Source of the DNA: Raillietiella orientalis
Lineage: Eukaryota
Assembly (NCBI GenBank): GCA_036172245.1
Contig: JAYWIR010000032.1
Coordinates: forward strand, 1,550,001 to 1,614,000
Direction: 5' to 3'
DNA: 64,000 nucleotides
Both the position numbers and the translations under genes were made by a program. This document shows, in pieces, positions 1-64,000 of this stretch (the stretch's first letter is position 1; every line of letters begins with the position of its first letter). The notes under the pieces are model-generated. The model did no database searches, had not been told where the DNA came from, and saw only the letters and a program-made list of their open reading frames with translations.

Positions 1-204
1 CGCAAGAGAGCCACACTCGCAGGGAAATGTTCGCTTGTCATGCGAACAGCGGATTGAGTGTTGCCGCGAACGTCATGGGACTGACTGACCATCTGAGGCA
101 GCAAACAAAAACACCTGCGAGCGTTCAGCATATAACCCACACGTCCCGTACATCCGGCCGAACACCGATTCCTGAAACGCGTCTTCGACTGGTTCAGCAT
201 CGAG

Positions 205-1686
205 ATGTTTTTGGCCTTGGTGCTGCTCGTGGTGGCTGCTGAAGGTGAGTACGGAGAACGCTCAACCCACCCTCTTCCTCTCCTTCGCGTCGCTCACCGC
301 ACTTCCCCGTGAAACACGAAATGCTCCCCTGATGCTCAGATTTCTTCCTCTGATGCTTCGGACGGACGTAGGAGGAAGAGGGGCGAACTGTACTGTAAGA
401 TGCTGCCGCTTGGCTCGCGGTCTTGAAATGCGCGCTCACTCGTTGCCAAAAGAAGTGCCGAATTTCATCCTCTTGTAACTCTCATCCATGTTGTTTAGCC
501 CCATTCAGTGACGGACGTTCCAATGGAGAAACACAGCTCCCTGAAATTTCCTTTCTGGGAGAGCTCAAACCCAGGAGTTCTGAAAGTCAAGTGCAGAAAG
601 TGCTAGGATCCTTGGACAAAGTGTCTCCAGAGTGCAATCTCCAACAAATAGCTCGAAATTTAACGGATAACTACGAAAAACTGAAGGGATATGTGGAAAA
701 ACTTGTAAAAGATCTATTAAATCTTCAATTCTCCCTATTTCTCGAAACATTATTGCTAATTTGGACGTGAGTATCCACATTCAAATGATGGCCCGCGATT
801 GCTGTATGAGTGTGTTTGGCGGCGTCCATGCAAGAGGACCGCTCGTTTTGGATGTCGTTTGAGTAGTTACCGGCTGAGCGAACACGACTGTGTTGTGGTT
901 GCGGAGTTTGCCTGCTGGCAAGGGATGGACTAGAGGATGGTGTGTCTTAGACTAACCTGAGAACCGCGTTCATTTGCCGGGCGAGTGCTGCGCAGGGGAG
1001 CAGACGACTGGGTGGTGCTCAAAGCCGAGTGGCTCGTGCAAGTGCAGACGTTCCTTCAGCGCATGCGTGAAGCAATCTGCGAGCGGCACTGCCAGGTCGT
1101 ACGGCTGTGTGGCTCAAGCGCCTCTCGTGAGACGTTGCATCCGCACCACGGAGCCACAAAATCCGCTTGGCGGATGGGAGGACGACCTGCGGAAGTCGTC
1201 GTGCGCAAGGCACCGTAAGATCTTTCCGAAAACAGTTGCCGCACCATCTGTCTAGCGGAAATGTGTCAGTGCCTCCTGACACTATTGCGAAGGCAGGACC
1301 TCGCTTTTCGTAGAAGTGTCAGCTCCGGGAAGGAAAAACGGGGAGTTTGACATGGAAACCTCTAAGGAGAACGAATCTGTACTTATCAAAGTACAATTTG
1401 TGCAACCTTCGTCGGTCGCGGGCTGCAGTCTCGCAGCTAGCGGGAACGAATGAGGTGGCGCACGTGCGTGCGCGTGTAACTGCAAAAGTTCGTGTGTACT
1501 CGAAATGTTTGACGCCACTACAACTGTTGATTTCTGCTTCCTTTCAGAACTCTTTTGGTACTGTTCAATCTCCTCCTTTTGCTACTCCTGGCCCTCTTTT
1601 GCATCCTATTGGAGTTATTGAAGAACCCATTAAAACTGACGCATCTCGCCCAACCACTTTTGCAACTGCTTGCAGCATTCACTTGA
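205..1686 (+). CDS. Unrecognised 3-exon gene (exons 205-244, 499-766, 1548-1686), ~148-aa protein with signal peptide and long Leu-rich hydrophobic segment
   Basis: ATG at 205 gives MFLALVLLVVAAE, then GAAG|GTGAGT (phase 1). Acceptor TTGTTTAG| at 498 is in matching phase and the frame stays open to GGAC|GTGAGT at 767 (phase 2). Acceptor CTTCCTTTCAG| at 1547 is in matching phase, giving TTLLVLFNLLLLLLLALFCILLELLKNPLKLTHLAQPLLQLLAAFT with TGA at 1684-1686. TATAAC at 131-136. Confidence 0.7.
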
Positions 1687-4600
1687 CAGAAGCTGCGGCT
1701 CTTCAAGTCAAGAGATGAAGGGAGATCATGTAGCACCGTTTCGAATATGTGAAAGAGTGCTGACAATCAATGAAAATGCAATCCTATATATTTGGTTTTG
1801 GGGGCGTCACTATTGGAAGGACCCTGGGACGTTTCTCTTGGGGAGTTGATCTCTGAGGGAAGCTGACAAAAAAAAAAAAAGGCAAGAGTTGGCATCAGCT
1901 ATGAGACAGGAAACAGGAGCGGGCCGAGCTGATCAGTTTCAATAACTATGCACGCGGATCTCCGGACGTAGACGACCGTCCCTTGAGAAAACCAAAGGAA
2001 AAGGTCACAGGTATGAGGAATCGCTTGAGAAACCAAATATCTTCCTAAATTCAACTGATGTCACTCCTGCCAGTATCGATTCCGTAGAGAGTTTAGTAGC
2101 ATGAGGGATGAGAGAGAGAACCCACTGACCGTGAGGACTCGTCGTGCGTGGTTATTGGACTCTTTCTTCAGTAGAAAATCTGAAAATCTTGTTTCTGCCT
2201 GATCAGAGCCTCCTCCATGGCTGCCGTGGTAGACTGGGTTACTTTCGTTCTGATTCCTGGATGCAAGGGGAAAAAAATTTTTTTCTTTCGCACTCACAGA
2301 GAAGACCGGCAATGTGACCAGCGTTTTCTCATTGCTGATGGAGCATATTCGACCTCTCTCATCCATGAGTGCATGTTTGAGATGACGCGGTGGTTCCGAC
2401 TGAAGGACCGGAAGACATGTATGCCAGTTCGTTTATCTGGGTTTCCAAGACCACTTTGCACATCTCAACGCATGCTGCTGAAAGAATGTCGGCTGAGGTT
2501 CACAAAAGCAGGCGTTCGCGCGTTGCTCATCCGTTTGCACGTGACCTCATGTCGTGTTCACCCTGTCCTCGCCATGTCTAAAGCAGCAACCATGAGAGAA
2601 TAGAGGAATCCTTGGTCGATGAAACGTGGCTGCTCACTGAGAGAACATGAGGTAGAAAATAGCTCGCGATGCAGCAATACCGTCAGTGTTTGGCCACACA
2701 GTGCCATCATGAGTCATCTCGAAAGCTGTCCCAACGCGTATTCGATCGAGCTCGCTAATGCTTGCCTCAACTCACCGTCTTCAGCATGAGTGCGGGCATC
2801 CCAACAGCTACATTTGGGGGGCAATCTAAAAGGTTCCCATGGAAGCGGAACTCTGTTTTGTTATGATCCACTGCGAAGACAACCACATGTTGTATCGAAC
2901 CCCCGGTCCATGTTTCAAAGTCCGCACTGTCTCGTGTTCGCGCTCGCAGTTTTGCGATGCGCAACTCGAAGGTCACGACAACCCGTCCAACTGCCAGTGG
3001 ACCGCCCCACAGGTCCATGTTTCGCGCGCAACGTTCCTCACCGAAAGAGTCCAAGTCCTCTTGGACCGTTGACACACGTGCGACGCTGGAGAAGCATGCC
3101 GATCCTTTGGAGGTGACCCCCAGGGAGCAGCAGTGCACGAATGTTTCTGCGGTACCAGGAGCAGCTGCTGCAGCGCTTAGCTGATGCGACCTCGGTATGG
3201 AATCTTACCGTGTCCCCATCCTGCTAACCTTTCCTAGTCTCTTCGCAGTTCCGCCTTGCAGCTCGAGTCGGGGAAGGAACTGTTTTTCACCAACCTTTCA
3301 TGGATTCGGTCATCTATAGGCCTGGAGGCGGGTAAAATGGAAAACAAGCCGATGGTTTGTTACTGCCCAGCAGGGAAGACGTCTTCCGGTGATCTGTTAA
3401 ACCTGAAAGACATACAGAATCGTTTTTTTTTTTCCACAGTGTTACCGATGAAACCTTCCTGTAAGCAGTTTGTTGACTCCATCCCACAGTTTGTTGTCTG
3501 GTCACTCCAGAGCGTTTATTCGAAAGAAATAAACAATCAATCTGGAGACACAGTTCCCAGAAAGGAAAGAAAGCAAAAGATAGGGCAGTACGAGGAAACG
3601 GTTTCAAGCATCGCAGGTCGATCCCCTGAGGCAGTGCGAAACGAGAGGGGAGGGGACAATAAATGAATGAACAAAAGGAGGAAAGGAACGGCGGTCTTTG
3701 GCATTCTTCTCTTCTTCGTTGCTCAGAACAGGCACAGAATGCCAATCATCTCCGACTGGACTCCTTCCTCCAGGTGAGCCGTCCACACGTGGACCGCTGC
3801 TCCCGAGACTCCAGCAACTGGCGGGCTGAGACGATGGTGCACATCGTCGCGATTCCGGCGCCTGAGGAGAGTCCATCCGTGAGAAAAGAATGGCCGCAGA
3901 CAGTATTTAGCTTCCTCGAATCCTGGGAAAGCGTGCCGTCTCCCAGCGAGAATTCCCCAATCATAGAGAGCAAAGTGGCAAGCGAGCTCGAAGGATGGAG
4001 ACTCCTTCACGTTATACACGCCAATAGGCGCTTCCTCAGGAACGTCGCGCCTCGGTGGGCTTCCCTGTGCAAAAGCGACATCCACGACCTTCGTACATGC
4101 ATCAAGGGTGCAGAAGACGGAGTCATCTGTCAGTTTATACTCTCCATCGGGATTTCTTATGCTCGCGGCATTCTTCCTATTCACCTGACCACGAGAGTGA
4201 CTCGACCGACGTCTGCAATTTCTTTGCTTCTCTGATGCTTCTTCCCTCCTCAGTCCTGACCTTTTGTTCCTTTGTACATCTTGAGGATGTGAGCCCGCTA
4301 CAGGATGTGGTTTACTTGCTCACCGTAGGGATTAGGATTTCGGACCCCAACGGCGTCCAATTTCCACTCCGTCGTCTGATGGTGGACCATCCCAGGGAAG
4401 TGAAGATCATCCGCATCGTCAGGGTGCGCAAGGCACGCCGGCTTCTTCCGTTGTGCTGCCTGCCGTGAACCCCGGAGAGATGCAGGCCACCCACACCGAC
4501 CTCCTGCTGGCGACGACGCACGTCTTCCCAAGCTGGCGAGGGATGCAAATTGCGTGACCATCCGCAGCTCATCCTGCGGCGCTTCCGCGGCCCCCAGGGG

Positions 4601-5219
4601 GTGAAGGAGCGCTCACAACAAACCGAAGGCAGAGTCGGAGCGGGAGCGATTCCTACAGAGGCAGCAGTACGTGGTGCCATCGGCTTCCTCGAGAAAGTGA
4701 GCGCGCAGCTTCAATCGCGCTCCGCAGGCTGTCACCTCAGTGTTCGGAGGCGGGGGATCCCGCTTCGTCATGATCGGGAGGAGCTGAGCACTTGCAGATG
4801 AGGTTACGTCGCTGCGCGCGTGATGACGTACGGCCGAACCAGATCATCCGGTGACTTTGAATAAACCTAGGAGCCTCGCTGGAAAGTTATCCACGGCCGA
4901 CAGATGTGTCTGCATAGGTAAGCAGCATGGCGGTTGCGCCACGCTGCGTACTAAGGTTAAAGGTCACCGCTGTCTGCCAAGCCAAATCGTGAAAATTGCG
5001 CAGCTGCATTCGTGTCAGCTCTGTGCAGATGAACGAACACTTCGTGGGCCGCGGAACCGAGGGATTTCTCTGCAGCCTCCTCATCCGAGGGCCCGGAGAT
5101 ATTCCGTGAATGATGCCAGCCAGTGGCTTTCCAGGCTGCGGCTTACGGACCTGCGGCAGGTGATCTTTTCCATGAGCAGCTCTGGGAAGCTTCCGCGCAA
5201 CTCCGGCTGAGAGCAATAA

Positions 5220-6145
5220 GCCACAGTCGTATTTGGTAGCCCCTAGGAGAGACAACGGAGGTTCATAGGGACAAAAAGTCCCGGAGGGACCCGGGGAAGA
5301 GGACTGTGGTGGTGTGCTTTAGGTCGCATTCCACCGAAATCAGTAGCACAAGTAGTGTGCTGTGATCCACGAGCGTCAGTGTGTCCGCGCCTCAGCTGCC
5401 TTGCCTGCATCTGGTTCCGAATGTCTTTCTTTTCAACAGTTTCACAGTTCCGAATTGGAACGCGCTCCCGTAATCGATGTTTCCAGTGTCTCAGTCGAAC
5501 GTCGGTGCGTCGGTGCAACCAGCGCGCGAACCTTGTTTCCGGGGAAACTGCCTCCCCGAACTGTGGCCGGTGCGGAGAAGCGGAAACGCTCCCGCATCTG
5601 CTCCTCGACTGCGGTGTCCTCCAAGAACTGTGGCGGATGCTGGCTTCAGCGCTCCGGCACCGAGGAAACACCGCACGGATTTTAATGAGCCGCTTTTTCA
5701 CGCCGGGCTGCCTGTGGTTAGCTGCGGTGGTTGCGACGATCTGCTGCATCCGCGCCATCGTCAAGGCCGCCGAAAATTGGAGTCGCTGGTCATTTACCGA
5801 GACGTCACCGGAATTGCCGACGAGAACATGACGTCCGCTGCCACGTGGCCTCATCTTCCAGAAGACGTCAGGGAGGAAATCTCCGGCATCCAACATCGGT
5901 TCTGAAACCAACGAACTGCGCAGACCAAAGACCCCAGTCTCCAACTCCCTCCATATCATTCATACGTTTTGATATATTTTCTTGTGGCCTTCTCCCTACC
6001 GTTCCGGACGTCCCGAATTACCGACCAGCGTGTCGGTGTTCCCCTCTTTCGTTCTTCTGGAAACCCCTGGTCTGGGGACTTTTTTTCTGGGATAGTTTCC
6101 AATAAACGCCCTGGCGCATCCGGGTGGGAAAACGTAGGTGCCGTC
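5220..6145 (+). mobile_element. Decayed L1/Tx1-like non-LTR retrotransposon 3' fragment (zf-RVT-like motif plus 3' UTR), in left arm
   Basis: CGRCGEAETLPHLLLDCGVLQELW from 5562 (CxxC...HxxxxC of the L1/Tx1 ORF2 C-terminus), a pyrimidine-rich UTR, and AATAAACGCC at 6101. Boundaries approximate. Confidence 0.7.
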
Positions 6146-8314
6146 AACACCATGAAACCGTGCGTGACTTGCCGACTCACCAGAAAAAACCACCAAGGAT
6201 GGAAAGTGCTGGACAAATGAGCGTAGAGGAGTTATTCTACCGAAGAAATACGGACGAAAGGAATGTCGACAAAACCGAAAGGTCATTTTCACACACGGAC
6301 CGCATCCTCTGAAGTCATTGGATCCATTCTGCAGAAGAACAGAGTTACTTCGGAAGCTGTTGCGGATGGAATTCTCCTTTACAAAATCCAGGGTCAACTA
6401 ACGCATGCAGGAAACTGGTTTCGAGGCAGAATGGACCATCGCCTGCAAAGGGGATGGACGCGTTAAACCCTGTGGGTAAGGGTGGCGGGAAACAGGTGAA
6501 GAGCACCATCTAGCTGATGGGTAAAGGGGAAGGCGTACCACGACTCCTAGAAAAGAAAGTCATCCCTGCGAAATGAAAACTGCTGGAGAGAATGCATGCG
6601 TCACTTCCAGCATATCGCCAAACACTGAAAATGAGAAATGGGCATCAGCAAAAGATGAAGTCGGGGATCTTGTTGAAGAAGCGCTGAGGAGCCGTCGTCA
6701 GATTTCCATCCGGAAGTTTCTTCGATGTAAAAAAATAAACAGTCAAGCTGGGAAGAAGGCATTTCCTGGATGCGGCCTCTCTCGTCCGCATACGCTGCCA
6801 TCCAGCGCACTCTACGTCTCCGCCCCTTTTTTATGCAGACGAGTGTAGGTCGCCTTTCCCCGATCACGCCAACGACTATTCAGCGCCCCTATAGACGCAA
6901 TCTGAGACGTGCGACGAGACCAATCCCTGACGGGCAACCTATGCAATGCACGGCTGATGCCCAAGCAGTTATCAGACATTCCGCCGATGCGCAGGCCGAG
7001 ATTTCTGAAAGTCCGGAACGGGAGGAGGAGACAAGGAATAAATAAATCAAAGTTGAGGGTGGAGACGCATGTCTTTGGTGCATTTCCTTACTCCTTGAAA
7101 AACCGGAAAGACTCCATAACGAGTGAGAGGAAGTAACTTTACAAACAGGAAGAAAGGGAAGAAACACACGGAAACAAAACAAAGGAAAGGTGAGGGCAAG
7201 GGATTTCATCTGCCACCGACGTTTTGTGCAAGCTGACATCCTGGATGTAGCGAAACAAGATCGGAGAGCTGGAAAAGAAGTGGAAAGTTCAAAGGTCACA
7301 GCGCATACGCGATTTTCGTCCAGCTTGAGCTCTCGTTTTGTTTTCCGCTGTGAGGAATTCTTCCGGCAGACGGTCGGGTCAAGCGGACCCCACCGCAAGT
7401 GCAGCTCGCACCCTCTGTGTCTGCGTGATTTTCGTCTCATTTACGGAAGAACCATCGATGCATCCTGACGATATCCAGTTCCTGGAAGCTGCTGTTTGGG
7501 TAGCAACGAACAATCTTCCGAACGACATGGCATCCTCCTCAGAAAGAACACACGTGATCTGGTGACTTCCGTTTCATGAAGTGTGCATCCCGACGATGAT
7601 AATGTGTGCATCATGATGTGTCCCGTGCTGTTTCCGAAGCTGCACATTTCATCCCGTGATCTCCGTTACAGTTTGGAAGCTGCTGCTGTAACGCAAATGA
7701 TTCGTACACCCGCAAGCAGACGCAATGTTTCTGGCACGTGCGCGGCTGTGGAAATGTTGTGCTGGTTAGCACACGAGGAAAAACACATCTCGTGACTTGC
7801 AGGACGATTGCATTCTGGAAATTCCCCCTCTGGCGCTTCCGTGATGCAGATGAGCTAAAATGTTCTTGTTGCTGAGTGCGTTGAACATTCTTCGCAGGAC
7901 GCGATCCTGATGGTCCCTCAGATCCCACGGAAAGGCTTCTTTACAGACTTTTAAAACTGCGGGCATTTGGCAAGAAGGCGGTCATCGAACAGGTTGTGCT
8001 GGTATCCAGGAACGGCGGAACTTCCGAAAAATTCCCATTTTCTTCCGGTACGGCGCGACGGAGGAAAAGTGACCCTGGAGTTACGTTTCCTCCCAAGATG
8101 AAGAGATCCGCGAATAGAGCCATCTCCACCATCAAGCACCAGCGAACAAACTGAACTGAGAATGGCCAGCGCTTCCCTCCCCGGCGCAATCCCTTGGGCA
8201 ACCTTTCCACGCACCCGGAGACCCCCTTCGAAACGGTCTTTTTAGAAATCTCAGTTTCCCGACCTGCATCTCGGACGAGCGTGGAGGAGGCAGCATCCAT
8301 AACTGCACCTAGGA

Positions 8315-8460
8315 TAGGACAAGTGTGCCCAAAGATGATTGCGCATTCCAGCAGCCGCCCTACTGCAACGACCGTGGAGAACATCGGTATTTGCGATGGC
8401 GACCGGAATCCAGTTGCTCAGGCGGCGCCCGTCTTTCCCCATCAGGGTAGCAGCTGGACT
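8315..8460 (-). mobile_element. Decayed LINE reverse transcriptase fragment (mirror copy ~21415-21560, + strand)
   Basis: TLMGKDGRRLSNWIPVAIANTD resembles the LIxKxG...NWRPIxLxNxD motif at the start of LINE RT domains. Confidence 0.55.
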
Positions 8461-11400
8461 CTGTCTGACCTGAAGGATGCAGCAGCATCTATCGATGCAC
8501 CGTGGACCCCGTTCTGCCTCAAGGAGATTGCCAAACTTCGAGCGCAGTTTGTCCGCTCCTCCCACTGCCCTCCGGAGGCGGCGCCAGTCTCGCTGTTCGG
8601 TCATCAAGACGACGAGAACATGCCCCTGTCAGTCTGCGCACGGTCGCCTCGAACAGCACTGGTCAGTATGCGCCCTTGTCGATACCGCTTCTTCTTACGG
8701 GCCACCTCTCGGAGGGACTGCTTGGCTGCATCTCTGACAGCGACACCGCGAGTTGTTGGGCGCTTCAAGACACTGTCCATGATGAAGGTGGCAGCTTCAA
8801 CGGATCGCTAGAGTTATCCGCTTCTTTCAGTGCCGCAAAGGTACTCGTTGGAAGCCATTGCGAGCAGGTGCAACACAACCGCTTCCGTCTTTCCCATTTC
8901 CCTTCGACCTGTTTCCAGTCACGTTCGGGATGCGTTCCCAGCATCGAGAGTCGTCGAAGGCTAAAAAAGAAGAAGGTTCGGATCGCAACCAACATCTGAC
9001 AGAGGCGTCGGTAGGATTCGCGCTTTCTGTATTATGCATCGAGCTGTGCTGAAAACTCCGATCCCGAGCGGTTTTCTCAAATATCTGTTCTCCCCAAACA
9101 CTGAGAACTTCGCCATTGCTCCCATGTCAACCTAAAGGTTAAAGCTCGTATGACCTCGGGTCTCCTTTCCGCAGTGGCATAATCCGGAGCGAACGAAATT
9201 GCCTTTCGGCGCGTCGCACGTGCTTCGGCGACTTCGTGTTCTTGATGCTGCATTGCAACTGGAAGAAAACCTCTCTGTAGGCGGAAAACACGCGTGTTCA
9301 GGGACGCTGCCACTCCTGATGTCTCACCCCAGGGACTCAAGCCTTGCAGCCAGCTTCTCGAATTCCCTCCAGAAGTTCGGGGGCTGCTCTCTATCTTTGA
9401 GTTTAGTTCCAAACTCTCCTCAAAGTGGAGAAGATTGTCCATCCTGGATGGAGACATTGCATGCAAGGAGCGCATCCAGCTGCTGACAAGCGAGGGTGAA
9501 GATGACCTGAAGTGTTCGATTTGCGGGAAAACGAAGCGCATTTCGAAGCTGCTTCTTAACTGTCAGTTTCCGCTGAACCAACCCCATCGCATTGCCAAAA
9601 GGCCTCTTCGAGCGCGATGTACGGCCACCAGATGAGCGCCTGCAAGCTCTTTGCCGCCTGAGCGTTATCATTTCTTGCCGCATTCGAGGCTGCGCAGAAT
9701 AAAGAGGACAGAGTAAACGCCATCCGCGGGGATGAAATCGCTCGTGACGATCGCCGAAAAATGGCTCCACCATGGAGACGAACGCTCTGAACGGCTGATA
9801 TCCCAGACGAGGACGAGGACATTGAACAGTGACTAACCATTCCATCTCCCTCCAAGAGAAACTTTTCCCGCCTTTCGTTTTTGTTCTTTGCGGTTGATGG
9901 TTTTGGGTTCTTCCCTTCCTTGTCGTTGCCGGAACCGAATTCGCCCATGTGCGTGCCGGCAACACGGCAGGTTCTATGCTGATCTCCCCAGAAGATGGTC
10001 GGAGTTCTTTCACTAAAAATCTATGTTGGATCCGTTTGTAAGAATTGCTCCGACGAATACGTGTGAAGAAGTTCCAACGGCGAGCAACGCACTCGTCCTT
10101 CAGAGTTCAGCAGATTCGCTGCATCGGATTGCCGAGATTGTGTCTCCACTGAGCGGCCTCTCACAAGGCTGCTTGCTGAAGAAAGAGAGAACTTCTAGGA
10201 AGGCTTCTCTGCGCGCTTCGCCTTGGGAATGACCTGCAGGAGATCTTTGAGATCTCCCGCATTTGGGCGATGTTGAGGACCGCTCAAATGGGAGAAGCAC
10301 GGAATCTTCAAGCCGAACCCGGTCCCTTCCTTTGTTTCTGAAACACTCCAAAACCTAGGTTGGGATCGGTTCATGGGCACACGAATGGTTGATGAAGCAT
10401 TCTCCAAATTTGCGTCTCCCGGTGCCAGCAGCGAGGAACCAGACCCGGACACCATCCTCGGTTGCTCCGACAAGATGAATTGTCTTTGCCCTCGTCGAAC
10501 CGCGACTGAACCGAAAAGGTCAGCACGAGGCCTGCCATGGGGATCAGCAGTGACTGCTTGTGCAACCGCGAAGGTCTTGGGTTGCTGGCGCAGCGCCAGC
10601 AGACCCAAGACCTTCGCGGACAGTGCAAGCAAACTAAGCAGGGACCCCTTCAACTCCCTTCCAAGTTGAACTTCGCAGTTCTACGATAGCAACGACGATT
10701 CCGCTGACAGCCATGCTCCTGACAATCTGGCTGGGCATAGCCTCCGGCAATTCGAACGTGGAAGCGACGAGCAGCCGCGCACCCCGCAGCCACCCATTAC
10801 TCCGGCATGCTTCCGGGTGCGCAAGGGCGAACTTCGTCCCACAAAAAGATGCGCGTAATGCGTATTCAAAGGGCAGGACGAAGATCATCATCACGTGCAG
10901 CTCACTGAGATGCTTGGGGGTTGCGCGAGGGCAGATTCGGTAGCAAGGAATCCCCTTCGCTCCTTTACTCTTTGCAGCCCGCTACAAAAGAGACACGCGG
11001 AAGCTGATTCCGATAGAGAGATGCCCGAAATCTGCCAAGCCACCTCCGTTTGACAAGGAGCATGAGGAGCGGTCCTTCGGCGAGCATCCACGATGCCACC
11101 GGGTTTTCCAGTGACCGCTCCAGTCGTCAGCTTCAACCCAGATTTTTGCCCCGAAGATCCCAGCGAAAGGACAGGGCTCGAGCGCGACCCTGCGAACGTG
11201 CGGAGGGGTGGATGGATCTTCCGTCGCTGCAGCAAACGCAGGTGGTGGCCGAGGAGCACTCAGCTATCGGATCAGTCGCACCGGGTTGCCACGGCGCGTA
11301 CCTACTCGGGGCGCGTCCGCCCTCCGAGCACAGGAAAAGTAGACAGCAGCGCTCCACTCGAGAGTTGGCAGACGCTGGAGCCCTCCGCTGCCGAGCCAGT

Positions 11401-14293
11401 GCTTTAAGGGCGTTCCGAATGTAGCCTCCACCGCTGCAGGAACGCGCCCCCTTTTCGTAAGGCTTGAGTTCGCAGGCAACTCTCAGTTCGTAATGACGAA
11501 ATCAATGGCGCCAGCACAAACTGGGTCCTTCAACACCCTCGCCAAAATTGAAGCTGGGCGATGCCTGCAGCATGCGGTGCACCGGGACAGAAGCGACCCC
11601 TCAGCTTTGCGACAACCCTGACGGCACCTGACGGGTTCCTCCAGTGGAGTCACGTTTCATCATAGCGCCACCATCGTTCCTGCCAAGAAGGTCCTCTGCG
11701 CATCTGCTGCAAAGGTGGGAGATTTCCGGGATTCTGAAATTCTGCAATCGCCTGCCTGGTTTCTTGGAGGCACGGCCCTCTGTAGCTTCAAGCGCTTGGA
11801 GGGCGCAGAAGACGGCCGTTGCTTTGTTGGGCGGGGGGCGCCATTCCCTTCTACCGTTCACCCTGACAACATGAGCCTTCCGCTCCGGCGCCCGTTTTGC
11901 CATCCACGCCATATTCACTTGAAAGAGCTGCTGGCAGCGGACACGTCTTCTGCAGTTGAAGCCATGTACCCGCAAGCGAAGGAAATGCGCGCCTTTTCAC
12001 CTGCCGCGCACTGCGGGCGTCGCCGTCCGTGACCGCCCCTTCGGTTGCCGATTCGACGCATCTCCGGGAGAGACCGCCACCTGAAATCGCGGAAAACGCC
12101 CGACCAGAGCCGCCAACTGCTGCTCGCGCGGTTCTGTTCTTCAGCACGAGAACTGGGATCTCCCGTCTCCTGTCGAAGGAAGCGCCTATCACGGAACAGC
12201 CTCCAGCTGTTCTTTCTGGAGGGGTCAGATTTCCGCCACCCCACCTGCCGAAGAGCTCACAGCAAGCGACGGAGAAGAGCTACCACCCGCGCATCTGCCC
12301 CTCCCGCGTTCGTCACCATCTCTACGCCGGACGCCCGTTCCCCTCAGCGAAGCAGCGACGGCGCGAAGGGAGCGGCCCGAAAGGGCACTCAAACCAGAAA
12401 ATTCCTCGTCCTTGCCTAGCGGATGCCTAGCTGGTGTCTATCGACGTTCTCGCCTCGGGAGCTCGGCGTTCATTCCATCCGTGTCTGCTGTCCGGTGATT
12501 TTGGTCCCGCATCTCTCTCATGGCAGCTTCATTCTTCGGAACATGTCCACTCAAGGACGACCAGACTCCAGCGTGGATGTCTTCCGACGCTCCGTCGTGT
12601 CTGAAAGGCGTCGTCGCTCACGGGCCCGCGGCGCGCCTTACTCTATGCGCTGCGGCAGGCGCGGTAAGCGCTGTCAGTCTGTTTGCGGGTTCTCCCGGCA
12701 TTCCCGTTGGGTTCCTTCGGCCGTCTTGCGCACCCCTCGAAGCTGCGTGCGATCGCGAAGGTTCAGCACGCCCTATGCGCTCGCATGCACGACACCCGCG
12801 GGCAGCCTCCTCGCGTCCGCGGAGATCTCGAACCGATCCGTCTCGGGAGGGTGCATGCGGCACGCACGCGCACAGATTCCGTCCACGATGAGCGCGGTCA
12901 CTTCCCGACAGTCGACAAGAAGGAAAAGAAATGTAAATACACGTAAAGAAATGTGGAGATGAAGAAGAAAGCCTTGACGCCGCCAGCATGGCGCTGGAGA
13001 AGATCACGCGGGGCTATCCTTCTGTTTGGATCCTGCAAGCAGCCACTTTATGGAACCGTTTGGACTCCAATCGGTGGTCTGTGTTCGACTTCTCCGAGGT
13101 GAAACTGCAAACGCTCCTGGAACGCAAGAGGGTACGCCGGTCGTATTGCTGGCGTTTGCAGGGATGGTGGTAGAAACAGTGGCTTCCATCGGCGACCAGA
13201 ATGATGACCAGCCGATGGACCAGAGGTGGAGTAACCGCGACACCCTACAAAAGGATGGTGACTGCAACGGCCGTGCTCCTGCAAAGGAGGATTCCGATGC
13301 AGATTTGTCCTCGACCCTTTGACAAGCATGCAAATGAACATTTTGGAAATTGCTTGCCCTCGACGATAGCCGTCCGTGCCTTGCCGCGCTGAAGAGTGGA
13401 GGCTCCATTCTGTCTCCTGAGGCAGCAATCGGATGCAGCGATTCCGGAATCGGTGGGAGTCTCCGTGTCGCGGCTGCTGCTTCGGGCAGCAGCTCCGGCT
13501 GGCGGCAGGTTCCGTGGATCATTCAAGGTCGCGTAGGGTTGGATGCAAGCGCCCTCGCTCCGATTCAGCTCCTGCTCGAGGAGAAAGGTAAAGTCAGCGC
13601 AGCTGGGAGGGACGAAGAAATCCTCGCCCGGTCCGTTTCTTTGCTTGCGACGAAGAGGAAATGCGGATGGTGCGTGTTCTGGGAGGCTCGGAGCAGGATT
13701 TGGGCAGATTTTCCGGTCCATGAGCACTCGCCATGTCTCTTCGTTCCGCCTCCCATTTGAGTGGCCATCCGGAATTTCGCGCTGCGGTCGTCGACGTCGC
13801 AAAGGTCCCCGGATGTAAGCTGACGAACGGGGATGGTAAAAGGCCGGGAGCGGACCTCTCGATCGCCTGCCAACCCAACTGTCGGGGTCACGGGGTTGCA
13901 AGTGGTGGTGGCGTTCCCCACGTAGACCACTCGCGGAAAACGACGCCGCGAGAGGTGTTGTAGGCAGTGCGACAGCCGTCGAAACTGCGCAGCTTTGTCC
14001 GACGAAAGGCGCAGCGCTAGCGCGTGCTGACGTGCATTCGATTCCCCGGATAAAAGGGGAAAGCAGTGGCTGGTGGCAGTCGTTTTGCTTATTTGGCTTT
14101 TTGGTCGACCACGGGTCGGCTTGGCTTGTGGGTGCAAGTAGGTAGACTCAAACAGAGAGGTGGGATGAATTGAGCGAGCGACCTTGCACATGGAATTTGC
14201 TGTAAACACGAATGGTGGACGTGTGCAATCCATAACACTGATACCAAGGAAAGCAACAACAAAGAACAAGAGAGAAAGCTGCAATCTCTTGAA

Positions 14294-17200
14294 ATGGTTG
14301 ATGCCGGTGTGAGCAGGAGACCTGGTGGTATCGACGAAGAGGATGCACGTGAAGAGCCGGAGATTTCTTCGAAAAGTGTGTGTCTGTTCGTCGACGACAG
14401 CTTTCGCCATGCTTTGGCATCACTCCATGAGGCCGTCGTCACTGGAGACGAGGAGACGGTGGAGACATTTCTCAAGGAAGGAACGGAGTTGTCCTCTCGT
14501 GACGACTACGGTAGCACCCCGCTGCACCTGGCTGCAGAGCAGATGAACGATCACATCGCTGTATTGCTTCTACGCGGCGGTGCAGACGCTGATGTTTTGG
14601 ATGCGAGGGGGATGGCACCTCTGCATATCGCTACCGAGAATGGATCTTTAAAAATGGCGACAGAACTCTTAAGGCATGGCGCCAACGTGAACTGTGTAAT
14701 GTTCACGCAGAGCAGTACGTCTCTCGATCTCGTTCCGAAAACTGAGGAACAAGTGACTCGAAAACCTGGTCAACCTTCTGTCAAGCCTGTATGCCCTACC
14801 ACAGCAGTAGCTCATTGGTATATTCCCGATGAAGGGGAGCAGTCGCTTCCAAAACTCCCTGTTGAATACAGGGTCGTCGTTTCCTGTCGGTACATGAATG
14901 CGACGACTGCGCTTCACATGGCTTGCTGCAAAGGTCACGAGAAACTGGTAAAGCTCCTCCTGGATTACGACGCTGATGTGAATGCGAAGGACGAGGTTGG
15001 CACAACCTGCCTCATGTTGGCCACTGATTTCGAGAGGACTCATATAATGAAACTGCTCTTGGATTCCAACGCTGATGTGAACGCCAAGGCCCAGTTCAAG
15101 ACCACTGCGCTCCACGTGGCATCGGAGAAAGCGAACGAAACGATGGCGAAGCTGCTTTTGGATTACGGGGCGGATATAAATGCACAGAACAATGGAGGCA
15201 TCATCCCTCTCCATGTAGCTGCGAAACACGAAAACTTTGAAGTGATAAAGCTTCTTCTAGATCATCGTGCCGACGTGAATCATAAGGACCAAAGAGGAAT
15301 CACTGCGCTCCAGATTGCATCCGCAGGATCGGATACCACAATCGTGAAGCTACTTCTGGAGTACAGGGCGGATGTGAACACGCAGGACCATTGTAGAAGA
15401 ACATGTCTCCAGGCTGCTTGCGTTAACCAAAGGGCGTCGACGGTGAAGTTGCTTTTAGATCACGAAGCCGATGTCAACGCGAAGGGGAAGGACGGTGCGA
15501 CTGCGCTTCACATCGCTTCCAGGAAATCCAACAAGCTGATAGTAAAGCTCCTCTTGGATGTCGGAGCGGATGTGCATGCTAAAGATGACAACGGAGAAAC
15601 CCCTCTCCAAAAAGCCCTGCTGTTCGATAGAGTGGAAGCTACGGAAATTCTGCTGGACCACAATGCCGACGTCAACACAGGGAGAAAGGACGGCAAAACG
15701 GCGCTCCACATCGCATGCACGAAGTCAAGAGAAGAGACAGTCAGGCTTCTTTTGGCATCTCGAGCAGAGGTGAACGCAGCAGACGGAAATGGAGAGACGC
15801 CACTTCATGCGGCCGCATCCGCCGGCAGAGTGCAAATAGCAAAGCTTCTGTTGGATTGCGGCGCTGACGTGAACCACCAGGCGCACAACGGGGCGACTGC
15901 CCTGCACTTTGCGTCCTCGCCAGGAAGCTATGAGTTGGTGAGACTTCTCTTGGACCGTAATGCAAACATCAGCGCGGAAATGGGAGACGGAAAAACCGCG
16001 ATCCACATCGCTTCCGGAGGGTTTAACCTCGATGTGGTCAGGGTTCTCCTGGAGAGCTTCGCCGATGTGAATGCCCTAGACCTGAGTGGAGCGACTCCTC
16101 TCCATGTCGCTTCGCGGAGAGGAAACGAACAGATGGTGAAGCTGCTTGCGTACAACTGGGCAGATATCAATGCGCAGGACGGCGATGGGAGAACTCCCAT
16201 TCAGGATGCTGTGACAAACGGGAACTTTGGGATAGTGGAGATTTTTCTGAATCACCATGCCAACGTCAACCATAAAGATCTAAGAGGAATCACTGCGCTC
16301 CACATTGCATCCGCGAAATCGGATGTTACAATCGTGAAGCTACTTCTGAATTACATGGCGAATGTGAACGCAGAGGACTATGATGGAAGAACCTGTCTTC
16401 AGGTAGCTTGCTTGAACCAGAGGTTGTGGACGGTGAAGACGCTCTTGGATCACAACGCTGAAGTAAACGCGAGGAACAAGCATGGCATGACCGCTCTTCA
16501 CGTCGCTTGCAGGCAATCGAGCTATGAAATAGTGAAGCTTCTTTTGGAATACTACGCAGATGCGGATGCGAGAGATGACAACGGAGAAACCGCTCTAATA
16601 AAAGTTGCAGCTTCCTCTAGAACCGACATAGCGAAGCTTCTGTTGGAGCACAACGTGTATGTCAACGCAAGGACGAATAACGGAATAACGGCGCTGCATA
16701 TGGCGTCCACGAAGTCCACCCAAGAAATCGTGAAGATTCTCTTGGATTATGGAGCGGATGTAAATGTTCAAGATGTGGATGGAACAACCCCACTCATGTA
16801 CTCTATATCCGCCGGTGAAGATAAGATAACGGAACTTCTGTTGGAAAGAGGCGCCGAACCCAACGAGACGAAGAAGGATGGCACGACGGCGCTACACATC
16901 GCGGCATGGAAATCCAACTATACAGTGGTGTGGCTTCTGTTAAAGTACAACACCGACGTCAACGCGAAGGCAGAAACCGGGCAGACTGCACTGCACCTTG
17001 CTTCCATAATATCAAACGATCAAATAGCAATGCTCCTCTTGGATAACAACGCCGACGTCAACGCGAGGAGGAACGACGGGACGACCGCTCTCCACATTGC
17101 GGCCACCAAGTCGAACACGGAATCGGTAAAGGTTCTTTTGAAATACCATGCCGACGTGAACGTGAGGACAAGGAACGGATGGACAGCGATGCACATAGCG

Positions 17201-18058
17201 TCGAGGAAAGCGAACTTCGAGATCGTTAAGCTCCTTTTGGAATGCGGAGCGGACGTGAATGCTCAGGATGATGAAGAGACAACCCCTCTTCATGAGGCTA
17301 CATACGTCTGCTGCGGAGAGGTGGTCCAACTTCTGCTGGCAGCCAGAGCCGACGTCAACGCAAGCAAAAACGACGGGGCGACCGCTCTCCACATTGCGTC
17401 CTGGAAGTCGAGCACCGACATCGTAAAGCTTCTCCTGGAAAACGGCGCTGACACCAGCGCGAAGACCCAAAGTGGACAGACTCCGCTGTACGTTGCATCA
17501 GCTCTGCCACACGATATGATCATGAAGCTCCTTTTGTGTTACGACGCAGACGCCAACGTGAAAAAAAACGATGGAGCGACTCCCCTCCACATCGCGTCCG
17601 TGAAATCAAATGCAGCCGCGGTGGAGCTTCTCTTGGAATTCCGAGCAGACGTGGATGCGAGAGACAACCTGGGGAAGACCCCGCTTCACGAGTCCGCCGC
17701 CGCAGGCACCATCGACGTGGGGAGAATCCTGCTGCAATTCCACGCCGACGTAAACGCGAGGAGGCGAGACGGAGCCACTGCTCTACACGCGGCCACCGCG
17801 AAATCGCACTTGGATTTCGTGAAGCTCCTTCTGGACCACCGCGCCTATGTCGATGCGCGGACCAAAACCCTAACGACTCCACTCCACCTTGCGTGCACGC
17901 ATCCAAACGAAGAGGTGGTCAAGCTCCTCTTGAGGCACAACGCCGATGTGCATTCCAGGAAAGTGGATGGAACAAGTTGCTTGGACTTGGCCCTGATGAG
18001 TGGAAATGCAGAGGTGATAAGCATAATCCAGACACACATGGCATACCAACAACAGTGA
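14294..18058 (+). CDS. Intronless ankyrin-repeat protein, 1254 aa, ~35 ANK repeats with a 64-aa insert after repeat 3
   Basis: Uninterrupted 3765-nt ORF. I count 35 copies of the 33-aa G-x-T-[PA]-L-H-x-A...LL-x-x-x-A-D-V-N consensus. AATAAA at 18221-18226. Confidence 0.95.
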   Translation: MVDAGVSRRPGGIDEEDAREEPEISSKSVCLFVDDSFRHALASLHEAVVTGDEETVETFLKEGTELSSRDDYGSTPLHLAAEQMNDHIAVLLLRGGADADVLDARGMAPLHIATENGSLKMATELLRHGANVNCVMFTQSSTSLDLVPKTEEQVTRKPGQPSVKPVCPTTAVAHWYIPDEGEQSLPKLPVEYRVVVSCRYMNATTALHMACCKGHEKLVKLLLDYDADVNAKDEVGTTCLMLATDFERTHIMKLLLDSNADVNAKAQFKTTALHVASEKANETMAKLLLDYGADINAQNNGGIIPLHVAAKHENFEVIKLLLDHRADVNHKDQRGITALQIASAGSDTTIVKLLLEYRADVNTQDHCRRTCLQAACVNQRASTVKLLLDHEADVNAKGKDGATALHIASRKSNKLIVKLLLDVGADVHAKDDNGETPLQKALLFDRVEATEILLDHNADVNTGRKDGKTALHIACTKSREETVRLLLASRAEVNAADGNGETPLHAAASAGRVQIAKLLLDCGADVNHQAHNGATALHFASSPGSYELVRLLLDRNANISAEMGDGKTAIHIASGGFNLDVVRVLLESFADVNALDLSGATPLHVASRRGNEQMVKLLAYNWADINAQDGDGRTPIQDAVTNGNFGIVEIFLNHHANVNHKDLRGITALHIASAKSDVTIVKLLLNYMANVNAEDYDGRTCLQVACLNQRLWTVKTLLDHNAEVNARNKHGMTALHVACRQSSYEIVKLLLEYYADADARDDNGETALIKVAASSRTDIAKLLLEHNVYVNARTNNGITALHMASTKSTQEIVKILLDYGADVNVQDVDGTTPLMYSISAGEDKITELLLERGAEPNETKKDGTTALHIAAWKSNYTVVWLLLKYNTDVNAKAETGQTALHLASIISNDQIAMLLLDNNADVNARRNDGTTALHIAATKSNTESVKVLLKYHADVNVRTRNGWTAMHIASRKANFEIVKLLLECGADVNAQDDEETTPLHEATYVCCGEVVQLLLAARADVNASKNDGATALHIASWKSSTDIVKLLLENGADTSAKTQSGQTPLYVASALPHDMIMKLLLCYDADANVKKNDGATPLHIASVKSNAAAVELLLEFRADVDARDNLGKTPLHESAAAGTIDVGRILLQFHADVNARRRDGATALHAATAKSHLDFVKLLLDHRAYVDARTKTLTTPLHLACTHPNEEVVKLLLRHNADVHSRKVDGTSCLDLALMSGNAEVISIIQTHMAYQQQ

Positions 18059-18597
18059 TGCGGAGTACTGCCTTTCCTCCTCCTTCCCGGGGATCCAATC
18101 GTGAAATCCTAAACACTCTTAAAATGCAAAAAGCAGCACAGTTGTCGCTGCGCTCACAGGGACCATGAATCTGGACGAACCTAACGAAGAATTCGGTCAA
18201 TCTATCACAACTGAAGAACAAATAAATCACCAGAAAACAAGAAATGCGAAGTTGAATTCGTAGAACGTGGTCCTTTTTACTTCAAAAGTCCCCATGCCTC
18301 ATGGATAATGGGGACTTCCGTTAAAATCTTGGGGATATTACTCTTTTCGAATTTCTATCACTGATGGTCACCTCCCCGTTGACAGCGAAGTGTCAAAAGC
18401 ATGGTGAGCTCCGAAGATCAGGAGAGGACGGTTAAGCCTGATAGCTTTGGCACCAGTCTGTCTGCAGCCTACTCGTGTCTGGCTTGTGCTGTGGTCGTCT
18501 GCCGTACTCATCTGGTTGCGGTCGAGGTGGGGTCCGTGTTTTCCCCGATGACCACCTCTGTTCGAGGGTGGACGACGAGGGCAAAGACAATTCATCT

Positions 18598-21500
18598 TGA
18601 TCCGATAGCTGAGTGCTCCTCGGCCACCACCTGCGTTTGCTGCAGCGACGGAAGATCCATCCACCCCTCCGCACGTTCGCAGGGTCGCGCTCGAGCCCTG
18701 TCCTTTCGCTGGGATCTTCGGGGCAAAAATCTGGGTTGAAGCTGACGACTGGAGCGGTCACTGGAAAACCCGGTGGCATCGTGGATGCTCGCCGAAGGAC
18801 CGCTCCTCATGCTCCTTGTCAAACGGAGGTGGCTTGGCAGATTTCGGGCATCTCTCTATCGGAATCAGCTTCCGCGTGTCTCTTTTGTAGCGGGCTGCAA
18901 AGAGTAAAGGAGCGAAGGGGATTCCTTGCTACCGAATCTGCCCTCGCGCAACCCCCAAGCATCTCAGTGAGCTGCACGTGATGATGATCTTCGTCCTGCC
19001 CTTTGAATACGCATTACGCGCATCTTTGTGGGATCTAGTGCCCGCTCCTTGCGCACCCGGAAGCATGCCGAGTAATGGGTGGCTGCGGTGCGCGGCTGCT
19101 CGGGTCGCTCTGGCGTTCGAATTGCCGGAGGCTATGCCCAGCCAGATTGTCAGGAGCATGGCTGTCAGCGGAATCGTCGCTGCTATCGTAGAACTGCGAA
19201 GTTCAACTGGGAAGGGAGTTGAAGTCCTCGCTTAGTTTGTTTCTTTGCACTGTCCGCGAGTCTTGGGTTCTGCTGGCGCTGCCCCATCAACCCAAGACCT
19301 TCGCGGTTGCACAAGCAGTCACTGCTGATCCCCATGGCAGGCCTCGTGCTGACCTTTTCGGTTCAGTCGCGGTTCGACGAGGGCAAAGACAATTCATCTT
19401 GTCGGAGCAACCGAGGATGGTGTCCGGGTCTGGTTCCTCGCTGCTGGCACCGGGAGACGCAAATTTGGAGAATGCTTCATCAACCATTCGTGTGCCCATG
19501 AACCGATCCCAACCTAGGTTTTGGAGTGTTTCAGAAACAAAGGAAGGGACCGGGTTCGGCTTGAAGATTCCGTGCTTCTCCCATTTGAGCGGTCCTCAAC
19601 ATCGCCCAAATGCGGGAGATCTCAAAGATCTCCTGCAGGTCATTCCCAAGGCGAAGCGCGCAGAGAAGCCTTCCTAGAAGTTCTCTCTTTCTTCAGCAAG
19701 CAGCCTTGTGAGAGGCCGCTCAGTGGAGACACAATCTCGGCAATCCGATGCAGCGAATCTGCTGAACTCTGAAGGACGAGTGTGTTGCTCGCCGTTGAAC
19801 TTCTTTCACACACGTATTCGTCGGAGCAATTCTTACAAACGGATCCAACATAGATTTTAAGTGAAAGAACTCCGACCATCTTCTGGGGAGATCAGCAAGA
19901 ATCCTGCCGTGTTGCCAGCACGCACATGGGCGAATCTCGGTTCCGGCAACGACAAGGAAGGGAAGAACCCAAAACCATCAACCGCAAAGAACAAAAACGA
20001 AAGGCGGGAAAAGTTTCTCTTGGAGGGAGATGGAATGGTTAGTCACTGTTCAATGTCCTCGTCCTCGTCTGGGATATCAGCCGTTCAGAGCGTTCGTCTC
20101 CATGGTGGAGCCATTTTTCGGCGATCGTCACGAGCGATTTCATCCCCGCGGATGGCGTTTACTCTGTCCTCTTTATTCTGCGCAGCCTCGAATGCGGCAA
20201 GAAATGATAACGCTCAGGCGGCAAAGAGCTTGCAGGCGCTCATCTGGTGGCCGTACATCGCGCTCGAAGAGGCCTTTTGGCAATGCGATGGGGTTGGTTC
20301 AGCGGAAACTGACAGTTAAGAAGCAGCTTCGAAATGCGCTTCGTTTTCCCGCAAATCGAACACTTCAGGTCATCTTCACCCTCGCTTGTCAGCAGCTGGA
20401 TGCGCTCCTTGCATGCAATGTCTCCATCCAGGATGGACAATCTTCTCCACTTTGAGGAGAGTTTGGAACTAAACTCAAAGATAGAGAGCAGCCCCCGAAC
20501 TTCTGGAGGGAATTCGAGAAGCTGGCTGCAAGGCTTGAGTCCCTGGGGTGAGACATCAGGAGTGGCAGCGTCCCTGAACACGCGTGTTTTCCGCCTACAG
20601 AGAGGTTTTCTTCCAGTTGCAATGCAGCATCAAGAACACGAAGTCGCCGAAGCACGTGCGACGCGCCGAAAGGCAATTTCGTTCGCTCCGGATTATGCCA
20701 CTGCGGAAAGGAGACCCGAGGTCATACGAGCTTTAACCTTTAGGTTGACATGGGAGCAATGGCGAAGTTCTCAGTGTTTGGGGAGAACAGATATTTGAGA
20801 AAACCGCTCGGGATCGGAGTTTTCAGCACAGCTCGATGCATAATACAGAAAGCGCGAATCCTACCGACGCCTCTGTCAGATGTTGGTTGCGATCCGAACC
20901 TTCTTCTTTTTTAGCCTTCGACGACTCTCGATGCTGGGAACGCATCCCGAACGTGACTGGAAACAGGTCGAAGGGAAATGGGAAAGACGGAAGCGGTTGT
21001 GTTGCACCTGCTCGCAATGGCTTCCAACGAGTACCTTTGCGGCACTGAAAGAAGCGGATAACTCTAGCGATCCGTTGAAGCTGCCACCTTCATCATGGAC
21101 AGTGTCTTGAAGCGCCCAACAACTCGCGGTGTCGCTGTCAGAGATGCAGCCAAGCAGTCCCTCCGAGAGGTGGCCCGTAAGAAGAAGCGGTATCGACAAG
21201 GGCGCATACTGACCAGTGCTGTTCGAGGCGACCGTGCGCAGACTGACAGGGGCATGTTCTCGTCGTCTTGATGACCGAACAGCGAGACTGGCGCCGCCTC
21301 CGGAGGGCAGTGGGAGGAGCGGACAAACTGCGCTCGAAGTTTGGCAATCTCCTTGAGGCAGAACGGGGTCCACGGTGCATCGATAGATGCTGCTGCATCC
21401 TTCAGGTCAGACAGAGTCCAGCTGCTACCCTGATGGGGAAAGACGGGCGCCGCCTGAGCAACTGGATTCCGGTCGCCATCGCAAATACCGATGTTCTCCA

Positions 21501-24500
21501 CGGTCGTTGCAGTAGGGCGGCTGCTGGAATGCGCAATCATCTTTGGGCACACTTGTCCTATCCTAGGTGCAGTTATGGATGCTGCCTCCTCCACGCTCGT
21601 CCGAGATGCAGGTCGGGAAACTGAGATTTCTAAAAAGACCGTTTCGAAGGGGGTCTCCGGGTGCGTGGAAAGGTTGCCCAAGGGATTGCGCCGGGGAGGG
21701 AAGCGCTGGCCATTCTCAGTTCAGTTTGTTCGCTGGTGCTTGATGGTGGAGATGGCTCTATTCGCGGATCTCTTCATCTTGGGAGGAAACGTAACTCCAG
21801 GGTCACTTTTCCTCCGTCGCGCCGTACCGGAAGAAAATGGGAATTTTTCGGAAGTTCCGCCGTTCCTGGATACCAGCACAACCTGTTCGATGACCGCCTT
21901 CTTGCCAAATGCCCGCAGTTTTAAAAGTCTGTAAAGAAGCCTTTCCGTGGGATCTGAGGGACCATCAGGATCGCGTCCTGCGAAGAATGTTCAACGCACT
22001 CAGCAACAAGAACATTTTAGCTCATCTGCATCACGGAAGCGCCAGAGGGGGAATTTCCAGAATGCAATCGTCCTGCAAGTCACGAGATGTGTTTTTCCTC
22101 GTGTGCTAACCAGCACAACATTTCCACAGCCGCGCACGTGCCAGAAACATTGCGTCTGCTTGCGGGTGTACGAATCATTTGCGTTACAGCAGCAGCTTCC
22201 AAACTGTAACGGAGATCACGGGATGAAATGTGCAGCTTCGGAAACAGCACGGGACACATCATGATGCACACATTATCATCGTCGGGATGCACACTTCATG
22301 AAACGGAAGTCACCAGATCACGTGTGTTCTTTCTGAGGAGGATGCCATGTCGTTCGGAAGATTGTTCGTTGCTACCCAAACAGCAGCTTCCAGGAACTGG
22401 ATATCGTCAGGATGCATCGATGGTTCTTCCGTAAATGAGACGAAAATCACGCAGACACAGAGGGTGCGAGCTGCACTTGCGGTGGGGTCCGCTTGACCCG
22501 ACCGTCTGCCGGAAGAATTCCTCACAGCGGAAAACAAAACGAGAGCTCAAGCTGGACGAAAATCGCGTATGCGCTGTGACCTTTGAACTTTCCACTTCTT
22601 TTCCAGCTCTCCGATCTTGTTTCGCTACATCCAGGATGTCAGCTTGCACAAAACGTCGGTGGCAGATGAAATCCCTTGCCCTCACCTTTCCTTTGTTTTG
22701 TTTCCGTGTGTTTCTTCCCTTTCTTCCTGTTTGTAAAGTTACTTCCTCTCACTCGTTATGGAGTCTTTCCGGTTTTTCAAGGAGTAAGGAAATGCACCAA
22801 AGACATGCGTCTCCACCCTCAACTTTGATTTATTTATTCCTTGTCTCCTCCTCCCGTTCCGGACTTTCAGAAATCTCGGCCTGCGCATCGGCGGAATGTC
22901 TGATAACTGCTTGGGCATCAGCCGTGCATTGCATAGGTTGCCCGTCAGGGATTGGTCTCGTCGCACGTCTCAGATTGCGTCTATAGGGGCGCTGAATAGT
23001 CGTTGGCGTGATCGGGGAAAGGCGACCTACACTCGTCTGCATAAAAAAGGGGCGGAGACGTAGAGTGCGCTGGATGGCAGCGTATGCGGACGAGAGAGGC
23101 CGCATCCAGGAAATGCCTTCTTCCCAGCTTGACTGTTTATTTTTTTACATCGAAGAAACTTCCGGATGGAAATCTGACGACGGCTCCTCAGCGCTTCTTC
23201 AACAAGATCCCCGACTTCATCTTTTGCTGATGCCCATTTCTCATTTTCAGTGTTTGGCGATATGCTGGAAGTGACGCATGCATTCTCTCCAGCAGTTTTC
23301 ATTTCGCAGGGATGACTTTCTTTTCTAGGAGTCGTGGTACGCCTTCCCCTTTACCCATCAGCTAGATGGTGCTCTTCACCTGTTTCCCGCCACCCTTACC
23401 CACAGGGTTTAACGCGTCCATCCCCTTTGCAGGCGATGGTCCATTCTGCCTCGAAACCAGTTTCCTGCATGCGTTAGTTGACCCTGGATTTTGTAAAGGA
23501 GAATTCCATCCGCAACAGCTTCCGAAGTAACTCTGTTCTTCTGCAGAATGGATCCAATGACTTCAGAGGATGCGGTCCGTGTGTGAAAATGACCTTTCGG
23601 TTTTGTCGACATTCCTTTCGTCCGTATTTCTTCGGTAGAATAACTCCTCTACGCTCATTTGTCCAGCACTTTCCATCCTTGGTGGTTTTTTCTGGTGAGT
23701 CGGCAAGTCACGCACGGTTTCATGGTGTTGACGGCACCTACGTTTTCCCACCCGGATGCGCCAGGGCGTTTATTGGAAACTATCCCAGAAAAAAAGTCCC
23801 CAGACCAGGGGTTTCCAGAAGAACGAAAGAGGGGAACACCGACACGCTGGTCGGTAATTCGGGACGTCCGGAACGGTAGGGAGAAGGCCACAAGAAAATA
23901 TATCAAAACGTATGAATGATATGGAGGGAGTTGGAGACTGGGGTCTTTGGTCTGCGCAGTTCGTTGGTTTCAGAACCGATGTTGGATGCCGGAGATTTCC
24001 TCCCTGACGTCTTCTGGAAGATGAGGCCACGTGGCAGCGGACGTCATGTTCTCGTCGGCGGCAATTCCGGTGACGTCTCGGTAAATGACCAGCGACTCCA
24101 ATTTTCGGCGGCCTTGACGATGGCGCGGATGCAGCAGATCGTCGCAACCACCGCAGCTAACCACAGGCAGCCCGGCGTGAAAAAGCGGCTCATTAAAATC
24201 CGTGCGGTGTTTTCTCGGTGCCGGAGCGCTGAAGCCAGCATCCGCCACAGTTCTTGGAGGACACCGCAGTCGAGGAGCAGATGCGGGAGCGTTTCCGCTT
24301 CTCCGCACCGGCCACAGTTCGGGGAGGCAGTTTCCCCGGAAACAAGGTTCGCGCGCTGGTTGCACCGACGCACCGACGTTCGACTGAGACACTGGAAACA
24401 TCGATTACGGGAGCGCGTTCCAATTCGGAACTGTGAAACTGTTGAAAAGAAAGACATTCGGAACCAGATGCAGGCAAGGCAGCTGAGGCGCGGACACACT

Positions 24501-25967
24501 GACGCTCGTGGATCACAGCACACTACTTGTGCTACTGATTTCGGTGGAATGCGACCTAAAGCACACCACCACAGTCCTCTTCCCCGGGTCCCTCCGGGAC
24601 TTTTTGTCCCTATGAACCTCCGTTGTCTCTCCTAGGGGCTACCAAATACGACTGTGGCTTATTGCTCTCAGCCGGAGTTGCGCGGAAGCTTCCCAGAGCT
24701 GCTCATGGAAAAGATCACCTGCCGCAGGTCCGTAAGCCGCAGCCTGGAAAGCCACTGGCTGGCATCATTCACGGAATATCTCCGGGCCCTCGGATGAGGA
24801 GGCTGCAGAGAAATCCCTCGGTTCCGCGGCCCACGAAGTGTTCGTTCATCTGCACAGAGCTGACACGAATGCAGCTGCGCAATTTTCACGATTTGGCTTG
24901 GCAGACAGCGGTGACCTTTAACCTTAGTACGCAGCGTGGCGCAACCGCCATGCTGCTTACCTATGCAGACACATCTGTCGGCCGTGGATAACTTTCCAGC
25001 GAGGCTCCTAGGTTTATTCAAAGTCACCGGATGATCTGGTTCGGCCGTACGTCATCACGCGCGCAGCGACGTAACCTCATCTGCAAGTGCTCAGCTCCTC
25101 CCGATCATGACGAAGCGGGATCCCCCGCCTCCGAACACTGAGGTGACAGCCTGCGGAGCGCGATTGAAGCTGCGCGCTCACTTTCTCGAGGACGCCGATG
25201 GCACCACGTACTGCTGCCTCTGTAGGAATCGCTCCCGCTCCGACTCTGCCTTCGGTTTGTTGTGAGCGCTCCTTCACCCCCTGGGGGCCGCGGAAGCGCC
25301 GCAGGATGAGCTGCGGATGGTCACGCAATTCTTGCATCCCCTCGCCAGCTTGGGAAGACGTGCGTCGTCGCCAGCAGGGAGGTCGGTGTGGGTGGCCTGC
25401 ATCTCTCCGGGTTCACGGCAGGCAGCAATAAACGGAAGAAGCCGGCGTGCCTTGCGCACCCTGACGATGCGGATGATCTTCACTTCGGGATGGTCCACCA
25501 TCAGACGACGGAGTGGAAATTGGACGCCGTTGGGGTCCGAAATCCTAATCCCTACGGTGAGCAAGTAAACCACATCCTGTAGCGGGCTCACATCCTCAAG
25601 ATGTACAAAGGAACAAAAGGTCAGGACTGAGGAGGGAAGAAGCATCAGAGAAGCAAAGAAATTGCAGACGTCGGTCGAGTCACTCTCGTGGTCAGGTGAA
25701 TAGGAAGAATGCCGCGAGCATAAGAAATCCCGATGGAGAGTATAAACTGACAGATGACTCCGTCTTCTGCACCCTTGATGCATGTACGAAGGTCGTGGAT
25801 GTCGCTTTTGTACAGGGAAGCCCACCGAGGCGCGACGTTCCTGAGGAAGCGCCTATTGGCGTGTATAACGTGAAGGAGTCTCCATCCTTCGAGCTCGCTT
25901 GCCACTTTGCTCTCTATGATTGGGGAATTCTCGCTGGGAGACGGCACGCTTTCCCAGGATTCGAGGA
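18598..25967 (-). repeat. Right arm of a ~7.4-kb inverted repeat
   Basis: Begins TGATCCGATAGCTG (RC of 11261-11274) and ends ...CCCAGGATTCGAGGA (RC of sequence starting at 3913). Confidence 0.97.
23730..24655 (-). mobile_element. Mirror copy of the L1/Tx1-like 3' fragment, in right arm
   Basis: RC of 5220-6145; the same zf-RVT-like peptide appears in ORF 24044..24523. Confidence 0.7.
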
Positions 25968-28388
25968 TGAACGGGAAGCTTTTCCTGGCTGCCGGGCGCT
26001 ATCGCCTCCAGAAGGAAACTGGAAGCCTTTCTCGCGCATGCGTGCTATTCCAGCGTTCGCTGCAAGGGAGAGAGCCAGCTCATCGTTCCCATCTTTTTCC
26101 AGATGGTCTCCGTAGAGCTATGTGGAGCTCCGTCTCAGCGCAGCGGTGTCGCCATGTTGATCATTTAAAACGCAGCGTGCGTTGCCGATGATACCGGAGC
26201 GAAACTGCGGTGTCTATTGTTTTTTGTTAGGTTCGCAGTCGGGTCTCGATTTCCAGGACCTTTGGCCGCCTCAGGATTCTGGGACGTATGGTCGTTTAGG
26301 TAGGGTCTCTTCTTTCTTCATCGGGCAGTTATGTCTTTTCGCTCCCACAGGGCTTCTTTCTTGCCGGGGGCGGTAAGCTGTCCTTCACCTCCTCCTTCTT
26401 CAGCTGATTCCACTTCTCCCAGTTTTGGTTGTACATAGTGTACTGTAGTGAAGGTCGAGGGGGGAGGCAGTGACACCAAGTCGGTTTGCTCAGGTTGACT
26501 GGTCAGCGTGGGGCGAGTGGTAGCATGGCCACAGCCATGCTACCACTCGCCCACGCTGTGCCGCGCGCAGTGCATGATTCTGGAGATGTTGTGAGTGTCG
26601 TCGGGGCTGAACCGCGTCCCAGTGTGACACACGAGGACGGTTTTCTCGGTGCGCCTTCCGATTGTCTGATGGTTGCCCCGCCGCAAAGGTCGCTCACTGG
26701 GACAGGTCGTAGTGGGCGTGCAAGTAGGCACCCTTGGCGTCCTTGAGTTCGAGGAGAACCGAATCCTCGCGACGGGAGGTTAGACATTGCAGGACCGCCT
26801 GGCCGATTCAGTGCTCCCCAGCTGGAGAGCCGAGACCCGAGGCGCAGTGGGGAGCGGTCTCCGTAGGCGTTCTCCTATCTCCGCTGCACCAGGGTCCGCA
26901 AGTGTTTCTCCTGTTTTCTGTCGCGTTACACCTTCAGTTGCGCCCTCTCGACCGCGCCGGCAGCACTCGACAACATCCTGCAGCCTTCCCTCCATGACGT
27001 TTAGCTCCTTGTCCAGCATTAGCATCTTGAGTTCGTGGAGGGCTACGTTGTTGTCGCTCTTGCCGTTCTGTAGCGACTGTTGGAGCGACTGTTTGGAGGT
27101 TGAGGGCCGCCTTCAGGCGGTGGTGGTCGCACTGCTGCCGGTCGCCTAGAAGACGAGCTCCTTTCGCGCCCCCTTCAGTCCTTCGCTCAGGTCGATCTGG
27201 TCCTCCCTCATGATGTCGACGGGCTCCAACATCTGACTGAATCTGAAGCCGACCTTGGCCAGCTCGTGAGGAAGCTGCTCATAGTGATGTCGACGCTGTC
27301 CTCGCCCTTCTCAGTCAGCAGTTTGAACAGCCATAGGGCGGACTCGTGAAGCTTTCCAGTTCCATGATGGCCGAGATGAGGTTGGTCAGCTCGTTGGTGT
27401 TGACGAGCAACACTTCGAGACCTTGTTGACGAGCGGCATCAGCTGCTCGAGCACCTCAGTCGGCAAGCTGCTGACCGGACCACCTCCAGCTTGGCCTTGA
27501 GTGCTCCGGCGAAGGCAGCTGCGGGCAGTGCGTTGAAGGGCAGCGACTCCAGGCGGCGGTCCAGCTCCTGCCACTTCTTAAGCAGGCTATTCGTGGTCGC
27601 TTAGGGGCTCGCCAGCTTGGTGCCGCTGCCCGGAGGGTGCCGGTGGCGGGGACGTACGCGAAGCCGTTGCGTGTTGCAGGAGTAGTGTGCTGCTGCTGCT
27701 GCCTGTCGGGCAGTGATCTGCGGATATCGTTGCCCAGGGAGACGTTACAGCTTTTCGTCAGCTTCGCTATCTGGTGCAGCATCTAAGAGAAGCGCCAGGC
27801 AAGGTTGTCATGGGTGCGCTTGCCCTTGGCGACGACGACGTCTGCCTGCTCGGACGCGACACGCAACCACATGAGGGTGGCGCTTTACGTTTAGCCAATC
27901 GGATCACGAGTGGCCGCAGGTCGGCTTCACAATTTGGAGGCGCGCCAGAGCCTTGCCGTGCTGCTGGAGGGCCGCGGACTCTCTCCCAGGCCACATGCAG
28001 GAGCTCCGCCTTCTGATCACTCACTGCCTGCCGTGGCCAGCGAATCATCTTGGGGGGATTGATGGACGCACCTGCTCGTCTCCGCGAAGTGATGTACTCC
28101 TGACTGATGGACATCTCCGACCTGACCTTTCCCAGATCCGGCCGGATGTCGTCTAAGTCCTCTCACAGCTGAAGTAGCTGGGTAGCGGCGTCCACCTGCT
28201 CCTCCTGGACCTTCGTTAGCACCCGTAGATGCACGCGGCAGATGCGGAGGGCGTGGTCCAGCAGCTGCTGGTGGATCCTTTCGAGCGCCTGCATGGAGCT
28301 CGGCGAAGCCTCGGGCGAGACTGTCCGGCGGTCTCCTCCTCATGGGAGTCCGGGACTGCTATACCTCTCCTGACCTTTAGATGACGCA

Positions 28389-28516
28389 TCAGAAGCGCTT
28401 TGGCTTCCATTTGGCGCGTCAGAAGCACCCTGACTTCCAGCTGGCACCTCAGAAGCGCCTGGATTTCCAGCTGGAGCGTCAGAAGCACTTTGACTTCCAT
28501 CTGTGCGTCAGAAGTG
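28389..28516. repeat. Tandem repeat, ~4.3 copies of a 30-nt unit (one copy is 29 nt)
   Basis: TCAGAAG recurs at 28389, 28419, 28449, 28479 and 28508, with units like TCAGAAGCACCCTGACTTCCAGCTGGCACC. Confidence 0.9.
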
Positions 28517-29074
28517 TTGCGCTGCTTGCAGCGGTGCTGCAGGCGGCACAGCACGCGGCACGGCACGCGGCGTGCTTCGAGATTTCTCCTCTTCCTCCTT
28601 TTCTTCTGCCTCGTGACCGTCCTCTCGCGCGTCCGAAAAGGCGACGATAATGCCGCCGATTGTGATGCCATCGTCTTCGTCGCCAGCCTTGATCCAGTCA
28701 AGCCACAGGCGGCAGCAGCAGCTTCCGCTTCCATGAAAACGTCGTAATCTGATTGGCTTCCGTTTCCGCATTTAGCAGAAGACATGTCTTTCAAAGGGGT
28801 TGCGATGCAGAGCGACTGGTTCCGTATGATGTACGTTGAATGATTGTCCTGGAAAACATGCGCAAAATCTTGGTAGAGCGAAGCGGACAGAGATGCGGGC
28901 CGCGAGCCATCAAAGCTGATCGGTCGGCGAGATGTCGAAACCAGGGGCCTTCAGAAGGACAGTCGCTACACTCAGCCGATTTCTCTTGACTCCCCATTGA
29001 GCTGTTGTTTCGCACGGGGCGGTGCATTGGCAACAGAGATTCGTCAAAACGACAAAATCGTAAGCTTGCGGGTC

Positions 29075-29260
29075 ACGGTAGCACTTGGACTCCGTGGACT
29101 GAAGAAAGAGGAAAAAGCTTGCGTTGATCGCAATCATGGCTAAGGAGATGGCCTCAGCAGATGCTGAAGCAAGCTCCTCTCAACATATACAATCAATGTG
29201 TCCGGAACGGGAATGAAGGGATTACGGAGAAATGCGACGAGCTGATGAACCATTCGGTAG
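29075..29260 (+). mobile_element. Possible decayed LINE pre-RT fragment
   Basis: Frameshifted VALGLRGLKKEEKACVD...LNIYNQCVRNG resembles the V..AL..LK..KA.G.D...L..IYN.C...G region before LINE RT domains. Confidence 0.3.
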
Positions 29261-31789
29261 CGTAACCAGAGGCGCTGGTTGCATAAAGCTGCTGACAACT
29301 CTACTATGGAAGGAACGCTCGAAAAGCCTTAGCCACGTCTCCTTGTTGAGGAAGAACCAGAAGAAGTTAACATACCCATCCGCCCTGTTTTCGAACTTTA
29401 AACCTGGAGTGATAAGCCTTTCTTTTTTTTTTCCGCTCGCCGCATGGGTGGTGCAGGAACACCGCAGGAGAACGCATCGTTCCCGAGCTGCCCACACATA
29501 GGCCGGTGCTTCGCCTCGTATGCGAGCACGCCACGGCAATCCCTTCACTCCCGAATCCCCGACGCGTTCAGCGCCACCGCGGTGTGCACGAGCATGCCGG
29601 TAACCCCCTGCGAGAAGAAACGGCGCTGACCACAGGCAGTCTTCGCGCCTATGTCGGCACCTGCCGATCAAAGGCACGAGCCGCCGCCTTCCGGTCCTAC
29701 CGGACCGCGAAAAGGGCCTGGCGGTTCCAGGAATGGCGCACGGAAGCTGCCACTAGACGGGCACGCGCACAAGGCTCTTGTGAACGCCCTGCGGAAGACA
29801 TGCCGCCCGGTCCAGCCAGGAGCTGCTCCCGCAGCCGCAGCGCAGCGCCTGCAGCCGCCGTGCCGCCCACCCTTGGTGGATGCGACACAGCGCGTGCAGC
29901 ACGGTTTTTCTGGGTCCCCGGCGCGCGCGCCGGTCACTCGGATCCGAAGGGGAACACGGGAGGAGGTGCAGAGGTGGTGTGAGGATGTCTATTTTACCCG
30001 ATCGACGACCGACCGCTCTCCCCGCGCAGTCCCCGGTCACCTTCGACTCGCAGGAGGTTGCAGCTGCCAGTTGGTCCGCACAGGTACGGGCGTGCATGCC
30101 AGCGAAAGGAGGCACGCCTCTCCTGGGGCTGGAAACTGCTCTCCCGGTCCGCCTGGTGGGTTCTTCTCCTCCCTGAGGAACTCCTGGAACTCTCAGCCAC
30201 GTCTGCGTGCGCGGAGCCGGTTCCGACGGCGCCTGCGCACTTCGGAGGTAACGGATTCCTCTTGCGTGACCCAGGATGCGCCAAGTTTTAGGTGCCCATT
30301 CCGCTCCTTGCAGTGAAGTCCTGCTGCCCACCTCCAGCCCAAGCACGTGCCGCTGTCGCCAGGCGACCAAGTGTCACCGCTTTCTTCGGTGGGAAGCTCG
30401 GCTTCTCATTCCAGGACGCGTGTCCAAGCAACGGTGCCCGGCAGCGCGCTCGCTGCCAAGCTGCCAGTATAAAGCCGATTTCCGTCGGGCGGAACTTCTC
30501 CGTCCGGCCTCCAGCAGAGGTTTCTCTGTTCGAGGCACTTCCGTGGCGAGGACACGTCGGCGCGCGCACGGATCCATTCGACCGTCCTTCCGCCCCGCTC
30601 ATTCGGGAAACTTCGTCCCGCTCCACAGGGTCGCGGGCATCAGCAACAGGATGCAGCTCCTGCAAACGCGACCCGACCCCAGCCCCGCGGGATGGAAGTC
30701 GGCGGCACGACATCCAGACGGCGTTGCTGGAACGCCGTCCGCCACTGCCCGTACAGCGTCCTGTGCTTGCGGGCAGCGCTCTCACGTGGGATGGGCGCGG
30801 TGCTGTCGCAGCAGCAGGAGAGCCTTCACTGACCCAACGTGAGCAGCAGCGTGCCGCTGAGAGCTCCGAACAACAACCTGGAGGGGTCCGCCAGCTCGCG
30901 GAGTGCAACCGTCCGTGCCATTCACGGAACGACGTCATCGCAAGCAAAAAGCAAGAAGAAACGAAAACGCCGAACTGAAGCGGGACCTTGCCGCGCCGTC
31001 ATCCCCATCTTTGAGTTCCACGTCACTTCGGGCAACGTCGGACGGTGGAGCCGTGTCCTCGCATGCGTACGAGGCGACCCAAGGTCAAATGCAGCCGCTC
31101 GGTGCAGCTTTCTTTCTTTGTAGGTGGAGATGCCCGCTCTGCGTGCTCCCTCCATTTTTCCTCGATTCTCGTCTTTTTCAGGAGCCACGTGGAGAGGAGG
31201 AGGAGGAGGGGGGAGGAACGAAATGGCGGCTGTCGCCGTGCCTCCTCCCATCCGTTTGCCGACTGTTGCACGCTTCCTCCCCGAGTTCTCAAGCGCGCGC
31301 GCTTGATGTCGGCTGCGCCTCCGACCGGGCTACGCCGGTCCCTCCCTGAAGTGGAAAACGACGACCTAGGAATCGCCTTTTTCCGGAAACGCGCACGATT
31401 CGGTGGCCAGAGGAAAGTCGGCAGCGCAGCGCCTCCGGTGCATCGCTCTGCAAGCGCAGGTCTCGCGGAAGATCCACGAGCGAAGGAACTGCTTGTCCCT
31501 TCCTTGCCGTCGAGTCGCCAACTAGGATGCGGAACAGGACTCAGGGTGAGCAAGGCAAAGTAGTCCGTGATGCGAGTCGATGCAGCGTAGACAAGGCAGC
31601 AGGACTGGATCCGCATTGTAATCCTCACGGTTCGTTATTTTGAGTACCCCGGTGCTTTGGGGACTATCTTCCTGCAGAGGCTTGGTCCAGCTGTCTCCAG
31701 AGAACAGAGATGGCGATCAGCCCGATCCAAGGAGGCAGGTTTCACCTGCCTGAACGGACCACAGTGTGGAACATCCCCTCCTCCTCTGC

Positions 31790-32450
31790 CTGCTTTTTGT
31801 TTGCCTACCAACGGTGAGGATTAAGAACAGGACAAAGGACCTCCTAAGGATCGCCCTTTAAGGCAAAGGGAGGTCCAGGGTCCGCTTGAAGGACTTGTGC
31901 GCTCCGCGTCAGGACGGCGGCCTCGGCCTTCTGATGCTGGAGCTCCTGGAGCTTCAGCTCTAGTTCCGGATGACCGCCCTTGTGGCAAAGTTGTGGAGTA
32001 CCACCTGGTGCCACCCAGCACGTCTTCTCGTCAAACAAGCCACCGGCAACGCGGGACTTGCGTCCTTCCTTACACTGCGTTGCCGACACATCGTCCACTA
32101 CGGATTGCAGCTTTGAAGGGTAGCCAATCTGATGAAGAAGAACACGGGATGGATCTCCTGCCGCCCCACGAATGGTAGCGCCTGGCTACAGGAAACCGTT
32201 AGCAAGTGGGAGAGGAGCCAGGAGCAATGCACGGAGCAGGTGCGCCGGTTCCTGTTTGTGAGCAGCAACCGTTGCACATTCCGAGAGATCCTGGAGGATC
32301 CCGGAAAGAGCGCGTGGCCAGGAAGAACTTCCCTCGCCGCAGCACTGCCCTCCCTCAGGGACACCTGAGCAGTAGCATCGCAGAGAAGTGGGGAGTTAAA
32401 GTAACCATCTCCGGAACGGAGCAAGGACTGGGCAAGTGGAAGACGGACCA
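31790..32450 (+). mobile_element. Decayed L1/Tx1-like ORF2 fragment (post-RT region)
   Basis: Clearly homologous to 63170-63790 (shared GGACGGCGGCCT, GGAG(T/C)ACCACCTGGTGCCA, AGAAC(T/C)TCCCTC). Encodes LCAP..DGGL, like the L..P...GGL motif of Tx1 ORF2. Confidence 0.6.
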
Positions 32451-32599
32451 GCTTACTGACTCTGCGACCTCAGACACCCCACCAGTACACCACCCTACGG
32501 ACTCCTACGCTGGAACGTGCTACTGGATGCTCCGGTGGAACACCTGAAATGGCTCCCGGTGATCGTGGATACTCGCATCCTCCCCCTAAAGTAGCGGGA

Positions 32600-33560
32600 G
32601 TCGGCACTGTTTTGACACAAGGGTGTGCCGAGGCGTTTATTTGAATAAACAAGCAAACATGCGTAGGGCCATATTCTTGAAATATTTTTAGTATTAGCTA
32701 AAGACGTGTTTAATTGTTTTCCCATGAACATCTAGCATTAATATTAATTTCACTCTAATAAAACAAAACACGAATTACTAGGACTTCTAAATCATGTACT
32801 TAAATATTTTTTAGACTTTTTAAATATCACCGCCCTACAACGTCCGAAAGAGTTTGGAACTTGCCGAGTCACCGGCACGCAGGTCGGCGAGGTTTGAATC
32901 GGTAGTGGAGGGGGAGGGAACAAACAAAAGGAAGAATAAAGAAAAACGCCATTTACAAAAATAGGGAAGGCTGGGGAAGGGATCACATTCCACTGCAGGC
33001 CGTCCTCTATATCCTTTCCAGGATGCCGGCAAGTTGCATCCGCATACGTCCCAGATGGGGCCATCCGGCTGCCGTCCTCAGGAAGCGCAGGGAGGAGCAG
33101 ATGGCGTCCCTATCGTCCGTCGCAGGACGAACCTGCCAACTTAGAATGGGCCCAGAGCACTCTCGACCTTCTGAAGGCAGTCCGACCACACTTCCACTGG
33201 ACTGATGTCCCCTAACGGGATGCCTAGGTACTTTAAAGACCTGGCCATGGAGTTCTCCAGGCGGACCCACATGGCCTGGTATCCTAGGCGGATCCCTTGG
33301 GCCCCAGCCACAGAACTGTGTCTTTCCAGAGCACGCAGTCCCCCACGTGCAACAATCCCAAAAGAACTCGGAAGTGCACCTCGCATTCCCGCCGAGGTCA
33401 GAGGGGCAAAACCCTCTACAATGCGTGACAACCCACGAGTAGTGCTCCACGCTAATCTTTGCAACCTCTCCAGAACAATACCCTGCTTTCCTGGGGAGTC
33501 CCGCACAACCGAGCAGGGTGGAAGCGACCGAAGGACCAAAACAACTGCCGAGACCCTTAT
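32600..33560 (-). mobile_element. Decayed L1/Tx1-like 3' fragment
   Basis: Minus-strand LKYLGIPLGDISPVEVWSDCLQKVESALGPF (KYLG motif at the end of RT). The 3' region is homologous to 59040-59340, and AATAAACGCC lies on the minus strand at 32633-32642. Confidence 0.7.
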
Positions 33561-36500
33561 GCTTCGTTCTCTTCAAGATTGATTGCTGTCCCCATTTAGT
33601 GATCGATCATCCGGTCACTTCATGACTGCCATCAACATCGGGAAGAAAGGTGACATTCAGCATCAGGAACCGCCTAGACACTTGCAAAGATATAGGAGGG
33701 GGATCGCGAGGATGCTGCGTTTGCGCTTCATAAATGCACGATACCTGCCTCGAGGAAGCCCAAAGCTAGGAAAAGACCGCTCCTTCTCTTTGTCAGCGCC
33801 GCAGTGAGTCGATTCGGCATCCGATCGTCTCCATCGGCATCCACATGTAGACGTTCACAGCATTCTTCTCCGCTTTCATAGCGGTTTTCTGGTAAGAATG
33901 CGGTCAGCGTGCTTGTTGATGGCTCGTACATCCCCTCTCGCACTCTCCTAGGGCAGCTACATTTCCGTTTGTAGAAGAAATTTTTTATCTTCGTTTCAAT
34001 CAGGTGAGTGCATCCCTTCCGCCTTCCTCACACTACGATAATGCAGGACTTCTACTTCCTGGGAGCTCCGCCGGGAACTCCGAGCAGTCTCTTTCCCCTT
34101 GTCCTGGATGCTATAATGTGCTGGAGTGTGGTCATGCCGAGCCACTGTTGCCCAACTCCGTATTGCAGTGAGTGACCCTGGAGCGCACGACTGTCCTTTC
34201 CATGTTTGCTTTTCCATTGCAGAGCATCGCCCCGGAATCAGCAACAAGGATTCCGATGCATTTCAGTTCGACAAAATGGAGAAAACGAAAGTTTTCGGGA
34301 CAGAACAGCAGTCTTTCGTCGGAAGAGACACATGCCAGGCAATTTCTCTCGCCGTGTTGAGCGTCATCAGCTGCAGAAGTCGATCTTACGGGGATGGGTC
34401 CAGTTGCAGTGTTGCCAACGACAATGTCGATCGATGATGCACTGCACTACCATCCCTTTGAAAGTCCTCGCGCGGTTTCTCCGCACGAAGTGTTGCAGCA
34501 CCTTCGCGAGAGAGTCGCGTGATCCCTGCTTTCTTTCTTTACTGCTGTGGGTCCTTGAGGGGGGCTGCCGACCTTTTTCTAATTTCTAAACTCACTTCGG
34601 CACTTTCCCCATTAACAAGATCTACCTCAAGGGAATCATTCGGCAACAACAGCTTCCTCCTTTGAAGATGACCGTGTCGCTGATTAGGTGAGAACACCCT
34701 CTGGCCGGTTGATCGAGGTGTCATGACGGCAATTGCAGAGACCAAGGTGGATGGCTTGCTCTGACTTCAGACCAGTCAGACTCGCTGAAGTGGGATGCCT
34801 CCTTGGAGCTCATTGGTGGTAAGGACCAGAAGACCTATTTGTTCAAAGCGCACAGATGAGATGCTTTCCTACGCGATTACTCCGATAAAATAGCCCTACT
34901 GCGTGGGAGGAGCGCATGACAGCACTCCCTACGTTTACTACCGACTGCCCTCATTCCTTCCCCTCCGATCGGGCACCTACTCCTATTCTTACTCAGTTAG
35001 CATACATTGGCATTCTCTATCCAAGAAGACTTTCTCTTTGTAGACGAACCCTTGATGATAGTCTCGAGGGATTCCTCACGTCCGCGCATCCTCCCCTATG
35101 AAGCAACCACCGACCCTCGGGGACCGCGGAGGTTTTATTCTGAGTAGGGAGTGCTTGTCACAGAAATCGACACATGACTTACCACAGGGAGATGCTCATT
35201 CGCGTCTCTCCTTCCAGCCTCAGCATGGAAGTAGACAGGAAGGTGCAATACACATCAAAGGGCATGATGGCTCACTTGAGGTTGGACAGTTTCCTGGCTG
35301 CGGCTCCAGAAAAATTTGTGAAAGTCCTGGCCACCGCATTGGATCCCAGATCAAAAAAAAAAATACAATCTGGCCTGTATCAAGTTGGTCTCCAATGACG
35401 TTTGACTATTCACGAGGAAATTCCATTCCAGATTAACTGCACACCGAAAAAGAGTCCTCTCGTGAACGTTACGAGCTACCACTTCACGGTAGCGCTCACT
35501 CCGTTGTTCTTGCATGTTGCGGTCTTCTGGTGAAATCGGCCTCCGAATCGCTGCGTTCGCCCCCGAGTGCGAGGAAACTGAGTGCTCTCTGGAAACTCCC
35601 GTGTCCCTATTTCGAACCCTCAAACTCTCAGCCCAGAACATATGAATGAGTGATGGATTGGTCGGGCGAATTTGCCTACAAGGGTGCTGGCGCTCTCATC
35701 GACCGTAGGAAGAAGCCTCGCGCAGAACCTCAGCTGTTTGCTATCCGCGTGAGAGCATGTCCCCCGTTCCGCATCTCTCCAGCAGCAGTGGCTCGAATTT
35801 TGCGATGCATCTTTCCCACGAATTGTCTTCTAGGTTTGGTCACGAGTTAGGCGCTGCAGCTTGAACTGGAACTGGGAGCACTCGATCGCACCTTAGGCGC
35901 ATAGGGTGAAGCCACACCTACTTTCTGCAGAGAGCAGCAGGACATCTCGTGGTTTTTTGCCAGTGGCTCCTATCCGTATTTTATGAGATTTAAAGTGTTG
36001 AGGTGCAGAAGAACGGAGCAGCAGTGTCTGCCCCCGGAATAGGTGGGCATCGCTGGCAGCTCATCCTTCCCTAGGGCGCGTCAGCCTTGGAAAGCTTTTC
36101 AGCTCGATGCGGATCCTTGGAAATGAGGCTGCGGGAAGGCCCAGAAAGTATTGTCAGACTGAAAGATGAGTAAGCGCCTCGTAAATGTTCGCATCTGCCT
36201 TCTACCACTCTCTCAAGCGTGAGCGTTTGTTGCTCGACTCAAACACCTCGCCGTAGCCGCGTGCTACTGATGCTGTGCGCGAGTGCAGACGTTCCGTAGA
36301 ACGGATTCGATGTGCTTAGTGCTCACTGATCCACGCAGCGTCCGCTCTCTCTCTTAACAAAGAGATGCTCCTGTATGTTCAACCAAGTTGCCTGACGTGG
36401 ACTTTTGATCCGCTCGGTTGCGTGGAAAACTCCTCTTGTTAGATGCTTTCTTCGGAGACGTTCTATGAGACTTTGATTTTTCCAGATGGAGCACAAGCGT

Positions 36501-38539
36501 TATCTGATATTCATCCCTCCCAAAAGTCTTCAGGTGCATATTTCTACAAGGATCCTTGAGGGAAAGTTCGTTGAAGTAGACTTCCACAAGAATCAAATTA
36601 GTTTTCTCACCCAAATGTTTCGCAACGCTCCCCTCGTTACAGTACCACCAGCCTTGGATTGTGATCAATACAATTAATGTCTTCGATTTGAGCATTACAA
36701 TGTTTTTTGAAAGTTGGGACGATGTTGGAAAGAACTGATAGCAGCTGTGCTCACACACTTTTAAAATCACGTGGCGGATGTGTGCCCGTGATTTGCTCCA
36801 TGTTCTGCTCTCAGGAGAGCACGGAGTTTTCATTAGCAGTGTAGAAATAAGCGCATGCTGACAGACAACCAATCCTGTCCGCGGTTTGGAAAAGGTGAAA
36901 AAGTCGCCATACTCCATGTGGTCGCTGCAATACGCAAGTTGCGGTAGGCCAGCAACATCCTTTCGTTCAACATCTTGACTTCCGCTTCGATTCCATTCAA
37001 GGTAACTCTTCCAAATGACCTCTTCTTGCCTTCCTCGCAGAGGCTGCTCGTCCATGTGGCTGCTCCAGGTAACCCGTTGGAGCTTTATTGACTCCCTTGA
37101 AATGGATTCCTCCTTACGCTCAATGATTGCGGAGAAAGCAAGGTTGCGTTTCCTTGAGAAGCAGCCAGCGGCGATTCTTCCTTTGAGAAGAATGGGTTGC
37201 GTTTCAACAGCATCAAGATTCCAGAACAGAACCAGATCAAGTGTAGCACCTGTGGCTTCGGAATGTCGTCCTGGTACCACAGTGTTCACACTGAAGATTC
37301 TAGGAGATCGTGGAAGTGCTCACCGTGAGTCTCCACGTACCCAATGGGCCTTCCGCAGGAATCTTTCGCGCTTTATCCAGGTGGCGAGAGTGCCGCTCTG
37401 AAAAGTCAAACTTGCTGAGGTCTTGCAACGACTCTAGAGTGAGCGCGCAGAGTTAGATGGATTTCAGGCGTGGTGCGTGGATGCCCACGCCAGAGTATGG
37501 CTATTGGCAACATCGTGGGCAGCAAGTTGTTTTCTCGAGGCATCTACGGGTTAAGTGAAGGAAGGTTTTGTCCTTTCTTGGAGCTCCTGGAATGCATTCG
37601 CATCCCTGTTTCGGGAATCCCGACTTGCTTTGTAGTTAGGTGTCCTACAATCGCGTTCTCCCATAAAAAGAAGGCGTCACGTTCTTCATCCAAATCCTGA
37701 TTTTCATTCAGTCTGTTCATTCTGTGATTTGAGAGATTCCCTTTTTTGCTTTTTTAACAAAGTCAACAGGCCATGTAAATTAGTAAATCCACTGTCCTTG
37801 AGAAGGAGACGTCGACTTCGTGCTTGGCGTGTGCGTCTTTTGCGCGCTATGTCTTTGCCGGTGCGGCTGACCTCGCGCACGTGAGTGACCGCCAAGAAAA
37901 GGGTGACCAGTAGCGGAAAGGCGAGGAAGAGGTCAGATGTGACCAACGACAGCGTACGCACACATCCTAGGTCTACGCTGGCTCCAGTCCGCTCTCTCTT
38001 TGCACGTGTCACCCAGCCATCGCAGTTTACCGCTGTCTTTTCGGTGCCAGAGTTTCCGAAGACCAGAATGAAAATGGCTCTAGGATTTCGAGTTTCGTCC
38101 ACGGCTTGGGGCAGCGGTCTCTGTAGGCACCAGCCAATCACCGGCTTTTCACCTCTTTGCTGCTGCGTTCTCGTGCCTTTCGGAGACGAGGCAGTGGCCG
38201 GTGCGAAAGTCTCTGGTGCGGACCGCTTCAAGGCAGCAGACTGAATGCCCATTCTCTGCGAACACCAACGGCGACACGTCTGGACAGCGGCAGCAGTTGA
38301 GAAACGCAAGCAGTGTCAAAGCACCTTCCAGTTATCTGCCGACTTTCTGACGGGAGGCGGCAGAAAGTCTTGCAAAACGCAACGCCTGTAGAAGGAAAGA
38401 AGAGGGAAGGTACACACGTCGCGACACCCCTTCGAGGAAACCGCCGTTTCCTTCGTTTCCGAGTCGGGTGGCTGGTGCATTCCTGGGATCTTTTAATCAT
38501 GAGGTACTCGGTCGCGACCTGTTTCTGCAGCCGAACCTG

Positions 38540-39690
38540 GGCTTGTTTCAAGTTTCTCACGCCGGGGCGTTCATTTCAAAAAGAGAAACCAGTTGGGGAC
38601 ACGCTGGTTCCTTACCAGAAGCAGAAGTTCAATGATAGATTTATCGACAAGTAGGTCGGGAGATCCGAAAGTCCGAAATGGGGGAGGAGAAGGAGACAAC
38701 AGCAAAAAAAGATAAAAAGAGGAAAACCCTGTAGGTTGGGGCAGGAATCTTTTGTTTCCTTCCGTATGCACTGGGGTCAAAACGAAAAAACCGGGGAAGT
38801 TACGGAGCCACAGAGAGTGAGGAATGAGGAAAAATAAGTGAAGTCAGGCACGGTACAAGAGGTCACTGATGTCCGTTATTTCTTACTTTCGGAACCGACG
38901 CTGTCCAGGCTGGCAATCTCCTCCTTAACTTCTCGTTTCAGCTGAAACCACATTGGAGCTTTTTTCATGCAGGTGGCAGTCATCCTGGTGACCTCCCTTC
39001 GCTGCGTGGTAGTCACCTCGAGCCCAAGGCGTGCCGTGGCGATAGCAAGTATGCAACTGATGGTTGCGGGCACTGCGCTTGTCGAGAGTCCTCCCTGCCC
39101 GAGGAACCTTCGCATAACATCTCAGGCGGCGTCCTCTTGTGCAGGAGCTCTGATGCCAAAGTTCCTGGAGAGCACCGCATCCTGAAAACAGGTGCGGCGG
39201 GATCGACTCTACCGTTCCGCACGTGGATCAGTTAGGGGGTGCCACCCCCTGCCAAAACTCCGTGCCATTGCTCGTTCCACTCGAATGACGAGCAGCAGCT
39301 CTTGTTTATAGCTCAGTGGAAATACTGAAGTACCCAGGCGATGGGGAGGGACTCCGTCGAGGGAATTAACTCCAGAAAGGAGTTCCGTTTCAAAGACAGG
39401 AGAAGTGACAGCGTCCAATAACGCGCGCTTCTTCCAGCCACCAAGGGGTTCTGTTCTTCCCGCTATGGTGCAGGAAAACTCTCATCTCGCCAGTAGGCTA
39501 CTGTTGTCTCTTTCACTGAGAGCAGACAGAGCTGCGACGAGGGCTGTTGAGGCCAAGGTGGACCACTTTGCTGTGTCCTGGATCACCATTTTCAAAGGCG
39601 ATGGCAGCAGATGTCGCAGGAGGCTCCTGAGATGGCATTCCCTGGGATGCAGCCGAGGACTCAACAGCTTCCTGACGCAGCGAGGCATTG
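38540..39690 (-). mobile_element. Decayed L1/Tx1-like 3' fragment, abutting the Tigger element
   Basis: Minus-strand CGTVESIPPHLFSGCGALQELW (~39150-39225) matches the peptide at 5562. Pyrimidine-rich UTR, and AATGAACGCC on the minus strand at 38566-38575. Confidence 0.65.
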
Positions 39691-39692
39691 TC

Positions 39693-42112
39693 CGGGCACT
39701 CCTCGATTTACGTACGTTTGATTTACAAACATTCTATACAACTAACATCACAGTTTTGAGATTTTTCCGATTTGCGTAATGCACGCAATAGCGAGCATAA
39801 TTCTGAGATTGCTGACACCCTGAACTCACTCACTTAATACAATAGTAATAAGAAAATTCTTAACAAATGGAATTTTATTCATCGAAAATGAATTTTCTCG
39901 GCAAACTAAACAAATCGATGTGCACTCTTTTCATTTTCAAGATGGCGCACGTAAGCTATGATCAATACGCAGTAATAAATTTGTATATCAGTTGGTATTC
40001 AACTCTGAATCAAAACGGTTGTATGTACTGAACCACTCATAAAACTTAAGCTCTGTAAATTCAAGTGGTCATGTCGTGTAAGAGGTCAGAAAACATTTTT
40101 AAAATTTATCGTGCCAAAGCGACGTGGCAACGCTGATTCCAATAGCGCTAGTGGTGTAAAAAAAAAAGCAATTTTGGTTCAGAAACGAAGCTTCACATCA
40201 GAAAGAGAGCAGAAAGAGGTGAGAAGGGGGTGGATATTTGCTCGCCATCATGATGTGAGCATGTCGAGTATTGGAACAGTAATTAAAGGCCAATTGTGGA
40301 GGCTGTTAAGGGAACATCATTGACTCTAATAAGAAGCATAGTGTAAACTAAAAGTTTTTCATTGGAGGAGATGGAAAAGTTACTAAGTTTATGGATCGAG
40401 AGACAAACACGTGACCATGTGCCTTTCGGCCTATTCATAATTCAGGAGAAAGCTGGATGTTTATTTGAAGACTCGAAGAAAAGAGCTATCCCTGAACATG
40501 CAGACGAGTCCCTTTCAGCTAGCTCTGGATGGTTCCCACGTTTTGAAAGCAAGCAAACTTTCACAATTCGAGGCTTCAAGGTGACCTGGCGGGCGCAGAT
40601 ACACTGTCTGCAGCTGAATTTCCTAAGGCACTGGAACAAACAATTATGGGAGGTGGTCACGGTGCTCACCAGGCGTTTGACGTTGATGAAACTGGACTCT
40701 TCTGGAAAAAAATGCCTTCCAAAGCTTACACTTCTAGAGCAGAAAAATGTGCACCTCGGCATAAAGTCGCAAAAGAAAGACTGACTCTTTTTCTTGGAGG
40801 CAAAGCAGCCATTGATTATAAGCTCAAACCTCTGCTAGTTGATTCATCGGGAAATCCAACAGCAAGGAGAAAAAAATGATGAAGTCACAGCTTCCTGTTA
40901 CCTGGAGATCGAATAGAAAGGCTTGGATGACAAAGGAAGTGCTTGAAGATTGGTTTATGAACTATTTTGTGAAGGAGCAGATAATGTGCTGTGCATCTAA
41001 AACTTTGCCCTTCAAAATATTATTACTCGATAATGTCCGTACGCATCCATTATGCATAGATGCACTTCATGATAACATTAAGGTTGTGTTTTTGCCCCTT
41101 AACACAATGGACCGAGGTCTTCTAACTTCGTTTAAGGCATATTAACTTAGACGGACTTTTTCTGAAGAAATTACTCTTATAGGCAGAGTGGAAAAGATCT
41201 CGAGGTATTTCTGCATGGCATATAACATTTACAATGCTACGTGCAAAATATTGCCGATGCCTGGGGGGATGTGAAGGAAGCAAATTCAAATGGCGTGTGG
41301 GAAATCTTGTGTCCTCAATTTGTGAATAGTTTCTAAGTGATTTTGAGGAATCAGTATAATCTGTGACTGTGGAAACTGTTGAACTGGTCAGTCAAATGGA
41401 ACTCAACCTTGTCTCGGCTGATGCAAGAGTTGGACCCACATTCCGAGGAATGAACCACCGAAGAGTTGATAGCAATGGAAACGAATCGAAACACAGAACA
41501 AGCATCCCAAGAACTTGGTATTTCACATTCCTCCAGAACATTTGCTACGCAGAAAATTTTTGCAGCTTTCCAGATTATCCTTGTGGGATTGGCGAGGTTT
41601 GAAGGAGGGGACTACGAAATGTCTACTACGAAAAAAAGGAACGAAACTGTGCAGTCTTCTACCAAATCCTATTTTGGACGAACCAGCCGCAGCCGTTTCC
41701 AGACAAGTTCAACCATATACCTCGTGTGTACAAAGTGATACGTATGTGAAAATAACAAACAGTGGTGCAAATATGGACAAAGGAAAGATGAATGCATACT
41801 TTATGTATGTACATGACATATTATATAAAGTTTTTGTGCTACCAGTTGAAATGAACCATTTTTTATTGTATCTTTTGTTTTCTCTTCGTATTTTCTCAAC
41901 TTTGTTTTACGGTCGCAGCGTATTGTTACAATAAAACGTACATATTTGATGTTCAATACAATGCTTTTCATAACTAAAAATGACCGCTAACATATAGGAT
42001 CGCATCGTACACGCAATAGGTGCTCATTTAGGTGCTTTGATGCACAACGAACAGAAACACATTACAAACGACCTCCAGGAACGGAATTCGTTCGTAAACC
42101 GAGAGCTCCCTG
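39693..42112 (+). mobile_element. Decayed Tigger/pogo-family DNA transposon (~2.4 kb) with a frameshifted transposase
   Basis: CENP-B-type HTH (MEKLLSLWIE...IQEKA...ASSGWFPRF), then DVDETGLFWKKMP, KERLTL, KLKPLL, WRSNRKAWMT, LLLDN and IKVVFLP.NT split across frames. Degenerate TIRs CGGGCACTCCTCGATTTACGTACG (39693) and CGTTCGTAAACCGAGAGCTCCCTG (ends 42112) match at 17 of 24 positions. Confidence 0.92.
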
Positions 42113-42132
42113 TGTTTCCTTTCGGTTCGCCA

Positions 42133-42940
42133 AGTGCTGAAGAACCGCTCGCCTCCTTAGGAGGAGCTCACGAAATTCTGCAACGCGGTCCACGCCACCC
42201 GAGGGGGTGTCGTGTCGTCTCATTCTTCAGGTTAGGGAGGGAACCGGGAGGAACTTCCGTGTGAATCCAAAAAGGCTCCAGAGGAAGAAACGTCCGTTCC
42301 TCTCACGCTTGGTAGGGGAACCTCGACGAGAGTCTTCTCCCTGGTTGTCCCCAGAGGGACCCCCCCAGGAAACCACTTTCGTATTCTTTCTGGAGGGACT
42401 TCCCAGAGGGGGGAGCGCTCCTCGTTTCTTCTCTGAAGAGAGCGCGGAAAGGATCCGTTCCTGGAATTTCTTCTTCGCAGGGAACCTGCAAGCGAGCCGC
42501 TCCTTTGTATACTTCTCTGGGAGAACCCTGGAAGGACACTTCCTGGCTTCTCTGAAGGGTGTTCCATGGAAAAAACAGCAATCTTCTGGACACTCTGGAA
42601 AGGCAGCCCCCGAGGGGGATATCTACCAGCTCCATGGTACGCGGTGAAGGTCCCCTCCGAGGGAAAGGACGACTCCATTTTCCCAACAGGAGTGGAATCC
42701 CGAAGTGGAACAGGCCGGTTGATTCATGCGAGGATCGCGAAGGGTCGAATTCTGAACCGGGCAGTCACCGAGGGCGTTTGGGAGTTTGCAGCTTCCATCA
42801 AAGCCTCACCCGAAGCCAATCAGAGTCATCCTGTTTATTTGGAGGAGGGGAATCGAAACCCAGGATGCATCCCCATTTTCAGCGTCGATCCTTCCCCGGG
42901 TGAGATTCGAACCCACAACGCTCGGTGCCACGAGCGCAGG
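42133..42940 (-). repeat. Unclassified ~0.8-kb interspersed repeat with a tRNA T-arm-like motif
   Basis: Homologous to ~61300-61890 (opposite orientation) and 62691-63160 (same orientation; shared start AGTGCTGAAGAA...GCCTCCTTAGGAGGAGCTCA). Minus strand reads GTGGGTTCGAATCTCAC near 42900-42916. Confidence 0.8.
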
Positions 42941-44376
42941 TCGTAGCTGCGCTTCCCAAACCGAGATCAGGTGTTTGACTATCACCTACAAAGTTCATAT
43001 CCGTTTTCGGGATGGCTCGTCCTTGGATTCCGTTCAGGCTGAGGGTGGTCACGGCCTCGTCCGGAATGCCTTCCATCTCCGCTCCCTTGAGGAGCAGGTC
43101 GTTCGCATCCTGACGGCCGATGAGGTGGGTCAGGATGCCGTGTAAGCCGAGAATCTCCCGGCGGTCGAGAGTGCCTCCGCGGTGCGCGCCAATTCGACTC
43201 TTTTCTTGCGGGAGGCAAGCAAAATGCGTAATTCGCACCGCGTCGCTCGTGAGAGTCATCATGCTGGTTGCTTCCAGTGCAGAATCCAGCATGGCTCTCT
43301 GCTCATCTTCCATCTTGTATCGGGGGTGAATCACCTGGCTCTGCAATCGCCGCGGACTCTCTCGTTGTCAAGGCCGCGTCGATGTAGAAAACTGGTTTCG
43401 GAACAGAGCAGACCGCCACCTGCAAAGAAAGTCTTTTTTGACATTAAGTATTCAGTCTTGAGTGAATTCATGTGTACTGTTTTATGTATTTTTGTGCCCT
43501 CATAGAAAAAAAATAATTGTCAGAACTAATGTTTAATAGGTATAAGAAGTTCTTATTGGAGTACCAGCAAAAAATTTTCCCACTGACTTGGCGTCCCATG
43601 ATGAAAGGGTGAACCTCACCTTCTAGTGCTGTATTTTCTATTCGATTACGTTCGCAACGCGTCCATCATCCTGCTGCGGGAAACGCATCCTCTCCTCCTC
43701 CCGAACACTGCATCCGCTGCAGTTTGGAAACAGCTGGTGAAGAATGGCGATGAATTGGAATGAAGCGCCGTTTTCGCGCACGTCCACGGCTATGTAAACG
43801 TTCGAGAGCTCCGCTCTAGGTTTACAGATAGGTTTCTGACCCGTAAATTGGTCAAATGCTGGAAGGTGGCTATCTTGCACGGGCTGTGGTGTGAGGAATG
43901 GAGATGTGCTTTGTAGCATTATTAAAAATAATGTCGAGAGCCGTCCTGAAGGCTCGTGGCATCACGTTAAGGTCGACTTACAAAGTGATGCATCAGCAGA
44001 CATTTGGGAACGAGACAGCTGAAGAGTTCTAATGTTAATCAGATCATTAGCCAATTATTGGTTGATAATGTAACTAATGTTCTAAGAAAGATTAGAGGTA
44101 GGAAAATTGAAGATGAAGGAAGGAGAATGGGGGGGGGGGATCAAAGAGACGAGTCATAAATGGAGTATGGGCCCATCGGCTTATTTAGCTTATCTTTGAT
44201 TTAATTGGATTTACTTGTACAGTAATGTACAGTTAACCAGGCTGTTGCGATGTGCAGCACCACGAATGGTTTGCAAAAGTGTAAATTCTCTAAAGGCTGC
44301 CCAAACTTGGCGGCGCAGCGTGGTGTGCGAGCGCCGTCATCGTTTTCAACAGTTTCCGGCTGTGATGAATGTGATG

Positions 44377-44400
44377 ACACACACACACACACACACACAC
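44377..44400. repeat. (AC)12 microsatellite
   Basis: Direct reading. Confidence 0.95.
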
Positions 44401-45436
44401 AGCACAAACAGAAACGTTGACGGCGAACTGATTTACTTGAATTCAGCTGTTATCACATTGGTGCTGTTGATTCCCAGAGAGCACTGTGCCGCTTACTGGG
44501 GATGCCACAATATCGTTCCCCTCGTCTGCTGATTGGGAACTCCACAAAGCAAGGAAGCAAAAGGAAACCGAAGCGAAGATTCCTTGGGCATGCACTGTTT
44601 TTATCCTGACACGTCGAGTTCTCAACTACATCGCATCAGCCTCCGAAAATCGGAAAAAGGATCCCTACTGAGAATCGTCCCACGTCCTTAGGAAGCAGAA
44701 GAGGAAATTGCATCTGGTCTGCACATCTATAAGGATGGATTTCCAAGTTTATGTGCTTTCACAAGTGGCGCATATGGCGAAAAGACAGGAAACTCTGAGC
44801 TTGATCACAGTAGCGGTACAAATACACGAGGCAGTTTTGAAAGTAGCATGGCTAGCCAAACGAAAGATGGACAAAATTGTGCCCTACATGAAACAGAATT
44901 CTATGAGAGTAGGAAACGTTCAAAAACGGGTCGTTTCCACGTCCACTTTCGAAAGGATCCGCTTACTCCACCGGTGGATTGAACGTGCGACGAATAGCAC
45001 TCACTTTTATTACCAATCATTAACTTCACGTGCAATGCAAATACGAGTTCTCAACCGGGCAGAAACCCCGGACCCATTGAATTTGCTCGTTGATCGCACA
45101 GTGATCAACACGCAGAACAGGAGGAACGAGGATAAAGGATTAAAGGATACACGCTCCAGCAGATTACTCTTCATTTTTCACCAATGTAGACAGGGGTCCC
45201 ACATCCGGACTAATTAAAACTCCTGACATGCGGTTACCGGTGAAGAGCCGGTAGTGTGTTCCACGGTCCCTAGAACTTGCATCCATGACTTCATTCTTTT
45301 CGCAGTGCAGACCTTACGCAATCCTCGCACCTAGTTTACAAGAATTATTGATAACTCTGGTTCCTACTCTCGGTGGCATTAACCTGCGACTAGTCCATAC
45401 TTTGATACCATGGACAACATGGCGGGACACCGTTTG

Positions 45437-47833
45437 TCACATCATAGCAGAAGCCTTTCGTTCGTGCACTGCGGCTTCACTGCATGATGAAGCTATCAAT
45501 GCAGATACATATCCATGAAACGCTTCTGGATTAGAATCTGCATCTTGCAAGGTAAACTGATAGGAGCGAGGCAATGGATCTTTGCCAGCTAACAGCTAAA
45601 AGAGAATTTTATTCCTGTATGCAAACGTGCAATGCTGACCAGGAAAATCTTCATCTTGGCTCCACTTCTCTTACTACAAAAGATGGTGAACGACCTCACT
45701 AGATCAACTGCCACAAGGTGGGTAAAAGTTAGTGGCTGATGACAATTCCAAAAGAACAAATGAGAAGTAGAATCCAATATAAAAAACACTCCTGGATAAG
45801 CAATACTCCAACGGACAGAAAGCACATCACAGGATGCTTCTTCAAGTTGCCAAACATTGAGGGGAGCAGCCAGTTGGCAGCAATACAGAGCAACATATGC
45901 CTGCTGGCAGCCAACCTTAAGGGCCACAGGCATGGATATTTTCAAAAAAATCCTTAAATTACTGTTTACCAGCACTATTTGCTCCACCTGTGGATGTGGA
46001 TCCATACACAGGATTGGAGGACAGGCAGCCCCAACACTCCAGTATGCCTGTTCATGACTCACATGCTGAAAATGAGCTCTTTTTAAGAGCATGCTGTGCT
46101 CCTGCCACCATATGTAACATCCTTGCATGGCCAGAAAAGTGCTTCCCTGTAGTACGTTTTCACTTCGCAGTAAGCTTAGCATCAAACGTCCTTCTAAGGA
46201 AAGCCTAGGATTGTCTCCTGTGTTGGCCACCTGTACCACACCCCACACATGGAACTGATACTGATCTGTGGTGACCAGCTGAAATATCAACTGTCTTCAT
46301 CTACGAAACAAGGTGTGTTCTACCTGCCCTAACAGTTTAGGATCTATGTTTCTCTTTGCAGGCAAGATGAACATCTGCTCAATCTCCCCACTGGGGTCAT
46401 GACAAGCTATAAGAGATGTCAGTCATACTGCAATTTCAACATACATGACATAAAGGTGGGAGTTTGCACAGCTAGACCATTAATATGAAATGCATGAATG
46501 TCTGGATTTTCTTGGAGATCCCAAATGGCCAAAAGCCCTTCACTAGTTCCAGCACATGTACCCCAATCAGGATGACCACAAATACAGGTAACTTTAGCAG
46601 CTATACTTAATATTCTATATGGAAAAAGGGGAGCATCGAGCAACCAGACACATATCAGTGTGTTTCTTTCAAGCTCTCCTGCTGACTCTGATGGCACAAA
46701 ATGATGAACAGTCAAAAGCATTGATTCAAAGCCTGCAACCAATGTTAAGGTGTAATTTGGGGCTAAAAGCCCACTACAATCTCCAAGGAGCATGGAAGGG
46801 TAGAATGAAAAAAGAGAAGTATCTGTTGGAGTATGCAAGTTTTCTTGCAATAACTGAAGCATTATCTGCAGGAATCTGTTGAGGATGATCACATAGCTGA
46901 GCACCTACTGGAGTCCAAGCTCTCAGAAACTCTCTAAAATTTTGCCTGTTTTTCTCTATCTTTTTCCTGCTGGATGGTATTTCCATAGGATACTGTGTTC
47001 CTTGGTCACATTTTGGAGCTCTTAAAGTTTGGATTGCCTTATTGATTGTCAAAGGAATCTGCAACCCTATCTGTTCTGAACTTCATTAGTGAATCAGAGT
47101 CCAATCCACAAAATACCTCTGTTGAAAAGGGATGTTTCCAGCACATGTTTTGGAAACAAGGCTCCAAGTGAAAAAGATGAATAGTCTGTCCTGCTTTGAG
47201 AATAATCTGAGGAGCCTCTCTTTGATGAGACCTTGTAGGGAGTCTGCCACTGAATTGCAATCCACAGGTAAGTGTTTGCTTTTGGTTATCATATGAATGC
47301 ACTTCTGTGACCAACATTTGTTCATTTGCAATACTGATGTATCACATTTATTCAAGGTACTTGGAAAAAAGAAAAAAAAGAAACGTACTGTGATGTTTCC
47401 TTTGATGGATTTGTATATTCACTGTCGGTTACAGAATTATTTTTTAAATGTGGGTAGCGGTTGGTGTTACAAAAATTGGAATCGACTACAGTTGATGTGG
47501 AGGATTCAAAATCCGATTCATAGTCCTAAATGCACGAATATGAAACACGCATCTCCTAACTTCCCAGTGCACTGTGCTCATATAAATAGCATGCAGTGTG
47601 AATATAGCACTTGAAATTCCTACTTCAAAGTCATCCTCGTAGTGATACATCACAGAATTTTCTTCTTGAACATCTGCTTCATTTCCACTTTTATTTACTT
47701 TATGCGGTACCTCTGATAAAGTTGAAACATCTTTTCTAACTGGCAGATTTGAGATGTTTCTATAGACCCTATCTGGTTTCCGCTCTACTCCTGGAAACTT
47801 TTTTGTCGCTATTTTTGTTTTTTTGCTGGACAT
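45437..47833 (-). CDS. DYNC2I1: Dynein-2 intermediate chain 1 (WDR60-like), divergent. Exons approx. 47833-47624, 47525-47389, 47333-47117, 47070-46909, 46865-46445, 46406-46324, 46290-(45589, or spliced on to 45437)
   Basis: Phase-consistent GT-AG splicing yields YEDDFE|DYESDFE, LFHLEP, AIQT...TQYP, FLRAWTP|IMLQLLQEN, LICVW...KVTCIC, AGTSEGLLAIWDLQE...TPTFMS and WSIAYPGVFFILDSTSHLFFWN. These are collinear with WDR60 motifs as I recall them. The 3' end and possible in-frame introns in the last exon are uncertain. Confidence 0.75.
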
Positions 47834-48359
47834 TTTCTACCACGTGCATTAAATCTACAAAAAGCGACCACACACACATAATGAAAACGACAAAAATGTA
47901 TACATTTAAGAATCATACTTCAGGAACAAAATATGGAATTAAAGTTAGAATTCAAAATTACAAGAGACTGTAAATGTTTGCAGAACAGGAATTGATTAGT
48001 AAATGCGCTACGCTAGAAAATGTTTTCAGGGATCAGTAGAGACCATGCATTGCCAATGTGGACGGAGCACACGAGATCAAAGTCAGGCAAATGAAAAACG
48101 CAGCGAATTCCAACAGTCCTCAGCATTGCCAAGAGAAATTCGAATTTCTGACTCGAAAACAAAACGAAAAAAAAAAGCTCTAAAATCTCACTTGTGACAC
48201 GTTTAACAGTGTTTCGTCTTGAAACCTTCCTGTCCTCACGTAAAGCGGTGGTCAAGGTATGTCTGTGCTACTTTAGGTAACTTAATGTCTTGCATTTTTG
48301 GATGATTGTTTCCGGGCTCATTGCAATTTTTTCCGGAGATTAGTTCCATTTAGCTTACT

Positions 48360-48822
48360 CGTTATAATTAAACCGAACTTTCGCTCCCCTTTTTCCCCAA
48401 ATATAAACCTATGTCTATATTCATTAGGCCTTCAAAACGAAACTGAGGGTTGATGGACTCACACAAAAGGTGACTTGGTAGATGATTTATTATTAGTAGC
48501 AGATTTAGTATAAAGACTCGCGTAAGTTTTCAGTAATCAACTAATGAATTGTTTCTTTTGCTGCTAACATCATAAAATTTTATTCACTTTAAAGTTTAGG
48601 AGAATGTAAACCAAAATACATAAATCATTGGTCTATTAAATTAGGAAAAATTGAACCTGAAATTGAATTGAATTAATCAATGTTGATATAGCGAATAGCA
48701 AATTGGTGCTATCTAGATTCAAGCAGTCGTGGATCTGCAGATTTAGGGTAGCATTTTAGTTCATTCGTAATCGTTATTATTGCACTGATGTTTCAGTGTT
48801 AAAACTAGGGAGAAAGCACCAG
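48360..48822. promoter_or_regulatory. Probable shared (bidirectional) promoter and 5' UTR region between the DYNC2I1-like gene and ABCF2
   Basis: The genes are head to head (ATGs at 47833 and 50438). Outward-facing donor-like sites (GTAAGC on minus near 48358, CAG|GTAATA on plus at 48823) suggest non-coding first exons. Confidence 0.35.
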
Positions 48823-50437
48823 GTAATATTCTTGCAAGCTAATTTGTGTTTTCTAAAAAAATAGTATACATCTCGAACTCTTGTATCCCTCTTGCTCTGA
48901 TCATATTATGTGCATTTGAAAACTAAGGATTGCTACAAAATACTTATATCAAATTAGACACCGAAATTAGATGTGGTTGAAGTTTATTCTTGTAGTTGCA
49001 AGCATAAGTGTAGACTATTTCGGTGGAACATGGAAAAAGATTAAGGCAAAGTGCAATTTAGGATGACGTTTAGAAACGCTTTAGTATGAATATAAGTAAA
49101 GTATTTCAGTGCACGTTGATGACAACCGGTGTCGTTGAAACATTGCAGGACACTGCAATTATAGTTTGAGAATTTTATAGATGGCTCTCCACACTACACA
49201 GAGTTTTTGGCAATAGCTAAACCTGGAAGAAACACATTTCACCTATTTGGGGTTGTAATCAACACATAGACAATGGTTTGGATTCTACTTTTAAAATTGC
49301 CCTATATGAATGTTAGTTTCGAAAATCTTACTGAGAAAAAATTCCAATAGCAGCATGCTTTCTAATTATGCTTGCTGAATTAAGTAAGTTCTTGATTTAA
49401 AATAATAATTTGATCTCTAATATAGTAACTTTTGGAAAATCTTAAACCACAATGACAAAGGAATGTGCTGCATAGAGTCACAGAAGTTTGGATGAGTTGG
49501 AAGCTTCTTAGGTATTTTTATGGAACATATGGAAGCTACTAAAATGGGCTGCGCCCTGTTACAGTTAAAATCAAAAAAAAAGATAATAGGTTTTATTAAT
49601 ATAAAAAACTGCTATGTATCTTTGGAAAGATATTAATCCTCAAATTGAAAACTTTATCAAATTTCGAAAATCAGTTTTCAAGCAATGTTTGGGCGTACTT
49701 GTGCGTTGAAAGGATTTGTGTTCGGGATACAGAACTCCTTTCACTATAATCAAATGATGATTCTTTTGAAAATGATCTTAGTGGCAGGACTAAACATTCC
49801 AAATTTATGCGTAAATGTCTTTAAATTCGAATTATAGAGGAACATGTCCATTGCTTACATTCCTTTTTATTCACGTATTTTTTATTAATTGCTTTTATAT
49901 CAATTTTGTCTGCTCTATTAAATGATTTGTTGAATTTTTTAAATTCATGAATAACTTGTGTTTTCAGGAACTCTTATTCTGAATTATTTTCCGAGCATGA
50001 TTGAAGTTATCTTATCGATTTTTTATGTTCTATTATTCCAGTGCTATTTTCTGTACAATTCGCGGATTACCTCAAGTGTAGTTCCATGTTTGAATCAAGG
50101 TGGACATTCTATTTATTTTTCTATTTATTCTTTAAATGTCACTTATGTACTTTTTTGAATTTTTCTTTAGTATCAGTTTTCGGAATGAGTGTTTCTTCAG
50201 GAAAGGCTATATAGTCACTGGATGCAAATTTTGGTTTATAATTTTGTATTCTGATACCCCTCACCTATCTTGCAGGCAAGGAAGGCCATGCATTAGCAGC
50301 CTGTGCACGATGAATTAAATGAAACTGTATGAAGGTCATTCTGGAAACGGAAAAAAATTATATTTCTACAGCTTGTAGCCTGCACTGTATTGATCTAAAT
50401 ATTATTGGAGATTTTATTTTTTTACTGAAATACCAAA

Positions 50438-52848
50438 ATGCCTTCTGATGCCAAGAAAAAGAGAGATGCCAAAAAGAAAGAGGCAGCGAAGTCGAGAGAA
50501 GCAGGATCTTTAAAAAAAGTGGAAAAGAATTCTGTTGATAAATCTGAAACGAAGTTAGCAAATGGAGTTGCTTCAAATAGTCATCCAGCTTCAGGAGAAA
50601 AACATTTTCCCACGGAAGAAGGTAATTTTGAAAAAGCTATCGTTATAGTGATTCTTTATGATGCTACAATATAAGTTTAATACAAAAGAAGCTTCATCAT
50701 TTATGCCTGAATACATATTGGTAACATTCATGCCAGTGCAGTTTAATTCAGTATTGTTACGTATCATGTTTAAGATAGTTTTGGATATTTGAAATTCCGA
50801 ATTTTAGGGTATCTTAATTTTTTTAACCAATTACCTTTGTTTGCTTATAATTAAGTGACTTAAAATCACAACAAATATGTGTATACAAAAGTGTTTTGTA
50901 GAAGAACTTTGTGCTTCTTTGGAAACTGAGATGAGACTGGCATCAGAGGCCCGAGCAGTAACTGGAGTATTAGCAATTCATCCTCGTAGCAGAGATATTA
51001 AGATTGATAATATATCTATAACGTTTCATGGAGCCGAGATACTAACAGATAGCCATTTAGAATTGAATTGTGGTAGACGATATGGTTTATTGGGCTCCAA
51101 TGGATGTGGCAAATCAACACTACTAGCAGCCTTAGGAAACAGGGAATTGCCAATCCCAAGTCACATTGATATTTATCATCTTACTCGAGAGATGCCTGCT
51201 TCGGAAAAATCTGCACTGCAAGCAGTCATGGAAGTAGATGAGGAAAGAATAAGATTAGAGCGTTTAGCTGAAGAATTGGTGCACTATGAAGATGATGGTG
51301 AGAAGATATTGAAACTTCTTGAAAGGTTTTGTAGAGTCTCAGGAACAATTGATGGATGTATATGAAAGACTTGAGGAAATTGGGGCTGATACAGCAGAAG
51401 CAAGGGCTGCCTACATTTTGAAAGGTCTTGGTTTCAGCCCAGAAATGCAGCAGAGACCTTGCAAAGATTTTTCTGGAGGCTGGCGCATGCGAATTTCCTT
51501 GGCCCGAGCTCTATATGTAAAACCACATCTTCTGTTACTGGATGAGCCTACTAACCATTTAGATTTGGATGCTTGTGTTTGGCTGGAAGAAGAACTCAAG
51601 ATGTGAATATTTCTGATAGTGTTGGTGACCATATAGCTTTTCCTAGGTATAAACGTATCCTGGTGTTTATCTCTCATTCACAAGATTTTCTTAATGGAGT
51701 TTGCACCAACATTATTCACCTGCACAAGAAAAAGCTCAAATATTATGGGGTAAATGAAAGTGGATCAAGTTTTTCATGAGTATTTTTTCATTTTTTTTCA
51801 GGGTAACTATGATGCATTTGTTCAGACTCGGATGGAATTGTTGGAGAACCAAGCCAAACAGTATAGTTGGGAGCAAGACCAAATTGCTCATATGAAGGTT
51901 CGTCGACGTTTTGGATCTAAATAATCTCTGCTTGTAGAATTATATTGCAAGATTTGGCCATGGCAGTGCTAAATTGGCTCGGCAGGCACAAAGCAAGGAG
52001 AAAACTCTGCAAAAAATGGTTGCTGGAGGACTTACAGAAAAAGTAGTTGCGGACCGTACAGTAACATTTCATTTTCCATCCTGTGGGAAAATCCCACCAC
52101 CTGTCATTATGGTGCAGGTAAATGCATGAACAGGAATTTCAAGATTTGCTGTGCTGGATAGAATGTTAGCTTTCGTTATCGAGAAAACACTCCCTGGATT
52201 TATCAGCATCTTGAATTTGGAATAGATCTTGATACACGATTAGCCCTTGTGGGACCCAATGGGGCAGGAAAGAGCACACTAATAAAATTGTTATATGGAG
52301 ATCTAGTTCCCACTGAAGGCATGATTCGTAAAAATACCCATCTACGTTTAGCACGCTACCACCAGCATTTGCATGAACTTCTTGATCTTGATATGTCCCC
52401 CTTGGATTACATGCTGCGCTCTTTCCCAGAAGTGAAAGAAAGAGAAGAAATGAGGCGTGCAATTGGTCGTTATGGGCTTACAGGCAAGCAGCAAGTTTCC
52501 CCAATGCGTCAGCTAAGTGATGGTCAGCGATGCCGGGTAGTATTTGCTTGGTTAGCTTTCCAAGCTCCACATTTATTGCTGTTGGATGAACCTACTAATC
52601 ACTTAGATATGGAAACTATTGATGCTTTAGCAGAAGCTATCAATAATTTTGAAGGAGGAATGGTGCTTGTGTCTCATGATTTCAGACTCATTTCTCAAGT
52701 TGCTAGTGAAATTTGGGTATGTGAGAAAGGAACAGTGACACCCTGGAAAGGAAACATCCAATCATATAAGGAATTTCTACGTGGGAAAGTGAAGAAAGCA
52801 AATTTGCAATATCAAAAACTTTTTTCATCAAAAGGCACACATAAGTGA
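50438..52848 (+). CDS. ABCF2: ATP-binding cassette sub-family F member 2, ~637 aa. Exons 50438-50621, 50902-51297, 51335-51602, 51647-51749, 51802-51897, 51938-52117, 52162-52848
   Basis: [19 protein letters not shown]-terminus. Two ABC domains ([58 protein letters not shown]) and the linker [24 protein letters not shown]. All six introns are GT-AG and phase consistent. Confidence 0.97.
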
Positions 52849-55800
52849 TCTTTAAGTATTTTATATTTATTTTCAAATGTGTGATAATCTCTTTTATGTG
52901 TAATATGAGAATCAAATTTCCAATTGACTATGGCATTCATCAAGTAAGTACTTTCCCATTTGGATAATCTTCTGAAATTAAGGTGCATGTGAATTTTCAC
53001 AGATTTTTCTAATCTACTGTTGTAATGCAGTTGTGACAAAAGAATTTCTGAACCGTTGGCAAATGCACAATGTGGAGCTTGAATATTTTAAATTTATGTA
53101 AGATGAATGCATGTAATAAACAGGAAGGTCTGTAAACATTTTGTGTTTTTTTTCCAATGGTCAAAATTGCTGAGTCAAATGCCATTGCATCATGTTTCAT
53201 CATTAAAATTTTATGGAGCTGCCAATTTCACAAAGTACAAAATATTGTCTGAGAACTCAGGTATAAGAAGGTATTTGTTTTTCTGTTTGTGGACACATTT
53301 CTATCAGGACTACCATGAATTGTGTATATGGAAACATGATTTGAATATTGATGTATAATATTATTTGTAACATAAGCTCTATATGTACACAATCCCCTAA
53401 AAAGGAATTTTCGTGCAAGTGCATAAATTAAGATATTTTCTATATTTTCTTGTATGACTTGAACACTGATCACTGAAAACATTTGTTGAGATGTGAATCA
53501 AGGATTAATTAACAATTCAGGACAAACACAAGGTCCAACAATTTGTATTAAATTGTTTAGTTGTTGAGGTTTGATGAGACATCTGTGATAATTATTTTTA
53601 GCAATTAGCAATAGGTTTAATGGTGAGGAATTTGAGAGAATGTGAGAATTGCAGTGGCTACTTTGTGCGTAGAATTGGGTTGCATTTGAAATTGTTTTAC
53701 ATAGGATTTTTCTTGATAGCCAGGAACCATAACTTTATGGCTTTATCTGAGCCTAAATCATTCAAATTAATAGACACTAGTAATTTCCTAATGTAAGTGT
53801 ATTTTTTATTTTTTACATGCTCCTGCTGTAAGCACTAGTCAGCAATTTCATTTGGGGTTTTAACATAGTCAGCTATCAGGAAAAACATACTAGCAGAAGA
53901 GGCTACTGTGCAATGGAACTTGACAGGTGGATAGAAAAACAGTCATTCTGGAGATGTTACAGTAAAATTGAAATGCCATGATTTTCGTTTCATGAACTTG
54001 GCACTTTTATTTCTGTTGAATTTTGAAGTGCTCTGTGATAACATAAACACTGTGCAGCAAGTTTAGGATGCTAGTGTAACAATACTCAATGAAACAAGCC
54101 ATTAATTAACAGGAAGATGGCTGTTACCTGCTAATTTGCGAATCTAGGTAAGTGAAAGGTGCAGTTGTATTGAAAGCTGTATACTGTTTATCTGTCGAAT
54201 TCTGTGACAGCAGACAGATGTGAGGATAAATAATTTGTCCTATCGAGGACAGCAGACTTTTTTTGTGATTTGTAAAACAAATCAGAACACTCGTTATGTA
54301 GCATTATCCATGCTCATGTATGCCAGGGCATCAACATCTAAATTGTTGCTATTTTATTTGGCTCAGTTTATGCATCAACTGCATTATGGACTTCTTGCAC
54401 TATTATTGTGTATGCAAACTATTTGATGTTGCAGTCTGCCTGATGCTGTATCTGTGAGTCTTTTTGTAATGTTGCACCCAGCATCGATCATCACCAAGGA
54501 CAATGAAGAAAAATGTTGAAATCATTACAGTTCTTTCGTGTAAGCTAGAGAGTAATAATAGTGACAGCTATTAGTGTCCATGATGGAAAGTCACCCCAGT
54601 TGGTAGGTGCTGTTGAACCCCAGGTGTTATTAACTGTAATTTTGCTTTTGTAACTCCAGTCCCAAACAAGCTTGCTGAATCCAAACATCTTGACTGTACA
54701 TCCCGATGGCGATTCGAGTGCAAATCCTTTTTTGTGCGGCAGTGCTTTTTCTGTTGGTAGTGCATCATGCTCATGGGAAATCACGCCTCCTGTTTTGTAG
54801 CCGTGTTCAAGGAAACCGAGCAGGAAAGGCAGTCCTCATGAAGAGACTCAAGTTCCACTTCCAGAATGTTCTGCTGGGCAGCATGCATGCGTTTTGTGTA
54901 TCCAACTTGCGTTGAACACTGGCAGAACGCATTTTGCACGGCGCAGTGGTACATAGGCGAGCTGTCTTTACGTCATCACTCGTTGCGGTGATCCTGTGCC
55001 TCTTTTCGGTATCATCACATGATGATTTTGGGGTTTTCACATATCAACATCGATGCCATTCTTGCAGTGCCAACACATGTTTTCATTTTTTTTGCGACCG
55101 AAAGCACTGGGTCTGCCGCATGTCCGACCATCCGCCCTTTTCTCTTATGGAACACACCACGAACAGCCAAACACCAGCTTTTTCACGTATCTAAAATCGG
55201 AGATTTGAGGAACCACCCAAAAGCAGGAAATCTTGCGATCATTTGCATCACCGCTTCCATCGCACTCGATCTGGGCGTCCAGTTGGTGTCAAGACCCGAG
55301 AAGCTTAGTGCCATGCCAACATCCGATCGGCACACGGCGCTGCATGATGGAAACACAATGCAGAGAATAGCTCTCTTGACCTTGTAGCATTCTAAGAACG
55401 AAGTAGCAACGAACTTTTTTCTCTCTCTTCTCCCTCTGGCAATCCCTCTTCCCTACTAGCGATGCCCATTTGCGCTGACATGCTGGCCTTGAGGCTAGCT
55501 GAACGTGATTCTGCAAACACCGTGACGTCACGCAGTAGGTTGCCCAGCAGTTGGAAAAAGCTGGGCAGGTTTTTTTATATTTTTCTTTTTCTTTTTGCTC
55601 GGAGCGACGTTTCAGATTCCGTTGAGAGCGATGCTTGAAGAAAAAGCCAAGCGGAAGGATGCCGAGATTAAAGTGAACAGAATGACCACCCGCCCGTCGA
55701 AACACCTCAGTAAAAAGCAGTCTCAGAGAGCCAGCCACGGTGGCAGGTTCCTGCTTATCCCCTTAAACGGATGAGCAGAGCGAGGTCGAGAGCCGTGTGG

Positions 55801-56312
55801 CTGGATATCCCAAAGCTGCACGCAAAGACAACTCCGACACGAAATCAAACCGCTAAACATGTGGGGTGGGAGTGAACCAGTTTCCCGTTTCCCTGCAGTT
55901 TGAGAATCACTGAATCCGTCCGCGCAGGAACATTTGTGTCACGGCGACTTCCGTGTGAAAACCGAAACACTTTCTCAACGGGGCCATGGCACATTCGATG
56001 TCTGAACAGCCTCTTTCCACGATCCGCTTGCGTTGCTCCGAACCGTAGTGGGCGCGCGCTCTGCAACCAGAAGTAACATTTGGCACTCCCTGACGAAGTA
56101 GGTGGGGCTCCTGGGGCCCCCGTGGGGTACACTCCGCGTTGCACTCCGTGCCCAGTGGGCTACGCATGGATGGGATAGCATTTCTGGAACAACGAAAAGA
56201 CGTATCTTCAACGTTATGGCAGTTGAATGTTTTGCAATAAAAAGGGTGGGGGAAGGGCATGGGGTTTGTTATTCAACTTAAAGAAGGCCTTTGGAACTTC
56301 GCTGATATTTAG

Positions 56313-57425
56313 CCCTTGACATCCCAGTATGGTTTCCTAACGTAACTGACCAGTAGTGTCCGATGGGCACATTACATTATGTTAAAACGAAGTAAATAAT
56401 TTGCAAAAAAATTATCATACTAGACAAGTCCTGAATAGTCTTATTATTTTTATTATTTGACGCAGATTATCTTTTTAGTGCCAGTCTATCCCTTGACTTT
56501 TTAAGTGTCCTGGTATTTCTACCGTCAAATCTTAGAAAACGTAGAAATGGACGCAAATCGATTTCTCCCCATGGTCGCACGGAATTACCAAATATCGGAT
56601 CCCCGCACTCTCTAAAAATCCACCTTTCTCCGTTTATTAGCACCAGCAGTCAATAGTGGACCTATAATTGCTTGTGATTCGATCGTATCCATTTGTTTTC
56701 CCAATTCTCTTTCAGCTTCGGAATTGGTAAGTTTTGCAATAAGTTCCCGTGTATTCCGGTCGGAAAATGAATGGAAGCTGCCGGTAGGATCTGGAATTCC
56801 TTTCTCATGAACTCCGCCCCTGATTCCATTATGCCGTAAAGTTCTTCCCATGTTTTCCGGTGTTGCTTTCCACTTGGCTCCATCGTTTCCCACATATTCA
56901 TCAATCGGATTATTATAATTATTTGCTTGTTCCTCTTCATTTGTATTTTCGCCATCACTGTATAATTTGCTGATCATCGACTTCAGATGCTCCTTCTGTG
57001 AAGTTACTTTCACTATCAGGGGCACTATCTATAATGAAATCTACGCGTCGGCATACGTTAGTGAATATGGATAGAATGAACAAAACTAGTATGACAAAGG
57101 TAGGAAAAATAGTAATAAATAAAAATAGCATACTTTTCGCATTATTTACTTGTAGGTTTCAACAGGTTCAAACGTGCGAATTTGCATTATACCCAACATT
57201 GTCCAATGCGCACATCTCAGCTGCCATGTTGTATTTTTAGTAAATTACTACAATAAAGAAAAGAATGCTTTTTTTAAAAAAAAAAAAATTTGGTAAGATC
57301 ATTTTGAATATTAAACAAAGAGGATAAGTTAGACAAAGTACTTTCGCAATCAAATAAAGACTTTGGATTTTATACGTAAGTCAGTCAAAAGATGTGTCCA
57401 TCGGACACTATTGACATGTTGAGGG
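56313..57425 (-). mobile_element. Internally deleted, decayed piggyBac element (~1.1 kb)
   Basis: Right end ...GAGGG|TTAA (57426-57429), left end TTAG|CCC. TIRs share TAGTGTCCGATGG(A/G)CACAT. Minus-strand transposase remnants: YVGNDGAKW...GRT, LTNSEA, AIIGPLLTAG, MGRNRF, FLRFDGRNTR...DRLA. No catalytic DDD region seen. Confidence 0.88.
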
Positions 57426-58559
57426 TTAATCCATTTTTAGCAGTTCTATAGTATCAGTTTTATCATCCTCGTCGTCGACATATTCGTCGTATCTTGTCGC
57501 ACTGTTTTCTTTGCGGGAATTCAAATGGAGTGGGATTCCACCTACTTAAAAGACACATTTTTTTGTTGTTCCATAAATGCTATCATATTTATGTGTAACC
57601 CACAGGACACGTGTAACCCGTATAATGCCCGCCGCATTATACCGGGGGCTTGCCGTACACTTCTTTTTCAAAGTGCCACCTACTTAAATCACGTGTTCGT
57701 GTTCTTTTTGAAAACTCACACTGCACACAACCGAGCGACGATTCAGCCGCAGCGTCGTCAATTAGTACTTGTTGACTTTTGATGACCCTGTTTGACACCA
57801 CGTGCCTACTCTGAACTCTGGTTAGCTTTGCTGCGAGCTCCGTCACGACGCCTAGTGGAATAGGCGTTTGCGATCCAAATGAACACTGCGTGCACGGTTT
57901 CCGAAGGAATGATAGAAAGTGCTCTATTTCGAGGATCTGCAGGGTTGCCTGCCATCTTCGAATTCCAATTTCGGTCGTAAGCGCTTCTGATCCATGGACT
58001 TTTAAGAAACTGCTTGTCTTCCTGCTTTCTTCCAAACTCCAGCAAATGCGGGGGAATGGTCTCACCTTTTCACGTCGGGAAATTCGGCGCGGATCCCAGT
58101 GTTCTTCAAGCCGTCTTCCTTTTTGGAACTCTGGGCCCCCTCCGCATGGACAGAATGGCTTGGAGGTTCGGTCCCGGGAAGCACTTTTGATTCCATGCCT
58201 CGTCTTCTTCTAATGGGAGATCCCCTTGTTCCTCGCAGCTTGCGTTCTTCGAAAGGATTCTTGAGAAAGGCTGCCACATTCCAGGATTGCCAAGAGAAGA
58301 CGCAAGGAGTCTCCAGTTTCGTGCGCTGCAACCATCCACAGTTTGTGAGTGGGTTTGCCAAGACTGTACTCTTCTTTTTTTTTTTTTTTTATTTATTCAT
58401 TTTTTGACAAGGAGTATTTCGTGGTCAGATTTTTACTAACTGATCGTTGAAGGTGTGTTCGATCAAGGTGAGTGTTCGAGAGATCGGTTCATTCGACTGT
58501 GCTTGTCCTCATCAATTCGACCCGGACATTCTCGTAGTCCCATCGATACGTTGCAGTGC

Positions 58560-59400
58560 ACACCAAGTATTGGGGTCAAGTATTCGGGCCAGCCCAAGGA
58601 CGCTGCGAAAATTTGTGCCTCACCGAAAGAACCATTGCGCTGGAATGATCTGCTGGGAATCCCACAGCAAGGCCTCGAGTGGCCTCCAGCGCTGAAGAAC
58701 AACCGGACCCTTCCTCTGAAGCGGCACGAGTCGCCATTCCTGCTGTTGCACTGAGGTCTCCCGCGCCCGCCGGTCTCACTGGACCCGGGTGGCCGTGAAC
58801 CTCAACTGTTGCAGGTGAGGGAAACGGGAATCTCAGCTGCCGCACCTGCTCGTAAGCTGCGTTGCCCTCCGGCCCCTGTGGTGGTTGCGTTACCCAACGG
58901 CCCGCGGTGCACCGACAGCAATCAGTGGACGTGGTGAAGCGCCTCTTCGTGCGCGGTGCCCTTTCGTCCGGCGCATCCCCACAGCAGCTTTTTGCTGCTG
59001 CCCACGCGCGATTGAGGCCGCCTGGAGCTACGCGAGAGGAAGGCGGCGAGATAGACGGCGCACTATCTGCTTCGCCCTGCGCTTCCTGCGGACGGCAGCC
59101 AGATATGAGCATATTCGGACGGAACTTGCCAGCATCTTGGAAAGGATGCAGAGGACACCCTCCAGCGGACAGTGATCCCTTCCCGTGCCCCCCAGATCGT
59201 TCCTTTTTTCATTTATTTTTGTTTGTGTTTCCCCCTCCGCTGCCCAGGCGAACCTCGCCCGTCTGCGTGCCGGTTGCTCGGCAGGCTCCGAGCATTTTCG
59301 GGCAATCTACAGCCGATCGCCCTACACCTGTATGTTCATTACTTTTATAATAAACGCCCCGCAGTTACCGGGTGTTAAACCAAGTACTGAGGCTGCCTTT
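58560..59400 (+). mobile_element. Decayed L1/Tx1-like 3' fragment
   Basis: NLNCCR*GKRESQLPHLLVSCVALRPLW (zf-RVT-like). The 3' region is homologous to the RC of 32830-33130, and AATAAACGCC is at 59349. Confidence 0.7.
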
Positions 59401-61299
59401 CTGTGCGATTTGTTTTTCTTTTTCCTTCTTCGGAATTCACTTCTTGTTCACAGCTGCGTGCACACCTGCGCGCGCGTAAGACGACGCCAGTGGCAATGCA
59501 CCACCATTCCTCGACGACTGCGGCTCATCTGCCTTTCCCTCGAAGCGACCTCGGAAACACTTGGTGCTGCAAGAGACGTACGGTTCCAGTCTGCAATTCT
59601 GTTCTCGTCCTGCATACGGCTCTGCAGCTGTGTCCCTTGCCTGGTTATTGCACAGAAGCGAAGATGGGTTACCGCTTTCGGAAGGAACAGGGAGGGCATG
59701 CTCCTAGCAGGTGGGGTGAACAAGAGAAGTGGGAACAACAGAGACTTTCTGAGTCTGGCTGAAGAGCCGCAATGTTACCCGCATCCCCCTTTCCTTGGAC
59801 TGCTGGAATGCTCGCGGAAGGAGCCATTTTTCTTCGTTGCAGTGCCGCGCTGCTGTGGTGGGATATCACCTCGTTTCTATCTGAGGGGTGCTTTTACAGA
59901 TGGTGATCCCGCCGACCAGCAAGGAGGAGGAGGAAGAAAAGGTTGAGAGGTTGCTGCTGCCTTTCTTAGAGGAAGCAGATGAGGAGGAGGAATGCACTTT
60001 GAAAATAACCGAGTCCTTGGAAGGTCCGCTGACGCTTTAGGGAAGCGCGGCTCCCTTGCGACTCATCTCGGAAAGCACCACGTCTACTTCTCCATCCTTC
60101 CCTCCCTCCCCCAAATTTTCCTGCTGCTCCTTTTTCCCCTGTCCGGAGGTCTGTCGCGAAGATCGCCTTCGAATCCGGTCCCTTGCAGAGGAACGCATCT
60201 CTCAGCCCTCCCGGAGTCCACGGGATCGCGATGGCGCCCTTCGCCCCGGGTCCCTGCGAAATCCTTTCTTCTCACTCTGGCGCCCCGCGTCGGTCACAGC
60301 TGCGAGGGCCGGCCGAACAGCAAACGAAGGGGATGGGGGCCTTTGTGGACTTCGGTCGAGCCAGCCTTAGCGCTCGGATACGCCTGGAGACGCTTGGAGT
60401 TCTCCCGAGAGATTTCGCTGCGGATTCGAAGATGGACACGCCCTCGCAACGCAGGTTGCGTCGGAGACAGATACGACGGACCGCATGGCTGCTCCGGAGA
60501 GTGTCCCTGGCAAGTCGGGTGAACCAGGAAACGGAAGACTCTGCGTGAAGGAGGAGAGGGAGGGGGAGGGAGGCGAGACCTACGCATTGACAGGGGGACG
60601 AGCAGGGAGTCTCCAAGGTCGCACCTACTCAGATGGCGCATTTCCCAGAGGCGGCGGCCTCGCAGTAGCAGCTTTTGCGAGGAGAGGATCACGTGGGACG
60701 GGAGAGTGGTGCGAAAGCGAGCAGTGGGAGAAGTGACCTTCATCAAAACGGGACGGAGGGATCTGCCCGACGGAGCATCCTGCGGCAGGGAACACCTTGC
60801 GGTGTTCCCCACCGCAGGCGAAAGGGAAGGGCACAGCTGCGCCGGAGTGGTCGCATCGCGTGACGAGCGTACTCCGTGGGCCCCGCGCGCGCACGCGCGG
60901 ACGCTGGGGGACAACGGCAAAATCCCGTGGATCGATCCCATCTGCCTGCCTGCGCAGCCCCGACGCTGCGTGGGCCGTCGCCGCCGAGAGCGGCGTTCAC
61001 CGAACGGAGCATTTGGGGGTGGCGGCTCGAAAGAGGTAGGGGAGGGAGGGCCGAGCTCCGGATCCCTGAAACTGACCCGAGTGTGTCCCGGCGGGCGAAA
61101 GACAACACCTGACCGCACCCCGGCACGGACGGGAGAAAGCAGCTGCCCAACCCGGGAGCGGTTGCCCCAGGAGAGCGAGGGTACGCGCAACTTGCCACGC
61201 GGTGTGGCGCGGGTGGCTCCAGCAGGAGCCAATCCCATTTCAGAGATCTTGAATTCCTGGCCCCGCGTTGGAGTCGCCGCATGGCCACGTGTGCCCTCC

Positions 61300-61890
61300 G
61301 CGCGTGGCGTGCCGAGCGAAGTGGACTCGAATCCCTCCCGGGGAAGGACCGACCCCAAGAATGCGGGGCTCGTCGTGGGCTTCGAGCTCCCTCCGCAAGA
61401 TGACTCTGGCTTGCCTCTTCGGGTACGGCGACATTGGTGGAAGCCAGGAACCCCTGGATCCCCCTCTTGAGTGGCCGGGATTAAAAGTTGACCCTTCGGG
61501 GTCCTTCCAGTAACCAAAGAGTCGGTTCCCTTCGGGATTCCACTCCGATTGTGAAAATGGAGCCGCCCCTTTTCCCTCGGGGGGTGACCCTCCATCTCTT
61601 ACCACGGAGCTGGTGGGTTGACGCCTCTCCGGAGTGTCAAGAAGCGCGCTGCTTTCTTCCGGGAGCGCCTCTTTGAAGAAAATTTGGAGGCATCCTTCCG
61701 GGGTTCTTTCCAGAGGAGGAAACCAGGAGCGGGTCCTTTCCTGGTTCCCCTTGGAGAGGAAGCGACGGGCGCCTTTTCCCTCTGGGGTCCCACCGGAGAG
61801 AATAGGGAAGAGGTTCCGTTCGGAGTACCCCTGCCACGAGTAAGAGGAACGGAGGTGCTTCCTCCAGGGTACTGTCTGGGTTCATAGGGC
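61300..61890 (+). repeat. Second copy of the unclassified ~0.8-kb repeat family
   Basis: Aligns with the RC of 42240-42935 (CCGAGCG..GTGG..TCGAATC...CCCGGGGAAGGA, GATGACTCTG, CTTCGGGATTCCACTCC, GAAAATGGAG). Confidence 0.8.
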
Positions 61891-62690
61891 GGTTCCCTCT
61901 AGGAGCAGCCTCTATCTTGAAGAGTAGAGAATTCCGGGTGGCGTTGGAACTTCCGCTACGAGCTCGTGGACAACTCATTCCTTACTGGTTCGTTTCTACC
62001 GCTGACCGCGACATCGATCCAAGAAGTGCGCGCGCCCCGAGGCGCTCCTGCAGAGCTCGCCTGCCGCTGCCGTCCTGGCTGCCGTGGTCTTCGCGGGGAT
62101 AGGAGCGCTCTGTCTGTCCCACTGAATTCACTCCAAGCCTGATTGTCCTCAATGGCGGGGCCCATGTTGACTCCCTGGGCTCGTGGGACTCTCTCATGAT
62201 CGCGAATGCGCGGCTCTTCCCTCCCCACGCTCACGGGAGCGCTCAGCGCTCCGGAGGCATTTGCCAACCCTGCTCGACCCGTGCGGACAGCCTGGAGAGG
62301 AACCGTGCCGGCCGCGGTTGGGCTGCTCCCCCTCCACTGCTGAGACCAGTTGACACAGCACCTGCGCCAAGATCACTCATTTCCCGGGGTCAAGCGTGAG
62401 GACCGCAAGCGGACGGCGGGCTCACGAGGTTGCCTGGAGGCGTCTCAACCCTTTTTACTAACGATGCGGCTTCTTTTTTGTGGGAGGGAACCCTATACTG
62501 CTACCCCTTGATGACGAGGAAAGCACAGCACCCCTTCTGAACCCCAATAGCCGCGGCGGATATTCTCGACGCGATGAGATCGACCCTTCACCCTCGCGGA
62601 CTTTGGCTCGCTTCGATCCCAAGGCAAAGGCTAGGCTACTTCTGCTCTACACCTTTTTGGGGTGGGTGGGAGGGAGAGGGGGGATCACAG

Positions 62691-63160
62691 AGTGCTGAAG
62701 AAACCGTCTGCCTCCTTAGGAGGAGCTCATGAAGCTCTTTGGAGCGGCCCACGTCACCCAAGAGTGCGTGTTAACTTGAAGAGTTATAGGGGGCGACCCC
62801 ATAGGTCAATGAATCCAGGAAGGGCTCCCTTCAGAGGGACTCACCGGAAAGGACCTGCTCCTGGTTTCCTCCTCTGGAAAGAACCCCGGAAGGATGCCTC
62901 CAAATTTTCTTCAAAGAGGCGCTCCCGGAAGAAAGCAGCGCGCTTCTTGACACTCCGGAGAGGCGTCAACCCACCAGCTCCGTGGTAAGAGATGGAGGGT
63001 CACCCCCCGAGGGAAAAGGGGCGGCTCCATTTTTACAATCGGAGTGGAATCCCGAAGGGAACTGACTCTTCGGTTCCTGGAAGGACCCCGGAGGGTCAAC
63101 TTTTAATCTCGGCCACTCAACGGGGACATCCAGAGGTCTTCGGCTTCCACCAGTGCCGCA
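62691..63160 (-). repeat. Third (truncated) copy of the repeat family; forms a ~310-bp inverted repeat with 61428-61741
   Basis: 62846-63156 is the RC of 61431-61741, nearly identical over the ~200 bp from 62851. Confidence 0.85.
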
Positions 63161-63169
63161 ATCCCTCCG

Positions 63170-64000
63170 CCCCCTTACTTTCTGTTTGCCCCTTGCCACG
63201 CAGCATCAGGAAACGGACGAAGGACCTCCCCTGGATTGCTCTCTGGGACAAGGGAGCCCGAGTTCTCTGAAGAACTTGTGTGCTCCTTGCTGGGACGGCG
63301 GCCTGACTCTGGTGTGGATTGAGCTGCAGCTCCAGTTTCGGACACTCACCCTCGTGGCAAGCCTGTGGAGCACCACCTGGTGCCAACCTGCACTTCTTTC
63401 TCGTCCAGCAAGCCGCCAGCAGCGTGGAACTCTCGTCTTTCCTTGAGCGCCCTCCACGCAGTCCCATCCACTGCGGACTGCATCTTCGGCAGGTGGTCAC
63501 GCTGGCCAGGAAAAGCGGATGGACCCCGTGCCTCCCCGCGAACGGTGGTGAATGGTTGCAAGTGGGCGAAGATCCAGATGCCAAGCGCGGAACACATGCG
63601 ATATTTCCTGTACGCGCGTAACAACAACTGCACGCTCCGGGATTTCCTGGAAGATCCCGCGAAGAGTGCGTGGGCAAGCAGAACCTCCCTCACAGCCGCG
63701 CTGCCTTCCTTCAGGGAACACATGGCCAGCAGCCTCGCGGCAAAATGAGAAAGTACTGCGGAAATCTCCGGAAGAGGAAAGACTGGGCGAATAGACGATG
63801 GGCCAGCTCACCAACGCTGTGACCCCGATCGCTCGACCTCGCGGACTTTTGCTCTGAGGCGTGCTACTAAGTATTCTGGTGGAAGACCTGCAGTGCTCAT
63901 GAACACCCACACCCTCCCCTTAAAGTGGCAGGAGCTGGCGTTCATGATGATGCACTGGGACCTCGTGCAACGCCAGCTGGCATCATTGGACATGGGGGGA
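63170..64000 (+). mobile_element. Decayed L1/Tx1-like ORF2 fragment running off the window
   Basis: Homologous to 31790-32450. Later TLPLKWQELAFMMMHWDL is homologous to TLPLKRHESPFLLLH near 58710. Confidence 0.65.

What the first reader, a model, noticed from the sequence alone, without database searches (positions are those of the whole stretch)
3913..25967. 22-kb palindrome-like cassette: 7.4-kb inverted arms enclosing an intact ankyrin gene
Seen: arms of ~7362 and ~7370 bp are near-perfect reverse complements around a 7323-bp spacer. The arms are mosaics of old, frameshifted LINE pieces in both orientations, so their identity is much younger than their content or is being actively maintained. 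I found no intact gene, transposase or target-site duplication at the arms; the only recognisable intact gene is the ANK ORF in the spacer. Inference: a recent inverted duplication that could let the spacer flip by arm-to-arm recombination, undergo gene conversion as in sex-chromosome palindromes, yield long dsRNA, or serve as an amplification or mobilisation unit for the ANK gene. A chimera from whole-genome amplification or a misassembly is a real alternative.
Basis: partly seen in the sequence, partly recalled or inferred. Interest (0 to 1): 0.8.

Follow-up and report, generated by a model that had tools for sequence, protein, structure and literature searches.

The report
Recent inverted duplication around ankyrin gene
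A 7.4-kb stretch of mostly junk DNA has recently been copied back-to-front on the far side of an ankyrin-repeat gene in an arthropod genome; it is most likely an ordinary DNA-repair accident of a kind that keeps reshuffling this gene family, and a sequencing artefact is not yet ruled out.

Summary
The inverted repeat is there as described (3913-11274 / 18598-25967, 99.15%, spacer 7,323 bp, 1,294-codon ankyrin frame). It is not a symmetrical cassette. The left arm is the new copy: its outer end cuts a LINE fragment. The inner 780 bp of the arm, plus 2.8 kb of spacer, also lie 20 kb upstream, in front of a 62%-identical ankyrin paralog. In the right arm that 780-bp block looks like an earlier insertion with a 27-bp duplication. 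Best reading: a replication/repair template switch copied the right arm backwards, rejoined through the 780-bp homology and lost the old left flank. Most arm differences are error-like patches in the right arm, so true identity is probably about 99.9%. Similar young inverted duplications recur at other ankyrin loci (8 of 45 loci in inverted pairs; 0 of 143 kinase matches), but mostly with the gene in the arms, not enclosed. There is no target-site duplication or transposase, no second copy of the unit and no evidence of flipping. No reads bridge a junction, so chimera or misassembly keeps about 25%. New member of a known kind; modest interest.

The parts
3913..11274 (+). Left arm (7,362 bp); inferred to be the new copy
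   Evidence: its outer end cuts a LINE fragment
18598..25967 (-). Right arm (7,370 bp); inferred to be the template
   Evidence: continuity with the right flank is inferred, not shown (inconclusive)
11275..18597 (.). Spacer (7,323 bp)
14174..18058 (+). Uninterrupted ankyrin-repeat frame, 1,294 codons, first Met 14294, 31 Ank stretches, no PRANC-like tail
10496..11274 (+). Block B, inner 780 bp of the left arm; third copy about 20 kb upstream (G000:C32:1540089-1540831)
18598..19376 (-). Block B in the right arm, flanked on both sides by the 27-bp motif (insertion with duplicated target, 2-bp overlaps at each end)
   Evidence: the insertion reading is inference
11275..14082 (+). Block C, 2.8 kb upstream of the ankyrin frame, 5 substitutions from the block upstream of the paralog (G000:C32:1540832-1543645)
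10471..10497 (+). 27-bp motif, copy at the A/B boundary of the left arm (mirror at 19375-19401)
18573..18599 (-). Extra copy of the 27-bp motif at the right inner junction
3479..3910 (-). 3' fragment of a LINE family that stops at the left outer junction while other copies run on
   Evidence: (E 2.9e-57)
5511..6150 (+). LINE 3' piece inside the arm (mirror 23725-24367), 75-79% like dispersed genomic copies
19028..19936 (-). Error-like patches private to the right arm (left-arm coordinates 9938-10089 and 10585-10843)
4394..4547 (+). Third error-like patch (six indel events); arm of origin not determined
18255..18408 (+). 154-bp block downstream of the ankyrin frame, 90% like the block downstream of the paralog

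Best explanation
A real, recent, local inverted segmental duplication made by template switching during replication or break repair (break-induced-replication type), with no dedicated function of the arms. Step 1 (inferred): a 780-bp block B from upstream of the ankyrin genes was inserted back-to-front just downstream of the gene, duplicating 27 bp and creating a small inverted repeat around it. Step 2 (junction shown, mechanism inferred): synthesis coming from the left broke off inside a LINE fragment at 3912 and jumped, with little or no homology, to the far end of what is now the right arm. It copied 7.4 kb backwards. Step 3 (inferred): it returned to the forward strand through the 780-bp homology and went on through block C and the ankyrin gene. 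The old DNA between the left flank and the gene was lost. The gene is a bystander in the spacer, but it now shares about 3.6 kb of upstream DNA with its 62%-identical tandem paralog. The same mutational process is reshuffling the other long-frame ankyrin genes of this genome.
For: The left outer junction is new: the flanking LINE fragment ends at 3906-3910, the earliest end among 35 copies scored, and its continuation is not at any end of the spacer or right flank. Over block B the left arm has 0 private columns, the right 46 and the upstream copy 44, of 781; left and right share the alleles at the isolated sites where the upstream copy differs. The junctions I could resolve show 2-bp overlaps with a 27-bp duplication or, at a C43 locus, a 1-nt insert without overlap; 1-9 bp overlaps, blunt joins and 1-2 bp inserts are what two-switch BIR products show (PMC11293582, passages). 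The genome holds inverted pairs at about 94, 96, 98.2, 99.4, 99.8 and 99.9% identity, including pairs 150 and 280 kb apart. They concentrate at ankyrin loci: 8 of 45 loci in same-contig inverted pairs, against 0 of 143 kinase matches and 2 of 150 reverse-transcriptase matches (my counts from the listings; Fisher p 6e-6 and 1e-4). Three blocks picked without regard to content (310 kb) held no inverted repeat of 1 kb or more. Differences between block B+C and its upstream copy are 13 transitions of 14, as expected for mutations in vivo.
Against: No read or independent contig bridges any junction. The error-like patches show that the assembly is imperfectly supported here. Spacers of the six near palindromes with arms of 0.8 kb or more are 2.7-9.5 kb, within the under-10-kb range of amplification chimeras (PMC9984789, passages). 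In 5 of 6 cases I could polarise, on only 3 contigs, the new junction is on the left, which could reflect an assembly bias. Isolated differences could be alleles mixed in polishing rather than divergence. Continuity of the right arm with the right flank was not shown. The ankyrin enrichment compares loci with matches, uses only the best candidates of each search, and could reflect hard-to-assemble regions. Whether block C came in during this event or earlier is unresolved (B 9/689 against C 5/2807, p 3e-4; C against arms p 0.19).
Confidence: 0.68

Rival explanations
1. An in-vitro chimera (multiple displacement amplification or library ligation) folded back through the 780-bp repeat and was built into the contig.
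For: Fold-back geometry with a 7.3-kb loop; several such structures in the assembly with loops under 10 kb; raw-read-like patches; the youngest duplicates are rich in C:G to A:T differences (21 of 46 against 8 of 61 in older pairs, p 3e-4), a possible damage signature; left-side bias 5 of 6. How the DNA was prepared is unknown to me.
Against: Needs a second switch of at least 14.7 kb, and no direct repeat of the spacer (triplication) was seen at any of the near palindromes. Reported chimeras peak at 250-300 nt distance with 5-8 nt overlaps and are random (PMC9984789, passages). The new arm is the clean one. The C:G to A:T excess is the same in far pairs (15 of 32 near, 6 of 14 far, p 1.0). Enrichment at ankyrin loci and absence from 310 kb of unselected DNA. 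One test of amplified HiFi assemblies found one chimeric contig in two assemblies (PMC11660948, passages).
Confidence: 0.17
2. A misassembly that joins two haplotypes of a heterozygous inversion at the 780-bp repeat, so that the arms are alleles, not duplicates.
For: An inversion of gene plus right arm gives the same new junction at 3912/3913; a switch at block B then yields the observed order (inference). Identical ankyrin and kinase matches on different contigs (C6/C65, C80/C29, C26/C101) hint at unresolved haplotypes.
Against: A 780-bp repeat is short for an assembly with multi-megabase contigs (contig lengths). No other contig holds the arm, spacer or flanks at high identity. It does not explain the palindromes whose left arm has two new junctions.
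Confidence: 0.07
3. A maintained palindrome with a function: the arms convert each other and let the ankyrin gene flip, or change its expression.
For: A 4.35-kb tract without isolated substitutions (p 0.03) and a 2.5-kb one in the neighbouring palindrome (p 0.09); recurrence near ankyrin genes; a shared upstream block between diverged paralogs.
Against: The gene is in the spacer, so conversion between arms cannot repair it. The arms end at a broken LINE, and in the neighbouring palindrome at a truncated gene copy, as fresh accidents do. No consistent layout among loci. No recombinase gene or shared end motif seen. Palindromes were not a general conversion device in 23 parthenogenetic animal genomes (PMC7953838, passages) nor in a springtail (PMC5490193, passages).
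Confidence: 0.06
4. A giant terminal-inverted-repeat or foldback transposon carrying the ankyrin gene.
For: Long inverted ends around a cargo gene.
Against: One copy only; no target duplication; no transposase found in the arm and spacer frames scanned; the two flanks are not the halves of one insertion site.
Confidence: 0.02

Closest known systems
Two-template-switch (BIR then MMBIR/NHEJ) rearrangements at inverted repeats, such as DUP-TRP/INV-DUP (PMC11293582, passages)
   Same: One switch guided by a pre-existing inverted repeat (there 0.9-11 kb and larger, 98-99.9%), the other with 0-9 bp of homology; the product carries an inverted copy in cis.
   Different: Here there is no triplicated or directly duplicated segment; flanking DNA was lost instead, and the scale is kilobases.
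Young adjacent inverted gene duplicates of Caenorhabditis elegans (Katju and Lynch 2003, seen second-hand in PMC4546093, passages)
   Same: Newborn duplicates adjacent and inverted, often partial or chimeric.
   Different: In this window the duplicated segment is repeat debris and the gene sits between the copies.
Y-chromosome palindromes and palindromes reported in Folsomia candida and Adineta vaga (PMC7953838, PMC5490193, passages)
   Same: Long, near-identical inverted arms around a spacer.
   Different: There the genes lie in the arms and, on the Y, conversion is shown; here the gene is in the spacer, and age or maintenance is not shown.
Inverted chimeras of multiple displacement amplification (PMC9984789, passages)
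   Same: Fold-back geometry, distance under 10 kb.
   Different: Overlaps of 2 bp or none rather than 5-8; a second, longer switch is needed; enrichment at one gene family.
ANK-PRANC proteins of arthropods, Rickettsiales and poxviruses (distribution recalled; search listing)
   Same: Several paralogs in this genome are long uninterrupted ankyrin frames with a shared C-terminal tail that scores weakly as PRANC.
   Different: The enclosed gene and its tandem paralog lack that tail.

Membership tests
Local inverted segmental duplication | Two copies over 1 kb and over 90% identical, inverted, on one chromosome | tested here: met
   7.36 kb, 99.15%
Local inverted segmental duplication | One copy derived, with new junctions | tested here: met
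   LINE fragment cut at 3906-3910
Local inverted segmental duplication | Exists in vivo (reads from unamplified DNA across the junctions, twofold depth) | not testable with these tools
   the one run found bridges no junction
DUP-TRP/INV-DUP | First junction inside a pre-existing inverted repeat | tested here: inconclusive
   block B fits this role; that it predates the arms is inferred
DUP-TRP/INV-DUP | Inverted triplicated segment between duplicated segments | tested here: not met
   no direct repeat of spacer or flanks in 164 kb
Conversion-maintained palindrome (Y type) | Genes duplicated in the arms | tested here: not met
   no long frame in the arms
Conversion-maintained palindrome (Y type) | Arms more alike than their age allows | tested here: inconclusive
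   largest-gap test p 0.03; no outgroup genome is held
TIR or foldback transposon | Target-site duplication | tested here: not met
TIR or foldback transposon | Further copies with the same ends, or a transposase | tested here: not met
Invertible (flip-flop) cassette | Both spacer orientations among molecules | not testable with these tools
   no raw reads available
MDA inverted chimera | Overlap of about 5-8 nt at the switch | tested here: inconclusive
   2 bp at both ends of the B insertion and none at a C43 junction; the overlap at 3912/3913 cannot be measured because the old flank is lost, and about 5 bp is possible
MDA inverted chimera | Random with respect to gene content | tested here: not met
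   8 of 45 ankyrin loci against 0 of 143 kinase matches; none of 1 kb or more in 310 kb unselected
ANK-PRANC | C-terminal PRANC/F-box-like domain | tested here: not met
   no PRANC match for the enclosed protein; a profile of 5 paralog tails finds the C29 locus (1.8e-28) but nothing in six frames around this gene or its paralog

The most novel reading that the evidence does not exclude
This arthropod diversifies a family of about 45 long-frame ankyrin genes through a recurrent, family-biased process: short templated insertions seed inverted repeats, template switches grow them into multi-kilobase palindromes, and upstream regulatory blocks are swapped between diverged paralogs, so that individual genes become flippable or change expression within populations.
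Probability: 0.1. Interest if true: 0.7.

Novelty: new member of a known kind. Interest (0 to 1): 0.35.

Why it matters
If real, the locus keeps an unusually readable record of how a kilobase-scale palindrome is born in an invertebrate: a short seed repeat, then outward extension with loss of a flank. It also shows a regulatory chimera between diverged paralogs. The genome-wide pattern would make this ankyrin family a natural test bed for birth-and-death evolution by inverted duplication. If artefactual, it warns that gene-family counts and palindrome lists in this assembly are inflated. It does not point to a new mobile element or switch.

Tried and rejected
Public reads: one run was listed, share 0.06. 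Laid on 11300-27500 it gave 14 records; six pieces of 151-198 nt match without a difference (three in the spacer, three in the arm), none bridges a junction, no joints: uninformative for copy number or reality. Proving that the right arm runs on into the right flank: an endonuclease profile scored both junction frames near zero, a genome search gave only chance matches, Pfam gave nothing on six read-through frames. LINE ORF2 proteins from 30 loci did not match the arm. Reconstructed flank-spacer joins found no crossing match at any of 9 repeats. Polarity of the 4394-4547 patch and of the patches in the neighbouring palindrome could not be set. Hairpin strength explains the patches only in part (mean -24.8 against -19.8 kcal/mol, SD 5.3). 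The ankyrin protein has only generic relatives at 26-35% (Atlas), so its origin was not settled. No Rfam match in 1-30000; no tandem array in the unit. 20 kb around another long ankyrin frame (C27) and 20 kb each on C38 and C10 held no long inverted repeat; further ankyrin loci were not examined at DNA level. Literature searches listed no paper on ankyrin families in inverted duplications in arthropods; subscription journals are not covered and no supplements were read.
Full report
Setting. The window is G000:C32:1550001-1614000 of a 210-Mb genome in 491 contigs. An ABCF2 exon in the window has its listed best matches in insects and crustaceans at 77-86% identity, so the organism is an arthropod without a close relative in that collection. 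No related genome is held.

Observation. The inverted repeat is as described: 3913-11274 against 25967-18598, 7,386 columns, 99.147%, 23 mismatches, 21 gap openings. The spacer carries an uninterrupted frame of 1,294 codons at 14174-18058 with 31 ankyrin stretches and no PRANC match. Its relatives in public proteins are generic ankyrin proteins at 26-35%. Arms and spacer are single-copy apart from the pieces described below. There is no target-site duplication. The claim that the arms are LINE mosaics is shown only for 5511-6150; the rest gave weak translated matches.

The differences between the arms are of two kinds. Six substitutions and four indel columns are isolated; 15 substitutions and 36 indel columns are clustered, in patches at 4394-4547, 9938-10089 and 10585-10843, with none in 5816-9937. 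A third copy of the inner 780 bp gives an outgroup: of 781 columns, 0 are private to the left arm, 46 to the right and 44 to the third copy, 35 of the last being one deletion. In the 9938-10089 patch, three other genomic repeats match the left version only. The patches are mostly 1-3-base shifts that nearly cancel in length and degrade a hairpin from 94.5% to 85.7%. I read them as sequencing or polishing errors (inference). Nanopore reads lose accuracy after the junction of an inverted duplication (PMC7229812; abstract, introduction and start of methods read); whether this assembly used such reads I do not know. True arm identity is then about 99.9%.

Anatomy. Call A = 3913-10495, B = 10496-11274, C = 11275-14082, K = the ankyrin gene, m = a 27-bp motif. 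The locus reads flank, A, m, B, C, K, then on the other strand m, B, m, A, and the right flank. About 20 kb upstream lies B, C and a paralog K2 of 892 codons, 62% identical to K with most changes at third positions (190/176/298). C differs from its upstream copy at 5 of 2,807 sites and B at 9 of 689 (p 3e-4), while the coding regions are 76% alike. So two old paralogs share a very young 3.6-kb upstream block. In the right arm B sits between two copies of m, with 2-bp overlaps at both ends, the look of a templated insertion at a staggered break (inference).

Which arm is new. The left flank ends in the 3' part of a LINE family. A profile of 9 other copies matches 3479-3910 (E 2.9e-57) and stops there. 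Among 35 copies scored, this one ends first (model position 237; the others 263-1932); agreement with the family majority is 13-18 of 24 bases before the junction and mostly 8-11 after, with one bin at 14. The continuation is not at any end of the spacer or right flank. LINE copies are often 5'-truncated (general knowledge), but a truncation within a few bases of the arm end is unlikely by chance. The left arm is therefore the new copy and the old flank is lost. That the right arm is continuous with its flank follows only by elimination; direct tests were inconclusive.

Mechanism. Shown: the order of blocks, the cut LINE, the 27-bp duplication, the shared upstream block. Inferred: B was first inserted back-to-front downstream of K. 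Later, synthesis from the left flank jumped to the far end of the right arm, copied A, m and B backwards, and returned to the forward strand through the B homology. This accounts for the arm ending exactly at the end of B and for the left B carrying right-arm alleles. Whether C was already shared with the paralog or was picked up in the same event by a third switch is open; the divergence of C and of the arms do not differ significantly (p 0.19). This works like the two-switch break-induced replication proposed for DUP-TRP/INV-DUP, where one junction lies in an inverted repeat and the other has 1-9 bp of homology, a blunt join or a 1-2 bp insert (PMC11293582, passages). It is not a member of that class, because nothing is triplicated.

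Context. A second palindrome lies 33-54 kb upstream of the window (arms 8.8 kb, 99.4%, spacer 4.1 kb); its arms carry a DHHC-type frame (named from its motif by recall), cut short in the left copy (551 against 678 codons). Others were found at C54 (arms 7,010 bp, 99.94%), C43 (2,577 bp; 4,339 bp; 887 bp), and as far pairs on C29 (at least 8.7 kb, 99.8%, 150 kb apart) and C73 (8.6 kb, 98.2%, 280 kb apart). Several of these loci were chosen because paired ankyrin hits pointed to them, so they are not a random sample. Three blocks chosen blind (C1 100 kb, C12 100 kb, C20 110 kb) held one 665-bp inverted pair and none of 1 kb or more. By my count from the listings, 8 of 45 ankyrin loci with frames of 300 codons or more belong to same-contig inverted pairs confirmed at DNA level, against 0 of 143 kinase matches and 2 of 150 reverse-transcriptase matches judged by identical scores (p 6e-6 and 1e-4). 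Each search scored only its best candidates (36 of 197, 150 of 492 with 35 matches unlisted, 124 of 443, 150 of 3,358), and ankyrin hits of shorter frame were left out of the count. The layout varies: genes inside the arms, across a junction, or enclosed. Of five paralogs scanned at other loci, two have a weak PRANC match below the cut-off; K and K2 lack that tail.

Real or artefact. For real: an age series of duplicates, far pairs that local chimeras do not explain, enrichment at one family, junction overlaps of 0-2 bp, no triplication, and a clean new arm. Amplification chimeras are described as random, mostly a few hundred bases apart, with 5-8 nt overlaps (PMC9984789, passages). Against: no bridging read; noisy patches; near spacers all under 10 kb; new junctions on the left in 5 of 6 polarised cases on 3 contigs; and a C:G to A:T excess in the youngest pairs (21 of 46 against 8 of 61, p 3e-4), though equal in near and far pairs. 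A haplotype switch at block B across a heterozygous inversion gives the same order and is not excluded. I put real at about 0.75 in all and artefact at about 0.25.

Function. Nothing points to a mobile unit. Flipping by recombination between 7-kb arms is possible in principle but untested. Conversion has weak support (p 0.03 here, 0.09 next door with 16 sites entered), and could not protect a gene in the spacer. Surveys of parthenogenetic animals found few palindromes and warn of assembly errors (PMC7953838, passages; PMC5490193, passages). Adjacent inverted duplicates are the commonest newborn class in C. elegans (reported in PMC4546093, passages).

Verdict. This is most likely one product of a known mutational process, in a family that it hits often. 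The shared upstream block and the family bias are the parts worth following. Novelty: new member of a known kind. Interest 0.35.

Noticed in passing
G000:C32:1495620-1504434 / 1508502-1517308 (L009-L002): Second palindrome, arms 8.8 kb, 99.4%, with a DHHC-type frame complete in the right arm and truncated in the left; error-like patches 0.6-1.8 kb from the inner end.
   Followed up: partly
G000:C32:1540089-1546435 (L005): Tandem ankyrin paralog, 892 codons, sharing a 3.6-kb upstream block; its last repeat continues in another frame just before the stop, and a 514-bp piece is 96% like a locus on C38.
   Followed up: partly
window 1-321 with G000:C32:1525869-1526270: Perfect 402-bp inverted pair 24 kb apart, enclosing the paralog.
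   Followed up: no
window 58585-59374 and 61428-61741 / 62846-63159: A 790-bp direct duplicate 13.8 kb downstream (99.6% over 774 bp) and a 314-bp inverted pair at 94%. Near-identical local duplicates of 600-900 bp recur on C1, C12, C43 and C73.
   Followed up: partly
window 10566-10619 and 26504-26558: Short near-perfect hairpins of 54-55 bp.
   Followed up: no
window 50859-52848 (+) and 40347-40784 (+): ABCF2 exons; a Tc5-type transposase DNA-binding fragment. Frames at 45589-46904 (-) resemble a WD-repeat dynein chain by recall only; no Pfam match for the one scanned.
   Followed up: partly
G000:C43, C73, C29 ankyrin loci (L018, L020, L027, L096, L104): Family of long uninterrupted ankyrin frames with a shared C-terminal tail, weakly PRANC-like in 2 of 5 scanned; origin not tested.
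   Followed up: partly
G000:C43:1298139-1300794 and 753543-756198: The right flank of one palindrome is a 5'-truncated copy of an ankyrin gene 545 kb away, joined with a 1-nt insert.
   Followed up: partly
G000:C53, C71, C114, C30, C189 and contig ends (listing): Long reverse-transcriptase frames in same-strand series about 5-6 kb apart and near contig ends: possible head-to-tail LINE arrays, perhaps telomeric.
   Followed up: no
young duplicates on C32, C54, C43, C29: Differences in pairs over about 99.4% identity are rich in C:G to A:T changes, unlike older pairs: fresh-mutation spectrum or DNA damage.
   Followed up: partly
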